Counted from the stretch's first letter, positions 1-64,000 are shown. The stretch: 64,000 nucleotides of DNA from a virus (IMGVR_UViG_3300032116_000002); one strand, 5' to 3'. Program-made: numbers and translations. Notes: generated by a model not told the origin, from the sequence alone.

Positions 1-71
1 AATGATGGATTCGGAGGTGCAGATACGTCTTGAGTAAATCTGACACCGCCCTTTGTTTGTCTTGTTGGCAT
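1..71 (-). CDS. Partial (3'-truncated) virion structural protein starting MPTRQTKGGVRFTQDVSAPPNPS
   Basis: Manual translation: ATG at 69-71, 4 nt after the stop of the 938 aa gene, open to the window edge. FTQDVSAPPNPS resembles the Pro-rich motif preceding GDxWY in the 486 and 1726 aa fibres. Not in the ORF track. Confidence 0.6.
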   Translation of the reverse strand, partial: MPTRQTKGGVRFTQDVSAPPNPS

Positions 72-75
72 AACT

Positions 76-2892
76 TTACGCCTGTGCTTCTGTCCAACTA
101 ATCCTAGTATTAATACTGTTTGATGCTGTTGAAGTTACATTTCTAGCAACAATTGTAATAATATCAGGGCCATCTGGATATTTGTTTAACGACCCTGTTG
201 GGAATGCCAATGCTGTTCCACCACCAAGAATACTTGTACCCAAATCACGAACAAGAGTCAATTCTTGTTGAGTAACACCTGGTGTTGTTGTGAAGAATCC
301 AAAAATAGCTTCACCACCTGTTACTGTACCTGTACCATTGTGGAAGCACACTTGTGCTAAACTACTACCGCCGGCAGCAGCAAAATTTCCTGAACTTACT
401 GAGGCATTCAGTAACACTGTGATTAAGAAACAACAGTTAGTTCCTGTAGTGTAGGCATCAATCTGTCGTAAAACCAACTGCATTCGATTAATAATTTCTC
501 TAGCACCAAGTAATCCAGTTAAACCACTATCTACGCTTGGTGCTACACGAATACTTAGTAACGGTACTGTTGCATTTTGAGCAATATTAGTAGCAGCAGT
601 TGTTTGACCTGCAACGAAAACAAGTGATTTATCGTCATCATATCTACCATCCATAACTACTGCACTACCCCAGTGACTTAACGTACTTGAAATTTGCGGG
701 GAATACAATTGTACTCTGATTGGTGCTGTAGCACTGTAAGTGAAGGTTTGTGCTGATGTGGCGCCACCTGTCACTGCACGACTAGTAATTGTCAGCGTAG
801 TATTTGTTCTCGCACTATAACTAATAAATTCAATAGCTGCACCAGTAGCACCGCTAGCAGTTAACACACATGTACCTGAACTAGGCCATAGTGAAACGTC
901 ACTTACACTTATAGTTGCGCCTGTTGTTGCACCACTTGCTAAGGTAGCAGTTAAATGAGTATAATACGGTAGTGTGTTCACTTCATATCTAGCGCACATA
1001 TTACCTGAACGCATCCAAGCTTCAGTGTTCAATAGTAAGTTGTTATTGGTAATTCTATGTGCGTATATAACTTCACCACGATTGTTTTTAAATCCAAATC
1101 TTATTGCACCTGCACCATACCAGGCATAATCAATATAAAACATTTGAATTTTTGTTAAATCAAGACTAAATCCACTTGCTCCCGTACCATCACACTTGTC
1201 AATATTCCATTCACTTTGCGGAAATCTAAAATCTCTAGTGACGCTTAATTGACAGTTAGTAGCAGTTGTGCCTCTGAATTCAGGATAAATATGCATGGAT
1301 GTGTCACTAATAATAGTTTGCACCAAATAGGTCATGCCTCGTATTACAATTGAATCACCTGGTTTAAGTTGACTGCTGAATACTGTCCCAGTACCTGTTA
1401 CGGCAGCTGCGCCGTTAGTTACTGCAATAGTACCAGTTAGCTGTAACGTTGAATTGCGCTTTACTGCATATAGTTGCTGTCCATCAAATTCAAAGAAAGC
1501 ACCGTTCTGATTATCAAATAACCCTACACGGCTTCTACTACCATGCCAACTAGTTGGCGCGGCTATTACTGGGGCACCTGTAGCAGGACTTGCACTTGGC
1601 GTACTTAATGCTGTGTAAGTAAATGTTTTTGGTGTGGGAGTTGTTGCTATAGTAAATGTACCGTTATATGCAGCTTGAGCAGCATTTTGTACAGTTATAG
1701 TTGCACCTGATATCATACCATGTGGCCATTTCGTTGTTACTGTTACTGTTGTACCACTACTTGTAACAGTATCAAGCTGAAACGGTGGTTTCATCATTGT
1801 ACCAGTACTAAATTGTGTACCTTTACCAGATTGATAACGGAAGTAACGACGGGTTTGGCGAATAGTTTGATAGCCATGATAACCATTACCTGCAGTAAAT
1901 TGTACTCCACCATCAAATGCACGGTGTGTGATATAACCTAATGCTCTTGTGTATATACTTGCATTTAACACTGCTGTAATTGTACCTGTTGCTGTACAAG
2001 CAAAAGTAAATGTGTTATTAGTTGGTGTACTTGCGACTACCCAACTACCATTCAATGTGCCAGTTGCCCCAGTTGTACCAACAATATAGATACCATTACC
2101 TACTTGTAAACCATGACCATTAGTTGTTGTTACTGTTGCTACTGTACCGCTTAGTGAGATTGCATTAGTAGCTGCTGGAATAGCAGCACCAGTGTAGAAT
2201 GTAGCTGCATTAACATATGATTTAGTGGCATCATATAATGCAGCAGCAGGAGCTGTTGTTACTCTATAAGTAAAACTTGTGTTTGTTGTTACCGTCTCAC
2301 ATACCCACCATCCATCTGCATATGCAGAATCTAATGTACCTTGAACGAATATAGGAGTACCTGCTGCTAGACCGGTCGTACTTGATGTAGTGACTGTTAC
2401 CAATGTACCCGAAGCAGTAATGTTAGAAATACCAGTTATTGGAGTAGTAACATCGAAAAACGCACTAGGACGATTGTTTAATAATGTAATACTTTCCCAC
2501 TTAGTTGGTTGTGTACCATATTCAAAGTCAGTATCAATTAACGCTTGCGGAGTTGATACACGCATTTTGCCAACTGGATCCATAAACGTTTCTGCTGGAA
2601 TCATTTCAATGTAAGTTTCTTCAACTAAAATGGCAAGTTTATCTGTGCTTGCGTGTGCTGCTGTATTATAATTCAACACGATGGATGTAGTTTCTAATCC
2701 TGAACTTGTATTAACAGAATTTGTGAAACTACTTGCCGCTAATGACGGGTCACTGAAATTATAAATTACTGTGTTTCTAGTAACATTCGTAATCAACATT
2801 AATTGTTCACGGCGTATATATTTTCCGTTAACAACTATTGTACTTGTACTTGGGGTGAAAGTATAACTTTCTAAAATTACATGCTTTGCCAT
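76..2892 (-). CDS. Virion structural protein (938 aa) with three internal ~55 aa beta repeats
   Basis: Long ORF with GGAG RBS. Motifs RVSTPQALIDTDFEYG and MFYIDYAWYGAGAIRFG recalled from T4-like aquatic phage structural proteins. Three xSGTxxTVTT..G..I.V..NG.(W/F)..TFT(Y/F) repeats. Confidence 0.75.
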   Translation of the reverse strand: MAKHVILESYTFTPSTSTIVVNGKYIRREQLMLITNVTRNTVIYNFSDPSLAASSFTNSVNTSSGLETTSIVLNYNTAAHASTDKLAILVEETYIEMIPAETFMDPVGKMRVSTPQALIDTDFEYGTQPTKWESITLLNNRPSAFFDVTTPITGISNITASGTLVTVTTSSTTGLAAGTPIFVQGTLDSAYADGWWVCETVTTNTSFTYRVTTAPAAALYDATKSYVNAATFYTGAAIPAATNAISLSGTVATVTTTNGHGLQVGNGIYIVGTTGATGTLNGSWVVASTPTNNTFTFACTATGTITAVLNASIYTRALGYITHRAFDGGVQFTAGNGYHGYQTIRQTRRYFRYQSGKGTQFSTGTMMKPPFQLDTVTSSGTTVTVTTKWPHGMISGATITVQNAAQAAYNGTFTIATTPTPKTFTYTALSTPSASPATGAPVIAAPTSWHGSRSRVGLFDNQNGAFFEFDGQQLYAVKRNSTLQLTGTIAVTNGAAAVTGTGTVFSSQLKPGDSIVIRGMTYLVQTIISDTSMHIYPEFRGTTATNCQLSVTRDFRFPQSEWNIDKCDGTGASGFSLDLTKIQMFYIDYAWYGAGAIRFGFKNNRGEVIYAHRITNNNLLLNTEAWMRSGNMCARYEVNTLPYYTHLTATLASGATTGATISVSDVSLWPSSGTCVLTASGATGAAIEFISYSARTNTTLTITSRAVTGGATSAQTFTYSATAPIRVQLYSPQISSTLSHWGSAVVMDGRYDDDKSLVFVAGQTTAATNIAQNATVPLLSIRVAPSVDSGLTGLLGAREIINRMQLVLRQIDAYTTGTNCCFLITVLLNASVSSGNFAAAGGSSLAQVCFHNGTGTVTGGEAIFGFFTTTPGVTQQELTLVRDLGTSILGGGTALAFPTGSLNKYPDGPDIITIVARNVTSTASNSINTRISWTEAQA

Positions 2893-2896
2893 TTAA

Positions 2897-3325
2897 TTAA
2901 TCTCCTAATGCGATGGTAGTGGCTGAAAATGGGTATCTTCTTGTTTGTTTATTTGCGCTTGTGTTTGTAATGGTTACAACTGCTTGATCGCCTACACCAG
3001 GCGCATTATAAATTATCAAATTGCTACCACTCACTTTATATCCTCTAAAACTATCATAATCTACGATCCAAGGCCATGTGTACTGTGTAACATATGGGCT
3101 TAGAATTTGTCCGTTTATTATTACTTGAACATCTCTTGAATCAACTACATTACTTATACTGTTATAGTCTACTGCTAAAGTAAAGACTGCTTTTGATCCG
3201 TCAAAATATAAGCTTATGTCGTTACAAGAAATAGGCGGAATAAGGCCATTATATAAATTAGCCACATCGAAGGATACATTTCCTACAAAGTTAGTTCCGC
3301 TTGATTTTATTACTGTAAGTGCCAT
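2897..3325 (-). CDS. Small structural protein (142 aa) carrying a divergent FDGSKAVFTL beta module
   Basis: ORF 19 nt downstream of a GATAAATA motif. Contains a variant of the FxG(D/N)G..T.(F/Y).L...NG....Y...G..(L/I) module repeated across this locus. Confidence 0.7.
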   Translation of the reverse strand: MALTVIKSSGTNFVGNVSFDVANLYNGLIPPISCNDISLYFDGSKAVFTLAVDYNSISNVVDSRDVQVIINGQILSPYVTQYTWPWIVDYDSFRGYKVSGSNLIIYNAPGVGDQAVVTITNTSANKQTRRYPFSATTIALGD

Positions 3326-3343
3326 AATTTGTCTCTAATATTA

Positions 3344-3351
3344 TATTTATC
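3344..3351 (-). promoter_or_regulatory. Putative T4-type late promoter GATAAATA
   Basis: Intergenic, 19 nt upstream of the ATG at 3325; resembles the T4 late consensus TATAAATA. Confidence 0.6.
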
Positions 3352-3388
3352 AAGAAATTGATATCAACTGTCTTGAATTCCTAATTTT

Positions 3389-4306
3389 TTATAATGTGAT
3401 AGTTCCGGTACCGGTGAATGTATAAATTTTATAGCCAGCAGCAGCAGTAAATGTGGGAGACCCACTAGTAAAAAATGCGTCACCCAATGTATCTGAATAT
3501 CTTAATATAACCAATCCAGAACCACCATTACCTCCTAAATCAGTGGCGCCGCCGCCAGAACCACCGCCACCGCCACCCGATCCTGTGTTGGTAGTTCCTG
3601 CCACTCCTGGTGAACCTGAATTTCCTCCTCCGCCTGTTCCACCTGTTCCGGCAGAAGAGCCTCCCCCACCGCCTGCTCTTGTAGTTGCGGTACCAGTAAT
3701 ACTGGATGATGATCCTGCGCCGCCGGAAGTACCACTGCCAGCACCACCTGCACCACCGCCACCACCTCCGCCGTTACCCGGACCAGCAGCACCATTATTT
3801 CCCTGACTTGGTGAAGTTGATGGAGTATTACCTGCACCACCTGCACCACCGTCACCTCCTCCGCCTCCGCTTCCCCCACTTTTACCTACATAGTGACTAG
3901 GCGAACCAGACCATCCAATTGCGCCTCCTCCTCCACCCGTAGAAGTAATAGTAGAGAATATACTATCGGTCCCACTACTTCCTGCTGCTGTACTAGAAGT
4001 GACAAATCCTGAAGTAGTAGCTCCGGAACCGCCCCCGCCAACAGTAACGCTTAAGTTTACTCCTGTGGCTACAGTTAATGTACCGGTCCTATATCCACCT
4101 GCTCCGCCTCCGGCGCCTCTTGCACCGCCACCGCCACCTCCACCTGCAATTATTAAATACTCTACTTCATAGGTACCTGGTTTACCATAAAGTCCAGTAC
4201 TGGTAAGTTGCTGAGCATCTGCAATTGAAAAAAATCTTCCTGTAGTGCCTCCGCTAACTGCTGGTAGTGCATTTCCAATCACATTATAATTATTTCTTTG
4301 TCTCAT
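3389..4306 (-). CDS. Glycine-rich domain protein (305 aa), candidate fibre tip or adhesin
   Basis: YLIIAGGGGGG...GGSGLVILRY...GYKIYTFTGTGTITL frame shared with 20057-21274 and 42258-43220. Confidence 0.75.
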   Translation of the reverse strand: MRQRNNYNVIGNALPAVSGGTTGRFFSIADAQQLTSTGLYGKPGTYEVEYLIIAGGGGGGGARGAGGGAGGYRTGTLTVATGVNLSVTVGGGGSGATTSGFVTSSTAAGSSGTDSIFSTITSTGGGGGAIGWSGSPSHYVGKSGGSGGGGGDGGAGGAGNTPSTSPSQGNNGAAGPGNGGGGGGGAGGAGSGTSGGAGSSSSITGTATTRAGGGGGSSAGTGGTGGGGNSGSPGVAGTTNTGSGGGGGGSGGGATDLGGNGGSGLVILRYSDTLGDAFFTSGSPTFTAAAGYKIYTFTGTGTITL

Positions 4307-4317
4307 TTAAGTGATCC

Positions 4318-7300
4318 TTACCTTATCGCAAATGTACTTGTTGGTGCTGTAAAGTTTGCAGTGTATCTTGCAACACCTCTAGTGATACGCAGTTCGTCTA
4401 TATATCCATCAAAAGGTCTATCCTGTCCTATTGTTTGACCGATTAATAATACATTTGTTGATGTAAATGTTTGTGTCCAAGAATTAGTATTAGTTGCTAC
4501 AGAGGTTCCGTTAACGAATAAACGATTTGTTCCACTGTTTCTACTAAAGGCAATATGAGTCCATGTTGTCACACTAATAGCAGAGGAACCTGCAGCAACA
4601 GTGGCATTAGACGAAAATGATCCTGCATAAACTTCTGGAATACCACCATTAAGATAAAAACTAAACGCATCGTTGCCATATGCACCACTAACGCGGGTGT
4701 CTAAAATAGAATCTAAACCAGTTATACTATTAACGTAAATCCAACATTCTATAGTCATATCACCTGAACCAAATACTAAATTTGGGGTCATGACAACAGA
4801 AAAATAATCCCCTGTCCCATCAAAGTACAATGAGCTACTGCCAAATTTTTTCTGCACTATGCTGTATTTTGCATCACCTACAGTTTCTAAATTATTTTTA
4901 CCTGTATGATCGTATATGCCGGCGTTGATGAAGTTAGAAAGAAAAACTGTATTAGCGTCGGCAATAAATGGAGAAGTTGGTGGAGTAAATCCGATTGTAT
5001 AGCGGCGAACCGTAGAAACTCTAACCATACTCAAATAACCATTAAAATTACCCTGAGCTATTGCTCCTATTAAAAAATTATTTCCGGCTTGCGGCGATCC
5101 AGCAACCGTATATCCGCCGACATTCACACCGTTAACATACATTGTCATAACGCCATTGTTACCAACAATGGCTAAATGACTCCACTCTCTTAATTTAATA
5201 GAAGCAGAAGAAGGTTGATATATTTGTGAGCCATTATAATAATAAGAAACTACTACACCACTTGAATTAGGACCAAAATCAAAAGCTTCACTTGATGAAG
5301 TGGGGTCTCCCCACCCTATTACATTACTATAGTTGGCACTATTGACTGTACCTCCAAAAGCTAAAGGATAAATATAATATTCAAGAGTAAACTGACCAGT
5401 ATACCACAATAAAGTCGGTATTCTTGTAGAAGGCGTACTTAAATAATCCCCACTACCATCAAAATAAGCACTACCTCCTACCGTAGCTACACTATAAACC
5501 GCATCTGGTGCATAGTGTGTGAAAGGTTGTACTTGAATAGATCCAGCACCAGTTGAAACAGTATATGCATATTGACTAGCATCAAATGCACCTCTATTTC
5601 TCACAGAAAACATATAAACTGTTTGACTAGATTCAGGAGGGTCTTGTCCACCACTTGTAGCAGTTATTGTAGTAGGTGATGTAAAATTAGAGGTATATAC
5701 TGCCCGACCTTTAACAAATCTTACCATGTTGGTATACATTGTCATATATGTAGGGGAGTCTGCTGTCCAATTATTGATACTAACACCTTGCCAAAGCCCA
5801 ATTGCCCCTGATAAATCTCCTCTACTTAACCAAGGGTTAATTTGACCACTTACAGTAACAGGTGCTCCTGCTACCCCATTTAAATAAGAGGTTACAGTGG
5901 TTCCGTTATTTGATCTTACTAAGGCCCAATGACTCCATTGTCCTGTAGGCATTGTACTAGGAAAATTAGCTACACTTGATGCTTGATCTCTATTACCAGT
6001 ATCAGGTCTTACTTCTGCACCTGTCAAAGACACTGCAATAGCTATGTCTGCGTTGTATGCTGTTCTCCTTGCACCAAATATAAATATAGGTAAGTTACCG
6101 GCTACTGGAAAGGCCCACCCTTCAATCGTAAAATTTTGTCCGGAAGCAACTGTGAAAGTTGCTTGATTAGCTGTATATGCAGAGGTAGAGCCATTCAAAT
6201 AAGCACTATAACCGCCTAAATTAAAAGGAGTAAATGTGCCTTGGCTGGCATTACCGTTTCTAGCAATTATATGATTAAAAGATGAATCATCTATGAATCT
6301 ATTATTATTTTCACCTTGGTAACTCTGTAGTGTAAGTAGTCTAGTATTTGTAATGACAGTTAGTGGTGAGACTGGTGGTACAAATGTTGAGGTATATAAC
6401 ACTGTTCCTCTCAATAATCTCACATTACTCATATAGCCATTAAAAGAAGTACCAGCACTTCCGCCTCCGATGTTGAAGGTGCCTGAATTATTTGGATAAA
6501 CTGCGGTAGTGTTTGATGCAACTTGAGTTCCGTTTAAGAAAATTCTCGTTGTTGTCCCATCAAATGTGTATGCGACATGATACCAACTTCCTGCTGTTAC
6601 TAGGTTATTTGCACTTCTAATTTCATTAGTGCCGTTAATTCCTAATGCTAAACTTGCAGGATTACCTGCACTTACTTGATACACATAAAAAAGTAAATTA
6701 CCTGTTCCGCCTGTTCCTATAGTTGCAAACCAGGAAGCACTTGATCCTGCTAAACTAGATGGATACATCCAAAACTCAAGTGTGTAGCTGCCGGCGGTTG
6801 ACCAGTTATCAGAATATGATGTTGTTAAATAATCCCCAGTACCATCAAAATATCCGCTAGCTGTAACAGCAGATTCTTGACCAAAAGGATTAAAAGCAGT
6901 TACAGCAACATCACCGGTTTTTGTGATAGTATGATTGTTTGAACTAGTGTCTACAAATCTATTGCTTTGACAAGTTAATAATACTGTATCTGGTATCGCT
7001 GATAATGTAGAGGTTGGTGGGGTGAAGGTTGTTGTATAAAGTCCAGTACCTTTTAATATACGAAGATTAGATATATAACCGTTAAAAGTGTTCTCATTAA
7101 CAGGTGACGCACCGTTCCAATATGTACCAATGCCAAGTGGCGCTGATGATCCATAGTTATTAGTGTCACTGTAAGTTGATCCTGACTGAATACCATTAAC
7201 AAATAATCGAGTTGAACCCGAATTTCTACACAATGCAATATGATACCATTGTCCTGTAACTAAAGATGCACCTGTAATTCGGTCAGCATTCGCTGTATAA

Positions 7301-8259
7301 TAACGAATTGTGCTGCTGATGTAAAGGTGAGGATTGGTACTAGACGCACTAGTTAGATTACTGACTACTGTTTGTAGCCCCGTAGAATTAGGATACAACC
7401 AAAATTCAATTGTGAAGTCACCTGTGCCATATCCATAGCTTGAATTATCTGGAACAGTTAAATAATCTCCGCTACCATCAAAATTATTACTCCAAAGAGT
7501 ATAGTAAGGATTAAATCTATTTGGTCTTGCGTCACCGAATGCAGTTATATTAAAATTATTTGTGCTAGCATCACTTAACCAAACATTAGTTAACGGTTCC
7601 CCTTTTAATAATAATGTTGTATCTTTAAAGTTAGGTTCAGATACTTGAATAGTAACAGTAAACGTTCGTGTTACTGATTGACCTTCTGCATCCGATGCTA
7701 TAACATTAAAACTATAGAGCGTATCTGAAGTCAATCCAGCTACATTACCGCCTAATAATCCATCAATAGCTAGTGTTACTCCCGGTGGCAATGAACTGCC
7801 TGCTGCCACTGAGTAGTTTAAATTACTATCACTTACCGCAGAAAGATAAAGTGAGAAAACATTATCAGTAAGATATGTTCCTAAATCACTGTTTGTAGTC
7901 CAAGAAGGATTACCACTGAATCCAAAGTTACCTAAGAATACTGCTGCACTACCATCTGGATTAATAACAATAAGTTGATATAAACCTGTTGTGACTGTAC
8001 CAAACTGAACACGCAATTCAGTTGCGTTTACAAATGTTACTGTACCGGCTGTTGTTCCGGCTAAAACACTACAACCGTTAACAAATTGTGAACCTCTTAT
8101 AACAATGAACCCACCGGTATTGTTTAGTCTTGTTTGTGTAATAGGATTCCAACTACTATCAGTAATTGTTACTGAACTTACAGAACACAATGCACTCACA
8201 ACAGATGTTGCGCTGTTGTTTATTGAAACTCTTTTTCTACTGAGTAGATTAAATGACAT
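4318..8259 (-). CDS. Multi-LamG (concanavalin A-like) virion protein (1313 aa): IPT/TIG-like, Ig-like, about 5 LamG
   Basis: Repeated FDG(T/S)GDY..FT(I/L)E(F/Y)W..W.H.A..R..(L/I)(F/Y).NG..F.GY(I/M)S..R motifs. N-terminal GFIVIRGSQF..LRV..INPDG TIG-like segment and SLPPGVTL Ig-like segment. Confidence 0.85.
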   Translation of the reverse strand: MSFNLLSRKRVSINNSATSVVSALCSVSSVTITDSSWNPITQTRLNNTGGFIVIRGSQFVNGCSVLAGTTAGTVTFVNATELRVQFGTVTTGLYQLIVINPDGSAAVFLGNFGFSGNPSWTTNSDLGTYLTDNVFSLYLSAVSDSNLNYSVAAGSSLPPGVTLAIDGLLGGNVAGLTSDTLYSFNVIASDAEGQSVTRTFTVTIQVSEPNFKDTTLLLKGEPLTNVWLSDASTNNFNITAFGDARPNRFNPYYTLWSNNFDGSGDYLTVPDNSSYGYGTGDFTIEFWLYPNSTGLQTVVSNLTSASSTNPHLYISSTIRYYTANADRITGASLVTGQWYHIALCRNSGSTRLFVNGIQSGSTYSDTNNYGSSAPLGIGTYWNGASPVNENTFNGYISNLRILKGTGLYTTTFTPPTSTLSAIPDTVLLTCQSNRFVDTSSNNHTITKTGDVAVTAFNPFGQESAVTASGYFDGTGDYLTTSYSDNWSTAGSYTLEFWMYPSSLAGSSASWFATIGTGGTGNLLFYVYQVSAGNPASLALGINGTNEIRSANNLVTAGSWYHVAYTFDGTTTRIFLNGTQVASNTTAVYPNNSGTFNIGGGSAGTSFNGYMSNVRLLRGTVLYTSTFVPPVSPLTVITNTRLLTLQSYQGENNNRFIDDSSFNHIIARNGNASQGTFTPFNLGGYSAYLNGSTSAYTANQATFTVASGQNFTIEGWAFPVAGNLPIFIFGARRTAYNADIAIAVSLTGAEVRPDTGNRDQASSVANFPSTMPTGQWSHWALVRSNNGTTVTSYLNGVAGAPVTVSGQINPWLSRGDLSGAIGLWQGVSINNWTADSPTYMTMYTNMVRFVKGRAVYTSNFTSPTTITATSGGQDPPESSQTVYMFSVRNRGAFDASQYAYTVSTGAGSIQVQPFTHYAPDAVYSVATVGGSAYFDGSGDYLSTPSTRIPTLLWYTGQFTLEYYIYPLAFGGTVNSANYSNVIGWGDPTSSSEAFDFGPNSSGVVVSYYYNGSQIYQPSSASIKLREWSHLAIVGNNGVMTMYVNGVNVGGYTVAGSPQAGNNFLIGAIAQGNFNGYLSMVRVSTVRRYTIGFTPPTSPFIADANTVFLSNFINAGIYDHTGKNNLETVGDAKYSIVQKKFGSSSLYFDGTGDYFSVVMTPNLVFGSGDMTIECWIYVNSITGLDSILDTRVSGAYGNDAFSFYLNGGIPEVYAGSFSSNATVAAGSSAISVTTWTHIAFSRNSGTNRLFVNGTSVATNTNSWTQTFTSTNVLLIGQTIGQDRPFDGYIDELRITRGVARYTANFTAPTSTFAIR

Positions 8260-8260
8260 A

Positions 8261-8590
8261 TTAAGTTACCTGAGTTCCAAATAATGTAAAGCTGACACTA
8301 GCTGAGTTTGCAAATACTGTTACGATATCAGTCGCAGCTAAACTCATACCAAATGATAATGATACTGTATCGTTTGCTGGAATCGTGCTATTGTAAATTA
8401 AATAATGCTCACCAGTTAATGCTGCGCCATTTTTTCTAGCAGCAACACGGTATGAAATTCCACTAGCGTTTTGATTACAGATGACTAATGAACTTACTAT
8501 CGCACTTGTGTTTGCAGGCGTAGTGTATAAATCTGTATTTGTACTCGCTGCTACACTTGATTGCCCTAATATTTGATATGAGAATGCCAT
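8261..8590 (-). CDS. Small adaptor-family protein (109 aa), divergent member
   Basis: VSSLVICNQN...YLIYNSTIPANDT...TDIVTVFANS..VSFTLFG matches the pattern of the five MA(N/A)PN paralogues and occupies the same cassette position. Confidence 0.7.
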   Translation of the reverse strand: MAFSYQILGQSSVAASTNTDLYTTPANTSAIVSSLVICNQNASGISYRVAARKNGAALTGEHYLIYNSTIPANDTVSLSFGMSLAATDIVTVFANSASVSFTLFGTQVT

Positions 8591-8604
8591 TTTTATTCCT
8601 TAAA

Positions 8605-9219
8605 TTATGCCATGAAGAAGAAAGGATGCGGCGTAGAATTATCTGTAATAATTGTAGTCGTTGATGTTGACGCCGGTCCTAATGTTACTACTTCAATAGG
8701 TGATAAGTTTGGTGGTTCAGTAGAAAAAGTTATTATATTGTTTGTTAAACTGTATGTACTTTTAACTTGTGTAATACCGCCCACTGTTACTAATGTATAG
8801 TTTTTATTTGCTGGTGTTGTACTTAATGTGAAATTTACTGTAGTTCCATCACCTGTAAAAGTATCATATACAACTCCAGTGATAACACCAATATTTGTGC
8901 CTGTAGTTGTGCGTACTTCTATAATTGCCCCTGGTATAGGAGTACCAGTAAATGTGATAATATTTGAATTTAAGGTATAGGCAGATTTTTGTTGAATAAC
9001 ACCATCAATATTTACAACAACATAGTCTGAGCTACCTGGTGTTACGCTTAATACGTATGATATTTTAGATCCGTCACCTGCAAATGTATCAGTGATTACG
9101 CTGAACAGTGATCCAGTTACTGGAGTTCTAGTCCAACTATTAGTTGCGCTGGAATAGGTATATGCAATACCGTTTACTACTGCTGATTGTCCATTAGTTG
9201 GTGTTGTTGGGAATGCCAT
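8605..9219 (-). CDS. Short shaft protein (204 aa) with two DTFxGDG modules
   Basis: N-terminal FPTTPTNGQ..YTY..NSW motif, two DTF(A/T)GDG modules, hydrophobic end PHPFFFMA. Confidence 0.75.
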   Translation of the reverse strand: MAFPTTPTNGQSAVVNGIAYTYSSATNSWTRTPVTGSLFSVITDTFAGDGSKISYVLSVTPGSSDYVVVNIDGVIQQKSAYTLNSNIITFTGTPIPGAIIEVRTTTGTNIGVITGVVYDTFTGDGTTVNFTLSTTPANKNYTLVTVGGITQVKSTYSLTNNIITFSTEPPNLSPIEVVTLGPASTSTTTIITDNSTPHPFFFMA

Positions 9220-9237
9220 AATTATAATCTCTGCATA

Positions 9238-9245
9238 TATTTATC
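9238..9245 (-). promoter_or_regulatory. Putative late promoter GATAAATA
   Basis: Overlaps the upstream stop codon; 19 nt upstream of the ATG at 9219. Confidence 0.55.
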
Positions 9246-12200
9246 GTGTTAAGAAAGCTGATCCTGGTGCTGTAAAGGTAGACGTTGAGTATCGTGCTAT
9301 GCCTTTAGTTATTCGTATATCGGTCATATATCCATTAAAATCATTTGTACTAGTTGAAGTTTGGATACCCACACCTAAAGGCAGTGTGCTAGAAAGTGAT
9401 GTACTATCTGTTGCTGTTGCTACTACTGTACCATCAATAAACATTCTATTAGTAGTTCCTGATCTAGTTACTGCTATATGGTACCATTGTCCAGTTGCGA
9501 TTCTAGATGCGTTAGAGTCTTGCAGCAACACGGTTGACGCTCCTACTAGGAATGTCATTGAAGTTCCAGCACTTCTCCAATATAACTGCCAACTATTAGC
9601 ATTACCGCTTGCCCAACGATCTAGTAACAATCTACTACTAGTTAATGCACTAAAATAAACCCATAATTCTATCGTAAAATCACCAGTACCAAAATCAAGA
9701 TTAGGATTAGTTGGCATAGTTAGATAATCATCAGTACCGTCAAAGTACAATGACCCTACATCCCATTTAGCTTGTGCATTGGTTATTATTGCATTGTTCA
9801 CCGTTTCTAAATTATTCTTACCGGTACTATCGTAGATGCCAGCGTTGGTGAAGTTGAGTAGTAATTGTGTATTAGTTATAGCTGTTAATGATGATGCAGG
9901 TGGTGTGAAGGTAGCGGTGTATAGAACCGTTCCTCTTACTAATCTTAAACTAGAAATATAACCGTTAAGTAAATTAGTATTATTATATCCAGCTCCTACT
10001 TTTGGGCCACCTATAACATAGTTATTCGTATCAGTATATGTTGATCCTACTTGCACACCGTTTACAAACATTATTGTACTTGTTCCGCTTCGTGCAACTG
10101 CAATGTGGTACCATTGTCCGACAATTATTGTAGGACCAGTTATTACATTTGTTCCAACAAAATAGGTTAACACTCCGGCGTTTAAATATATCACCGGCGA
10201 TATAGAAGCTGCACTTGTCCTAGAATCATACAATGTTCCTGTAGTTCCTGAAATTAGGTATAGATAACCTTCTAACGTAAAATCTGACGTTCCTATTGTG
10301 AACGCAGCGTTACTAGGTAAATCTAAATAATCCCCTGTCCCATCAAAGTAAGCACTACCACCTACTACAGCAGAGTCATAAGCAGCAGTAGGAGCAAATG
10401 GAGAGAAGGCTTGGACGGATCTAGTTCCTAAGTTTGAACCATTGTCGCCAAACAATATCGTTTTTGTGTTTTGTGTACTGTTATCAACAAACCTATTTGA
10501 TTGTAATGTTAGTAGCTTAACGTCAGATGATGAAACGCTTTGGCTTGTTGTAGTTAATGGGCTTGTAGTTACAGTAAACGCAGATGTATAAACCGCTGAA
10601 CGAGTAAACCTAAAGTTACTAATATACCCGTCTAGTCCTCCGTTATATGAATTAGTAGTACCAATAAATAACTGTTGGTTAGCACTTGCAGAAGGCGTTC
10701 CAGTACCAGAAGTAAGCAATGCTCCATCTTTATATATTGAATAAGTAGATGACGAACGAACAAAAGCAAAATGATACCAAACACCAGTTGTTATACCAGC
10801 ATTTACATTTGTAGCTAAATCTTGGTCGGCAGCATTTCGCCAATAAATATTTGGACTAGCTCCAAAAAGAAATATCCCACCTTGATTGTTCCCTTGCAGT
10901 ATCCAATGAAAATTACTCCCGCCAGGGAGGCTATTAAAATTTACCCAAAATTCAATTGTAAAGTTACCTGCTCCGCTTCCCATATTAAAATCAGCAGAAC
11001 TAGCAACCTGTATGTTTTGATAATTCGTTCTATTAAAATAAGAACTCCACCCCGTCTGACTAAACGGCGTAAATGTTCCCTGCGTAGTATTACCAAATCT
11101 ACTAACAACAAAATTATTTCCAGACCCATCTATGAATCTATTATTGTTTTCTCCTAAACGGTATTGCAATGTTAGTAACGCTGTATTACTAACTACCAAT
11201 AAAGGTGATGCAGATGGAGTAAAGGTTGAAGTATAAAGAGCGGTGCCTTTTACCACCCTAAGATTAGAAATATATCCAGTATGATTCCTAGTACTTACTC
11301 CATCGTTTGCTCTACCTATAGTAAGACTGCCGGCTGGATAATTATATGTGTCGGTGGTGAAGCTGCTTCCAGCCTGCACTCCGTCTACAAACATTCTAGT
11401 AGTAGTGCCGAATCTAGTCACAGCTATGTGTTGCCATCCATTTAATCTTACTACTGAATTACCTGATGTTATTTTATTTACAGCCTCAACATACCAAGCA
11501 TATCCAGTACCGGACGTTAATTCAATAACAGGTTGAACCACAGATAGTCCATTGGTACCGTTACGTTGATCATATAATGTAATATTAGCTGGTATCGCAT
11601 TTAATGCTATATAAACCCAAAATTCTATCGTAAAATCCGTAGTACTCAACGCTAGATTAGCTTGGCTAGTTAATGATAGCCAATCACCGGTTCCATCAAA
11701 ATAAGCACTACCAGTTGTTGTATCTGTTTCTGTAAAGGGACCAAAAGCACTGACTGTGGTATCTCCATTTTTAGTAATGGTAAAATTATTTGTACTATTA
11801 TCAATTAAACGATTGGATTGGCAAGTTAATAAACTTGTGCCTGCTACCGCTGTAAGTGGTGTAGTGCTTGGTGTAAACGCTCCAGTGTATAGTGCTGTGC
11901 CTTTTACCACCCTCAAATTTGAAATATATCCGTTCATTATAAAACCGGAAGCGGCGAATCCATTTAACACTCCAATGTATGGAGTGGTATTTGTAATATC
12001 AGTTGCTTGTGTGCCTGAGGTGGCTAAACTGCCATTGAAAAACAATCTGACAGTTGTACCTGATCTAGTAACAGCAAAATGAGTCCACTGGTTAGTCCCC
12101 GGCGGGCTGGCATATGTTATATCTGTAGACATTCGTACTAAAAAACCAGTAGCAGAGTCTTGGAATATACCTAGCTGCCCGTTAGTACCACCGCCTCCCG

Positions 12201-13092
12201 AATCATAAAGACAGAATCTTGTTACACCAGCATTTAAATAGTACCAGCCTTCTACAGTGAAATCACCAGTTCCAAAACTAAATGCCGAAGATGACGGTAG
12301 TGTCAAATAATCGCCTGTGCCGTCAAACCTATTACTCCATACTGTTTTATACGGACTGAATGCCGTTGGTCGTGTATCACCATTTACAGTAAGTGCAAAT
12401 TTATTTGAACTATTATCATTGATCCATGTGTTAGTGCTATTAGTACCACCCAATAATAACGAAGTGTTTGGGAAATAAGTGTCATTAATAACAACAGTCA
12501 CACTAAATGTTCTTGATGTGTTTTGTAATTCTGCGTCTGTCGCAATAACAGTGAAATTATATGTGGTTGTGGCGCTTCCTGTCCAAGTTCCACTTAATGT
12601 ACCACTACTAGATAATGATAAACCAGGTGGCAGTGAACTTCCTTCAGCTAATGAATAAGTTATATTACTATCGGATGTAGCACTTAATGCCAATAAAACC
12701 GGTACTGTTAAATCTGGTAAATTACTACCTGTGCTCCAAGCAGGAAACACACTATATGTAATACCGTTAATTCTAATAGCCATGCTGCCATCAGGATTTA
12801 TAAGGTATATTACATAAGTACCTGAGCTAGATGCAGGAACTTGTACATTAACTCTTGTACTATTAACAAATGTAACGCTTGTAGAAATCGTACTATCAAT
12901 ATAAACTTGACATCCACTGACAAAGCCAGTTCCATTTACTATAATATACCCGCCTAACGTGCTGACAGCGGTGTCATCTAAGAGTGTACCATAAGTATTA
13001 TCACTTGCAATTTGCACTGAGGTTATGGTAGGCCCAGTTATTGCTGAAATAGTTGCGCTTGTAAAGTCAGTTGATTTTAATCTAGTAATCAT
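9241..13092 (-). CDS. Multi-LamG virion protein (1283 aa): TIG-like, Ig-like, about 5 LamG
   Basis: Same colinear architecture and linkers (GENNNRF, TGKNNLETV) as 4318-8259 and 15284-20044. Confidence 0.85.
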   Translation of the reverse strand: MITRLKSTDFTSATISAITGPTITSVQIASDNTYGTLLDDTAVSTLGGYIIVNGTGFVSGCQVYIDSTISTSVTFVNSTRVNVQVPASSSGTYVIYLINPDGSMAIRINGITYSVFPAWSTGSNLPDLTVPVLLALSATSDSNITYSLAEGSSLPPGLSLSSSGTLSGTWTGSATTTYNFTVIATDAELQNTSRTFSVTVVINDTYFPNTSLLLGGTNSTNTWINDNSSNKFALTVNGDTRPTAFSPYKTVWSNRFDGTGDYLTLPSSSAFSFGTGDFTVEGWYYLNAGVTRFCLYDSGGGGTNGQLGIFQDSATGFLVRMSTDITYASPPGTNQWTHFAVTRSGTTVRLFFNGSLATSGTQATDITNTTPYIGVLNGFAASGFIMNGYISNLRVVKGTALYTGAFTPSTTPLTAVAGTSLLTCQSNRLIDNSTNNFTITKNGDTTVSAFGPFTETDTTTGSAYFDGTGDWLSLTSQANLALSTTDFTIEFWVYIALNAIPANITLYDQRNGTNGLSVVQPVIELTSGTGYAWYVEAVNKITSGNSVVRLNGWQHIAVTRFGTTTRMFVDGVQAGSSFTTDTYNYPAGSLTIGRANDGVSTRNHTGYISNLRVVKGTALYTSTFTPSASPLLVVSNTALLTLQYRLGENNNRFIDGSGNNFVVSRFGNTTQGTFTPFSQTGWSSYFNRTNYQNIQVASSADFNMGSGAGNFTIEFWVNFNSLPGGSNFHWILQGNNQGGIFLFGASPNIYWRNAADQDLATNVNAGITTGVWYHFAFVRSSSTYSIYKDGALLTSGTGTPSASANQQLFIGTTNSYNGGLDGYISNFRFTRSAVYTSAFTVTTSPLTTTSQSVSSSDVKLLTLQSNRFVDNSTQNTKTILFGDNGSNLGTRSVQAFSPFAPTAAYDSAVVGGSAYFDGTGDYLDLPSNAAFTIGTSDFTLEGYLYLISGTTGTLYDSRTSAASISPVIYLNAGVLTYFVGTNVITGPTIIVGQWYHIAVARSGTSTIMFVNGVQVGSTYTDTNNYVIGGPKVGAGYNNTNLLNGYISSLRLVRGTVLYTATFTPPASSLTAITNTQLLLNFTNAGIYDSTGKNNLETVNNAIITNAQAKWDVGSLYFDGTDDYLTMPTNPNLDFGTGDFTIELWVYFSALTSSRLLLDRWASGNANSWQLYWRSAGTSMTFLVGASTVLLQDSNASRIATGQWYHIAVTRSGTTNRMFIDGTVVATATDSTSLSSTLPLGVGIQTSTSTNDFNGYMTDIRITKGIARYSTSTFTAPGSAFLTR

Positions 13093-13439
13093 GCGTATGT
13101 AACCGTTGTTCCTGCTGTAGTTCCGTCACTTGAAACTACAAATAATAATTTTTGTCCTGCTGTACTACTTGGCATTTGTACTCTTAACTCATTCGCACTT
13201 ATAAATGTTATATTTGATGCTAGTGCTGACACTTTAGTATTCGGTGTTCTAATAACCAATTGTGAATTATTTGTAAAAAACGAACCTACAATCTTTATAA
13301 AACCACCACTTGTACTTACAGTGTTACCAATGTTAAAATTATATGTATTATCAGTAACAACAACTCTAGATATCCTAGGTTTAAAAATTCCTGTGAATGT
13401 TGTTGGTACTAGATTATCATATGTTATCTTAGTTGACAT
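13089..13439 (-). CDS. Stand-alone IPT/TIG-like protein (116 aa)
   Basis: Aligns by eye to the first ~115 aa of the downstream LamG protein (DNTY, STxGG(F/Y)I, (I/V)TF(I/V), DG). ATGA overlap with that gene. Confidence 0.7.
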   Translation of the reverse strand: MSTKITYDNLVPTTFTGIFKPRISRVVVTDNTYNFNIGNTVSTSGGFIKIVGSFFTNNSQLVIRTPNTKVSALASNITFISANELRVQMPSSTAGQKLLFVVSSDGTTAGTTVTYA

Positions 13440-13441
13440 TT

Positions 13442-13798
13442 TTAACTCATTAATTCATATGATGCTGAAATGTGTGCAGAATTATTTGCGCTGCAATTAG
13501 CTTGTATTGTATCATCTTCTTCTAGGTAAATAGTTGTATCTTTCGCTAGTACAACTAATGTTGAATTTGCGGGGACATTTATAGTTCCTGCAAGATAATA
13601 AGGTCCGCCTGTGCGATTGACCACTACATTAGCTGAAATTGATGAGCCGCTATAATTACATATTGATATTTCATTAATTTTATAGACGCTGTTGCTTCCT
13701 GATGCGTTTAATACAACATTTCCCGTAATTGTAGACAATGACGCATATGCTGTTCTGCCCGTTATTGCTGTTACTGTTAGTAAATTTGGTGCTGCCAT
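13442..13798 (-). CDS. Small adaptor-family protein (118 aa, MAAPNLL)
   Basis: KINEISICN, VPANSTL, IYLEED, SYELMS motifs shared with its paralogues. Confidence 0.8.
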   Translation of the reverse strand: MAAPNLLTVTAITGRTAYASLSTITGNVVLNASGSNSVYKINEISICNYSGSSISANVVVNRTGGPYYLAGTINVPANSTLVVLAKDTTIYLEEDDTIQANCSANNSAHISASYELMS

Positions 13799-13799
13799 T

Positions 13800-15260
13800 T
13801 TATCCCCCGAATACGATTCCCATAATTACTGCTGCTGCTCTAGTAGCAGTAACAGATGTAAAGCTTAAATTACCATTTCCATCTGTTGATATAATTTGTC
13901 CATTAGAACCACCTGTAATTCTAACATTACCAATAGCTCCTAAATTGCTAACACCGTTAGCAACAATATTTCCTGATACTTGTAAATTACCTGTCGTAGT
14001 ATTTGCTGTAACATTTAATGTGTTTATATTTGCTGTGGTAATTACATTAATAGTACCTATCGTTTGTGTAATATCAGTAGCAGGAGGTGGCATCAATTCA
14101 CGAATGAACACCAATGTACCATTAGCAGGTGCACTATCAAACGTTAATGTTGTTCCATTTATTGTATAGTCTGTTGTTGGTAACTGTGCAATACCATTCA
14201 AGTATACTAATACATTATGAATATTAGCACCTTGTGTAACTGTATAAGTTGTACCTGAACCGTTAGCCGTATATGTTCTACTTACATAAGCAGTTGGATC
14301 AGTTGACGCTATTGTTGGGCTTTGTACATCTACCCAATAGTTACCTGTTCCATCACTAATATATTCATACAAAACATCACTTGATGTATTGTACCACATA
14401 TCGCCTCTACTATTACCACTAGCTGGTGGTGTAGTTGCTGCTGTGTATGTGCCACCGCCTCCTCCGCCACCTCCTATAACAGTATCCCAAATTAAATTAC
14501 CTGTTCCATCAGTTTTTAAGTACTGATCTGCACTACCACCTGTAATTCTAACATTGCCAACGTTGCCTAAATTTGATATTCCACCTACTGATAAATTACC
14601 TGTAACGTTTGCATAACCAGATATATTTGCGCCTGTGCCTGTAACCGTAACTATATTTGCATTTCCTGCTACACTTATCGTTGCATTTGCATTGGCAGCT
14701 ACAACAATATTACTATTACCATTTACCAAAGACACTGCTGTTACAGCAGATATACCTGTTAATTGACTACCATTACCTACAAAGAAGTTTGCGACTACTG
14801 CATTTCCTAAATTAGCATTACCTGCTGCTAAATTTCCAATGTAATTAGGTAAATAATTTGCGACCCAATCGTTTGCTGTATTACTAAACGCATTAGTGCT
14901 AAGCTTGTTTGCTAAACTGTTTGTTACTGAAGTTGAAAAACTTGCATCATTACCTAATGCATTACTTAACTCACCTAATGTGTCAAGAACCGCAGGAGCT
15001 GAATTTACTAAATTAGCTACCGCATTACTCACCTCTGTAGTTGTCGCAAAATTACTGACATCAGGCAATGATGTCCAACTAAGATTTCCTGCTCCGTCAG
15101 TTTTTAATACATAATTAGCTGTGCCACCGGATATTTTTATATTTGCTACGTTACCTAAATTAGCAACATTAGCGATTAAATTACCCGTTACGGTTACATT
15201 AGCAAATGTAAATGTTGCATTTGAATTTACACCTAATGGTTGAATCTTTGTAACTGGCAT
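13800..15260 (-). CDS. Shaft/fibre protein (486 aa)
   Basis: GG..(Y/Q)..(K/S)TDG.GNL.(W/F) modules, APAVLDTLGELSNALGND tail-fibre motif, GDMWY module, hydrophobic end VIMGIVFGG. Confidence 0.8.
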   Translation of the reverse strand: MPVTKIQPLGVNSNATFTFANVTVTGNLIANVANLGNVANIKISGGTANYVLKTDGAGNLSWTSLPDVSNFATTTEVSNAVANLVNSAPAVLDTLGELSNALGNDASFSTSVTNSLANKLSTNAFSNTANDWVANYLPNYIGNLAAGNANLGNAVVANFFVGNGSQLTGISAVTAVSLVNGNSNIVVAANANATISVAGNANIVTVTGTGANISGYANVTGNLSVGGISNLGNVGNVRITGGSADQYLKTDGTGNLIWDTVIGGGGGGGGTYTAATTPPASGNSRGDMWYNTSSDVLYEYISDGTGNYWVDVQSPTIASTDPTAYVSRTYTANGSGTTYTVTQGANIHNVLVYLNGIAQLPTTDYTINGTTLTFDSAPANGTLVFIRELMPPPATDITQTIGTINVITTANINTLNVTANTTTGNLQVSGNIVANGVSNLGAIGNVRITGGSNGQIISTDGNGNLSFTSVTATRAAAVIMGIVFGG

Positions 15261-15277
15261 TATTATATCCTCTTAGC

Positions 15278-15285
15278 TATTTATT
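15278..15285 (-). promoter_or_regulatory. Putative late promoter AATAAATA
   Basis: Overlaps the upstream stop codon; 18 nt upstream of the ATG at 15260, with a GAGG RBS in between. Confidence 0.45.
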
Positions 15286-18200
15286 ATTTGGTAGTAAACG
15301 CACTTGTCGGTGCTGTAAAGTTTGCTGTGTATCTTGCTACACCTCGGGTGATGCGTAAATCGTCAATGTGTCCAATCCAATCTTGCGCTGTGACATCAGG
15401 ATTTCTACCAACATATGCTGCTTGATTAGAAAATCCTATAGAACCAGAATATGTCGCTGGTGTGCCGGCAACTCCATCCAAATAACAAGTCAGTGTGGAT
15501 CCGTTTCTAACAACAGCAACATGGTGCCACACATTCGCAGAAATGGTACCAGCTGTAGCTCTTGAAGCATTTGCATCAAACAAAGCTACTTGATTACTAC
15601 TGTTAATGTAAAACCTGACTCCTGTTGTTGATGATGTCCCAATAGAAAAAATAGTACGTGCTGCACCGATAGATGTAGAGTAAATCCAAGCTTCCATAGT
15701 GAAACTCAAAGTTCCAATCAAATATTGTGGATTTGGCGCAAGTTGTAAATAATCCCCAGTACCATCAAAGTACAATGACCTACTACCATACTTTGTTACA
15801 GCAGTTGAAGTTACTGCATTACCGACTGTTTCTAAATTATTCTTACCTGTATAATCAATAATGCCACCGTTAATATTACTTAATAATAGTGTAGTGTTAG
15901 CTATTTGTGTTAGTGGTGCTACTGGAGGAACAAAAGGTGCGGAATAAATTGCGCTACCATTTACTAATCTAAAATTGCTGATGTATCCATTAACACTATA
16001 TGATGCGCCGCTGCCACCTATAAATAGTGATTGTGCTTCGGATACATTTACACTGTATGTCCAAGTACCAGCACTTTGACCGTTTATATACCATCTTGTT
16101 TGATTTGTACTAGTTCCTGATCTAACTAATGCTACATGAGTCCATGCTCTTAGAGGCACTGGAATTGTAGTAGAACTACCCCCAATAAAAGTGTTATTAT
16201 TATAACTTAAGGTACCGGTATTTGACATGTCCATGCTATATCCAGTCTCTCCTACACCTTTTTCAAAAATACGTGATGGGTTGCCATATGCATTCACATA
16301 AATCCAAAATTCAATCGTAAAATTGTTAGTACCATATACTAATGCTGTAGAATGCGGCATAGACAAGTAATCACCTGAGCCATCAAACAACACACTACCA
16401 CCTACCGTAGTCACAGAGTATTCAACATCAGATGTGACAGTATTTCCGAATGGATTAAAACTTCTTGGAGCAGCATCACCGTTTATTGTTATAGTAAATC
16501 TATTTGTACTATTATCTATAAATGTACTACTTTGACATGTTAATAAACTTGTGTTTGAAATTGCTGTTAATGGTGATGTTGGTGGTGTGAAGTTAGAGGT
16601 ATAGGCTGCGGTACCGTTAACTAATCTAAAATTACTAATATATCCGTTCCAATAATTTAAAAGATTAGACTGTCTCATGAAACCAATATTCAGTGTATTT
16701 GCAGCATAAGTCATTGCAGTAGCACTAGTTGTCGTTCCAACTGAAGTGCCATTTACATAAATCGTGTAAGTATTTACATTTCTTATTGCTGCTATATGAT
16801 ACCAAGTATTGGTTGTAATGGTTCCTGAACTTGAACTTGTTGTTGTAACATCAACCGCAGAATTATTCCTTAAGTATAAAGAAATAGTTCCGTCTGTGCC
16901 AACCCAAAATTGCAATCTACCATCATTTAGTGTCGAATTTCCTATGAAGGAAATTCCAACACCTAATGAATTTGTTGACGTTAAAGTGTTTGCATAAATC
17001 CAAGCCTCAATAGTAAAGTCTCCTGTTGGCGCGACTAGAGAAGAAGTTGATGAATTTAAATAATCCCCAGTACCATCAAAATAACCACTATAGCTTGTTG
17101 GTGTTATTACTGAAGGAGAGAATGGACTAAAGCTTTGTACGCTTACATCACCGTTCCTAGTTATTGCGAAGTTATTTGCACTATTATCTACTAATCTATT
17201 ACTTTGACAAGTTAATAAACTTGTGTTTGCTATTGCTGTTAATGGTGATGTAGGTGGGGTGAAGCTTGCAGTGTAGACTGCGGTTCCCTTTACGATACGC
17301 AAATTTGAAATATAACCAGTCATGGGGTAACCAGACGTAACAACTCCAGATCCAATTTCTAAACTATAATTTCCGGGTGTGTAATTTGTGGAGTTTGTTG
17401 CTGATCCTTTAGCTATACCATTCACATAAATTGTTAATGTAGTTCCTTGTCTAACTACTGCCACGTGACTCCAAACATTGTTTATAATACCTGAATTCGT
17501 TGTCAATATTGTACTGGTACTGCCATGATACCATCGTAATTCTGGGTCCGTTTGATCTTTATATAATCTCCACCCTCCAGCATAACCATATGCTCTACTA
17601 ATAATTGTTTGCCATGTAGATGTGACGTTTGCAAGATTTAACCAAAACTCAATAGTAAAGTCCACTGGTAAGTCTAATGCTGCATTGTTAGCAACAGTTA
17701 AATAATCTCCAGTACCATCGAAAAAATTACTCCACCCTGTTAAACTATATGGACTAAATGTACCTTGTGTTGTATTACCATTTCTAGTGATAATATTATT
17801 CAATCCAGAAGTATCAACAAATCTATTATTGTTTTCACCAATACGTGATTGTAATGTTAATAAACTTGTGTTTGCTATTGCAGTTAATGGTGAAGTCGGC
17901 GGAGTAAATGTGGAGGTGTAAAGTGCTGTATCTTTAATTACACGAAGATTAGATATGTAGCCAGTAAAATAAAAACTACCGCCGATCATTTCATAACCTA
18001 CCGTAGCACCGTTTTGAATAAAATTAGTAGAATTGGTTGTGCTACCGTTTAATACACCATTTTGATAAATTGAAAGCGTGGTTCCATTTCGTACAACAGC
18101 AATATGTGTCCAAGCATTAAGAGGAATAGCATTCGTAGCTAATAAAAATTCTGTACTTGCGTTTGTGATTCTTACTCTATTTGTACTATTAATTTGAACA

Positions 18201-20044
18201 TGAAGTGAATCTCCAGTTCCTGTAGTTGAAGATAAGAAGATAATGCCAAAATTTTGAGTTGCAGTTAAATAGACCCACGCTTCTACTGTAAAACTACCCG
18301 TACCAAAAGAAAACGCAGCGTTACTAGGAAGTGTCAGAAAATCTCCTGTACCATCAAAATAACCACTACCTGTTACTACATCTGTTTCAATCAATGGTGC
18401 AAAATTACTGATAATAGGAGCATCATTAACTGTTATGGCAAGAGCGTTTGTGCTTGCATCTATAAATCTATTTCTTGCGCAAGTTAATAAACTTGTTCCG
18501 GTAACCGCTGTTAGTGGTGAAGTTGGAACAGTAAAATTACTTGTACCTGTATAGACCGCAGTACCTTTAACTACTCTAACATTGCTTATATTACCATTAA
18601 AATATCCACCAATTGGATTTGATCTACCACCTACAACATTAGTGTCTACATTTGTATGATTTGTAGAATATGTTGTACCTGATCCTGATGTTTGATAAAT
18701 GCCATCTATCCATAATCTGATAGTGTTTGATTCTCTTACAAGTGCTACGTGATGCCATACACCATCTTTAAGACTAACAGTAGACCCATCAGATAATCCA
18801 GCTACTCTCAAAGCACCGTCTGTTCCTCCATGATACGCTGTTATTCTAAGATAAAAATCAAAATCTCCAATATACATTATTGATCGTGAGTACCCACCAG
18901 GAGCTAATGAGTTATCAGTAGTCCTCATAAAACATTCTATAGTAAAATCGCCTGTACCAAAACTAAACGCAGAATTAGCTGGTGTTGAAATATAATCATT
19001 AGTACCGTCAAATTGACCACTCCATACAATTTCATATGGACTGAATGCCATTGGTCTTGTATCACCGTTTACTGTTACTACAAACTTATTCGTACTTGCA
19101 TCATCGTTCCAAACATTAGCTGTGACAGTTTCAGCATTTAACAATAATGTTGTATAATTAAAGTATGAGTCATTAGCTACAGAAATTACCCAGTTAATAG
19201 TACGTGTTGCAGTTCTATTAGTAGTTGCTGCTGTAGCAGTTAGTGTAGTTGTGGTGTTAGCTATGACTGTTGGTGTACCAGTAATGTTTGCACCACTAAT
19301 ACTTAAACCAGTTGGTAATGTATCGGCTGTGTATGTAATTCCATATCCAGCTGAGCTTGTTGCACTTAGTGTTACATTTGACAAGGCAGTATTTGTATTT
19401 GCACTAACTGTAGCATTATTTGCTGGACTACTCCATGTTACTACGTCTGGATTAATTGTTAAACTAAATTGTCTATCTGTATCTTGATTTTGTGCGTCAC
19501 TTGCACGAATTGTAAATGTATACGTTGTAGGACTTCCTGTAGCCGCAGTTGTACCACTAATTAAACCATTTGCAGAATTTAATGATGATCCAGGTGGTAG
19601 TGTACCACTTTGTAAACTATAAGAAATTGGTACATCACCTGTCGCTGTTACTGTATTACTAATTGCTTGTGTTTCAGTTATATTTCCTAAAGTTCCGGCG
19701 GCTGTACTCCAAGTAGGGGTTCCACTATAACTAATACCTGGTATAACAATAGCAGTAGCACCATCTGGATTAACAACATAAATTACATAAGTACCTGCAT
19801 TATTTGCAGGTGCGGTAAATGTTATTTCTGTACCAGAAACAAATGTAACAACACCTGCACTTACACCATTCACGATAACAGTAGGAGTCGCTTTGAATCC
19901 TACACCATTCAGTGTTATAGTTTGTCCTCCTGCAGGGTCAGCAGCAGTATCGTTGTCAGAATATACGATGGCAGAAACTTTTACACCAGAAATTACATCT
20001 AGTGTTGTTGAAGCAATATTATCCGTTGTAATCTGTGTTGTCAT
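15284..20044 (-). CDS. Multi-LamG virion protein (1586 aa): TIG-like, two Ig-like, about 6 LamG
   Basis: Six FDG(T/S)(G/N)D motifs, LPPGSSL and LPTGLSI Ig-like segments, shared linkers. Confidence 0.85.
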   Translation of the reverse strand: MTTQITTDNIASTTLDVISGVKVSAIVYSDNDTAADPAGGQTITLNGVGFKATPTVIVNGVSAGVVTFVSGTEITFTAPANNAGTYVIYVVNPDGATAIVIPGISYSGTPTWSTAAGTLGNITETQAISNTVTATGDVPISYSLQSGTLPPGSSLNSANGLISGTTAATGSPTTYTFTIRASDAQNQDTDRQFSLTINPDVVTWSSPANNATVSANTNTALSNVTLSATSSAGYGITYTADTLPTGLSISGANITGTPTVIANTTTTLTATAATTNRTATRTINWVISVANDSYFNYTTLLLNAETVTANVWNDDASTNKFVVTVNGDTRPMAFSPYEIVWSGQFDGTNDYISTPANSAFSFGTGDFTIECFMRTTDNSLAPGGYSRSIMYIGDFDFYLRITAYHGGTDGALRVAGLSDGSTVSLKDGVWHHVALVRESNTIRLWIDGIYQTSGSGTTYSTNHTNVDTNVVGGRSNPIGGYFNGNISNVRVVKGTAVYTGTSNFTVPTSPLTAVTGTSLLTCARNRFIDASTNALAITVNDAPIISNFAPLIETDVVTGSGYFDGTGDFLTLPSNAAFSFGTGSFTVEAWVYLTATQNFGIIFLSSTTGTGDSLHVQINSTNRVRITNASTEFLLATNAIPLNAWTHIAVVRNGTTLSIYQNGVLNGSTTNSTNFIQNGATVGYEMIGGSFYFTGYISNLRVIKDTALYTSTFTPPTSPLTAIANTSLLTLQSRIGENNNRFVDTSGLNNIITRNGNTTQGTFSPYSLTGWSNFFDGTGDYLTVANNAALDLPVDFTIEFWLNLANVTSTWQTIISRAYGYAGGWRLYKDQTDPELRWYHGSTSTILTTNSGIINNVWSHVAVVRQGTTLTIYVNGIAKGSATNSTNYTPGNYSLEIGSGVVTSGYPMTGYISNLRIVKGTAVYTASFTPPTSPLTAIANTSLLTCQSNRLVDNSANNFAITRNGDVSVQSFSPFSPSVITPTSYSGYFDGTGDYLNSSTSSLVAPTGDFTIEAWIYANTLTSTNSLGVGISFIGNSTLNDGRLQFWVGTDGTISLYLRNNSAVDVTTTSSSSGTITTNTWYHIAAIRNVNTYTIYVNGTSVGTTTSATAMTYAANTLNIGFMRQSNLLNYWNGYISNFRLVNGTAAYTSNFTPPTSPLTAISNTSLLTCQSSTFIDNSTNRFTITINGDAAPRSFNPFGNTVTSDVEYSVTTVGGSVLFDGSGDYLSMPHSTALVYGTNNFTIEFWIYVNAYGNPSRIFEKGVGETGYSMDMSNTGTLSYNNNTFIGGSSTTIPVPLRAWTHVALVRSGTSTNQTRWYINGQSAGTWTYSVNVSEAQSLFIGGSGASYSVNGYISNFRLVNGSAIYSAPFVPPVAPLTQIANTTLLLSNINGGIIDYTGKNNLETVGNAVTSTAVTKYGSRSLYFDGTGDYLQLAPNPQYLIGTLSFTMEAWIYSTSIGAARTIFSIGTSSTTGVRFYINSSNQVALFDANASRATAGTISANVWHHVAVVRNGSTLTCYLDGVAGTPATYSGSIGFSNQAAYVGRNPDVTAQDWIGHIDDLRITRGVARYTANFTAPTSAFTTK

Positions 20045-20056
20045 AATATAAAACTG

Positions 20057-21274
20057 TTAAAATGTTATTGATCCGTTACCGGTAAATTGGTATATTTTAT
20101 AGCCGCTAGCAGTTGTAACTGTTGGGCTACCTGTAGTAGATGACGGATCATCAAAGCTTGATAGATATCTAAGTATAACAATACCCGAACCACCCGAACC
20201 ACCCGAAGCATAACTTCCTGCTCCATTTTGTGCGCCACCGCCACCTCCACTACCGGTGTTTGTTGTTCCGTTACCACCTGTTTGTATTGGGAAACCTGAA
20301 CCAAAACCACCGCCACCTGAGCCACCGTCTGAAGTTGCCATAGAACCATCAGTATTGGTTCCTCCGCCACCTCCACCAGCTCTTGTAACTGCCGTACCTG
20401 TTATTGAAGAAGTAGCTCCGGCGCCACCTGCTCCTCCTCGGGCTCTATTGCTACCAGTACCAGCTGAGCCTGCAGCACCTGCGCCACCACCTCCACCTCC
20501 GACAAATCCATTAAATGCTCCGCCGTTATTTCCCTCACCAGCTGTACCTGTACCTGAAGCAACGGTTCCACCGCCACCTCCCCCTCCACCTGAACCACCA
20601 CTACCTGTAGTAGCTAAAGCACTTCCTCCTCTGCCCCCGCCTGTCGATGTGATAAACAAATTGATTGGACCAAAGCTACTGTCACTTCCGTTAGAGACAC
20701 TTGGACCTCCACCTGCGCCACCGCCGCCCACACTCACGCTGTAATTAACCCCTGATGTGACAGAATAACCAGAGGCTGTTCTATAGCCGCCAGCTCCTCC
20801 GCCACCTCCACCACCACCTAAGCTGGCACCACCTCCGCCACCGCCCGCAATTATTAGATACTCAAGTGATGTAGGTGGATTACCCGGTGTTACAGATAAG
20901 CTAGAAGATGAGTCTGCTGACGCTCCTCTTGCATTAACTGATTTGACAGTAAAAGAATAGCTTGTTCCATTTGTTAATCCTGTTACGGTAATAGGACTAC
21001 TAGCGCCAGTAGCAGTAATATTACCCGGCATTGCAGTTACTATATATGAAGTAATAGCAGTTCCACCATTTGAAGCAGGGGGAGTAAATGTAATTGTGGC
21101 TTGCATGTTGCCTCTTGTTGCACTTACATTAGTTGGAGGTCCAGGCAAACCTGACCAAGTACCACTAGCAGTATATTGAATAGCTTCACTAGCAGAAAAC
21201 ATTCCGCTAGCACTACTATTAGTAACAGTAGGTCGTGTTGCAGAAATTATTCCACCAGTATATCTTTTTGGCAT
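20057..21274 (-). CDS. FN3 plus glycine-rich domain protein (405 aa)
   Basis: PGPPTNVSAT...FTPPASNGGTAITSY...GLTNGTSYSFTVKSVN is a fibronectin type III signature, followed by the Gly-rich domain. TAATG overlap with the adaptor gene. Confidence 0.8.
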   Translation of the reverse strand: MPKRYTGGIISATRPTVTNSSASGMFSASEAIQYTASGTWSGLPGPPTNVSATRGNMQATITFTPPASNGGTAITSYIVTAMPGNITATGASSPITVTGLTNGTSYSFTVKSVNARGASADSSSSLSVTPGNPPTSLEYLIIAGGGGGGASLGGGGGGGGAGGYRTASGYSVTSGVNYSVSVGGGGAGGGPSVSNGSDSSFGPINLFITSTGGGRGGSALATTGSGGSGGGGGGGGTVASGTGTAGEGNNGGAFNGFVGGGGGGAGAAGSAGTGSNRARGGAGGAGATSSITGTAVTRAGGGGGGTNTDGSMATSDGGSGGGGFGSGFPIQTGGNGTTNTGSGGGGGAQNGAGSYASGGSGGSGIVILRYLSSFDDPSSTTGSPTVTTASGYKIYQFTGNGSITF

Positions 21275-21645
21275 TAGCTAATGTCCTCGTAGCTCACAGT
21301 AACGATTAATGCGTTTGCAGTACCTGCTGTAGCACCCAAACTGTTATTTTCTTCTAGATAGTATTGACTTGTTTTATCTATCACATTTAATGTAGAATAT
21401 GCAGGTACGCTGACACCTCCTGCAATACTAAATGATGTACCAGTTAAGTTAGCAGCATTGTTAAAATTAATTGTTACATTTGCTGCTGTTCCTGTATAAT
21501 TTGAAACATTTAGTGTATTAACTTTTAAACATTTACCTGAACTTGCTGGATTGTTTAATACTGTTGTGGCGCTAGTTGATGTTAAGTTTGCACCTGTTGT
21601 TTTACCGTTTATTGTCGTTGCGCCTATTAAATTTGGTGCAGCCAT
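21274..21645 (-). CDS. Small adaptor-family protein (123 aa, MAAPNLI)
   Basis: KVNTLNVSN, VPAYSTL, YYLEEN, SYEDIS motifs. Confidence 0.8.
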   Translation of the reverse strand: MAAPNLIGATTINGKTTGANLTSTSATTVLNNPASSGKCLKVNTLNVSNYTGTAANVTINFNNAANLTGTSFSIAGGVSVPAYSTLNVIDKTSQYYLEENNSLGATAGTANALIVTVSYEDIS

Positions 21646-21646
21646 T

Positions 21647-24592
21647 TTATCCTCCGAATACTAAATTATAACCTACTACTCTGGCTTCACTTACGCCAGC
21701 TGAAATTCCTGTTAATTGACTACCATTACCTATGAAATTAGTTGCAGTTATGTTTCCTGCTACACTAAAACTAGATGTTGGTTTGGTATTGCGCCATGCA
21801 TTAGTTTCCCAAACATATAAAGTATTAGTATATGCATCAAAAGCTAAATCGCCATTGCTATTATCAACTAATGGCAAGTAGCTTACATCTTCTACAACTA
21901 ACACTGTTGGAACTACAGCAACACCACTAGGAGCAATTAATGTAGCAGTACCAGCTACTTCCTGAATCTTATTCTTAAAGCTTGGGGTATTTTCAATATA
22001 TGTTGCCATATCTTGTGGTACGAATTGTCCTGCTGTTGCATCGTATACAAGACACATTTGATTCACCATGCTTGGTATTGGTCTTATTTCTACTGGTGTT
22101 TTATGTCCCTCTTTCATGTGTTGGAAATAAAGAACATAATTACCATTGACATTTGTTTCAACTGCTAAGTTTTTAATCGTTATAGCACCGCGCATAGGTG
22201 CATGATTGCCGCACTGATAATATAAAGTGTCAGGAGCATTATTAGCTACAGTGAAAGTTAATGTTTCATAACCTGACTGCCCGTTTCCTCTAGAGCCAGT
22301 AACTCCTGTTGTATACTCACCTACGTACTGACCCGAAACGAATCCAGTGCCGTTATCTGTTGTTATATAGAAAGGATGACTAGCAAGTGAACTATCTAAG
22401 TTAAAGGTATAGGTAGCACCACGGTATAATGGACCTATATTTCTGTTTTCACCTACGCCACTTCCACTAATACTATAAGCACCACTTCCATTTGCAGCAA
22501 CATTATAACTGACACCTGTTGGTATAGTTAGAGTTGGAGGTGTTACAGTAGATGGCACTGAGATGTTTAATCTTTGTACAGTGGTGTTAGCACCGCCATT
22601 AATGTTAGGATGACTGTGTGTAACGTTACCTACATTGTTTGCCCAACTGACTAAATTATCTAGTCCGGCGCCATCTACCCACTTTAGGTATAACCCGTGT
22701 CTTTGATCTAAGTTACCGTGTATTTCATTTGCAAAGTTATTAACTTGATATGTTCCCTGCTTATAGAGAGGTACTTGTATTTGTTGTTGATTAGTAATAC
22801 TAGTTCTTGCATATGGCAGTGAACTTTGAGTCCATGTCCATAACCACATAATGTCGTTACCTGGGCCAGATCCATCTGTATTGATAGTAAGAACTTCAGG
22901 TTGAATTGTAAGATTAAATGGTAATACATCCTCTGATGATAATGCTGTATTACCTAAATATATTGTATTACCTTCTAAATATAAATCTTTAAATCTATTT
23001 GTAGTGTTACCTAAACTATATGTGTTTGTTGTTGCAGGTATAATGTTACCCGCCATTGTTAAACTTGTTAAATTACCTACACTAGTAATATTAGGTTGTG
23101 CATTTGTTGTAACTGTTTGTGCGCTAACTGAGGTGGCTGAGAGTAATGAGGGTAACTCACGAATTTGTATTGATATGTTATTTGCAGGGGCACCAGCAAA
23201 ATTTACTGCGCTATTTGAAACTGTGTAGTCTGTAATTGGCATCTGTAAAATGCCGTTTTCAGTTACAATTAAACTATTTGCAGTAGCGGTAGATGAAACA
23301 TTGAAAACTGTTTGTACTCCGTTACCAGTATATGACCATAAATTAATTGATGCTGCTGCGCCACTAAAGGCAAAAGCTTGTACTTCAATTGGTACTCCGT
23401 TATCAGGTGCACTTGTAAATGTTATTACATTGCCTGTTAAGCTATAAGCTGTTTTAAGTTGTAATACACCGTCAACGTTAACTACTAATTGATTTTCACC
23501 GGCAGGTGTTGTAGTAAGTGTGAAAGCTGTTTGAGATCCATCTCCAGTAAAGCTATCAAGTGATACTGAAGCTACCGGGGTTTCTTGTGCAGCCCAACTT
23601 AAATTACCTGATCCGTCAGTTTTTAAAACTTGGTTGGCAGAACCACCAGTTATTTTTAAATTACTTACATTGCCTAAACTTACATTAGCTCCAGTGAAGC
23701 TTACATTACCCGTAACACTTAAACTTGTTAATGTACCAACACTTGTAATATTTGGTTGTGCGTTTGTTGTGACAGTTTGTGCTGAGGTTGCGGTAATACC
23801 AGTAAGTTGACTACCATTACCAATAAAGAAATTAGCAGAAACATTACCTGTATAATTTGGTAAGTAAGCAGCAACATTAGTGTCAGAATAACTAGCAGGT
23901 AATCCAGTCAGTTGACTACCATTACCGATAAAGAAATTAGCTGTTACATTGCCTGTTGTAGTGAATGCATTTGCTGACAGGTTACCTGAATAGTTTGGTA
24001 AATAATTTGCGGCCCAATCATTTGCTGTATTGCTAAACGCATTTGTGTTTAACTTATTTGCTAAACTGTTTGTTATTGAAGTAGAGAAACTTGCATCGTT
24101 ACCTAACGCATTGCTTATTTCACCTAATGTATCTAGTACAGCTGGTGCAGAATTTACTAGATTCGCTATTGCATTACCAACATAAGTTTCTGTAGCGTAA
24201 CCTGTTAGACTTACTTGATTTACAAAACTTAAGTTACCATTACCGTCTGTACTTATTAGCTGAGCGTTACTGCCTCCGGTAATTTTGACATTTGATACAC
24301 TACCTAAGTTTGCTGTACCAGTTGTTGTGATATTAGTGACAGATAAAGTATTAGTAGTTTTATCAAATGTAAGATTTGCTGATCCAGCAAAACTATTTGC
24401 ATCGTTGAATTGAAGTTGAGTATTTGATCCTGCTGCCCCCTGTACAATATTGTACGGAGTGCCATTGGCGGTTAAAATATTGTTGGTTCTAATGTTTCCA
24501 GCACTTACATTGCCGGCCGTTGTCAAACTATTCGCAACGTAGTCACCAGTTGTATCAAAATTTCGGGGTTTTATGCGTCCTAATGTAGCCAT
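21647..24592 (-). CDS. Shaft/fibre protein (981 aa) with cupredoxin-like domain
   Basis: Fibre modules plus HPF...YYQCGNHAPM; hydrophobic end VVGYNLVFGG. Confidence 0.8.
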   Translation of the reverse strand: MATLGRIKPRNFDTTGDYVANSLTTAGNVSAGNIRTNNILTANGTPYNIVQGAAGSNTQLQFNDANSFAGSANLTFDKTTNTLSVTNITTTGTANLGSVSNVKITGGSNAQLISTDGNGNLSFVNQVSLTGYATETYVGNAIANLVNSAPAVLDTLGEISNALGNDASFSTSITNSLANKLNTNAFSNTANDWAANYLPNYSGNLSANAFTTTGNVTANFFIGNGSQLTGLPASYSDTNVAAYLPNYTGNVSANFFIGNGSQLTGITATSAQTVTTNAQPNITSVGTLTSLSVTGNVSFTGANVSLGNVSNLKITGGSANQVLKTDGSGNLSWAAQETPVASVSLDSFTGDGSQTAFTLTTTPAGENQLVVNVDGVLQLKTAYSLTGNVITFTSAPDNGVPIEVQAFAFSGAAASINLWSYTGNGVQTVFNVSSTATANSLIVTENGILQMPITDYTVSNSAVNFAGAPANNISIQIRELPSLLSATSVSAQTVTTNAQPNITSVGNLTSLTMAGNIIPATTNTYSLGNTTNRFKDLYLEGNTIYLGNTALSSEDVLPFNLTIQPEVLTINTDGSGPGNDIMWLWTWTQSSLPYARTSITNQQQIQVPLYKQGTYQVNNFANEIHGNLDQRHGLYLKWVDGAGLDNLVSWANNVGNVTHSHPNINGGANTTVQRLNISVPSTVTPPTLTIPTGVSYNVAANGSGAYSISGSGVGENRNIGPLYRGATYTFNLDSSLASHPFYITTDNGTGFVSGQYVGEYTTGVTGSRGNGQSGYETLTFTVANNAPDTLYYQCGNHAPMRGAITIKNLAVETNVNGNYVLYFQHMKEGHKTPVEIRPIPSMVNQMCLVYDATAGQFVPQDMATYIENTPSFKNKIQEVAGTATLIAPSGVAVVPTVLVVEDVSYLPLVDNSNGDLAFDAYTNTLYVWETNAWRNTKPTSSFSVAGNITATNFIGNGSQLTGISAGVSEARVVGYNLVFGG
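21790..23110. repeat. Copy A of a ~1.3 kb direct repeat (copy B ~29730-31045)
   Basis: About 430 aa of near-identical translation in the 981 and 948 aa genes; DNA visibly very similar (roughly 80-90 percent by eye, not computed). Confidence 0.85.
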
Positions 24593-24629
24593 TATAATGT
24601 CTCAAAAATGAATTTTTGCACCTATAATG

Positions 24630-24637
24630 TATTTAGC
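24630..24637 (-). promoter_or_regulatory. Putative late promoter GCTAAATA
   Basis: TAAATA core in a 79 nt intergenic gap, 38 nt upstream of the ATG at 24592. Confidence 0.45.
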
Positions 24638-24671
24638 TTAAAATTACTAAGATCAGGACTGGGTCAGCTTT

Positions 24672-24899
24672 CTAGACTATTTTCATCCACCAAGATTTTT
24701 CGTCTATAAGTGTCTTTTTAATCAGAACCGTCATTGTTCCATATAGCATATATGGATTATAGTCGAATCTATTTTCTTCTTGGTAGTCGTCATGGGTCCA
24801 ATGATTTTCTGACTTATTATAAGTAAAGATGACATCCTCTATGTTTACAGTGTCACCGTCATTAGGTTCTCTAGGAATAATATTTGCTAAAGTAATCAT
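24672..24899 (-). CDS. Hypothetical protein (75 aa)
   Basis: ATGA overlap with the upstream gene. IPREPNDGDTV..FTYNKSENHW resembles the N-terminus of the 204 aa shaft (FPTTPTNGQ..YTYSSATNSW). Confidence 0.55.
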   Translation of the reverse strand: MITLANIIPREPNDGDTVNIEDVIFTYNKSENHWTHDDYQEENRFDYNPYMLYGTMTVLIKKTLIDEKSWWMKIV

Positions 24900-27800
24900 C
24901 TTGTTGGAAATGGTTTAGTTGGTAATGCTGGTATATCTGTACCATTATGACACATGGTCGCTATCCCATTTAATACTCTTGTAGAATATCTTGAAATGTT
25001 TTGCGTAAATCTAAAATCTTGCATATTTCCGCACCATTTTGAAGATTGATTGGCGTAATAATCAGCTCCTAACATCAAGTTACTCCAAGTGTACATATCC
25101 CAATCATGGTTAAGTGACAATGTTCCATTAGCTGTAGTTGGTGGACCATTCGACGAATATGTTCCCTGGTTGTTTGCCATACAAATTACTTGTTGAACTC
25201 CGTTAATCCAAAGTATCCAATTCTTTCCTGATCTGCATACAGCAACGAAATCCATATTTCCTGAACTCCTTAAGGCGACTTGAACACCTGATGTAAAAGT
25301 TGAGTAAGTTGTGTTGCTGCCTCTAACTAAAATCTGCCAATACCCAGCTGGGTTTATTCCCACCCAAAGGGCATTATTATAATGGAACAAACATGCTCCT
25401 TCAGTAGCAGTCATAAAGTTTGAACCACCTGATGCTAAATCATGCCAAGAAGCCCAACATTCAAATGTCAAATCTTCTCTGCGAACATCCTTATGTCTTG
25501 TACCCCACCAAGGTTCGTCTGAGCCAATCCTACAAACGTGTGTTGTATTGGTAGCATCGTTAGGGAATTTAATACTTGCTTTACCAAACTTTTTGTGTTG
25601 CGCATCTGGTAATACGCCATAGTAATAATAATATGCTCTATTTGATGAATCTAACATAGGGGCTGTGGCATATGAGAGGATATATGTGTTTTGATCGTAT
25701 ACCCATTTGCCCTTTGGTACAGTAATAGTTGTTGAGTCGTTGTTATATCTAGCAACATCACTAATTCTCATAGGACCGCCACCGTTATACTGTCGTATAT
25801 GATAAGTTATATCTGCACGGGTAGACTGACTAAAAGCTGTTGTTTGTTGTGCGACTCTTCTACCATTTATAAATAAAGCCATTCTGTTTGTTCTTGTTGG
25901 GTCAAATTGAACTGCCATATGATTCCAAGAATGTGGCTGAAGATTTCCTGTATTTCCACTTGTAGCAAGCTGCTGATAATTCGTTGTGCCTAAAAACATA
26001 CGGAAACTAACATCGTTTCTAGATGCAGCAGGTGTTGCAGCATTATTTAAATGGTAACTGAAATTCCAACCTGAATGACCATTAGAATCCGCACACTGAT
26101 GTTGTCCATGGGAGCTTGGACTACCTGGATTAACTTCATGCACATAAAAATATTGTTCAATAGTCCAAGCACGACTCATTCTTGGTATCCAACCTAACGT
26201 TGGTGCGAATGAGTTGTTGTTTGAGGTTTCTGGTAAATGGGCGTGCATACCATTGTTCCAATTAGGATATTGATTTGACCCCATAAATTGAGTATCATAA
26301 AAAGTTGGAAAATCAGTTTCTGGATCAAAGGGATTATACGTTGATCCACTATAAACGTCCCATGCACTTGTTAAATTTTCATTTAAATTATTCCAGCCAC
26401 CTGCAACAACATCATTTCTACCTGTTTCATCTCTTAAAGTTGCATTACATAAACTATAGAATACAGTATTTGCAGTAATATCCATTGGCTTAGTAGGAAC
26501 AAAAATTGATGATGGGTTAACTCCTACACCGCCGCTATACGCCCCGTACGCAGAAACACCTTTAACGATTCTGAAATTACTGATATGACCCCAAAACCCA
26601 TTAGCATAGCGTAAATTTATATAAGAACCATTACCGATGTGTATTCTATTTTGTGGTGCGTCAATTGAACTAGTAAAACGACTTTCTGCTTCTTTTTTAC
26701 CATTTACATATAATGCTATACTACCATTAGTTCTTTGAACAACAACGTGTGTCCATTTTCTTGTGTCTCCCCAAAGACCACGATGAGTAGTTAAAACCAT
26801 TGTATTGTTTGTTATAACTTCAAATCCACGCAAACCATCACCTGATTGAAGTACGATTCCTGCATCGTTGAACCAATTCCGTGTATCAAAGAAAGTTATG
26901 ATGAATGAATTACCTTCTGAGTTACGCCAATTTGAAGTAACAAAAAATTCTATACTAAAATCACCAGTTCCAAAACTAAAATCACCTGTTGTTGTTCTTG
27001 CCTTAATTACCTGTTGAGAACCGTTATAAAAATATGATGAGTGACCACCGTAATTACCTGTCGTACTTGTGCTTGTTCTTGATGTTATGTGTTTTTCACC
27101 AAAGTATTGATGACCTAAAACCTCTCTAAAACTATATTGTCCATATCCATCATTTATCCAACCACCATCCATTGGAATTTCTCTAGTTAGATTTCCTGCG
27201 CCGAAGGATAAAAATGATGTGTTAGCATCATTTGTTGTTGTGCAAACATTATCAATAAATGTTGATACCCCATTACTTTGAGGATTAATACCAAAAGCAG
27301 AAGTATATCTTGCAGTCTTGCTAATTTTTAAACAACACATTGAACTCGCAGCCGCTGCCAATTCAACATTTCGTGTTGCAAACATGTTTACATCATTGCT
27401 ATCATTGTAGTTAGTTGAGCATGTACCTGTATATGCTAGATAACCATTGACATAAATTTTAAATCCGTTAGTTGCTGTACTCTCTCTCACATATGCGATA
27501 TGATACCAACCACTGTGGTATATAGCATGGGTAGTTGTATTACCAGTATGCTGTGTTGCACCGTCACTCCATACAGGTCTAAAGTTACCATCTATGTATG
27601 CTGACCAGCCCGTTGAGCCTGCTGCACCTGCATTGCCTGTACCTTTGCCGCATAGTGGGAAATAACCTCTAGCATCACCCATTCTTACCCAAGCTTCAAC
27701 CGTAAAAGGACCGGTGCCAAAATTAAGATGATTTAATCCACCTGCTGTATAATCTTTCAGTCTAAACCATGTGCCATCTAACATAGACACAGAATGAAAA

Positions 27801-28813
27801 CCTCTACCTAAATATGGATTAGTGGCTTTATTCATGAATGGTGTATCGTTTAATCGCATTACCTGCGAACTATTCAGTGATATGGTTAAACCTTCTCTTT
27901 GCCATAATGGACTATTAGGATGCCATGGTTCTATAGCACCAATCGTCAACAGTGCAGGACTTGCCATTGTCAATGGAGTTGAAGGTCTTGTAAATGCTGC
28001 TGTATAAACAGCTCCACTGCTAATTCTAATGTCAGTTAATTTTCCATAATATGCAGAACTAGCGGTATCTACTCTGTCTCTGCCTATGTATAATGTATTT
28101 GTATCTGTAAAATTACCTGAAGATGTTCCTGTGGCGTAAAGTGCACCATCTACATATATTCTTGTATCGTTTGAACTTGTGCTTGTACGAACAATTGCAA
28201 TGTGATACCACTGATCTCTGTTTAATGCACTAGCACCTTGTATACTCACATTACCTACAGCATCGTAATATCCTAAAATATATGTGCTAGTTAAATATAC
28301 TACCCAACCGGTACCGGATGTTCTTCCTGCCTGCCCACCCTTACCTATGATGTAATGTTCAGTCGCATCATTTCTATGTAGGCATGCCCAAAATTCAATT
28401 GTAAATGCAGTTGTACCTAATCTTAAACTAGCTGTATCTGTGACACGATAGCATTGGTCATTAAAGTATGTGCTATGAAAGTGTTTAGGTCCTGCATGAA
28501 AGGGACTGCCATATGGCCAATCATTTCTAGGCTTTATATAATGTGCTTCGTGATTTTTACCGCTGTGGTCATGCATTGCGCCCGCAGGTTGTTCCTCAAT
28601 AGCATCAGTTAAATGCCAAACTACTTGCGAATAATATGGATCTCTATCTGGACCTGAAGGCCAAACAGTTTGGCTAGTATCATTTTGATTCGGCGCAGGC
28701 CAAGTACTTAATGATTTTCTTTTTAATGCATCTATATCATCTGCTGTAAAAACACCTGATCTGCCATCAAGTTTGTCAACAGGAAAACCACCTTTGTATC
28801 TATTATTTCTCAT
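24896..28813 (-). CDS. Divergent multi-LamG protein (1305 aa), about 5 LamG-like domains, no TIG or Ig
   Basis: FTIEFW/FTVEAW/FSIEFF/WTIEQY/LTFECW and WYHIA..R motifs; visibly richer in H, W, R, M than its paralogues. Confidence 0.8.
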   Translation of the reverse strand: MRNNRYKGGFPVDKLDGRSGVFTADDIDALKRKSLSTWPAPNQNDTSQTVWPSGPDRDPYYSQVVWHLTDAIEEQPAGAMHDHSGKNHEAHYIKPRNDWPYGSPFHAGPKHFHSTYFNDQCYRVTDTASLRLGTTAFTIEFWACLHRNDATEHYIIGKGGQAGRTSGTGWVVYLTSTYILGYYDAVGNVSIQGASALNRDQWYHIAIVRTSTSSNDTRIYVDGALYATGTSSGNFTDTNTLYIGRDRVDTASSAYYGKLTDIRISSGAVYTAAFTRPSTPLTMASPALLTIGAIEPWHPNSPLWQREGLTISLNSSQVMRLNDTPFMNKATNPYLGRGFHSVSMLDGTWFRLKDYTAGGLNHLNFGTGPFTVEAWVRMGDARGYFPLCGKGTGNAGAAGSTGWSAYIDGNFRPVWSDGATQHTGNTTTHAIYHSGWYHIAYVRESTATNGFKIYVNGYLAYTGTCSTNYNDSNDVNMFATRNVELAAAASSMCCLKISKTARYTSAFGINPQSNGVSTFIDNVCTTTNDANTSFLSFGAGNLTREIPMDGGWINDGYGQYSFREVLGHQYFGEKHITSRTSTSTTGNYGGHSSYFYNGSQQVIKARTTTGDFSFGTGDFSIEFFVTSNWRNSEGNSFIITFFDTRNWFNDAGIVLQSGDGLRGFEVITNNTMVLTTHRGLWGDTRKWTHVVVQRTNGSIALYVNGKKEAESRFTSSIDAPQNRIHIGNGSYINLRYANGFWGHISNFRIVKGVSAYGAYSGGVGVNPSSIFVPTKPMDITANTVFYSLCNATLRDETGRNDVVAGGWNNLNENLTSAWDVYSGSTYNPFDPETDFPTFYDTQFMGSNQYPNWNNGMHAHLPETSNNNSFAPTLGWIPRMSRAWTIEQYFYVHEVNPGSPSSHGQHQCADSNGHSGWNFSYHLNNAATPAASRNDVSFRMFLGTTNYQQLATSGNTGNLQPHSWNHMAVQFDPTRTNRMALFINGRRVAQQTTAFSQSTRADITYHIRQYNGGGPMRISDVARYNNDSTTITVPKGKWVYDQNTYILSYATAPMLDSSNRAYYYYYGVLPDAQHKKFGKASIKFPNDATNTTHVCRIGSDEPWWGTRHKDVRREDLTFECWASWHDLASGGSNFMTATEGACLFHYNNALWVGINPAGYWQILVRGSNTTYSTFTSGVQVALRSSGNMDFVAVCRSGKNWILWINGVQQVICMANNQGTYSSNGPPTTANGTLSLNHDWDMYTWSNLMLGADYYANQSSKWCGNMQDFRFTQNISRYSTRVLNGIATMCHNGTDIPALPTKPFPTR

Positions 28814-28814
28814 A

Positions 28815-29171
28815 TTATGATAGAGTTTCGAAACTTACTGTTAGTACTAATGCTGAGTTTGCGCTTGCTAAACCTCGTAGTGCATCACCTTCTCCTAAGT
28901 ATATTGGTGCATCTTTTCCAACAATGACTACAGTAGAGTTTGCAGGTATTAAGATTTGCCATGCTATAGGGAAATCTGCTGCACTGCGTCTTACTTGTAA
29001 TGTGACTGAAGCAGGAGAAGTAGCTTTATTAGCTACTATTAATGCAGAGACTTTAACTAGTTGATTGCTGGCTGCTGCGTTCTCTAAAATTTGAGTGTCA
29101 GAGGTAGTTAAGTTTACAAACAATGAGTCTGCTTTTATGTTCGTTACTGATGCAAGATTTGGATTTGCCAT
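28815..29171 (-). CDS. Small adaptor-family protein (118 aa, MANPNLA)
   Basis: KVSALIVAN, IPANSTV, IYLGEGD, SFETLS motifs. Confidence 0.8.
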   Translation of the reverse strand: MANPNLASVTNIKADSLFVNLTTSDTQILENAAASNQLVKVSALIVANKATSPASVTLQVRRSAADFPIAWQILIPANSTVVIVGKDAPIYLGEGDALRGLASANSALVLTVSFETLS

Positions 29172-29182
29172 CTGTGTTCCTT

Positions 29183-29395
29183 TTATATATCAATTATTGA
29201 GGATATTATTGTTGATCTAACAACATGTCTATCAATAGCATTACCAATTATATTACCAGATACTGTTAAATTTCCTGAAACTGTAATAGCGTCTGAAGCT
29301 ATTGTACAATTGCTTAAATCTAGTGTGTCACCTGCAGGAAGTTCTTGTATCTGAGATGCAGATGGGTTAACTATTAAAGGTATTCTATTAGCCAT
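29183..29395 (-). CDS. Minimal shaft-like protein (70 aa, MANRIPLIVN)
   Basis: Occupies the shaft position, 19 nt after GATAAATA with an AGGA RBS. One VSGNLTVSGN turn and hydrophobic end STIISSIIDI. Confidence 0.7.
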   Translation of the reverse strand: MANRIPLIVNPSASQIQELPAGDTLDLSNCTIASDAITVSGNLTVSGNIIGNAIDRHVVRSTIISSIIDI

Positions 29396-29413
29396 AAGTT
29401 TGTCCTATTTCTA

Positions 29414-29421
29414 TATTTATC
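29414..29421 (-). promoter_or_regulatory. Putative late promoter GATAAATA
   Basis: Intergenic, 19 nt upstream of the ATG at 29395. Confidence 0.6.
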
Positions 29422-29437
29422 GGATTTTTTCCTATTC

Positions 29438-32284
29438 TTATGAATTCACTGGGACATTAAAGTTGCCTGTCGCTCTGGTCAAGATTGCTACATTACCAGC
29501 AGATATGCTAACGCTTAACGCATTACCTGTCTGTCTACCAATCGTAAGACCACCTGAACTTTGAGATACCCATGTTAAGTTTCCAGCGCCATCTGTTTTA
29601 AGAAATTGATTAGCAGCACCACCGTAAATCTTAAGATTAGCTACATTGCCTAAACTGACATTAGAGCCTGTAAAACTAACTGCTCCTGAATATGCAGCTA
29701 GATTCAATGCAGATTTTGTGCTACGCCATGAATTAGTTTCCCAAATATATAATGTATCTGTGTATGCGTCAAACGCTAAGTCACCATTTGTGTTATCAAC
29801 TAAAGGTAAGTAACTTACATCTTCAACTACCATGACTGTAGGAACAACCGCGACGCCACTCGGGGCTATTAATGTAGCTGTACCGGCTACTTCTTGAATT
29901 TTATTTTTAAAGCTTGGTGTGTTCTCAACATATGTTGCTAAGTCCTGAGGTACGAATTGACCTGAAGAAGCATCATATACAAGACACATCTGATTGACCA
30001 TACTTGGTATTGGTCTTATCTCTACTGGTGTCTTATGTCCTTCTTTACCGTGCTGAAAATAAAGCACCGGATTACCGTTAATATTGGTTTCTACAGCTAA
30101 ATTTTTAATTGTGATAGCACCACGCATACCTGAATGATGACCACATTGATAGAATAATGTGTCAGGCGCATTATTTGCTACAGTAAATGTTAGAACATTA
30201 GCACCCGAAGCACCATTACCTCTAGAACCAGTAATACCAGTGGTATATTCTCCTACATACTGATTAGCGACGAATCCAGTGCCATTATCAGTTGTAATAT
30301 AGAATGGATGATTTGATAATGAAGTATCTAGATTAAATGTATAAGTTGCGCCGCGATATAATGGTCCTATGTTTCTGTTTTCACCGACACCACTTCCACT
30401 AATACTAAATGCACTACTGCCATTTGCAGCAACGTTGTACGTTACGTTGCTTGGTAGATTTAATGTTGGTATTGTTATATTCGCTGGAACCGAAATATTT
30501 AATCGTTGAACTGTGGTGTTAGCACCACCATTGATATCAGGGTGACTGAATGTTACGTTACCTGCATTTACAGCCCAACTTACTAAATTATCTAGACCTG
30601 CACCATCTACCCATTTAAGATATAATCCATGTCTTTGATCCAAATTGCCATGTATTTCATTAGCAAAGTTGTTGACTTGGTAAGTTCCTTGTCTGTATAA
30701 AGGAACTTGTATCTGTTGTTGATTAGTAATACTAGTTCTGGCATATGGCAATGAACTCTGAGTCCATGTCCATAACCAATGTATGTCATTACCAGGACCT
30801 GATCCATTTGCATTAATCGTGAGAACTTCAGGTGCAATAGTTAAATTAAATGGTAGTACATCTTCAGACGATAATGCAGTGTTACCTAAATAAATTGTAT
30901 TACCTTCTAAAAATAAATCTTTAAATCTGTTAGTTGAATTACCTAAGCTGTATGTATTACTAACGCTAGGTATTATGTTACCTGACATTGTTAAGCTAGT
31001 TAGATTACCCACGCTCGTAATGTTTGGTTGTGCGTTTGTTGTAACTGTGCCTGAAGTACTTGCACTTGTAATAGTGCCAGGATTGTTAGTTCTAATTTCA
31101 ATTACACTGTTTGCATCAGGAGCTTCTACGAAAGTAACAGTATTCCCTGTTAATGTATAAGCTTCGTTAGGTTGATATGTACTGTCTATGTAAACACTTA
31201 TATATTTTTTTGCTTCAGGAGTCTGATTTAATGTGAAGATAGTCTGTGTTCCATTCGCAACGAATGAATCAAAATACAGATCACCTACTGTAGTTCCTGC
31301 ACTACTACCCCAACTTAAATTACCATTACCGTCTGTTTGTAATATGTATCCGTTACTACCACCTGTAATTTTAACATTGCCTATATTACCTAAATTTGAT
31401 TCACCTGTTACAGTTAAAGTTGTTAAATTACCTACACTTGTAATATTTGGTTGAGCATTAGTGTAAACAGTTCCTGCTATAGCTGCATTATTAACTTGGC
31501 CTGTGACATTTGCGCCAGCAACACTTACTGCTGTTTGTGCTGTGCCTGAATCAGTTGCATATGTTGCATTTGCAACTGCACCACTTACATTAGCACCAGA
31601 TAGTGATGACAATCCTGCACCATTAGCAGAAATTTTATCAACTGTTAATGTTTTTGTACTTGTATTAAAAACTAGATTTGCACTCGCACCTAATGCACCT
31701 GCATTATTATACTGAAGTTCTGTATTTGATCCAGCTGGGTTTGACGAAAAGGTCCAAGGATTACCATTACTATATAAAAGGTTATCTGTCTTTACATTTC
31801 CGATTGCAGCATTTGTGGTTACAGTTAAATTACCTAATGTACCAACACTAGTAATGTTAGGTTGTGCATTTGTATAAACAGTGCCTGCTACTAATGCGTT
31901 ACCTACTTGACCACTAACATTTCCGCCTGATACACTTAGTGCTGTTTGTGCGGTACCTGAATCTACAGCATATGTTGCATTGGCTACGGCACCGGTTACA
32001 TTAGCACCGGATATTGATGACAATCCTGAACCGTTAGCAGATATGTTATCTACAACCAGTGTTTTAGTATCTGCATTAAAAATTAAGTTTGCACTTGAGC
32101 CAAATGATCCACTATTATTAAATTGAATTTGTGTGTTACTGCCGCCGGGCGGTGTAGAAAAAGTATAAGGAACCCCATTTGCATACATCAAGTTATTTGT
32201 TTTGATGTTTGCTACTACAGTACCAAGAACATATTCCTTAGTAACGTCTAAGTTAAAGGGTTGTAATAATTTTGAGTTTTCCAT
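29438..32284 (-). CDS. Fibre protein (948 aa) with cupredoxin-like domain
   Basis: N-terminus LLQPFNLD shared with the 1127 aa gene; C-terminal half shared with the 981 aa gene, including HPF...FYQCGHHSGM. Confidence 0.8.
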   Translation of the reverse strand: MENSKLLQPFNLDVTKEYVLGTVVANIKTNNLMYANGVPYTFSTPPGGSNTQIQFNNSGSFGSSANLIFNADTKTLVVDNISANGSGLSSISGANVTGAVANATYAVDSGTAQTALSVSGGNVSGQVGNALVAGTVYTNAQPNITSVGTLGNLTVTTNAAIGNVKTDNLLYSNGNPWTFSSNPAGSNTELQYNNAGALGASANLVFNTSTKTLTVDKISANGAGLSSLSGANVSGAVANATYATDSGTAQTAVSVAGANVTGQVNNAAIAGTVYTNAQPNITSVGNLTTLTVTGESNLGNIGNVKITGGSNGYILQTDGNGNLSWGSSAGTTVGDLYFDSFVANGTQTIFTLNQTPEAKKYISVYIDSTYQPNEAYTLTGNTVTFVEAPDANSVIEIRTNNPGTITSASTSGTVTTNAQPNITSVGNLTSLTMSGNIIPSVSNTYSLGNSTNRFKDLFLEGNTIYLGNTALSSEDVLPFNLTIAPEVLTINANGSGPGNDIHWLWTWTQSSLPYARTSITNQQQIQVPLYRQGTYQVNNFANEIHGNLDQRHGLYLKWVDGAGLDNLVSWAVNAGNVTFSHPDINGGANTTVQRLNISVPANITIPTLNLPSNVTYNVAANGSSAFSISGSGVGENRNIGPLYRGATYTFNLDTSLSNHPFYITTDNGTGFVANQYVGEYTTGITGSRGNGASGANVLTFTVANNAPDTLFYQCGHHSGMRGAITIKNLAVETNINGNPVLYFQHGKEGHKTPVEIRPIPSMVNQMCLVYDASSGQFVPQDLATYVENTPSFKNKIQEVAGTATLIAPSGVAVVPTVMVVEDVSYLPLVDNTNGDLAFDAYTDTLYIWETNSWRSTKSALNLAAYSGAVSFTGSNVSLGNVANLKIYGGAANQFLKTDGAGNLTWVSQSSGGLTIGRQTGNALSVSISAGNVAILTRATGNFNVPVNS
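29730..31045. repeat. Copy B of the ~1.3 kb direct repeat
   Basis: See copy A at 21790-23110. Confidence 0.85.
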
Positions 32285-32306
32285 TAATTACTTTACTTAA
32301 TTTTTA

Positions 32307-35300
32307 TTATAGTGTAAAATAGGCGCGGGTTGGTACGCTAAAGTTAGTTGTATATCTAGCAATTCTGCTTATTCTAAAATCATCGATATATGCGTTTAAA
32401 TAATTACCTGTAAAATTGCTATTGCTTCCTAGTCTAGGTCTGCTTGCTGTTCCTAAATAATCGGTAGCATCAGTGTACGTAGACCCTTCATTAGCTCCAT
32501 TCACGTACAATTTTGTTGAGCCACTGCTTCTAACTACTGCTACATGGTACCATGTATTAGTCACCATCGTTGTAGTCCCGGTGATTCTATCACTACTATT
32601 TGCAAAATATATTAATTTACTAGATGAGTTCATGTAAATTGTTGGGTACGCACCTTCAAGTGATTCTGGTCTAAAATCAACTATATATTGGAAAGAACCA
32701 ACTGTAACAAAATTAATCCAAAATTCGATAGTAAAATCACCTGTTCCTAGTTGATACTGTGCAGGTATAGGGTATGTACCTGCTACTGGATTTATATAAT
32801 CAGATGTTGCCGAAGTAAATCTTAAAGCATTATTCCCAAATTTAGTATTAACGTTTGTTGTTTTTACAGACCCATTAGTTACAAAATTACTTTTATTTGT
32901 TGCATTTACTATTCCGGCATTGTCAAAACTCAATGCTAGAGTAGTTTGAGGCATAGGGAAAGCGAAAGTATTGCTATTTGTTGTAATTGTTGACGTTGGA
33001 TTCATAGCGGTATAAGGAATTCCAATAGAAGTATATCCTGCCATATATGGATATAAGTTGTTAGGAGACCTTCCTGTACGTAATTCTGAAATGTATCCTG
33101 TCCAATAGTTACTGGCTGCTCCATCGGAATGCGCACCTATACGTATATTATTAGTTGAATTGAATACGGTTGCACCTGCTCCAAACGTTCCGGTGCCCTT
33201 ACGAAGACCGTTTACATACAACGCTAATGTTGTCGTGGTTCTTGCTACAACTACATGGACCCATTGGTTTATAGGAAATGCAGCGGTATCATTAACCGTA
33301 ATACTGTCACTTCCAGTCGTTGAGAATGCTGCTCCCATCTGTCCTGAAGTTACTACACCCACTCCTACTATACATCCTCTATTTGCACTTCCCCATTGAG
33401 ATATAATATAATTAGTTGTTAATGAGGTAGTGGCATATGCCCAAAATTCAATAAAAAAGTTTTCCGTGCCGAACTGCAATGAGGAATTGTCTGTCATTTC
33501 TAAATAACCGGTACCATCAAAGTACGCACTTCCTCCTACTGTTAAGCCTGAATAAGAAACACTTGAAGTTGTCGTTGTAGCTGGTTGAAATGGATTCCAA
33601 GTTGATATTGCTGTGCTTCCATTTGGAGTTCTGGTGAGAAATGATCGTGCTCCTTTATCACTAAACCAAGAATCTTGGCATACATGCAATAGAACTCTAT
33701 TCGTATCAAACGTAGTATTTACGTTTGTGGTGCTTGAATATGCAGAGGCTGATGCTGCTCCTGTTAAAGCTAACGGACCAATTGGCCTTGCAAATGCACC
33801 TGTGTAAACTGCGACGTTATTAGTTATACGTAAGTCACAGATATATCCTACATAATTGTTGTTTGGTGTAGTGTATGCTTGACCAATCCTAACTACTGAT
33901 GTACTACTATAAGATGTAGAATCTGTCCATGTTCCTCTGCTAGTACCATCGATATACATCGTCGTTGTTCCGCTATTTCTAACTAAAGCTACGTGATACC
34001 ATGTATTTGCTGATATAGTTATTGAACTTGTGATTCGTGTACTACCAGAAACAAAATAAATTAATTGATTAGAGGTATTCAAACTAATTACGGGCACAGG
34101 TTCGCTTGCTGCTGCTCTATTTTCTAATATTGCTCTTGTTGTAGAATTAACTACTGTAGGATACATCCAAAATTCTATAGTAAATGGATTACTGCTAAAA
34201 CTCACAGCAGACCCTGCAAATGAGTTATCAAGGAAATCAGTACTACCATTAAAATAAACGCTGTATCCTGTAGGTCTTACTAATTGAGGACTAAATGGAG
34301 AGAAAGGTTGAGTTGACACTCCTATAGTACTAGTAAAACTAGTTCTATTAGGACCATCATCAACAATTCTATTTGATCTAGCTGTTAATAGTACTGTTCC
34401 ACTACTATTAGGAGTTATTAAACCTGTTGGCGGCGTAAAGTTAGCAGTATATTTACCAGTTCCTCTTAAAACATGAAAATCACAAAGCCATCCGCGCATG
34501 TAAAGTGGATTACCTGTACCATCTGCAATACCACCTATTCTTGTGGTACTTCCAAGGCCTGCATAATTTTGAGTATCTGCTGCGCTTGCCACTTGCACTC
34601 CATTAAAAAACATTCTAGTAGTACCACCTGATTTAGAAAATGCGTAATGAGTCCATTTATTTTTATATCCAGTTAATGAAAAGTTTACTACTGCTGCTGA
34701 CATCAATTTGTTTAAGTGTAAGGTGTCGCTAGCATAAAATATCTGCAAGGAATCTTGATCGGAGCCATAAATACCACCAGAAGTTCCTTCCAAATATCCC
34801 CAAAATTCTATCGTAAAATCTGACGAACCAATTTTTAAGTCATCACTAGTAGGCATAATTATTCTTGATGAAGCAGTATTGTTAAAATAATATGAAAAAC
34901 CTGTTTGACCATATGGGCTGAACGATCCTTGTGATACACCACCTGTTCTTGTAAGCGGCCAGTTATTAGATGAACACTCAATAAAACGTCTTGTACCTTC
35001 ATCAGTTCTATTTTGTAATGTTAATAGACTTGTATTTGCAATTGCTGTTAGGGGTGATGTTGGTACAGTAAAGTTTGCAGTGTAGACTGCTGTACCTTTA
35101 ACGATACGCACGTTAGATACATACCCAATTGTTGGAAATGCACCATCATTAAATGCAGCAATACTTAGATTACTTACTGAATCTCCAATTGAAGTAGATG
35201 TTGTTGTTGAATTTACATTTATTCCATTTACAAATAGTGAGAGCGAAGTTCCGTTTCTTACTACGGCCAAATGATTCCATGCATTTTCTATGCATACTCC

Positions 35301-37856
35301 TCCGCTCAGTGTTATATCTCCGGCCGGTGTTCTCGCTGTAAGGGAGAATGCTCCACCTGCAGTCGGACCAACAAATAAATGCCATTGTCCAGATGATAAA
35401 CTAGTAGGCCTGTTTCCGATTATATTATCATGAAATGAATTACCTTTAATACCGCTTCTATAAAAATACAGCTCTATTGTAAAGTCTCCGGTACCAAAAT
35501 CAAAAGCAGCGTTTGCTGGTGCGGTCAAATAATCCCCAGTACCATCAAAATAACCGCTACCTGAAATTACATTAGTATCAAGCCATGGTCCAAAATTACT
35601 AGTGGCTCTAGGAGTCCCTAATTTAGTTACTGAGTAATTATTACCAGATATATCGCTTAAGGTGCCGTCCGCCCTGACTCTTAAATTAAACACAGTATTC
35701 GTAATGTTTGCAAAGGGACTAGCCATTGAACTAATTGCATATCTAGCCGGCCATGCAATACTAGGATCAAATAACGCAGTTCCTTTTAAAATTCTAAGTC
35801 CTGCAATCCAACCATTAAATCTAGTGCCTTGTCCATTACCTAAACTATTATCAGCGATTGCTATAGTACCAGTAAAATTTGTGCCTACCGCAGCATTATT
35901 ATAATTCCATCCATATATCCCATTAACCCAAAAAGTAAAATTGTTCCCTTTTCTGGTTAGTGCTAAATGGGTCCATTGGTTTTTATAAAGACCAATTTGG
36001 GCTCCCCCGAGAGTTGACACAACTGGATTAATGCCGCCGCCGCTGCCCATACCAAGTAACCAATATGCATTACCTCCCAAACCTATTCTAAGTTGACTAC
36101 CTATAGATAGTAGCCATGTATTAGCTTCTATGCCATCTCCACTAGGATCGGTTTCAGGCATTGCCCAAAATTCAATAGTCCAGTCCCCTGTCCCAAATTG
36201 TAGATTTGGGGTATTAGCCGGTAATGTTATGTAGGATGAACCGCCGGGTAGGTATAACACTGTGTTATCACTATAGGGGGTTTTGGCTGAAGGTCTAACG
36301 TCACCTGCGATAGACAATTCAAACTTATTCGTACTTGCATCGGAAATCCAAGTTAATGAATCTGAAGGTGTTGCTATTAAAGCAGCGTTAGTACTAAAAA
36401 ATTGGTCCAATGGTAATATTATTGTCCAATTAAAAGTTCTAGTTGTTGTCCTATTTGAGGTAGCCGATGTTCCTGTCACTAATGATGAGCTATTTGCAAC
36501 TACCGTAGGTGTACCAGATATTGTATTACCAGTTAATGATATTCCTGTAGGTAAAGTATTCGCAGAATAACTTACATTAAATCCTGCAGCACTAGTTGCC
36601 GCTAAAGTAATATTATCCATAGCTTCGTTTTGTATTAAAGTATAATCAGTTGTTGCATTTGCAGGATTACTAAATGTAACTGCATCTTGTTGTACATTAA
36701 CGTATACCGTTCTTGTTTGAGTTCTGTTTGTAGTGTTAGCGGTTGCTGTTAATGTAACGTTAGCGTTACCAACTACAGTTGATGTACCTGCTAATGTATT
36801 ACCTGAAATAGAAACTCCAGTAGGTGCACCACTCTGTGAATATTCAACTCCGAACCCAGCTGCACTTGTAGCTGACAGTGATGTATTTGCGATTGGTGCA
36901 TATTCATATGTAGTAATTACAGACGCATTAGCTGGACTACTCCATGTAACACTATCTTGTTGAACATTAATATATGCTGTCCTATTAGCAGTTTTTGTCG
37001 AGCTAGCTGACGTAGCAGTTAATGTTATGGCAGAATTTCCAACAGTTGTTGTAGTACCAGATAAAGTATTACCTGTTATGCTGATACCGGAAGGTAGATT
37101 AGCTCCGGTATAAGTAATGTTTCCTGAAACTAAGTTTGTTGCAGTTAATGTGGTATTAGCTATGGCTACGGATTCATACGTGGAAATGACTGAATCCGCT
37201 GACGGAGCACTCCAGCTAACAATATCAGGATTAACAGTTAAAGTAAATGAACGAACCACGTCTTGCTTTTCTGCATCTTCTGCTTTTATTGTAAAAGAAT
37301 ATGTTGTGCTACTACCAACTGTAGGACTTGTACCCGAAATTACACCATTGGCATAGAGAGTAGCCCCTGCAGGTAGACTGCCACTCACTAAACTATAAGT
37401 TACAGCAGTATCACTTGAAGCAACTACAGAAGTACTAATTGCCTGTGTTTCGTAATTTGTGCCTATGTTACCTGAAGCTGTTGAAAATGTTGGGATACTT
37501 GAATAATACAATCCAGGAACAAGAATTGCTGTTGTTCCATTGGTGTTGTATACAGCCAATGTATACAATCCACCTGCTCTAGGAATACTTGTAAATGATA
37601 TTTGAGTTGGTCCTAATAGGGTAACAGGACTCACTATCGTACCGTCGACGGTGACTGTTAAGCCTGCCACAAATCCTCCCCCGTTAACTATAACTGTTTG
37701 ACCACCAAGTGGGTCAAGAGCTATATCGTCAGTGCCCGAAATTGTCCAACCTGAGATAGAAGGTTGCGGATCACTTGCTTGAATGAATTGAGATTCATTA
37801 GATACTATTCCAAATCCGTCAGGGGCTCTATCCCCAAGTAATCCACTATTAAACAT
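32307..37856 (-). CDS. Multi-LamG virion protein (1849 aa): TIG-like, about four Ig-like, about 6 LamG
   Basis: LP(A/S/T)G and APTG Ig-like repeats followed by LamG motifs (WTIEFW, FTIELY, FTIEFW, FFIEFW). Confidence 0.85.
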   Translation of the reverse strand: MFNSGLLGDRAPDGFGIVSNESQFIQASDPQPSISGWTISGTDDIALDPLGGQTVIVNGGGFVAGLTVTVDGTIVSPVTLLGPTQISFTSIPRAGGLYTLAVYNTNGTTAILVPGLYYSSIPTFSTASGNIGTNYETQAISTSVVASSDTAVTYSLVSGSLPAGATLYANGVISGTSPTVGSSTTYSFTIKAEDAEKQDVVRSFTLTVNPDIVSWSAPSADSVISTYESVAIANTTLTATNLVSGNITYTGANLPSGISITGNTLSGTTTTVGNSAITLTATSASSTKTANRTAYINVQQDSVTWSSPANASVITTYEYAPIANTSLSATSAAGFGVEYSQSGAPTGVSISGNTLAGTSTVVGNANVTLTATANTTNRTQTRTVYVNVQQDAVTFSNPANATTDYTLIQNEAMDNITLAATSAAGFNVSYSANTLPTGISLTGNTISGTPTVVANSSSLVTGTSATSNRTTTRTFNWTIILPLDQFFSTNAALIATPSDSLTWISDASTNKFELSIAGDVRPSAKTPYSDNTVLYLPGGSSYITLPANTPNLQFGTGDWTIEFWAMPETDPSGDGIEANTWLLSIGSQLRIGLGGNAYWLLGMGSGGGINPVVSTLGGAQIGLYKNQWTHLALTRKGNNFTFWVNGIYGWNYNNAAVGTNFTGTIAIADNSLGNGQGTRFNGWIAGLRILKGTALFDPSIAWPARYAISSMASPFANITNTVFNLRVRADGTLSDISGNNYSVTKLGTPRATSNFGPWLDTNVISGSGYFDGTGDYLTAPANAAFDFGTGDFTIELYFYRSGIKGNSFHDNIIGNRPTSLSSGQWHLFVGPTAGGAFSLTARTPAGDITLSGGVCIENAWNHLAVVRNGTSLSLFVNGINVNSTTTSTSIGDSVSNLSIAAFNDGAFPTIGYVSNVRIVKGTAVYTANFTVPTSPLTAIANTSLLTLQNRTDEGTRRFIECSSNNWPLTRTGGVSQGSFSPYGQTGFSYYFNNTASSRIIMPTSDDLKIGSSDFTIEFWGYLEGTSGGIYGSDQDSLQIFYASDTLHLNKLMSAAVVNFSLTGYKNKWTHYAFSKSGGTTRMFFNGVQVASAADTQNYAGLGSTTRIGGIADGTGNPLYMRGWLCDFHVLRGTGKYTANFTPPTGLITPNSSGTVLLTARSNRIVDDGPNRTSFTSTIGVSTQPFSPFSPQLVRPTGYSVYFNGSTDFLDNSFAGSAVSFSSNPFTIEFWMYPTVVNSTTRAILENRAAASEPVPVISLNTSNQLIYFVSGSTRITSSITISANTWYHVALVRNSGTTTMYIDGTSRGTWTDSTSYSSTSVVRIGQAYTTPNNNYVGYICDLRITNNVAVYTGAFARPIGPLALTGAASASAYSSTTNVNTTFDTNRVLLHVCQDSWFSDKGARSFLTRTPNGSTAISTWNPFQPATTTTSSVSYSGLTVGGSAYFDGTGYLEMTDNSSLQFGTENFFIEFWAYATTSLTTNYIISQWGSANRGCIVGVGVVTSGQMGAAFSTTGSDSITVNDTAAFPINQWVHVVVARTTTTLALYVNGLRKGTGTFGAGATVFNSTNNIRIGAHSDGAASNYWTGYISELRTGRSPNNLYPYMAGYTSIGIPYTAMNPTSTITTNSNTFAFPMPQTTLALSFDNAGIVNATNKSNFVTNGSVKTTNVNTKFGNNALRFTSATSDYINPVAGTYPIPAQYQLGTGDFTIEFWINFVTVGSFQYIVDFRPESLEGAYPTIYMNSSSKLIYFANSSDRITGTTTMVTNTWYHVAVVRSSGSTKLYVNGANEGSTYTDATDYLGTASRPRLGSNSNFTGNYLNAYIDDFRISRIARYTTNFSVPTRAYFTL

Positions 37857-37857
37857 T

Positions 37858-38217
37858 TTATCCTATCTCCTCCCAACTACAAACTGCCTGTAATCTACTA
37901 TTAGCGTTAGATGTCAATCTTAAACTATCTCCCTCTAATAAGTATAAACTTAACGATTTGTCTATTGGAGTAAATGCTGTATTAATACCTATTATAACTT
38001 CGTTACTTAATTTTGTTGCAGAATTAGCTCTATATAAATCTACTGTTATAGTCGCACTATTAGTTGAATCAATATTTGCGATTACTAACATATTAACTCT
38101 ATATACTTTGCCACTAGCAGTACTGTTTGTTACTACGGCAGTTGCGCTTGTAGTAACATTTTGAACTGCGGAATTGCCATACATTGATGACATACTTACT
38201 ATGTTTGGATTTGCCAT
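37858..38217 (-). CDS. Small adaptor-family protein (119 aa, MANPNIV)
   Basis: RVNMLVIAN, LYLLEGD, SWEEIG motifs. Confidence 0.8.
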   Translation of the reverse strand: MANPNIVSMSSMYGNSAVQNVTTSATAVVTNSTASGKVYRVNMLVIANIDSTNSATITVDLYRANSATKLSNEVIIGINTAFTPIDKSLSLYLLEGDSLRLTSNANSRLQAVCSWEEIG

Positions 38218-38226
38218 AATTTTTCC

Positions 38227-41200
38227 TTAAAATCCTAATAAAAAACTCATTGCTCTTAGTCTTCCTGCACTTGCTAATTCAGTAGATGTATTGATGGTCG
38301 TTACTTCTAGTAATGAATTATTAGCAGGTGGACTATCAAATACTAAATTAGCCCCACTTAATGTATAAGAGCTGCGTAGCATTGTTGCTCCGTTGTAATT
38401 AACGGTTATTTGTTTCTCATCACTTGGTGTAACACTTAGAGTAAATGTAGTTTGAACCCCATTTCCTGTAAATGAGTCCTGTGTTATATCTAAAGATGCA
38501 ACTGGATTAGCCCAAACTAAATTTCCAGAGCCGTCTGTTTGTAAAAACTGGCTTGAACTTCCCCCAGTAATATGCAAATTACTAACGCTGCCTAAACTAA
38601 CATTAGCACCAGTGAAACTTACGTTACCACTAACATTTAAACTTGTTAATGTACCAACGCTAGTAATATTAGGTTGTGCATTATTAGTAACCGTATTAGC
38701 CGTCCCTGATGAACTCGCATTAGCTATACCAGTTAATAAACTACCATCACCAACAAAGAAATTAGCTGCGACAGCGTTTCCTAAATTAGCATTTCCTGAT
38801 GTTATATTACCTGTAACATTTAGACTTGTCAACGTACCAACACTGGTTATATTTGGCTGCGCATTTGTATAAACAGTGCTTGCTACAGCAGCATTACCTA
38901 CTTGCCCACTAACATTATATCCTTGAATATTTGATAGTAAATTACCGCTTCCGCTAAAGAAATTAGCTGTAACTAAATTACCTAAATTAGCGTTGCCGGC
39001 AGATAAATTTCCTGTATAATTAGGTAAATAATTAGCTACGTCTGTATTAGTGTACCCAGCAGGTAATCCAGTTAACTGGCTACCGTTTCCTAAGAAGAAG
39101 CCAGCACGTAAATTACCTAATGTATTAAAGGTTACAACTTCATTACTAACACTTACATTACTACCAAAAGCAAATTCTGCATTTGAGTTGTCCCAACCAA
39201 TAAAAGCATCTGTTGCTGTTGATCCTGTATAATAGTGTAATAGCGTACCTCTATCTTTTCCATCATTACTTGTTAGTACTGCACCGTTGGCTCCGCTACC
39301 TAACTCAAACAATGGATCAACAATTTGCGTAGTAGTTGAATTAACAGTTGTAGTTGTACCTGATACAGTTAAGTTACCTGATATAACCGCATCTACTGCT
39401 GTCAACGTTGCATTGCTTTGTATATTACCTGCAACTAAATTTCCTGTAACGCTTAAACTTGTTAATGTGCCAACGCTAGTAATATTAGGTTGTGCATTTG
39501 TGTATACGGTACCAGCTACTAATGCATTACCTACTTGTCCTGAAACATTAGCACCGGCTACACTATTTGATGTCGCTGCAAATGCAACTTCACCTGATAC
39601 ATTAGAACCTGATACGAAATATGCAGTTCCAGCAAAAACTGAATAATTTGCGTTTGCAACTGTACCAGTTACGTTAGCACCTGTAATGCTTGTTAATAAA
39701 CTACCATTACCTGTAAAGAAATTAGCAGTAACTAAATTACCTAAATTAGCATTACCTGCTGACACATTACCTGTAATATCTAAACTTGTTAGCGTACCAA
39801 CACTAGTAATATTGGGCTGTGCATTTGTGTATACTGTGCCTGCTACTAAACTGTTGCCTACTTGCCCACTGACATTAGCGCCAGCAACACTGTTTGCAGT
39901 AGTCGCATAAGCTACAGCACCAGAAACATTGCTTCCACTTACACTGTATGATGTACCTGATGTTACTGCATAAGTTGCGTTTGCAACTGTACCTGTTACG
40001 TTTGCACCAGCAACAGTGTTTGCTACATCTGCGACGTTTGCATGATTTGCACCTGCAACATCACCTGAAACATTTGCACCACTTACGCTGTATGCAGTGT
40101 TCGCAACGTTAGCATTAGGTACAAATCCATTAACATTTGCACCAGTGATAAAAGTTAGTCCTACACCATTTGCAACTAGATTATCAACGGTTAATGTTTT
40201 AGTTGTTACATCAAATGTTAAATTAGCACTTGCACCTAAATTTGTACCATCATTATATTGAATTTGTGTGTTACTACCGGAAACATTGGCATTACCAGTA
40301 CCACTAGTAATTGATGTCCAACTTAAATTGCCTGCGCCATCTGTTTTTAACACATAATTTGCAGTACCGCCGGCAATTTTTAAATTACTTACATTACCTA
40401 AGCTTACATTTGCACCGGTAAAACTAACGTTACCACTTACATCTAAACTAGTTAATGTACCTATGCTGGTAATATTTGGTTGAGAGTTAGTGTATACTGT
40501 ACCTGCCACAAGTGCGTTACCTACTTGACCAGTTACATTACTACCACTTACACTGTTTGCTACATCTGCAACATTAGCATGGTTAGCACCTGCAACATCA
40601 CCTGATACATTAGCGCCACTTACGCTATAAGCTGTATTCGCAACATTTGCATTTGCTACAAAACCAGTAACGTTTGCGCCGGCTACACTGTTTGCTGAGT
40701 CAGCTACGTTTGCATGATTAGCGCCACTTACATCACCTGATACATTAGCACCACTGACACTATAAGCTGTATTTGCTACATTAGCGTTTGGAACAAATCC
40801 AGTTACGTTTGCTCCTGCTATGCTTGTTAATCCACTACCATTACCAAAGTAAACACCTGCTCTTAAATTACCTAATGTGTTGAAAGTTACAACTTCTGAA
40901 CTTACACTGACATTACTGCCAAATGCAAATTCAGCATTGGAGTTGTCCCAACCCATAAATGCATCAATAACACCGCCTGAATAATAATGTAGTAATTGAC
41001 CTCTATCTTTGCCGTCATTTGTTGTTAGTGCGCCTGATACTTCTCCGCCCTGTTCTATTATAGGATCTTTAACAATAATAGAGGATACATTTGCTGTAAT
41101 AGTAGTTCCACTTACAGTTAAATTACCTGTGACAGTAGCATCACCTGATGCTAATGCACCAGTCACTGTTAAACTTGTAAGAGTTCCTACACTAGTAATA

Positions 41201-41610
41201 TTAGGTTGTGCATTTGTATAAACAGTACCAGCGACTAATGCATTTGCTACCTGTCCACTTACATTACCACCACTTACACTAAATGCAGTATTTGCTACAT
41301 TAGCATTTGGAACAAATCCTGTGACATTAGCACCTGCTATGTTTGTTAGTCCTGCACCATTAGCTATGATGTTAGTGACACTCAGTGAGTTGGTAGATTT
41401 GTCAAATGTAAAATTTGCGCTACTTCCAAAAGCATTTGCGTCATTAAATTGTACTTGTGTATTACTACCGGCTACTGAACCACCCAACACATAGGGCGTG
41501 CCATTAGCATACATCAAATTATCAGTTTTTACATTGGCGGTAACATTACCAAAAGTATAATCTTTAGTAGCGTCTAGGTTAAAGGGTTGTAATAATGTAA
41601 TTGCGGGCAT
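38227..41610 (-). CDS. Long shaft/fibre protein (1127 aa)
   Basis: Six QPNITS repeats, many GANV(T/S)G repeats, two DGKDRG..HYY..WDNSN modules, hydrophobic end LRAMSFLLGF. Confidence 0.8.
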   Translation of the reverse strand: MPAITLLQPFNLDATKDYTFGNVTANVKTDNLMYANGTPYVLGGSVAGSNTQVQFNDANAFGSSANFTFDKSTNSLSVTNIIANGAGLTNIAGANVTGFVPNANVANTAFSVSGGNVSGQVANALVAGTVYTNAQPNITSVGTLTSLTVTGALASGDATVTGNLTVSGTTITANVSSIIVKDPIIEQGGEVSGALTTNDGKDRGQLLHYYSGGVIDAFMGWDNSNAEFAFGSNVSVSSEVVTFNTLGNLRAGVYFGNGSGLTSIAGANVTGFVPNANVANTAYSVSGANVSGDVSGANHANVADSANSVAGANVTGFVANANVANTAYSVSGANVSGDVAGANHANVADVANSVSGSNVTGQVGNALVAGTVYTNSQPNITSIGTLTSLDVSGNVSFTGANVSLGNVSNLKIAGGTANYVLKTDGAGNLSWTSITSGTGNANVSGSNTQIQYNDGTNLGASANLTFDVTTKTLTVDNLVANGVGLTFITGANVNGFVPNANVANTAYSVSGANVSGDVAGANHANVADVANTVAGANVTGTVANATYAVTSGTSYSVSGSNVSGAVAYATTANSVAGANVSGQVGNSLVAGTVYTNAQPNITSVGTLTSLDITGNVSAGNANLGNLVTANFFTGNGSLLTSITGANVTGTVANANYSVFAGTAYFVSGSNVSGEVAFAATSNSVAGANVSGQVGNALVAGTVYTNAQPNITSVGTLTSLSVTGNLVAGNIQSNATLTAVDAVISGNLTVSGTTTTVNSTTTQIVDPLFELGSGANGAVLTSNDGKDRGTLLHYYTGSTATDAFIGWDNSNAEFAFGSNVSVSNEVVTFNTLGNLRAGFFLGNGSQLTGLPAGYTNTDVANYLPNYTGNLSAGNANLGNLVTANFFSGSGNLLSNIQGYNVSGQVGNAAVASTVYTNAQPNITSVGTLTSLNVTGNITSGNANLGNAVAANFFVGDGSLLTGIANASSSGTANTVTNNAQPNITSVGTLTSLNVSGNVSFTGANVSLGSVSNLHITGGSSSQFLQTDGSGNLVWANPVASLDITQDSFTGNGVQTTFTLSVTPSDEKQITVNYNGATMLRSSYTLSGANLVFDSPPANNSLLEVTTINTSTELASAGRLRAMSFLLGF

Positions 41611-41634
41611 TTAAAAGGTCCTGTCTTTATCTCA

Positions 41635-41642
41635 TATTTATC
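41635..41642 (-). promoter_or_regulatory. Putative late promoter GATAAATA
   Basis: Intergenic, 25 nt upstream of the ATG at 41610, with an AGGA RBS in between. Confidence 0.6.
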
Positions 41643-41671
41643 ATTTTTGGGAATGAGTTACATCGTGCTAT

Positions 41672-42046
41672 TTAAGCTCCCGCAACCTCTACCCAACTAG
41701 TAGTAGCTTCATCCCATGTATACATCTTGTCATCTTGTGGATAAGGTACTGGGCTTTCCCAATTACAAGTAGTTTCATTTAATATCCAACTGTTATATGG
41801 TTTAGGTGGTATAAAAGCATCACGTACTGAATCATAGCTATAACCTATACCAGCATAATTTTTTCTAAAATTGCCGTTATAACTAGTTTGTTTCCAGTTT
41901 GTATGTGATCCTTGACTCCAGCTGATTAAAAAGTCAATACCTTTTTGCTCAGTCTCTTGTCCGTTCTCATCTAATAATTCATTGTTGTTTACAACATGAA
42001 CCTCTAGTACTACATTGTTTTCATCTAATTTAGCAAAATGTGCCAT
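41672..42046 (-). CDS. Conserved phage hypothetical protein (124 aa, MAHFAKLDENN)
   Basis: GGAG RBS. Acidic/aromatic globular composition; KQTSYNGNFRKNYAGIG and FIPPKPY motifs recalled from phage proteins lying next to Gly-rich genes. Confidence 0.75.
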   Translation of the reverse strand: MAHFAKLDENNVVLEVHVVNNNELLDENGQETEQKGIDFLISWSQGSHTNWKQTSYNGNFRKNYAGIGYSYDSVRDAFIPPKPYNSWILNETTCNWESPVPYPQDDKMYTWDEATTSWVEVAGA

Positions 42047-42069
42047 TATTTTCTCCTTTGTATTTTGAG

Positions 42070-42252
42070 TTAAGTTATGCTACTCTGAGTTGCATTACCT
42101 AAACTATACGTATTTCCTACAGTGGTTATAAATTGACCATTGCTTCCACCTGACACGTGTAGGTTACCAATTGCGCCAAACGAAACATTACTACCGGTAA
42201 ACGATACGTTACCGGTTTGATTAATCATTGTTGTAGATACTTTAGTAGTCAT
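42070..42252 (-). pseudogene. 60 aa fibre-gene remnant or miniature fibre
   Basis: Truncated GNVSFTGSNV..GGSNGQFI module joined directly to a truncated NTYSLGN module, then a stop. Confidence 0.5.
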
Positions 42253-42257
42253 AATTT

Positions 42258-43220
42258 TTAAAATATAATTGATCCGCTACCTGTGAAGGTGTAAATTCTA
42301 TAACCAGCCGAAGTTGTAATGGTTGGGCTACCTGTAGTTGATGCTGCAACCGGTAATGATAATGGATATCTAATTATAACAATACCAGAGCCTCCTGCAC
42401 CTCCGGTAGTAGCTGAAGACGCTGCATGGCCGCCGCCGCCTCCGCCTGTATTAGGTGTACCTGATACACCAAATGTCATTGAACCCGTTGATCCGGAACC
42501 TCCGGCGCCGCCACCGCCAAGACCACCACTTCCTGGGGTCTCCGGCGTTAAATTTGCACCTGTCTCACCACCGCCACCGCCACCTGCATAATATATCCCT
42601 GAACCTATGGGCCATTCAGACCCTGAACCGCCATTACCAGCAACTGTTTGTGATACAGCATTTTGACCAACACTACCAGCACCGCCGCCTCCAGCTCCAC
42701 CTGGAGTAGAGCCGGAAGGTAATGCTATTCCGCCATTATTTCCTTGTCCAAATCTTCCGGAGCCACCTATATTGGCTTTATTACCTGCTCCTCCGCCACC
42801 TGATCCGCCACCAGTAGCTTGCACCCCGTCAACCTGACCGCCGCCACCGCCACCGCCTATAGCAGTTACATTAATGTGAGAACTTGTAATAGAAGAATTT
42901 TGACCGGTTCCCCCAACTGGTGTAACTGATGACGCGCCTGTACCACCTCCACCTACAGTTATTGTGTATGTAATGCCAAATATCATATCAGCGGAACTTG
43001 CGACTAACCCTCCGGCGCCACCACCTCCACCGCGATTATATCCTCCACCTCCACCGCCTGCAACAATTAAATAATCCGCAGGAACTGCTGAACCCGGCCA
43101 TTTTCTCTCACCTACGGCTTGTGTGACTTCAGTTCCAGTAAACATCCCTGCACCTGACGAACTGCTAGTAATTGTTGGTCTAGTGGCAGATAATAGTCGT
43201 CCTGGATATCTTGTTGGCAT
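42258..43220 (-). CDS. Glycine-rich domain protein (320 aa)
   Basis: MPTRYPG N-terminus, YLIVAGGGGG...GGSGIVIIRY...GYRIYTFTGSGSIIF. Confidence 0.8.
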   Translation of the reverse strand: MPTRYPGRLLSATRPTITSSSSGAGMFTGTEVTQAVGERKWPGSAVPADYLIVAGGGGGGYNRGGGGGAGGLVASSADMIFGITYTITVGGGGTGASSVTPVGGTGQNSSITSSHINVTAIGGGGGGGQVDGVQATGGGSGGGGAGNKANIGGSGRFGQGNNGGIALPSGSTPGGAGGGGAGSVGQNAVSQTVAGNGGSGSEWPIGSGIYYAGGGGGGETGANLTPETPGSGGLGGGGAGGSGSTGSMTFGVSGTPNTGGGGGGHAASSATTGGAGGSGIVIIRYPLSLPVAASTTGSPTITTSAGYRIYTFTGSGSIIF

Positions 43221-43222
43221 GA

Positions 43223-43594
43223 TTAACTTAATACCTGTATACTCGCCACCAATTCAATAGCATTATTAGTTCCGGATGTGGCTACGACTGACTGACCCTC
43301 ACCAATATATAATGGATTACCCTTGTCAACTAGCATCAACGAGGTATTCCCTGGGATAGGTAATTGAAAGGCTATTCTATATGCAGTACCACCGCCACCT
43401 GTTGCACTATTAATTGAAACGGTTATTGTTGCCGCTGTGTTTGTTACGTTTGTTGCTGTCAAGCTATCCATTTTTGTGACTGAGTTGGCACTAGGTGTGA
43501 GACCTGTCCAAGTAGTAGCGGTTGTTCCAGTAGGAATCAGGTAAGTTGTACTTACATAAATTGATGTTGCATTTACAATATTTGGATTTGCCAT
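43223..43594 (-). CDS. Small adaptor-family protein (123 aa, MANPNIV)
   Basis: KMDSLTATN, IPGNTSL, LYIGEGQ, SIQVLS motifs. Confidence 0.8.
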   Translation of the reverse strand: MANPNIVNATSIYVSTTYLIPTGTTATTWTGLTPSANSVTKMDSLTATNVTNTAATITVSINSATGGGGTAYRIAFQLPIPGNTSLMLVDKGNPLYIGEGQSVVATSGTNNAIELVASIQVLS

Positions 43595-43595
43595 T

Positions 43596-45290
43596 TTAAT
43601 ACCCTAAAAACATATTTATCGCAGCAGACTTAGCAGTTGTGGAACCTGACGATACATTAGAAAAGCTTATATTACCGTTTCCATCAGTTTGTAGGTATTG
43701 TCCAAAAGTTCCTCCTAATATTTTAACATTACTTACATTTCCTAAATTTATAGTTGAACCAGTCAGTGTTAAATTTGCGGCTGTGTTAATATTAGCTACA
43801 TTACTTATCCATGCGTTTGCAGTATTACTAAACGTGTTAGTAAGCAGATAACTGCTTAAATTAGGACCTGCTATTGTTGTTGGCAGTTCACGTATTTGAA
43901 TAGAAACATTGCTATTTACGGGACTAGTAAATGTGAGCGTATTACCTGATATTGTATAATCAGTTATTGGTGTTTGAAGTATACCATTAAGTGTGACAAG
44001 AACTGTATTTGCATTTGCACCAGAAGTTACAGTATAAGTATTTCCTGTTCCATTGCCTGTTGCTGTTCGTGTAACATAGTCAACTGTACCAGTAGCGTAC
44101 ATTTGTGTTATGGTAACTTCTAGTTGAGCACCATTAGCAGGAGCACTACCAAAAACAATGTTTGCTCCATTTAATGAATAAGAATTTCTTAATAGTGTAG
44201 CACCGTTGTAATTAACTGTTGTATCGTTTATATTATTAGGGGTTACACTTAACGTAAAAGTTGTTTGTACTCCATTGCCTGTAAATGTGTCAACAAAAAT
44301 CGCATTTGTGAAATTTCCTGCTGCTGATGAATTAGCCCAAATAAGATTGCCTGTTCCGTCAGTCTGTAGGAATTGATTACTAGAACCACCTAATATTTTT
44401 AAGTTAGATATATTACCTAAACTTACATTTGCACCTGTAAAACTTGTGTTACCAGTTACGTTCAACCCAGTTAAATTACCAACACTAGTAATATTAGGTT
44501 GTGCCGCGTTTGATACAGTACTTGCTATAACACCTAAATTATCTACAAAGGTTTTTGTTACGCGGTTATCGATAGCAGTGTTTGCTCTGTCAACCGTATA
44601 GTATAGATTTGTGCCTTCTGATAAATTGCTTGTTGATTGTGTGCTTAACCATGTGTTAGCTGTATTACTAAACGCATTAGTGTTTAATTTATTAGCTAAT
44701 GTATTAGTGATTGTAGTAGAGAAACTAGCATCATTACCTAATGCGTTGCTTATTTCTCCTAATGTATCTAACAATGCTGGTGCAGAGTTAATTAAGTTTG
44801 CAATTGAGTTACTAACATAAGTTTCTGTAGCATAGCCTGTTAAGTTAGCAGTTTGTTGTGCTACCCATGTTAAATTACCATTACCGTCAGTGCTTAAAAT
44901 GTAAGCGTTAGAACCACCTGATATTTTTACATTAGAAATATTACCTAAGTTAACTGTTCCTGATACAGTTAAACTTGTTAGTGTGCCTACACTAGTAATA
45001 TTTGGTTGAGAACTGCTATAAACGGTGCTTGAAGTTAGTGAGTTACTTACCTGTCCTGTAACATTTGCACCGGATATAGTTGTTAAATTAGAACCATCGC
45101 CAGTAAAGTAATTTGCTACGGCTATATTACCTAAATTAGAGCTACCTGTAACAGAAAGATTAGCGACTGTGATATTTCCAGTAGGATTAGAAACAGCGTT
45201 ATCTACATAAGCTTTTGTAGCTGCATCTTGTGCAGCAGTTGGATCTTTTAAATTTTTAATCTGGGCCGGTGCTGGAAATGTTAATGCCAT
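43596..45290 (-). CDS. Shaft/fibre protein (564 aa)
   Basis: DAATKAYVD, APALLDTLGE, SEGTNLYYT and two T(F/A)TGNG modules; hydrophobic end AAINMFLGY. Confidence 0.8.
   Translation of the reverse strand: MALTFPAPAQIKNLKDPTAAQDAATKAYVDNAVSNPTGNITVANLSVTGSSNLGNIAVANYFTGDGSNLTTISGANVTGQVSNSLTSSTVYSSSQPNITSVGTLTSLTVSGTVNLGNISNVKISGGSNAYILSTDGNGNLTWVAQQTANLTGYATETYVSNSIANLINSAPALLDTLGEISNALGNDASFSTTITNTLANKLNTNAFSNTANTWLSTQSTSNLSEGTNLYYTVDRANTAIDNRVTKTFVDNLGVIASTVSNAAQPNITSVGNLTGLNVTGNTSFTGANVSLGNISNLKILGGSSNQFLQTDGTGNLIWANSSAAGNFTNAIFVDTFTGNGVQTTFTLSVTPNNINDTTVNYNGATLLRNSYSLNGANIVFGSAPANGAQLEVTITQMYATGTVDYVTRTATGNGTGNTYTVTSGANANTVLVTLNGILQTPITDYTISGNTLTFTSPVNSNVSIQIRELPTTIAGPNLSSYLLTNTFSNTANAWISNVANINTAANLTLTGSTINLGNVSNVKILGGTFGQYLQTDGNGNISFSNVSSGSTTAKSAAINMFLGY
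43613..43620 (-). promoter_or_regulatory. Putative late promoter GATAAATA embedded in coding sequence
   Basis: Within codons A-I-N-M of the 564 aa gene, 19 nt upstream of the adaptor ATG at 43594, the same spacing as three other copies. Confidence 0.4.
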
Positions 45291-47516
45291 TTATGTCACC
45301 GTATATAAAAATGTTGCTGCTGAGAAATTCGTAAATCCATAAACTGTATATACCTGTCCTGCAATCGTTTGTTGTACGCCCGGTACATCAGGATCTTGTG
45401 TAACCAAGGAACCAATGAAGGTATAACCCCATGTTCTTTGTGCGCTAGTAGGTGTAGCTATCCATAAATAATCTGTTTCTGTTGCTGATGTAGTAGCACC
45501 TTGTCCTGTAGCATAGTTATTCGAATTTCTATTATCACTTGTAGTAAATGTAGGTCTAGTATTAGTGCTAGTTATTTTCCAGAACAATGGATAGTATATC
45601 GTAGCTGCATTTACTGTGCCTGAAACAGGATTAGGTATTGTTCTTGTTCCATAACCATTTAATCCTGCTCCAGTATAATCGTTTGTTGTAATTGTATAAC
45701 CTATCGTGCTATCTATACTTGTACTTGTGCCCGAAGTAGCACCAACACTTGTCAAGCTTATACCTTGCGCGGCGCCAGTAGAATAAGTTAAATTACCACT
45801 TTGTGTTGTACCCGTTACACTTAAATTCCAGTTAAATGATTGATTTGTACTAAAATAAGGCACCGAGCTTTGTGGGAAGCTTGCTGCAATACTATTGACA
45901 TTATAAGCAACAGGTGCAACAGTAGTTAGTGTAGTAGATGAAGCAGTTTTAACACCTCTACTAGTTGTTAAATTAGCAGTAACAGTTGATGTAGCATTTA
46001 ACTGAACATTCGCATTTACTAATTCACTGCCTATTGTTATTGTAGAACTTGAACCAGAAATTCCTAAACCTAATATGTTTGCACCCGTAATCACTGAGCC
46101 ACCTATTGTTATAGTGTCAGATGATTGTATAGTAAAATTGGCGTTTGATATAGATAAACTCAATCTAATATTTTGAGTATTAATAATACTTTCTAAAAAG
46201 TTGGTATATTGATTTTTACTGGCGCTACCACTGGCCCATTGTGTCGTTGCTGTTAAGTTAGCAGGGCCCAATTGATAGATGGTAAACACACCACCTGGAT
46301 ATTGAGCATTGCCATAAGTAGCGTCTACGGCTAAATCTGCTCCAGTAGTAAAATTTGTAACATTACTTGTAATAAAAGTACATGCCAGTCCAGTAGGTAA
46401 ATTAGTTAACATACTGCCATCACCTTTAAAGAAGTTAGCTTCGATGTTACCATTAGCTACTTTAAATGTCGTGTTGTTTGCTTGTAATTGAGCATTTCCT
46501 AAAAATATTGTATTGCCTGCTAAGTATAGGTCTCTCCACTTTTTAGAAGAAGAACCTAAATCTTGTGTTTCTGTCGTGTTAGGTAAGAAATCACCTTTCA
46601 TAGTTGTATTGGATGTACCAATATCAAATATGTTGGTAGTTCCATCTATATTAATCGTGACGTTAGCATTAGCACCATTGATTCTAAGATTACTTGTGCC
46701 ATTTTCTATTATTGAAGTTTTGACGCCAGTTAATAAATGACCATTACCTTCAAAATAGTTTGCTTTTGCTAAATTACCTAAGTTTGCATTACCAGTAGAA
46801 AGATTACCAGAAACAGTTAGACTTGATAATGTGCCGACACTTGTGATATTTGGTTGAGCATTATCAGAAACAGTGTTAGCATAACCACTTACTTTACCGA
46901 TTAATGTGTCTAATCTAAGATTACCTAAATTAGAAAAATTTATTTGATCATCAAAAGAAACTGTTACATTACTTCCCAAAGCAAATTCTGAGTTAGAATT
47001 ATCCCAACCCATAAATGCTTGTTTTGCTGATCCATCATAATAGTGTAGGATCGTTCCTCTATCTTTATTATCGTCAAGAGTTAATGTCGCACCATTTGCG
47101 CCGCCACCTTGTTCAATAATAGTGTCTTTAATTTCTAATGTTGTAACATTAACATAAGTTGTATTACCACTTACTACTAAGTTACCTGATATAACAGCAT
47201 TTGTAGCGTTTAATGTTCCTACATTTGCGTTGTTTGTGACTACAACATTACCTAATGTACCAATATTAGTAATGTTTGGTTGATTTGATGTGGTTAGTGT
47301 TCCTGCCAAATAATTAGCTGAAACTAAATTACCTAAATTTGCTTCTATACCAAAAATGATACCGGAGCTAAAAATATTACCTACAACTCCAACACCACCT
47401 GAAACTTTTAATGCGCCTGTAGTATTACTAGTTGCGGCAGTATTACCATCAATAGATAACTGAGTATCTATTATTGCGTTTCCGTATATTCTGGTGCCTG
47501 ACTGTAACCTTGCCAT
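45291..47516 (-). CDS. Fibre protein (741 aa, MARLQSGTRIYG) with C-terminal head domain
   Basis: Fibre modules; last ~335 aa homologous to the C-terminus of the 1726 aa protein. Confidence 0.8.
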   Translation of the reverse strand: MARLQSGTRIYGNAIIDTQLSIDGNTAATSNTTGALKVSGGVGVVGNIFSSGIIFGIEANLGNLVSANYLAGTLTTSNQPNITNIGTLGNVVVTNNANVGTLNATNAVISGNLVVSGNTTYVNVTTLEIKDTIIEQGGGANGATLTLDDNKDRGTILHYYDGSAKQAFMGWDNSNSEFALGSNVTVSFDDQINFSNLGNLRLDTLIGKVSGYANTVSDNAQPNITSVGTLSSLTVSGNLSTGNANLGNLAKANYFEGNGHLLTGVKTSIIENGTSNLRINGANANVTINIDGTTNIFDIGTSNTTMKGDFLPNTTETQDLGSSSKKWRDLYLAGNTIFLGNAQLQANNTTFKVANGNIEANFFKGDGSMLTNLPTGLACTFITSNVTNFTTGADLAVDATYGNAQYPGGVFTIYQLGPANLTATTQWASGSASKNQYTNFLESIINTQNIRLSLSISNANFTIQSSDTITIGGSVITGANILGLGISGSSSTITIGSELVNANVQLNATSTVTANLTTSRGVKTASSTTLTTVAPVAYNVNSIAASFPQSSVPYFSTNQSFNWNLSVTGTTQSGNLTYSTGAAQGISLTSVGATSGTSTSIDSTIGYTITTNDYTGAGLNGYGTRTIPNPVSGTVNAATIYYPLFWKITSTNTRPTFTTSDNRNSNNYATGQGATTSATETDYLWIATPTSAQRTWGYTFIGSLVTQDPDVPGVQQTIAGQVYTVYGFTNFSAATFLYTVT
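45294..46300. repeat. Diverged direct repeat encoding a shared fibre head domain (partner ~54582-55620)
   Basis: IYQLGP, SKN.Y.NFL, GLNGYGTRTIPN.V.GTVNAAT.YYPLFWKIT and DYLW.A.P are present in both. Confidence 0.8.
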
Positions 47517-47557
47517 AGTTTTGCTGTAACCTTTATCTACTGCTACTTATGTACTAC

Positions 47558-47791
47558 TTATGATATTCCAGTTACTTCGTCAAAAACTCCGGAAATCTTA
47601 AGCCTCCCTGTATTTAGTTGCTGCATAGAACGACCGTTATCTGTGCCGGATACTTCATCAAGCTCTCCAGCATACACAGCTTCCTGTGATATGCTGAAGG
47701 ATGATTTAGTAACCTCATCAAACACTACGCCAACTTCAGGGTTGGCGTAGAGTGTTCCGGTCTTATTCAATCTCGCCGCTATATTAGCCAT
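47558..47791 (-). CDS. Small acidic (F/L)DEV-repeat protein (77 aa)
   Basis: GGATAAATG start; three (F/L)DEV motifs; homologous to both ends of the 299 aa protein. Confidence 0.7.
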   Translation of the reverse strand: MANIAARLNKTGTLYANPEVGVVFDEVTKSSFSISQEAVYAGELDEVSGTDNGRSMQQLNTGRLKISGVFDEVTGIS

Positions 47792-47799
47792 TTATCCTA

Positions 47800-50700
47800 T
47801 TAATTAAAGATAAAGTCTAAGCTATTCGCACTAGCGTTAAATTGAATATATGCTGCACTTGCAGTACCACCATTGTTATTAGCAAATCCTACTGACTGAC
47901 CAGTATAGATATTACCAGTTGCTGACATACCACCTGTTACTTTTACTGTACCAGTGACAGAGCTTGTAGAATCTACATTAGCAGCAGCAGTGATTACATT
48001 AGAAGCATTGATATTATTAGCATCAACGTTACCTGTTGCTGTAATAACACCAGTTACGTTAGCACCTGTGCCACTAACTGTCAGTATTGCGCTACCATTA
48101 ACATTGGTTACAACATTGCCATTAGCAGTTGCAATTGTTACATTGCTTGTACCATTTGCTATAATACTTGAATCAAGTGTAGCCCATGTTACATTGCCTG
48201 CATTATCAACCGCTTGTAAGTATTGACCAGCTGTTGCACCACCAATTCTTACATTAGCTACAGTATTTAGGTCTGTTACACCACTAACTGCTAAACTAGT
48301 TAATGTGCCAACACTAGTAATGTTAGTCTGTGCATTAGTTGTTAATGTACCTGCAACATAGTTAGCTGTAACTAAGTTACCTAAGTTACCATTTGCTGCT
48401 GAGATATTACCAGTTACGTTAGCTGCACCTGTAGCAGTAATATTGACTGTTGACAGTGTATCAGTAGAGAATGTTAGATTACCGCTACCTGTTATTAAAC
48501 CATCTGCACCAGCAAATGTTACATGTGTAGCAGTTAAGTTGTTTGCTCTAACATTAGCAGCCATTACTTGACCAGATGCATGAACATTACCTGTAACGCT
48601 TAAATTAGCAGCACTAAATGTTAAGCCTGATGTTCCTTGCAATAGACCATCTGTACCAGCAACTAGAACATGTGTATTGCTTAATGTAGAAACTTTAGCA
48701 TTACCTGTTATTGACAACATTGCTGTGTCGCTATTAAATGTTAATGCTGTGCTTGCTGCTAGGTCATTAGTACCGTTCGCCTTAAACTGAACTTCAAAAC
48801 TATTACCAGCTGCTGTTTGGAAGTCGATTGGACTACCGTTAGCATACTGATAGTTGTCTGACTTAAACACGTTAGCTACAACATTACCATCAACATTCAA
48901 GTTTGTTAAGTTACCTACACTAGTAATGTTTGGCTGTGCTGCTGTTGTTAATGTACCAGTTAAGAAACCTGCGCTAACTGTACCGTTTGTAGCATTTGCA
49001 CCAACTGTTAATACATTACCTGTTGTGTTGAAGTTCAAGCTTGAGCTAGAAACTAATGCATTTGCTGCGTTAGCGAACTGAATAGCACCTGCACCACCTG
49101 ATACTGTGATGTTACCAGAAATATTACCTTGTACATCACCGATAACATTACCGACAAAGTTAGGAGCACTAATATTACCGTTAGCGATTGTTACGCCACC
49201 GATATATAGATTACCACTAATGTTTGCATCACCAGTTAGAAGTAAACTCACACCAGTTGCATTACCAATATTAGGATTGCTTAGTGATATATTACCTGGA
49301 ATATATAAATTACCGTTATTATTTAACTTTATGGTAACATCATCATATTCAACATCAAATGTAGATCCAGTAAGTTTGATACCATTACCTGCTAGGTATG
49401 TTCCTGCACCGCTGAACTGTGTCCAAACAATGTTAGTTGTACCAACAGTAATTGCACCATTTGTTGTCATTACCCAACCAGTGTCGGCGTAGTTTGTACC
49501 TTCTTCAACGAATGTAAATGCACTTGGGAATTCAGCAGCAAGATTCATATCTTCACTGCGTGTCCAACCACCTGTGTTAGCTACATAGATACCATTTTCA
49601 CTTTCAGTTGTTTGACCTTTAACAAGAACACGATCACCATTGCTTAGTGAAACACCATCAACTGTTGTTACGGATCCGTCAAGAGCAATGTTTGTTGCTG
49701 CTAAAGCACGTACACTATCCTTAACTGTTAGACCTGAAGCAACACCATCTACATATGCCTTAGTTGCTGCATCTGTTCCATCAGTTGGTGTACCTAAATC
49801 AATAAGTCTAGCACCATTAAAGTCAATTGTGTTGCTTGTTGAGGTAAATCCAATATTAGCAGCAGAAACGTTTAAGTTAGCGGCTGAGCTTATATTACCT
49901 GTTACAAGTGCGGTGTTAGCGTAAACATTACCTGCTGTATTGATGTTTGCACCAGTAACATTACCTGTTGCGCTTACAACACCTGCTGTTGTTAAGTTGC
50001 TACCACTTACATTACCAGTTGCATCAACTGCACCTGCTGTTGTAATGTTGCCACCACTTACGTTACCTGTAGCAGAAATAGTATTTGATGCACTAATATG
50101 AGATGCACCAATATTACCTGTTACAGTCAATACATTAGTTGTGCCATCAAATGACAAGTTAGCACTTGCAGAGAAGTTATTACCATCATTAAATTGAATC
50201 TGACCTGAACTACCAGCAGCTTGTTGTAAATCCCATGCTGTACCGTTTGAATAGTATAGGTTGTCAACAAGAATACCGTTTGTACCTGTTACATTACTGA
50301 TAGAAATGTTACCATTAACTGTCAATCCAGTTAAGTTACCTACACTAGTAATATTTGGCTGTGCTGCTGTTGTTAATGTACCTGTTACGTAGTTAGCAGA
50401 AACTAAATTACCACCACTTACATTACCTGCTGATACATTACCTGAAACTGTAGCTGATGTTGAGAATATAGCATTGGTAAAGTTAGTACCAACACTGTTA
50501 GATGTTATAGTTTGCTCACCTAACTTAATACTTGTACCTGATAGATATAAGTCTCTCCACTTCATTGCAGAGTTACCTAAATCATAAGTTTCGTTAGCTG
50601 CTGGAATTAAATGACCAGTGACATCGCCTGTGATTGTTAGGTTAGCTGTGCTAACACGATGCGTAGCACTAACATTATTACCACTAACGTTACCTGTTGC

Positions 50701-51747
50701 AACTACATTTGCACCTGCTGTTACGTTGCCGTTTGTAGCTGCAATATTGTTTGTGATTGTTGCGTTAGCTGCTGTTACAGAATTTACAGCATTTAAGTGA
50801 CTACCGTTAACATTGCCTGTAGCGTCAACTACACCAGCTGTTGTGATGTTACCACCACTAACATTACCTATAGCTGTTACAATACCACTAGCACCTAAAT
50901 TACCAACGTTGGAATCACCAGTTACATTTAGTGTGCCTGCTGTAGTTAAGTTACCACCTGAGATTGTGCCTGCAACTGTAAATGCATTTGAACCTTTGTC
51001 AAATGTCATTCCTGCTGTTGCATTTGATGTACCGTTATCGTTGAATACAACTTGTGTATTTGAACCAGGTGCACTTGTGTTTCCTGAGAAATTACCAGAA
51101 ATTGTGCCAGACACGCTTAAGTTAGCGAGTTGTGTATTACCTGTAACAGTTAGATTACCACCAATATTAGCGTCGCCGGTAGTAGTAATAGTACCATTAC
51201 CAAATGTAGAGTTTGCTGTGGCGTTACCAATTGTTAGGCCTGTTAATGTACCCAAACTAGTGATGTTACCTTGTGCAGAACCAGTAACGATTCCAGCGTA
51301 TGCTGAGTTGTTAGCCGAAGATACTGTACCAGTAACATTGGCACCAGTAATACTACCTAATGAACTACCATTACCAATAAAGTAATCAGCTTTTAGATTA
51401 CCATATGTGAATGCTGTTACAACTTCATTTGAAATAGTAACATTACTTGCTACTGCGAATTCGCCGGTACTTGCGTCCCAACCCATAAATGCAGTCTTAG
51501 CTGCTGTATCATAGTATTGTAACTGTAGACCACGATCCTTGCCATCGTTTGATGTTTGTGCTGCACCATTAGCAAGACCACCTAACGAAATTAACGGATC
51601 TTCTACTGCTAATGTTTCAACGTTTGTATAAACTGTGTTACCAGCAACAATAAGGTTACCAGTAATAGTTGCGTCTGTGCTTACGGTTAGTGCTGTATCG
51701 ACTGTTAGAGTACCGTAAACTCTTGAACCATCTTTTAATTTTGCCAT
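47800..51747 (-). CDS. Long fibre protein (1315 aa, MAKLKDGSRVYG)
   Basis: Many GNVSGGN(I/L) repeats plus DAATKAYVD...GDRVLVKGQT..ENGIY...WTRS.D domain familiar from phage fibre and decoration proteins; AAGGA RBS. Confidence 0.8.
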   Translation of the reverse strand: MAKLKDGSRVYGTLTVDTALTVSTDATITGNLIVAGNTVYTNVETLAVEDPLISLGGLANGAAQTSNDGKDRGLQLQYYDTAAKTAFMGWDASTGEFAVASNVTISNEVVTAFTYGNLKADYFIGNGSSLGSITGANVTGTVSSANNSAYAGIVTGSAQGNITSLGTLTGLTIGNATANSTFGNGTITTTGDANIGGNLTVTGNTQLANLSVSGTISGNFSGNTSAPGSNTQVVFNDNGTSNATAGMTFDKGSNAFTVAGTISGGNLTTAGTLNVTGDSNVGNLGASGIVTAIGNVSGGNITTAGVVDATGNVNGSHLNAVNSVTAANATITNNIAATNGNVTAGANVVATGNVSGNNVSATHRVSTANLTITGDVTGHLIPAANETYDLGNSAMKWRDLYLSGTSIKLGEQTITSNSVGTNFTNAIFSTSATVSGNVSAGNVSGGNLVSANYVTGTLTTAAQPNITSVGNLTGLTVNGNISISNVTGTNGILVDNLYYSNGTAWDLQQAAGSSGQIQFNDGNNFSASANLSFDGTTNVLTVTGNIGASHISASNTISATGNVSGGNITTAGAVDATGNVSGSNLTTAGVVSATGNVTGANINTAGNVYANTALVTGNISSAANLNVSAANIGFTSTSNTIDFNGARLIDLGTPTDGTDAATKAYVDGVASGLTVKDSVRALAATNIALDGSVTTVDGVSLSNGDRVLVKGQTTESENGIYVANTGGWTRSEDMNLAAEFPSAFTFVEEGTNYADTGWVMTTNGAITVGTTNIVWTQFSGAGTYLAGNGIKLTGSTFDVEYDDVTIKLNNNGNLYIPGNISLSNPNIGNATGVSLLLTGDANISGNLYIGGVTIANGNISAPNFVGNVIGDVQGNISGNITVSGGAGAIQFANAANALVSSSSLNFNTTGNVLTVGANATNGTVSAGFLTGTLTTAAQPNITSVGNLTNLNVDGNVVANVFKSDNYQYANGSPIDFQTAAGNSFEVQFKANGTNDLAASTALTFNSDTAMLSITGNAKVSTLSNTHVLVAGTDGLLQGTSGLTFSAANLSVTGNVHASGQVMAANVRANNLTATHVTFAGADGLITGSGNLTFSTDTLSTVNITATGAANVTGNISAANGNLGNLVTANYVAGTLTTNAQTNITSVGTLTSLAVSGVTDLNTVANVRIGGATAGQYLQAVDNAGNVTWATLDSSIIANGTSNVTIATANGNVVTNVNGSAILTVSGTGANVTGVITATGNVDANNINASNVITAAANVDSTSSVTGTVKVTGGMSATGNIYTGQSVGFANNNGGTASAAYIQFNASANSLDFIFN

Positions 51748-51787
51748 TTTTCTATTCCTTTTAAGGTTTTAAAGTTTTGTACTTGAT

Positions 51788-52687
51788 TTAAGTTATAGTT
51801 GTAACTTCATCAAACTCATAAGCAACTTGCAATGTTCCATTTGATTTTTGTTTCATTGCGCCATTGTATATAGTTGATAGTGGTGTCAATGCGTCGTAAA
51901 TAGCACTCCCCACATTGCTTACAGATTTACCAGTACCAGATGAATCTGTTAACATACTTGCCTGTGTTGAAACTTTCAACAATAGTTTAGTATTCGTAAT
52001 ATTTTCTAATGGTGAATAAACTGGGCTAAAGTTACCTGTATATACAGGTGAGCCCTTCACTATTCTAAAGTTTGTAAAGTATCCGTCCATCCAACCATCT
52101 GCACCTGATGCACCACTTTGTCCTGTGATGTCTCCAGCAGTCAGTTCTCCGCCTATACTCAATGCACGTGATGTCTGTGAATTAAATGGGCTGTTGTCTG
52201 TAATTTTTGAAACACCATTTACGTAAACTGTAACGGTTCCGCTACTTTTAACTAATGCAATGTGGAACCATGAAAATGGTTGTACAGTGTTGTTGCCACT
52301 TGCTACAACACTACCGCCGCCGTTCCAATAGTATACATTAGTCCCGTTTACTTCAACATTGTCTCCGTCAGGAAAACACCAAAGTCTTGTATATCCAGTT
52401 GATCTTAGATAGAACCAACCTTCTACACAAAAGTCTCCGGTGCCGAACTGAAGATCTCCAGAACCTGCAATGTCTATTTTTTGTGTTGTTCCATTGAGCT
52501 TTATTGAACCACCGGAAGGTTCACCTTCACCAAGTGTAATTTCGTCAAACTCATCTGCAAAAACATTTGCAACGGTTATTCCGTGACCAGATGCTCTTTG
52601 GGAAACACCGCTGATGCCATTTTCCTCAAACTCCCCTGCTGTAAGCAGAGTTCCGTCATTTTTTAGTCTTGCTCCTACTGTAGGCAT
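51788..52687 (-). CDS. FDE-repeat protein with one inserted LamG domain (299 aa)
   Basis: FCVEGWFY...WFHIALVK...VNG...DGYFTNFRIVKG LamG domain between segments matching the 77 aa protein. Confidence 0.8.
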   Translation of the reverse strand: MPTVGARLKNDGTLLTAGEFEENGISGVSQRASGHGITVANVFADEFDEITLGEGEPSGGSIKLNGTTQKIDIAGSGDLQFGTGDFCVEGWFYLRSTGYTRLWCFPDGDNVEVNGTNVYYWNGGGSVVASGNNTVQPFSWFHIALVKSSGTVTVYVNGVSKITDNSPFNSQTSRALSIGGELTAGDITGQSGASGADGWMDGYFTNFRIVKGSPVYTGNFSPVYSPLENITNTKLLLKVSTQASMLTDSSGTGKSVSNVGSAIYDALTPLSTIYNGAMKQKSNGTLQVAYEFDEVTTIT

Positions 52688-52700
52688 ATTTGTCTATCCA

Positions 52701-53513
52701 TTAAGTGTTGTTAAATCCAAAGTCAATGCTATTGACTCCATCGTTATAATTGATGATTCCCTTACTTGTTGTGCCACCGTTTCCGTTAGCTAAATGTATG
52801 GAACCACCAACATATAAATCTTTACCAATTGCTGCACCACCCGCCGTTACGAAACTTCCCGTGGTCGTTGAGGTAGCTTGTGTAGTACTATTTATGATAA
52901 TCTGATTATTTACCGTGATTTGATCACTAATTATGGTCTTTATATTCGCAGAATTTGCGCGGAATATATTGCCCTCAACCAAATCAACTTCAATTTTGTT
53001 TGCTACAATTGTATTAGAAACATTCAGATTTGTGATATTTCCTGTATTTGCGGTAATCACGTTAGCTGCTAATATATTAACATTAGCTTGATTCGCAGCA
53101 AAAGTTACTATTGTGACGTTGCTAAAGCTTGCAATATTTCCGACAATATTTGCGGTTTCAAGATATGCTATGTTAGCATTTGCTACTGCGACATTTCCAA
53201 TATTTGCATCTGTTAATTGTAGGTTACCAGATATTGTCGTTGTAGTGGCATTTGCACTAATACTTTGATCGTTTATATAAACTACGTTTGAAAGATACAG
53301 GTCTTTATATCTTGCACTAGAGTTGCCCAAAGATAATACACCATTAGCGTTTGGGCGTAGATTTGATCTAAGATTCCCTGTTACTTCTAGGTCTAATGTT
53401 GTAACTAAACTTGATGCATTTACGTTTGATCCTACAATGTTACCAGTGTTGGCGTCTAACCTAACGTTACCGGTAGTTATTCCCTTTTTTACATTAAAAT
53501 TCTTAGTTGTCAT
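52701..53513 (-). CDS. Fibre protein (270 aa, MTTKNFNVKKG)
   Basis: SLGNSSARYKDLYL module; C-terminal ATSTTTGSF...SIDFGF shared with the 1315 aa end (STSSVTGTV...SLDFIF). Confidence 0.75.
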   Translation of the reverse strand: MTTKNFNVKKGITTGNVRLDANTGNIVGSNVNASSLVTTLDLEVTGNLRSNLRPNANGVLSLGNSSARYKDLYLSNVVYINDQSISANATTTTISGNLQLTDANIGNVAVANANIAYLETANIVGNIASFSNVTIVTFAANQANVNILAANVITANTGNITNLNVSNTIVANKIEVDLVEGNIFRANSANIKTIISDQITVNNQIIINSTTQATSTTTGSFVTAGGAAIGKDLYVGGSIHLANGNGGTTSKGIINYNDGVNSIDFGFNNT

Positions 53514-53515
53514 TG

Positions 53516-54577
53516 TTAATCTTTAACGTATGTGCTTAGTATGTTTACCACAGTGTTAGCGTTGCTTCCGGTCGCATACAGTTTTACGTTTCCTGCTGAA
53601 ATATTACTTGACAAGTCTACAATGTCAAATTCAGTAGAACTTACTGCACCATATATGGTGATATAGCTGTCTGTATTGTCGTGTACCAAAAGCACTTCAA
53701 TTGACTGGAATCCATCATCATTTCCAGCTTTGATTAAGTATTTAGCGGTTCTGTAAAGTGCTGGATTGAACTGGTCTACTACGGTGTCTGTTGTAACTGC
53801 TATGTTTGAACTATTACTTATTACATTAGAACCAACAATAGTATTAGCTACAAGTGTGCCTCTTGCTGTTACAGTGCCACCGGTTGATCCAATAGTAATA
53901 TTACCTGCTAAAGCACCTACTGTTAAATTAGAAATAGCTATTGGGAATATAGCTGCGTTACCTGTAGAAACATTAGCTGCAATAGTTGCGCCGCCAATAG
54001 TAACTAGTCCACCCTGAACATTAGCATTTCCTGCTACTGTAATTAAATTCGTAGATTTATCAAAAGTAAGTCCTGACGTAGCATTGGATGTGCCATCATC
54101 ATTAAATACGATTTGAGTATTTGCACCCGGAGCACTGACTGTACCAGTAAAGGATCCACTGACGTTACCTGAAATAGAACCAGTAACATTTAAGTTTCCA
54201 ACATCAACATTACCTGCAACATTTAATCCAGTTAATGTTCCTAAACTGGTAATGTTGGGCTGACTTGATGATTGAGCATCGAATACGCCTCTAAAGTAAT
54301 TACTGATAGTTAAGTTTCCTAAATTAGCATTTAGTGAACTTATATTACCTGTAATTGTTAGTAAATTACCATCAAATGTTAGGTTAGCACTTGCTCCTAA
54401 TGTACCTGCATTATTGAATTGTATTTGTGTATTACTGCCCGCAGCACCTATGCTTGCACCACCAGCACCAAGTGCTTGATTAACATAATTTTTGGTAGCA
54501 GCGTCCTGTAAATCTACTGGATCTACAACATTTTTAAGTAGCGTTGCTGAGGGGAAGGTAAGTGTTGCCGCTGCCAT
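53516..54577 (-). CDS. Fibre protein (353 aa, MAAATLTFP) with YRTAKYLI-type C-terminal domain
   Basis: N-terminus similar to the 564 aa gene; C-terminal ~90 aa similar to the ends of the 763 and 227 aa proteins. Confidence 0.75.
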   Translation of the reverse strand: MAAATLTFPSATLLKNVVDPVDLQDAATKNYVNQALGAGGASIGAAGSNTQIQFNNAGTLGASANLTFDGNLLTITGNISSLNANLGNLTISNYFRGVFDAQSSSQPNITSLGTLTGLNVAGNVDVGNLNVTGSISGNVSGSFTGTVSAPGANTQIVFNDDGTSNATSGLTFDKSTNLITVAGNANVQGGLVTIGGATIAANVSTGNAAIFPIAISNLTVGALAGNITIGSTGGTVTARGTLVANTIVGSNVISNSSNIAVTTDTVVDQFNPALYRTAKYLIKAGNDDGFQSIEVLLVHDNTDSYITIYGAVSSTEFDIVDLSSNISAGNVKLYATGSNANTVVNILSTYVKD

Positions 54578-54578
54578 T

Positions 54579-57500
54579 TTATGATGTCACTATTATAGAT
54601 GATGTTTGGCTGAATCCTGAGAAACCATAAATTGAATAATTATAGCTTTCTCCGTTAGCAGAAATTGTTTGTGTGCCTGTAACAGTAGGCGTATCTATAA
54701 TATCGAATCCTCCAAATATGTGTTTAAATGTTCTACTTTGTAATGTGGCTGCATTTCCCGAATTAGGTACTGCCATCCATAAATAATCTGAAACTGTCGT
54801 ACTTGTATTTGCGCTTTGGTTGATTGCAAAATTATTATTATTTCTACTATCAGTTACAGTAAATGTAGGCAATGTACTATTCGCTGTAATTTTCCAGAAC
54901 AACGGATAGTATTTGGTAGCTGCGTTTACTGTACCATTAACTGTATTAGGGATCGTTCTAGTTCCATACCCGTTCAAGCCTGCTCCTGTGTAATCATTTG
55001 TTGTAATAGTATAGCTGCTAGTACTGTTAATACTTCCACTTGTTCCACTTGTTTGACCAGTAGAAGAAAGTGAAGTTGTAGTTACTACGCCACCGCTGTA
55101 TGTTAAATTACCGCTAGCTGTCGTTCCTGTAACGCTTACGCTCCAATTGAATGATTGATTCAAGTTCCAATAAGGAACAGAACTTACTGGGAAGCTACCA
55201 GTTATACTGTTAACATTGTATGCCACAGGTTGTGCTGTAGTAAGTGTAGTGCCACTTCCTGTATAAACACCTCTAGATGTAGTTAAGTTTGCACTGACTG
55301 TACTAGTAGCATTTGTTTGTACGCTTGCTGCGAAATAGTCGCTAGGAATAGTATAGGTACCGCTATTTCCTGTTATTCCTATTGCTAATAAATTAGCTCC
55401 TGTTACCACACTACCCCCGATCGTAATTGTATCGGTGCTTTGTACATTAAACACCGCGTTCGCCAATGAGAATGTCATTCTAACATTTGATGTATTAATT
55501 GAGCTTGCTAAGAAATTAGCATATGCATTTTTACTTGACAAACTACTAGATTGCCAATTATTTGTAACTGTCAAACTAACTGGTCCTAACTGATATATCA
55601 TAAACTTACCTGCTGGAAATAATGGATCAGAATAATCCATAGATACTCCAATAGCTGAACCAGGTACAATTGAAGTAATATTAGCATCTACGCTAGCAAC
55701 TCCACCTTGAACCGCTGATGCAGGAATGTTTGCTAATTGACTACCATCACCAATAAAGTAGGCCGCTCTGATATTGCCTAACTGATTTATAGTTACTACA
55801 TTGTTATCTAATGTTACGTTACTCGCTAGTGTAAATTCTGCATTTGAGTTGTCCCAACCCATAAATGCGTCAACTGTATTGCTGCCCTGATATAAATGTA
55901 GTAGGCTACCTCTATCGTAACCGTCATTTTGAGTTAATGCTGCGCCATTAGGTCCGCCGCCTAATTCTATAATAGGATCTTTTACATCAATATTAGTTGT
56001 GCTTACATAGGTTATGTTGCCGCTTACTGTCAAGTTTCCAGTAACAACTGCATCAGTTACTTGTATTGTGTTACCAACAAAACCATTAGCTTTTAGATTA
56101 GCTTCATCATCTCTTAAGGCTAATGTTTGTGGGATAGCATTCGCATCTGAACTTGTGAAGCCAGAGCTAATATCAATCCATGCAAATGTTGTGCCATTAT
56201 ATATGTACTGGTAAATGACATCGTTATCAGTGTCATACCACTGATCACCCATTTTAGCATTAGTAGGGGCAGTTGGTTGTGATACGAATGTAGTAACGAC
56301 CTTGCTATCTCTAGTAAGATTATTAGATGTGGATATGTTTCCTATTACAGATAATGTGTTTGTAGCGTAATTGAACTGAAGTTTATCTGTCGCACCTAAA
56401 TTACCATTTTGATTAAATGGTATTTGTGTATTGCCACCAGGTGCTTGTAATGTACCTTGTATATTACCAACTACATTACCTATAAAGTAATTTGCTGTTA
56501 CATTACCGTCTACAGTTAATTCATCTAGTGTACCTACAGTAGTAATGTTTGGTTGCGCAGAAGTTGTTAATGTACCTGTGATTAGATTTGAAATAACATT
56601 GTCTACTGTTATATCACCAGTGGCTGTTATTGATCCAATTACGTCAACGGTATCTTTACCGATGAGCATTACATTCGCTACGCCGTTAGCTGAAAGTCCT
56701 ACGCTTGTTTCAAATATTGTTATGTTACTATTACCATTTGCAATAGTATCATCAATTCCTGTAATAACACCTGTTAAAAATGCTCCGTTACCGACAAAAT
56801 AATTAGCACTTACTGCGTTACCACCTAATACATTTCCTGCACTAACATTACCTGTTACCGATAAGCTAGTTAACGTGCCGACACTGGTAATATTAGGTTG
56901 ACTACTTGCTGTTATTGTTCCGGCAGTATTTGCGTTATCTGCTTGACCTGAATACGTAGCGTAATTTGCATTTGCTACTTCGCTTACGTTTGCTCCGTTG
57001 ATATCACTTAAACTTGCGCCACTACCGACAAAGAATGTTGCTGTTATTGTTTCTGCATCATTAATATTACCTACAGAAATGTTTCCAATAACATCTAGGT
57101 CAACAAGTGAACCTACGCTAGTAATATTAGGTTGACTGCTTGATGTAACTTTAACCGCAGTGTTTGCATTGTCTGCTTGACCTGAGTAAGTAGCAAAGTT
57201 AGCATTCGGAACTTCACTTACATTTGCACCATTTATATCAAATAAATTATACGCATTACCAAAATAGTTTACTGCTGTAACATCAAGCAAGCTTACTAGA
57301 TTACCTGTTGTTATATTACCAGTTACGGTTAAATCAGTTAATGTGCCGACCGATGTAATATTTGGCTGTGCTGCTGTTGTTACAGTACCCGCAGTTACCG
57401 CTGATGTAGCATAATTAGCATTATTAGCTTGCTCAGAATAGCTTGCAAAATTAGCGTTAGGTACTTCACTTACGTTCGCACCATTTATTAAAGATAGATT

Positions 57501-59759
57501 ACTTCCGTCACCAACAAAGAAGTTTGCTACAGCAATATTACCTAAATTAGCATTTTGTGCTGAAACATTCCCTGATACTGTTAGTGAAGTTAATGTGCCA
57601 ACACTTGTAATATTAGGTTGTGCTGCATTGGTAACTGTATTTGCTGTATTAGCGTGATTTGCTTGTGTAGCATTGCCTGCAAAATTTGCGTAGTTGGCGT
57701 TTGCTACAGTACCTACTATATTAGCTGCCTGTAAATCTGTTAGATAATAACCATTGCCTGAGAAAAAATTAGCTTGTACAAAATTACCTAGGCTAGCATT
57801 ACCGGATATAATATTACCGGATACGGATAGATTAGTTAGTGTACCAACACTTGTAATATTAGGTTGATTAGCGAATACAACTGTATTTGCAAAACTGGCT
57901 AAATTAGCAAAGTTAGCAGCATTTGAATGCCATGAGTGATTAGCGTTGGCAACTAAACCGACAACATTTGGCCCTGCTGTATATGTTAAGAAATAACCAT
58001 TTGCGTCTATAAAGTTAGCCTTAACCATGTTACCTAAATTAGCATTACCTGCTGTTAGGTTACCTGTTATGTCTAATCTTACTAATGTACCTAAACTTGT
58101 AATATTAGGTTGATCTGCTACTGTGACATTTCCTGCAAAGTTTGCGTTGTTAGCCTGACCTGAATAGGTAGCAAAGTTAGCATTTGGAACTTCGCTTACG
58201 TTCGCGCCTGTTATATTAGATAAGTGTGATCCGTTACCTACAAATAAATTACCAGTAATTACATTACCTGAAATATTACCTGTGACTGCTAAACTTGTTA
58301 ATGTGCCAACGCTTGTAATATTTGGTTGTTCTGCACCTAATACATGTGTAGCGTAATGAGATGAATTAGCATTTGATGCATTTGCTACCGTGCCAGTAAC
58401 ATTAGCACCTGTGATGTTTGATAGTTGATAACCATCACCTATAAAATATGCTGCTGTTACGTCATCAACAAAGGTTGCTTCATCACCAGTTATTATACCA
58501 TCAACATTTAATCCTGTTAATGTGCCAACACTTGTAATATTTGGCTGTGCCCCTATTGTTACTGTTTCTGCTGTATTAGCGTAGTTTGTATAAAGAGCAT
58601 AGTTAGCATTTGCAACTGTGCCTACAACATTAGGTCCTTTAATATTTGATAGATAACCGCCGTCTCCTACTAAAAAATTAGCAACAGCAGCGTTTCCTAA
58701 ATTACTTGTACCTAAAACTGTTAGATTACCTAAACTACCAACTGTAGTAATATTTGGTTGATTTGATGCAGTTACATTTCCTGCAAAGCTTGCGTAATTT
58801 CCGTATTGAGCAAAGTTAGCATTCGCTACGATTCCTGTAACGTTACCGCCTTCTATCTCAGTAATACCTACACCGTTACCTATAAAGTTTTGGGCTGTAA
58901 TGTTACCTAAATTATGAATGATTACTTCATTATTAGTTAGCGATATATTACTGGCAAAAGTATACCCATTAGCATTACTGTCCCAACCCATAAAACCTTT
59001 AAGGGGGATACCATCATAGTAATGAACTAATATACCGCGGTTGATATAATCATTTGCTACTAATGCGCCACCAAATGGATCACCACCTAATTCTAGTATA
59101 GGATCTTTAACATTTAATGTTTGTACGTTTGAATATATTGCGGTACCTTGAACAACTAGATTACCGTTAATTGTTGCATCGCCTTGAACTAGTAATGATG
59201 AATTCGCTACCAAAGCCTCTGCTAAAAGATTACCTGTAACATTAAGCTGCTCTAAATTACCAACGTTGGTAATATTTGGTTGACTGTTACCAATAACGAA
59301 TTGAGTTGTGTTAGCTGCTAATGAGTTTAGTGTAACGTTTGCAAATGCTGCGTAGTTTGCATTTGCAACTACACCAACAACGTTTGCTCCTGTTATACCT
59401 GAAAGTTTACTACCATCTCCCGCAAATGCGATAGCGTTTACTGTACCTGTTGTAGGATCGTATGTAAAGTTATTGTCACCGCTGAATGCAGAAGTGTTGT
59501 TATATTGTACTGCAAGATTTGGACCTCTTGCATAAGGTAAATCAACATTAGCAAAAACTAATGTTCCTGATCCATCAGTTTGCAGATATTGACCTGCGTT
59601 ACCACCAGTAATAGTTAAGTTGCCGATTATACCTAAATCAACAGCACCAGTAGCCTGCAGGCTGTTAGCCGTAATATTAGCATTACGATCAATAACGTCT
59701 ATAGCAGGATATGCTCCTACTGAAAAACCTGCTTCTGAATTAAATTTAGTTAATGCCAT
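54579..59759 (-). CDS. Very long fibre protein (1726 aa)
   Basis: Eleven QPNIT repeats with G.NV...V.NAN(Y/F)A spacers, two DRG..H.Y..WD.N modules, GDQWY module, shared head domain. Confidence 0.8.
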   Translation of the reverse strand: MALTKFNSEAGFSVGAYPAIDVIDRNANITANSLQATGAVDLGIIGNLTITGGNAGQYLQTDGSGTLVFANVDLPYARGPNLAVQYNNTSAFSGDNNFTYDPTTGTVNAIAFAGDGSKLSGITGANVVGVVANANYAAFANVTLNSLAANTTQFVIGNSQPNITNVGNLEQLNVTGNLLAEALVANSSLLVQGDATINGNLVVQGTAIYSNVQTLNVKDPILELGGDPFGGALVANDYINRGILVHYYDGIPLKGFMGWDSNANGYTFASNISLTNNEVIIHNLGNITAQNFIGNGVGITEIEGGNVTGIVANANFAQYGNYASFAGNVTASNQPNITTVGSLGNLTVLGTSNLGNAAVANFLVGDGGYLSNIKGPNVVGTVANANYALYTNYANTAETVTIGAQPNITSVGTLTGLNVDGIITGDEATFVDDVTAAYFIGDGYQLSNITGANVTGTVANASNANSSHYATHVLGAEQPNITSVGTLTSLAVTGNISGNVITGNLFVGNGSHLSNITGANVSEVPNANFATYSGQANNANFAGNVTVADQPNITSLGTLVRLDITGNLTAGNANLGNMVKANFIDANGYFLTYTAGPNVVGLVANANHSWHSNAANFANLASFANTVVFANQPNITSVGTLTNLSVSGNIISGNASLGNFVQANFFSGNGYYLTDLQAANIVGTVANANYANFAGNATQANHANTANTVTNAAQPNITSVGTLTSLTVSGNVSAQNANLGNIAVANFFVGDGSNLSLINGANVSEVPNANFASYSEQANNANYATSAVTAGTVTTAAQPNITSVGTLTDLTVTGNITTGNLVSLLDVTAVNYFGNAYNLFDINGANVSEVPNANFATYSGQADNANTAVKVTSSSQPNITSVGSLVDLDVIGNISVGNINDAETITATFFVGSGASLSDINGANVSEVANANYATYSGQADNANTAGTITASSQPNITSVGTLTSLSVTGNVSAGNVLGGNAVSANYFVGNGAFLTGVITGIDDTIANGNSNITIFETSVGLSANGVANVMLIGKDTVDVIGSITATGDITVDNVISNLITGTLTTSAQPNITTVGTLDELTVDGNVTANYFIGNVVGNIQGTLQAPGGNTQIPFNQNGNLGATDKLQFNYATNTLSVIGNISTSNNLTRDSKVVTTFVSQPTAPTNAKMGDQWYDTDNDVIYQYIYNGTTFAWIDISSGFTSSDANAIPQTLALRDDEANLKANGFVGNTIQVTDAVVTGNLTVSGNITYVSTTNIDVKDPIIELGGGPNGAALTQNDGYDRGSLLHLYQGSNTVDAFMGWDNSNAEFTLASNVTLDNNVVTINQLGNIRAAYFIGDGSQLANIPASAVQGGVASVDANITSIVPGSAIGVSMDYSDPLFPAGKFMIYQLGPVSLTVTNNWQSSSLSSKNAYANFLASSINTSNVRMTFSLANAVFNVQSTDTITIGGSVVTGANLLAIGITGNSGTYTIPSDYFAASVQTNATSTVSANLTTSRGVYTGSGTTLTTAQPVAYNVNSITGSFPVSSVPYWNLNQSFNWSVSVTGTTASGNLTYSGGVVTTTSLSSTGQTSGTSGSINSTSSYTITTNDYTGAGLNGYGTRTIPNTVNGTVNAATKYYPLFWKITANSTLPTFTVTDSRNNNNFAINQSANTSTTVSDYLWMAVPNSGNAATLQSRTFKHIFGGFDIIDTPTVTGTQTISANGESYNYSIYGFSGFSQTSSIIVTS

Positions 59760-59765
59760 TTAATT

Positions 59766-62057
59766 TTAAATTGTCCTATATTGTGTAGTCCAATTAGTAG
59801 AGTTACTACTGCTTGGTGTAACTATTAATTGTAAAAATCCTGCTGCTAATCTAACACTTAATGCACCTGTTGCCCCACCTAAATTAACAGCTCCGTATTT
59901 TGAAAATTCTACAGAAGTACCATTGTGTACGGCAGATATAGACTCAACGCTATATTTAGCACCCGAATTTTCTTCACCTTTTATGAAAAATTCTGCCCCT
60001 CTGATATCAGCTATTGGTATACTAGCGATTACTTGATTAAGCGCAGTTGATGAAGTTGTAACAGTTGCGTGTCCAACTTTAGTAATACCTAATACAAACT
60101 CAGAACCTGATATTGTATTTGCTAATAATGTGCCATTAACTTCCGCAGTGTTTGATGTGACTGTAAGTACATTAGCGTTTCCATTAACACTTATGGTTAC
60201 ATTACTGTTTTCGTTGACTTTTACGTTACTGGTACCGTTAAATAATTCGTCTGTAATCGGTGTTGTGTAATATATTGAACCAGCACCATTTGTTGTTAAT
60301 ACCTGACCATCTGTGCCAGGTGTCGTTGGATATAATGTATTTGCTATTCTTAATGCTGTAGTATTTGCTACACCAGTTACATTTAAATTACCATTAACAT
60401 TTAGTCCGGTCAAGTTACCTAAACTTGTAATGTTAGGTTGAGTACCAGTTAAAACTCTGCCCTCAATATTACCTTTGAAAACGTTTGCTCTAATGTTACC
60501 TAAATGATTAGGTATGATAAGTTCGTTTAGTGAGCTTCCTACATTTGAAACTGCTATAAATTCTTGATCCTGAGTTTTCCAACCAAAGAACTGATTTTCT
60601 GGGGCTGTTCCGTCCGATGTGTAGTTTTGTAATAGTAAACCTCTATCTTTACCGTCATACCCTTCTGCGTTAGCACCATTCGTACTACCACCAATTGGTA
60701 TTATAGGATCTTTAATAGCAACAGTGTCTACATTCACATATTTTGTATTACCGTTAACAGTAAGATTTCCTGTAATATTAACATCACCTGTAGCAGTTGT
60801 TGCGCCAGTGACATTTAAATTAGTTGTTGTTACGTTACCATTTGATCTGATATTATTAGTAACTAAGGTATCGCTATCGTTTTTGATAGGCAGATCACCT
60901 AAATATACACCGTCATTAGATAACCATAAATTACTCCAACGATTTTCTTGATTACCTATGACATAGGTGTTACTAACATTAGGTATTAAATTAGAACTTA
61001 TCGTACTGGTAATACTTAAATTACCTACCTGTAAGTTACCCGAAACTGATAAGTCGCTTGCAGATAATGATGCACCAACTGATAAGTTACTTGTTAAAAC
61101 AATTTGATTTGCAGTTATGATATCAGCAGTTACGTTACCGGTAGTAGTTAAATTTCCTGTAACTGAAGTTTCTCCCGCTGATAGATTACCTGTAAAAGAT
61201 CCGGTGTTCGCAGCAATGTTATTGCTTATGTTTAAATTATTTCCAGAATAGTTATTAGCAGCTACATTACCTAAAACAGATAGATTACCAGTCAACTCTT
61301 GATTTAAACCACTTATATTTTGACTAACATTTAAATTAGCAGAATTAATTGTATTACTAGTTATTGAATTACTGGTTATATTGTTGCTATTAACGTTGGC
61401 AAAATTTGCAGTATTACCTGTAATACTATCAGTGTTTATAAACGTGTTAACAGTTAAATTACCTAAATTACCTAATTGTATAATATTAGGCTGATTAGGA
61501 GTTTGTAATGTGCCTATTATATTTTCTGTAGCAATAGACTGTGTTGCACTTATATTTTGTGATTGAATGGTTCCTCTTACGTCTAATACATTTAAATTTT
61601 TATTAAATGTAAACGCATCAGTAGCATCTGCTGTTCCAGTAGTATTAAAAATAACAGAGGTATTGATTCCAGGAACTGTTAAGTTACCTGCGATATTACC
61701 TATAACGTTGCCAAAAAAGTATTGTGCTGAAACATTACCAATTGATGTTATGTTTCCGGCTATAATTGCATTAGCAACGTTTAATGTATTCGATATTGGA
61801 TTAAAAGTAAGTGAATCTGTGGCTCCAAAGTCACCGTTAAGATTATATTGTAACTGATATGTGTTTCCTGCAGGCTGTGCGAAATCGACGGGAGCTCCAT
61901 TAGCATAGCGATAGTCATCTGTGAATATAGAACCTGTTACAACATTGCCTGACAATAAAGCATTACCTGTGGTAATATCGCCATTCGCTAAAATAACTTC
62001 TGTTGGATTTTCCCCTACCGAAAAACCTGCAACCGAGTTAAGGGCTTTAATTGACAT
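59766..62057 (-). CDS. Fibre protein (763 aa, NSVAGFSVG)
   Basis: Asn-rich fibre modules, DGKDRG module, C-terminal IRGAEFFI..HNG..KYG domain. Confidence 0.8.
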   Translation of the reverse strand: MSIKALNSVAGFSVGENPTEVILANGDITTGNALLSGNVVTGSIFTDDYRYANGAPVDFAQPAGNTYQLQYNLNGDFGATDSLTFNPISNTLNVANAIIAGNITSIGNVSAQYFFGNVIGNIAGNLTVPGINTSVIFNTTGTADATDAFTFNKNLNVLDVRGTIQSQNISATQSIATENIIGTLQTPNQPNIIQLGNLGNLTVNTFINTDSITGNTANFANVNSNNITSNSITSNTINSANLNVSQNISGLNQELTGNLSVLGNVAANNYSGNNLNISNNIAANTGSFTGNLSAGETSVTGNLTTTGNVTADIITANQIVLTSNLSVGASLSASDLSVSGNLQVGNLSITSTISSNLIPNVSNTYVIGNQENRWSNLWLSNDGVYLGDLPIKNDSDTLVTNNIRSNGNVTTTNLNVTGATTATGDVNITGNLTVNGNTKYVNVDTVAIKDPIIPIGGSTNGANAEGYDGKDRGLLLQNYTSDGTAPENQFFGWKTQDQEFIAVSNVGSSLNELIIPNHLGNIRANVFKGNIEGRVLTGTQPNITSLGNLTGLNVNGNLNVTGVANTTALRIANTLYPTTPGTDGQVLTTNGAGSIYYTTPITDELFNGTSNVKVNENSNVTISVNGNANVLTVTSNTAEVNGTLLANTISGSEFVLGITKVGHATVTTSSTALNQVIASIPIADIRGAEFFIKGEENSGAKYSVESISAVHNGTSVEFSKYGAVNLGGATGALSVRLAAGFLQLIVTPSSSNSTNWTTQYRTI

Positions 62058-62066
62058 TTCTTTTTG

Positions 62067-62750
62067 TTATCCTTCTTTAACTGTAGTCACCATAATCTTA
62101 TAGGTGATCTGATTAGAAGTCATTGGGCTTACAGTCAGTATGACGTTACCTGTTTCGTTTTTGATTCTAACATCGCATACTCCACCGTTTATATCAATTG
62201 TACCGTATTCAAAATACTCAACGGTGTCACCTAAAACACCTGCAATTAATTTACTAGTTTGTCTTGTGTTAGCAGTTGCATCAGTTGCAACAACAACATA
62301 GTCAATTGAAGATACTGTGTTAGCAGCTATTGTATGTAGGGGCTGTTCTGGTGTGCTACTGTTTGTTGTTGCGTTAAACACTATGGCTTTGCTAAATTCA
62401 AGAGGTCCTACCCCCAACGTAATACTATTTGTTACTAGATTACCATTTAAATTTAAAGTAGCATTTGCATAGTCAAACTTAAAATTATCGTCTGAAAAAA
62501 TTATCCCAGCTTTATTATATACAATACCTTTGTCCGGACCCACAACTGCAAAATCACCAGTAATATTTCCTTGAACGTTTCCAATAAAATTATCCGCACT
62601 TATTGTTCCACTAGTGATAAGATTACCAGACACGTTAACATTTGCAAAGGTTGCGTTTATTGCACTAAGATTACCGTTTGATGTTATGAGTGGTTGAGGA
62701 GGTATACCATATGTATAACCGCCTGCTGAGTTAAATGGTTCTGCTGCCAT
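62067..62750 (-). CDS. Short fibre or decoration protein (227 aa, NSAGGYTYG)
   Basis: First gene after the capsid terminator; shares N- and C-terminal motifs with the 763 aa protein. Confidence 0.75.
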   Translation of the reverse strand: MAAEPFNSAGGYTYGIPPQPLITSNGNLSAINATFANVNVSGNLITSGTISADNFIGNVQGNITGDFAVVGPDKGIVYNKAGIIFSDDNFKFDYANATLNLNGNLVTNSITLGVGPLEFSKAIVFNATTNSSTPEQPLHTIAANTVSSIDYVVVATDATANTRQTSKLIAGVLGDTVEYFEYGTIDINGGVCDVRIKNETGNVILTVSPMTSNQITYKIMVTTVKEG

Positions 62751-62783
62751 GAATTCTTCCGTAAAAAATATAGTAATATACTT

Positions 62784-62791
62784 TATTTATC
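62784..62791 (-). promoter_or_regulatory. Putative late promoter GATAAATA
   Basis: Between the capsid terminator and the ATG at 62750 (34 nt upstream). Confidence 0.6.
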
Positions 62792-62824
62792 TCTATTTTG
62801 GCTTTATATGTTACGCAACATAAC

Positions 62825-62848
62825 AAAAAAGCGCACCGAAGTGCGCTT
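62825..62848 (-). terminator. Rho-independent terminator with C(UUCG)G tetraloop
   Basis: Minus strand AAGCGCAC-TTCG-GTGCGCTTTTTT, ~35 nt after the capsid stop. UUCG-capped terminators are typical of T4-like phages. Confidence 0.9.
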
Positions 62849-62882
62849 CCTTGTTCTTCCCATCCCGATTGAGAATAAAAGA

Positions 62883-64000
62883 TTATTGGAATGTTAGGTT
62901 GCTTACTGCGATTTCACCAACATAGTCAGCCGCGTTACCGAAGCTTGATGCAGTGTTAGTTAACTCAATATAACCATAACGAGTCATGAAGCTAACTACT
63001 GGCTCAAATGTTGATGGATCTAGAACAACACCACTGCTCATCAATGGAATGTATGGGCAATAGAATGCTGCTGCGTCAGTTTCGCTTGATCCTTTGTAAC
63101 CAACTAGTACTGGAGTTGTGTCAGGAGCATAGCTATCAACAAACACACGCATAGCACCATTCAATGTACCAACAAACTTAGTGTTTGTAGGAGCTTCGAA
63201 TGTACCTTCTGTTGTACGTGCAAATGCTGAAGTTGTAGCTGACTGTAGAACAGTCAATGCTGCTGAGCTAACAACTGCCCAGTTACCAGCGCCACGACGT
63301 GTACGCTGAGCGATTAAGTTAGCAACACGGTTGATTAGAACAGCTAATGCAGCGTGTTCGTCACCAACATAAGTAGCTGTACCGCTTACTGTAGCTTGGT
63401 TGAATGTAAATTCAGTTGTTGCTAATGTACGTAGTGATAGCAAGATTTCCTGATCGATTTCAGCAGTAATTTCTTGTGCTAACGCTGCCATAATTTCTGC
63501 TTCAACGTCAATACCATGCTGGCTTTGAGCGTCTTGTGCAGCTTCGAATGTCCAACGAGCTTGTAGCTTACGTGACTTAGCTTCAACAGCCTGACGTAAG
63601 ATTTGTACGCTGATTTGCTTACCGCCGTTACCTTCTAAAGCAGCAGTATCGTTACCAGTGTAACCACTTGTTGATGAATCACCTGACTTAGCACGTGAAT
63701 ATGCTTGAGCAATCTTGAATGGTGATAGTGCTTCTTCACCTGCAACAACGCTTGTACCTGCTGCGCTGTTGTCTGTTAAGCTGTTTGCATAACGTACACG
63801 TAGTGTATGAATTTGGCCTACTGGACCAGTCATTGGCTGAACGCCGACTAGTTCATTAGCGATAACAGTAGGCATCACACGACGGATAACCGGTAGAATT
63901 ACACGGTTTAATGTAGCGATGTTACCAGCTGTTGTTGTACCTGCTGAACTTTCAGCAAGTAGTTGCTTGCGAGTGTTTTCTAAAAGAACACCCATTGTTG
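62883..64000 (-). CDS. gp23: Major capsid protein, T4 gp23-like (5' end probably outside the window)
   Basis: PVIRRVMPTVIANELVGVQPMTGP, AKSRKLQARWTFEAAQD, AAFYCPYIPL and FMTRYG are gp23-family signatures. The frame stays open upstream of the listed Met at 63995. Confidence 0.95.
   Translation of the reverse strand, partial: TMGVLLENTRKQLLAESSAGTTTAGNIATLNRVILPVIRRVMPTVIANELVGVQPMTGPVGQIHTLRVRYANSLTDNSAAGTSVVAGEEALSPFKIAQAYSRAKSGDSSTSGYTGNDTAALEGNGGKQISVQILRQAVEAKSRKLQARWTFEAAQDAQSQHGIDVEAEIMAALAQEITAEIDQEILLSLRTLATTEFTFNQATVSGTATYVGDEHAALAVLINRVANLIAQRTRRGAGNWAVVSSAALTVLQSATTSAFARTTEGTFEAPTNTKFVGTLNGAMRVFVDSYAPDTTPVLVGYKGSSETDAAAFYCPYIPLMSSGVVLDPSTFEPVVSFMTRYGYIELTNTASSFGNAADYVGEIAVSNLTFQ

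What the first reader, a model, noticed from the sequence alone, without database searches (positions are those of the whole stretch)
8261..45290. Six-fold repeated shaft / small adaptor / tip cassette: a candidate plug-and-socket fibre assembly system
Seen: in transcription order the same triplet recurs six times: 564+123+320 aa; 1127+119+1849; 70+118+1305; 981+123+405; 486+118+116(+1283); 204+109+1313. Gene 1 is always a fibre-module protein with a hydrophobic end, gene 2 is always an adaptor paralogue, and gene 3 or 4 is a LamG or Gly-rich protein. The five promoter-initiated units each hold four genes. Known: T-even long fibres join a shaft (gp37) to a separately encoded Gly-rich adhesin (gp38), but only once per genome. 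Inference: the adaptor is a standard coupling that links any shaft to any adhesin, so the phage displays a panel of receptor-binding appendages. I do not recall a described system with this repeated three-part grammar.
Basis: partly seen in the sequence, partly recalled or inferred. Interest (0 to 1): 0.88.

Follow-up and report, generated by a model that had tools for sequence, protein, structure and literature searches.

The report
Plug-and-socket joint for phage fibres
A huge phage carries six copies of a three-gene set in which a small jelly-roll protein most likely joins a fibre shaft to exchangeable binding heads, and the same undescribed joint turns up in thousands of mostly aquatic phages.

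Summary
On the minus strand, six small proteins of 109-123 aa each sit between a fibre-repeat protein and a LamG or glycine-rich protein. Five are clear paralogues. The sixth belongs to a second class of the same superfamily (profile-profile probability 98.4%).

The grammar is not peculiar to this phage. In 80 viral contigs, 29 MAG or prophage loci and several cultured phages, three features recur:
- The gene upstream ends in a conserved roughly 12-residue plug, consensus TGKAIAMAIVFGG.
- The small protein, a 9-strand jelly roll with no Pfam family and no solved relative, follows within a few bases.
- One to three downstream genes start with a conserved roughly 40-residue leader (NGGIIG...SGIW.L.E...WP).

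Natural fusions join the small domain either to glycine-rich or LamG heads or to fibre ends. A distant member in cyanophage S-SCSM1 lies between two tail-fibre genes and is named a virion protein. A co-fold of adaptor and shaft end gave only weak support.

The small protein is therefore most likely a structural fibre joint. Within this phage the six plugs and adaptors have diverged together, which argues for cognate pairs rather than any-to-any coupling.

The parts
43596..45290 (-). Unit 1 shaft, 564 aa fibre-repeat protein; plug = last 14 codons (43599-43640), ending AKSAAINMFLGY
   Evidence: ORF; fibre repeats shared with other shafts; C-terminus
43223..43594 (-). Adaptor 1, 123 aa, class I
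   Evidence: Profile E 2e-35; orthologues at 60-94% identity in metagenomes
42258..43220 (-). Tip 1, 320 aa: N-terminal leader (43086-43220) plus Gly_rich_2 domain
   Evidence: Pfam E 3e-23; leader HMM E 1e-7; fold pLDDT 86, with Bxb1 tail-tip chain Q, Pam3 fibre and ALK glycine-rich domain as best matches
38227..41610 (-). Unit 2 shaft, 1127 aa; plug ends GRLRAMSFLLGF; ATAAATA at 41635-41641 upstream
37858..38217 (-). Adaptor 2, 119 aa, class I
   Evidence: Profile E 5e-48
32307..37856 (-). Tip 2, 1849 aa, with He_PIG Ig domains and six Laminin_G_3 domains
   Evidence: Pfam E 5e-89; its N-terminus aligns with the leader in the alignment, but the leader HMM does not detect it
29438..32284 (-). 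Fourth gene of unit 2, 948 aa fibre-repeat protein without a plug
   Evidence: 78% identical over 540 aa to the unit 4 shaft; C-terminus lacks the motif
29183..29395 (-). Unit 3 minimal shaft, 70 aa; plug ends STIISSIIDI; ATAAATA at 29414-29420
   Evidence: N-terminus hits phrog_6002 virion structural protein; upstream proteins of 66-72 aa recur in other loci
28815..29171 (-). Adaptor 3, 118 aa, class I
   Evidence: Profile E 7e-42
24896..28813 (-). Tip 3, 1305 aa LamG array with a weak leader
   Evidence: Pfam Laminin_G_3 E 9e-47; leader HMM E 0.0011
21647..24592 (-). Unit 4 shaft, 981 aa; plug (21650-21691) ends ARVVGYNLVFGG
   Evidence: PHROG tail-fibre hits; the plug type is kept with the type-4 adaptor in L089
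21274..21645 (-). Adaptor 4, 123 aa, class I; this is the copy that was modelled
   Evidence: AlphaFold2 pLDDT 91.7, nine strands; jelly-roll matches at Z about 9
20057..21274 (-). Tip 4, 405 aa: leader, fn3 and Gly_rich_2; its start shares one base with the adaptor's stop codon
   Evidence: Pfam; leader HMM E 3e-7; junction sequence
15284..20044 (-). Fourth gene of unit 4, 1586 aa LamG array
   Evidence: Pfam Laminin_G_3 E 5e-113
13800..15260 (-). Unit 5 shaft, 486 aa; plug ends RAAAVIMGIVFGG; ATAAATA at 15278-15284
13442..13798 (-). Adaptor 5, 118 aa, class I
   Evidence: Profile E 1e-40
13089..13439 (-). 116 aa TIG-like protein, a stand-alone copy of the N-terminal domain of the LamG tips
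   Evidence: Pfam TIG; BLASTP to residues 1-109 of three LamG proteins; weak leader, E 0.0011
9241..13092 (-). Unit 5 LamG tip, 1283 aa
   Evidence: Pfam
8605..9219 (-). Unit 6 shaft, 204 aa; class II type plug ends TPHPFFFMA; ATAAATA at 9238-9244
   Evidence: Pfam DUF4183 and Phage_T7_tail; the plug resembles other class II plugs
8261..8590 (-). Adaptor 6, 109 aa, class II
   Evidence: 2187 relatives; hhalign to class I at probability 98.4%; matches the N-terminal part of phrog_1276 and phrog_693
4318..8259 (-). Unit 6 LamG tip, 1313 aa
   Evidence: Pfam
3389..4306 (-). Fourth gene of unit 6, 305 aa: leader plus Gly_rich_2, with no adaptor directly before it
   Evidence: Pfam E 4e-20; leader HMM E 4e-6

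Best explanation
Each cassette most likely encodes one composite virion fibre built around a conserved three-part joint.

1. The upstream shaft is a fibre-repeat protein of any length from 66 to over 1800 aa. It ends in a plug of about 12 residues in which small and large hydrophobic residues alternate, as in a beta strand, followed by Gly-Gly.
2. The 109-123 aa protein is a single jelly-roll domain that captures this plug. By analogy with other small jelly rolls it probably acts as an oligomer. It stays in the virion as the joint.
3. One to three downstream proteins carry a conserved N-terminal leader of about 40 residues. They dock on the adaptor and expose glycine-rich (polyglycine-type), LamG, Ig or FN3 bodies that bind the host surface.

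The three genes are translationally coupled. This jumbo phage has expanded the module to six cassettes. Their plugs and adaptors have diverged together, so it probably builds six separate fibre kinds without cross-assembly.

What is shown: the synteny, the plug and leader motifs, the fold, the fusions, and the name 'virion protein' given to a distant member in its GenBank record, a label that appears to mark MS-detected proteins.

What is inferred: physical binding, oligomeric state, stoichiometry, receptor binding, and whether these are tail fibres or other virion fibres.
For: Synteny and plug. Of 73 ORFs directly upstream of class I adaptors in viral contigs, 57 end in the strict plug pattern, against 21 of 3478 other ORFs (Fisher p 7e-92). 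At least 10 of those 21 are real upstream ORFs that my ORF caller mis-assigned. The upstream bodies are unrelated to one another (68 distinct N-termini) while the plug is nearly invariant. The same holds in MAG and prophage loci, including a Hyphomicrobium chromosome, and in HTVC033P, Bellamy, S-SKS1 and DSL-LC04.

Leader. A leader HMM trained on half of the loci finds 18 of 29 held-out downstream proteins. Of 84 leader-bearing ORFs in all loci, 82 lie within 7 kb downstream of an adaptor. Of 49 loci, 41 have at least one and 15 have two or three in tandem.

Fusions. The class II domain is fused N-terminally to Gly_rich_2, LamG or He_PIG proteins (P0149, P0157, P0187, P0220, P0235, P0228). It is fused C-terminally to fibre-like proteins (P0204, P0269, and a 1395 aa fibre in L093 that is followed by four proteins with leader-like N-termini seen by eye; the leader HMM found none).

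Fold. pLDDT is 91.7 with nine strands. The jelly roll resembles trimeric cement, turret and spore-appendage subunits.

Virion presence. In S-SCSM1, ORF27 lies between the long tail fibre gene (ending TPFILALGGN) and a tail fibre gene. It matches the profiles at E 9e-6 and 5e-4, and BFVD fold TM is 0.79/0.87. The record names it 'virion protein', and the phage's virion was analysed by mass spectrometry (PMC9602691).

Co-fold. Three adaptor 4 chains plus three copies of the last 60 aa of shaft 4 scored ipSAE 0.47, best control 0.00. The mark was reached by 58 of 80 solved complexes and 2 of 110 mismatched pairs, but at 0.60 or under by only 7 of those 80 and by both passing mismatches. The runs agree in at least 94% of contacts and the partner's pLDDT is at least 69. 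My own alignments and six chains were used, so the calibration holds only roughly. The tool's verdict is 'weak support'.

Co-divergence.
Against: - No experiment shows binding, and the co-fold pass is weak, with no interface returned.
- The oligomeric state of the adaptor was not tested.
- Three of the window's tips (1849, 1283 and 1313 aa) are not detected by the leader HMM.
- Pontimonas phage phiPsal1 has a plug-bearing 86 aa protein and a class II adaptor but no tip gene after it. S-CBWM1 has an orphan copy outside any fibre context.
- Without the window's own copies, the correlation between plug and adaptor divergence is not significant (r 0.21; 148 of 2000 permutations reach it).
- The virion evidence concerns a distant member and rests on a GenBank label. 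I did not find the mass-spectrometry table itself.
Confidence: 0.55

Rival explanations
1. The small protein is itself the distal knob of the shaft: a separately encoded lectin-like receptor-binding cap held by the plug. The downstream LamG or glycine-rich proteins attach elsewhere, or are separate appendages that merely travel in the same cassette.
For: - Jelly-roll knobs end many fibres. Foldseek lists the Sf6 and HS1 needle knobs, the 7-7-1 fibre C-terminal domain and the TNF-like lectin BC2L-C among its weaker matches.
- Two records annotate homologues as 'putative lectin'.
- phiPsal1 has a plug and an adaptor but no tip gene.
Against: - Downstream genes carry a conserved leader that is found almost only after adaptors (82 of 84).
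- Their start codon usually shares one base with the adaptor's stop codon.
- The adaptor domain is naturally fused to the N-terminus of the same glycine-rich and LamG head types.
- In S-SKS1 and S-SCSM1 the protein lies between two fibre segments, not at an end.
Confidence: 0.2
2. The small protein is a fibre assembly chaperone, in the manner of tail fibre assembly proteins. It recognises the C-terminal plug to trimerise the upstream fibre and is absent from the virion, or only loosely retained.
For: - A small gene placed directly downstream of a fibre gene is the classic chaperone position (established for T4 gp38/gp57A, lambda Tfa and Mu/P2 assembly proteins; my own knowledge).
- A conserved C-terminal tag on very different fibres would suit one common chaperone.
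Against: - The adaptors have no Pfam hit at all, so none to a chaperone family.
- The fold is an all-beta jelly roll.
- The domain is permanently fused to structural heads and to fibre ends in many natural proteins.
- The S-SCSM1 member is labelled a virion protein.
- A chaperone model does not explain the leader on the downstream genes.
Confidence: 0.13
3. The gene order reflects only a mobile or co-regulated cassette. The three products do not touch, and the shared terminal motifs serve another purpose, for example ribosome-binding sequences or secretion and processing signals.
For: The terminal Gly-Gly-stop codons of several plugs (GGAGGATAA) double as the Shine-Dalgarno sequence of the adaptor gene. 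Part of the conservation could therefore act at the nucleotide level.
Against: - The conserved plug spans about 12 residues, far more than a ribosome-binding site.
- It is conserved at the protein level across very different codon contexts.
- Fusions in both directions and the weak co-fold pass against zero-scoring controls argue for contact.
Confidence: 0.05

Closest known systems
T-even long tail fibre joints: gp34-gp35-gp36-gp37, and the gp38 adhesin of T2/S16-type phages
   Same: - Fibres are built from separately encoded segments joined by small connector proteins.
- A separately encoded, glycine-rich, monomeric adhesin is attached by its N-terminal part to the end of a trimeric shaft (PMC12032242 describes gp38 as modular, monomeric and at the distal tip).
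- S-SKS1 and S-SCSM1 place the adaptor between two fibre segments, as with gp35/gp36.
   Different: - No sequence relation: Pfam gives Gly_rich_2, not a gp38 family.
- The connector here is one roughly 120 aa jelly roll.
- Both partners carry short conserved peptides, the plug and the leader.
- The module is repeated up to six times in one genome and often has two or three heads per adaptor.
- gp38 was not among the 50 best fold matches of tip 1.
Chain-like ('bead on rope') fibres of phages GP4, VP1, A1002 and A-1(L)
   Same: Small beta-rich subunits dock on an extended peptide of another protein by beta-sheet augmentation. [quoted passage not shown] This is the mechanism I infer for plug and socket.
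   Different: - Those fibres string many dimers on a long repetitive rope. Here there is a single C-terminal plug, no repeat rope, and one adaptor gene per junction.
- The adaptors have no Pfam hit to any family, bead families included.
Tail fibre assembly proteins (lambda Tfa, Mu/P2 type)
   Same: A small protein encoded directly after the fibre gene acts on the fibre's C-terminal end. Some stay on the tip (my own knowledge).
   Different: - Different fold class and no sequence match.
- The adaptor is followed by leader-bearing head genes and occurs fused to them.
Glycine-rich distal domains of the mycobacteriophage Bxb1 tail tip (9d93 chain Q), the cyanophage Pam3 fibre (7ypx) and the ALK/LTK glycine-rich domain
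   Same: These are the best fold matches of tip 1 (Foldseek E 1.5e-4 for Bxb1, 0.07 for Pam3). They are glycine-rich domains at phage tail or fibre ends.
   Different: - TM scores are low (0.29-0.36 by query).
- Those proteins are not known to be attached through a separate jelly-roll adaptor.

Membership tests
Adaptor superfamily defined here (class I of about 118-124 aa; class II of about 106-112 aa) | Significant profile match over the whole domain | tested here: met
   Five copies score E 2e-35 to 5e-48 against the class I profile (that profile includes the window's copies, but independent BLASTP and metagenomic orthologues agree). The sixth copy has 2187 relatives of its own, and the class II profile matches class I at probability 98.4%.
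Adaptor superfamily defined here | Upstream gene ends in a hydrophobic plug; downstream gene starts within a few bases | tested here: met
   Six of six in the window; 57 of 73 elsewhere.
Single jelly-roll fold | Eight- or nine-strand beta sandwich with matches to known jelly rolls | tested here: met
   pLDDT 91.7 with nine strands. VIA-align Z 9.3 to 4ind, 9.2 to 7dou, 9.1 to 7a02, at rmsd 2.9-3.3 over 99-112 residues. Z of this size is only a little above the tool's usual background.
Tail fibre assembly chaperones (Pfam Caudo_TAP and relatives) | Sequence match to the family | tested here: not met
   No Pfam family at E up to 0.01 for any of the six; no PHROG assembly family.
Fibre dimers of chain-like fibres (GP4 gp80 type) | Sequence match to the bead family, and a repeat 'rope' partner | tested here: not met
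   No Pfam hit. The shafts carry a single terminal plug and no 20-22 residue rope repeats next to the adaptor.
TNF-like trimeric lectins (BC2L-C N-terminal domain) | Fold match and sugar-binding trimer | tested here: inconclusive
   Foldseek rank 12, TM 0.39, rmsd 7.1. The oligomeric state was not testable here.
Pfam Gly_rich_2 (PF21722) | Score above the gathering threshold | tested here: met
   83.3, 60.5 and 73.2 bits against a cut-off of 24.3 for the 320, 405 and 305 aa proteins.
Pfam Laminin_G_3 (PF13385) | Score above the gathering threshold | tested here: met
   159-374 bits with 4-6 stretches each in the five large tips.
T4-type gp38 adhesin | Sequence or fold match to gp38 | tested here: inconclusive
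   No Pfam gp38 hit. gp38 is not among the 50 best Foldseek matches of tip 1. Glycine-rich folds align poorly, so absence is weak evidence.

The most novel reading that the evidence does not exclude
The plug, jelly-roll adaptor and leader form a general, programmable coupling standard of aquatic phages. An oligomeric adaptor offers several sockets, so one shaft can carry two or three different heads at once; tandem arrays of two or three leader-bearing tip genes per adaptor fit this. Diverged plug-adaptor pairs are orthogonal, which would let one virion assemble six distinct multi-headed fibres without cross-wiring. The same joint also chains fibre segments in series, as the S-SKS1 gene order suggests.
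Probability: 0.3. Interest if true: 0.85.

Novelty: new variant of a known kind. Interest (0 to 1): 0.72.

Why it matters
Receptor-binding appendages decide which hosts a phage can infect, yet most fibre genes of marine and freshwater phages have no assigned function.

- A short, recognisable grammar (plug, adaptor, leader) would allow shafts and heads to be annotated in thousands of uncultured cyanophage, pelagiphage and jumbo-phage genomes.
- It would explain how unrelated heads are swapped onto unrelated shafts by recombination.
- It would give a compact handle for attaching chosen binding domains to fibres in laboratory phages.
- The six diverged cassettes in one genome offer a natural test set for how specificity of such joints is encoded.

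Tried and rejected
- Megablast of 8 kb of the window against cultured phages found nothing. The phage could be placed only through its capsid protein, which is 66-70% identical to those of PA5oct, Vibrio 2.275.O and Phosso.
- No whole genome is held for the window.
- The six-copy alignment was too divergent to seed a locus search. A consensus-like alignment worked.
- Profile searches of both classes against all PDB sequences found no relative (best E 0.067 and none). The protein atlas gave only unnamed viral clusters.
- Literature searches found no description of this joint. The Sullivan 2010 cyanophage proteome text did not name the P-SSM2 homologue.
- A single-sequence hhalign of copy 6 against a class I alignment was weak (probability 12%). 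Only the profile-profile comparison settled it.
- Hydropathy of the last eight residues does not by itself separate shafts from other window proteins.
- The plug-adaptor divergence correlation is not significant without the window's own copies.
- I could not find the S-SCSM1 mass-spectrometry table to confirm ORF27 directly.
- The S-TIM5 homologue is 'hypothetical' in the GenBank version held. Only the plug-bearing 96 aa neighbour is labelled as virion structural.

Full report
**What is in the window.** All long ORFs lie on the minus strand. The window starts, in transcription order, with a T4-type major capsid gene (62883-63995). Its product is 66-70% identical to the capsid proteins of the jumbo phages PA5oct, Vibrio 2.275.O and Sinorhizobium Phosso. 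The window's adaptor 1 sits on a contig of 369,578 bases, so this is a huge phage. Its host is unknown and no whole genome is held.

From the 1127 aa gene onward the genes fall into five four-gene units. Four of these are preceded by ATAAATA 18-25 nt before the start codon. The motif is depleted in the window (18 found, 34.6 expected), and six of its eight minus-strand copies sit just upstream of a gene start. The unit headed by the 981 aa gene has only a variant.

**The small proteins.**
- Five are mutual BLASTP hits (26-37% identity, E down to 8e-22). They share an invariant N-terminus, MA.PN.
- None has a Pfam family. PHROG hits are absent or of unknown function.
- The class I profile finds 3543 metagenomic proteins, nearly all 117-126 aa and unannotated.
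- The sixth copy (109 aa) has no BLASTP link to the others. It has 2187 relatives among 50%-identity representatives. A profile of these matches the class I profile at probability 98.4%, E 6e-15 over 99 columns. All six therefore belong to one superfamily with two classes.
- AlphaFold2 on a 50-sequence alignment gives a confident nine-strand beta sandwich (pLDDT 91.7).
- The best solved matches are small jelly rolls that build oligomers: the STIV turret, the trimeric cement protein of phage KHP40, Bacillus Ena appendage subunits, the HFTV1 turret and nucleoplasmin. They score Z 8-9.3 at rmsd 2.5-3.3, only a little above the tool's background.
- No solved structure is related by sequence.

**The grammar is conserved far beyond this phage.** I fetched 80 viral contigs that encode class I relatives and examined the neighbours of every adaptor gene.

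*Upstream: the plug.*
- The ORF directly upstream ends in a near-invariant peptide, consensus (S/T)TGKAIAMAIVFG(G), in 57 of 73 cases by a strict pattern. Only 21 of 3478 other ORFs match (Fisher p 7e-92). At least ten of those 21 are true upstream ORFs that were mis-assigned because the adaptor's start had been called too early.
- The bodies of these upstream proteins are unrelated to each other. They include collagen-like runs, fibre repeats and minimal 66-72 aa proteins, with lengths from 66 to 1863 aa.
- In the plug, small and large hydrophobic residues alternate (A-I-A-M-A-I-V-F). This is the pattern of a beta strand buried on both faces; that reading is my inference from the sequence.

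*Downstream: the leader.*
- The next gene usually starts on the last base of the adaptor's stop codon.
- It begins with a conserved leader of about 40 residues: NGG(I/L)IG, then about ten residues, then SG(I/V)W.L.E, then G.WP.
- A leader HMM trained on half of the loci finds 18 of 29 held-out cases. Almost all of its 37 'control' hits are second or third genes behind the same adaptor.
- In all, 82 of 84 leader-bearing ORFs lie within 7 kb downstream of an adaptor. Of 49 loci with enough sequence, 41 have at least one and 15 have two or three in tandem.
- Behind the leader the bodies vary: 29 of 80 are Gly_rich_2-like, 13 are LamG, and the rest are of other kinds.

*Other collections.* The same arrangement holds in MAG and prophage loci, including a Hyphomicrobium chromosome. 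It also holds in cultured phages: Pelagibacter phage HTVC033P gp66-65-64, Synechococcus phage Bellamy gp39-40-41 (plus two class II-like cassettes), S-SKS1, DSL-LC04 and P-SSM2.

**How the window fits.**
- The six shafts end in AKSAAINMFLGY, GRLRAMSFLLGF, STIISSIIDI, ARVVGYNLVFGG, RAAAVIMGIVFGG and TPHPFFFMA.
- Tips 1 and 4, and the 305 aa glycine-rich protein at the end of unit 6, carry clear leaders (E 1e-7 to 4e-6). Tip 3 and the 116 aa TIG protein carry weak ones (E 0.0011). The LamG tips of units 2, 5 and 6 are not detected.
- Fibre-like window proteins not followed by an adaptor lack the plug motif. Hydropathy alone does not separate them.

**Evidence that the parts touch.**
1. *Rosetta-stone fusions.* The class II domain is fused directly to the N-terminus of Gly_rich_2, LamG and He_PIG proteins, the same head types as in the window (P0149, P0157, P0187, P0220, P0235, P0228). 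It is also fused to the C-terminus of fibre-like proteins (P0204, P0269). In a 260 kb viral contig, a 1395 aa fibre ends in the adaptor domain and is followed by four proteins whose N-termini resemble the leader by eye, although the leader HMM found none in that locus.
2. *Co-fold.* Three adaptor 4 chains with three copies of the last 60 residues of shaft 4 scored ipSAE 0.47, best control 0.00.
   - The mark was reached by 58 of 80 solved complexes and 2 of 110 mismatches.
   - At 0.60 or under it was reached by only 7 of those 80, and by both mismatches that passed.
   - The runs agree in at least 94% of contacts and the partner's pLDDT is at least 69.
   - My own alignments and a six-chain job differ from the calibration.
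   - The verdict is 'weak support', and no interface was returned.
3. *Virion presence.* BFVD fold matches include small proteins named virion proteins in cyanophages.
   - In S-SCSM1, ORF27 (112 aa) matches the profiles at E 9e-6 (class I) and 5e-4 (class II).
   - It lies between the long tail fibre gene, which ends TPFILALGGN, a class II type plug, and a tail fibre gene.
- The record calls it 'virion protein'.
   - The paper reports 45 proteins found by mass spectrometry in CsCl-purified virions, 13 of them of unknown function (PMC9602691).
   - I could not find the table itself.

**Universal or cognate?**
- Across single-cassette phages the plug is almost invariant while the adaptors differ by up to half of their residues. 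This fits a shared standard that lets shafts and heads be exchanged between phages.
- Within this phage the six plugs are 0-36% identical and the adaptors 16-39%.
- A type-4 adaptor orthologue (76% identical) in a T4-like contig keeps a type-4 plug, VGYSLIFGG.
- Class II adaptors go with a different plug, [NH]PF[FL][FL], seen in the window, L089, L055, L028 and S-SCSM1.
- By contrast, a type-1 orthologue (65% identical) pairs with the consensus plug. Without the window's copies the plug-adaptor correlation is not significant.
- I therefore read the six cassettes as probable cognate pairs, but this is inference.

**What the heads are.** Tip 1 folds with pLDDT 86. Its leader has low confidence, and the body is a glycine-rich domain with little regular secondary structure. 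Its best solved matches are a glycine-rich chain of the mycobacteriophage Bxb1 tail tip, the cyanophage Pam3 fibre and the ALK/LTK glycine-rich domain. These are distal, binding-type domains. The LamG arrays with Ig-like domains look like beads-on-a-string adhesins.

**Variants that limit the model.**
- phiPsal1 has a plug-bearing protein and an adaptor but no tip gene.
- S-CBWM1 has an orphan copy among non-structural genes.
- In S-SKS1 the order is 928 aa fibre (plug), 114 aa class II-like adaptor, 1727 aa fibre (plug), 120 aa class I adaptor, then two leader-bearing tips. The joint can therefore chain fibre segments as well as attach heads.
- Five other large viral contigs hold only one or two copies. 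Six in 37 kb is thus an unusual expansion.

**Comparison with known systems.**
- The closest in function are the T-even fibre joints and the gp38 adhesin, which is monomeric, modular and at the distal tip (PMC12032242).
- The closest in mechanism are the chain-like fibres of GP4, VP1 and A1002. There, small subunits dock on a peptide of another protein by beta-sheet augmentation (PMC13730344). I came to these papers through earlier notes of this scan.
- Membership in those families, or in tail fibre assembly chaperones, is not met by sequence.
- I found no paper that describes this adaptor family or its plug and leader.

**Verdict.** The 'any-to-any' claim is not supported within this phage. 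The system is a new variant of a known kind, the multi-protein phage fibre. It rests on an uncharacterised, very abundant protein superfamily.

Noticed in passing
window 41672-42046 (-): A 124 aa protein starting MAHFAKLD (phrog_7759, unknown function) sits between units 1 and 2. Homologues with the same start lie next to leader-bearing tip genes in HTVC033P (gp63), DSL-LC04 and L089. It may be a second accessory of these cassettes.
   Followed up: partly
window 21647-21660, 13800-13812 and other shaft-adaptor junctions: The last codons of several plugs (Gly-Gly-stop, GGAGGATAA or GGGGGATAA) form the Shine-Dalgarno sequence of the adaptor gene 1 nt downstream. The protein motif and the translational coupling signal therefore overlap.
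   Followed up: no
window 3344-3350, 9238-9244, 15278-15284, 29414-29420, 41635-41641, 62784-62790 (-): ATAAATA lies 18-34 nt upstream of gene starts and is depleted elsewhere (18 found, 34.6 expected). It is a likely late-promoter core of this phage.
   Followed up: partly
window 2897-3325 (-) and 76-2892 (-): A 142 aa protein ends in a plug-like YPFSATTIALGD and is followed 4 nt later by a 938 aa protein with no adaptor between them. This may be a seventh junction of another kind.
   Followed up: no
window 42070-42252 (-): A 60 aa ORF is 59% identical to an internal repeat of the unit 1 shaft (residues 276-312). It looks like a fibre-repeat remnant.
   Followed up: no
window 47558-47791 (-) and 51788-52687 (-): A 77 aa and a 299 aa (LamG-like) protein share an N-terminal ARL.K.GTL motif, and both end in FDEVT.I(S/T). 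This may be another pair of docking peptides.
   Followed up: no
L083 (HTVC033P), L002 (DSL-LC04), L084 (Bellamy): 2OG-Fe(II) oxygenase genes lie a few genes downstream of the adaptor cassettes in three unrelated phages.
   Followed up: no
L069, L073, L075, L106, L122: A minority of class I adaptors follow proteins that end in ...EWWG(N/D/Q) instead of the hydrophobic plug. This may be a third plug type.
   Followed up: no
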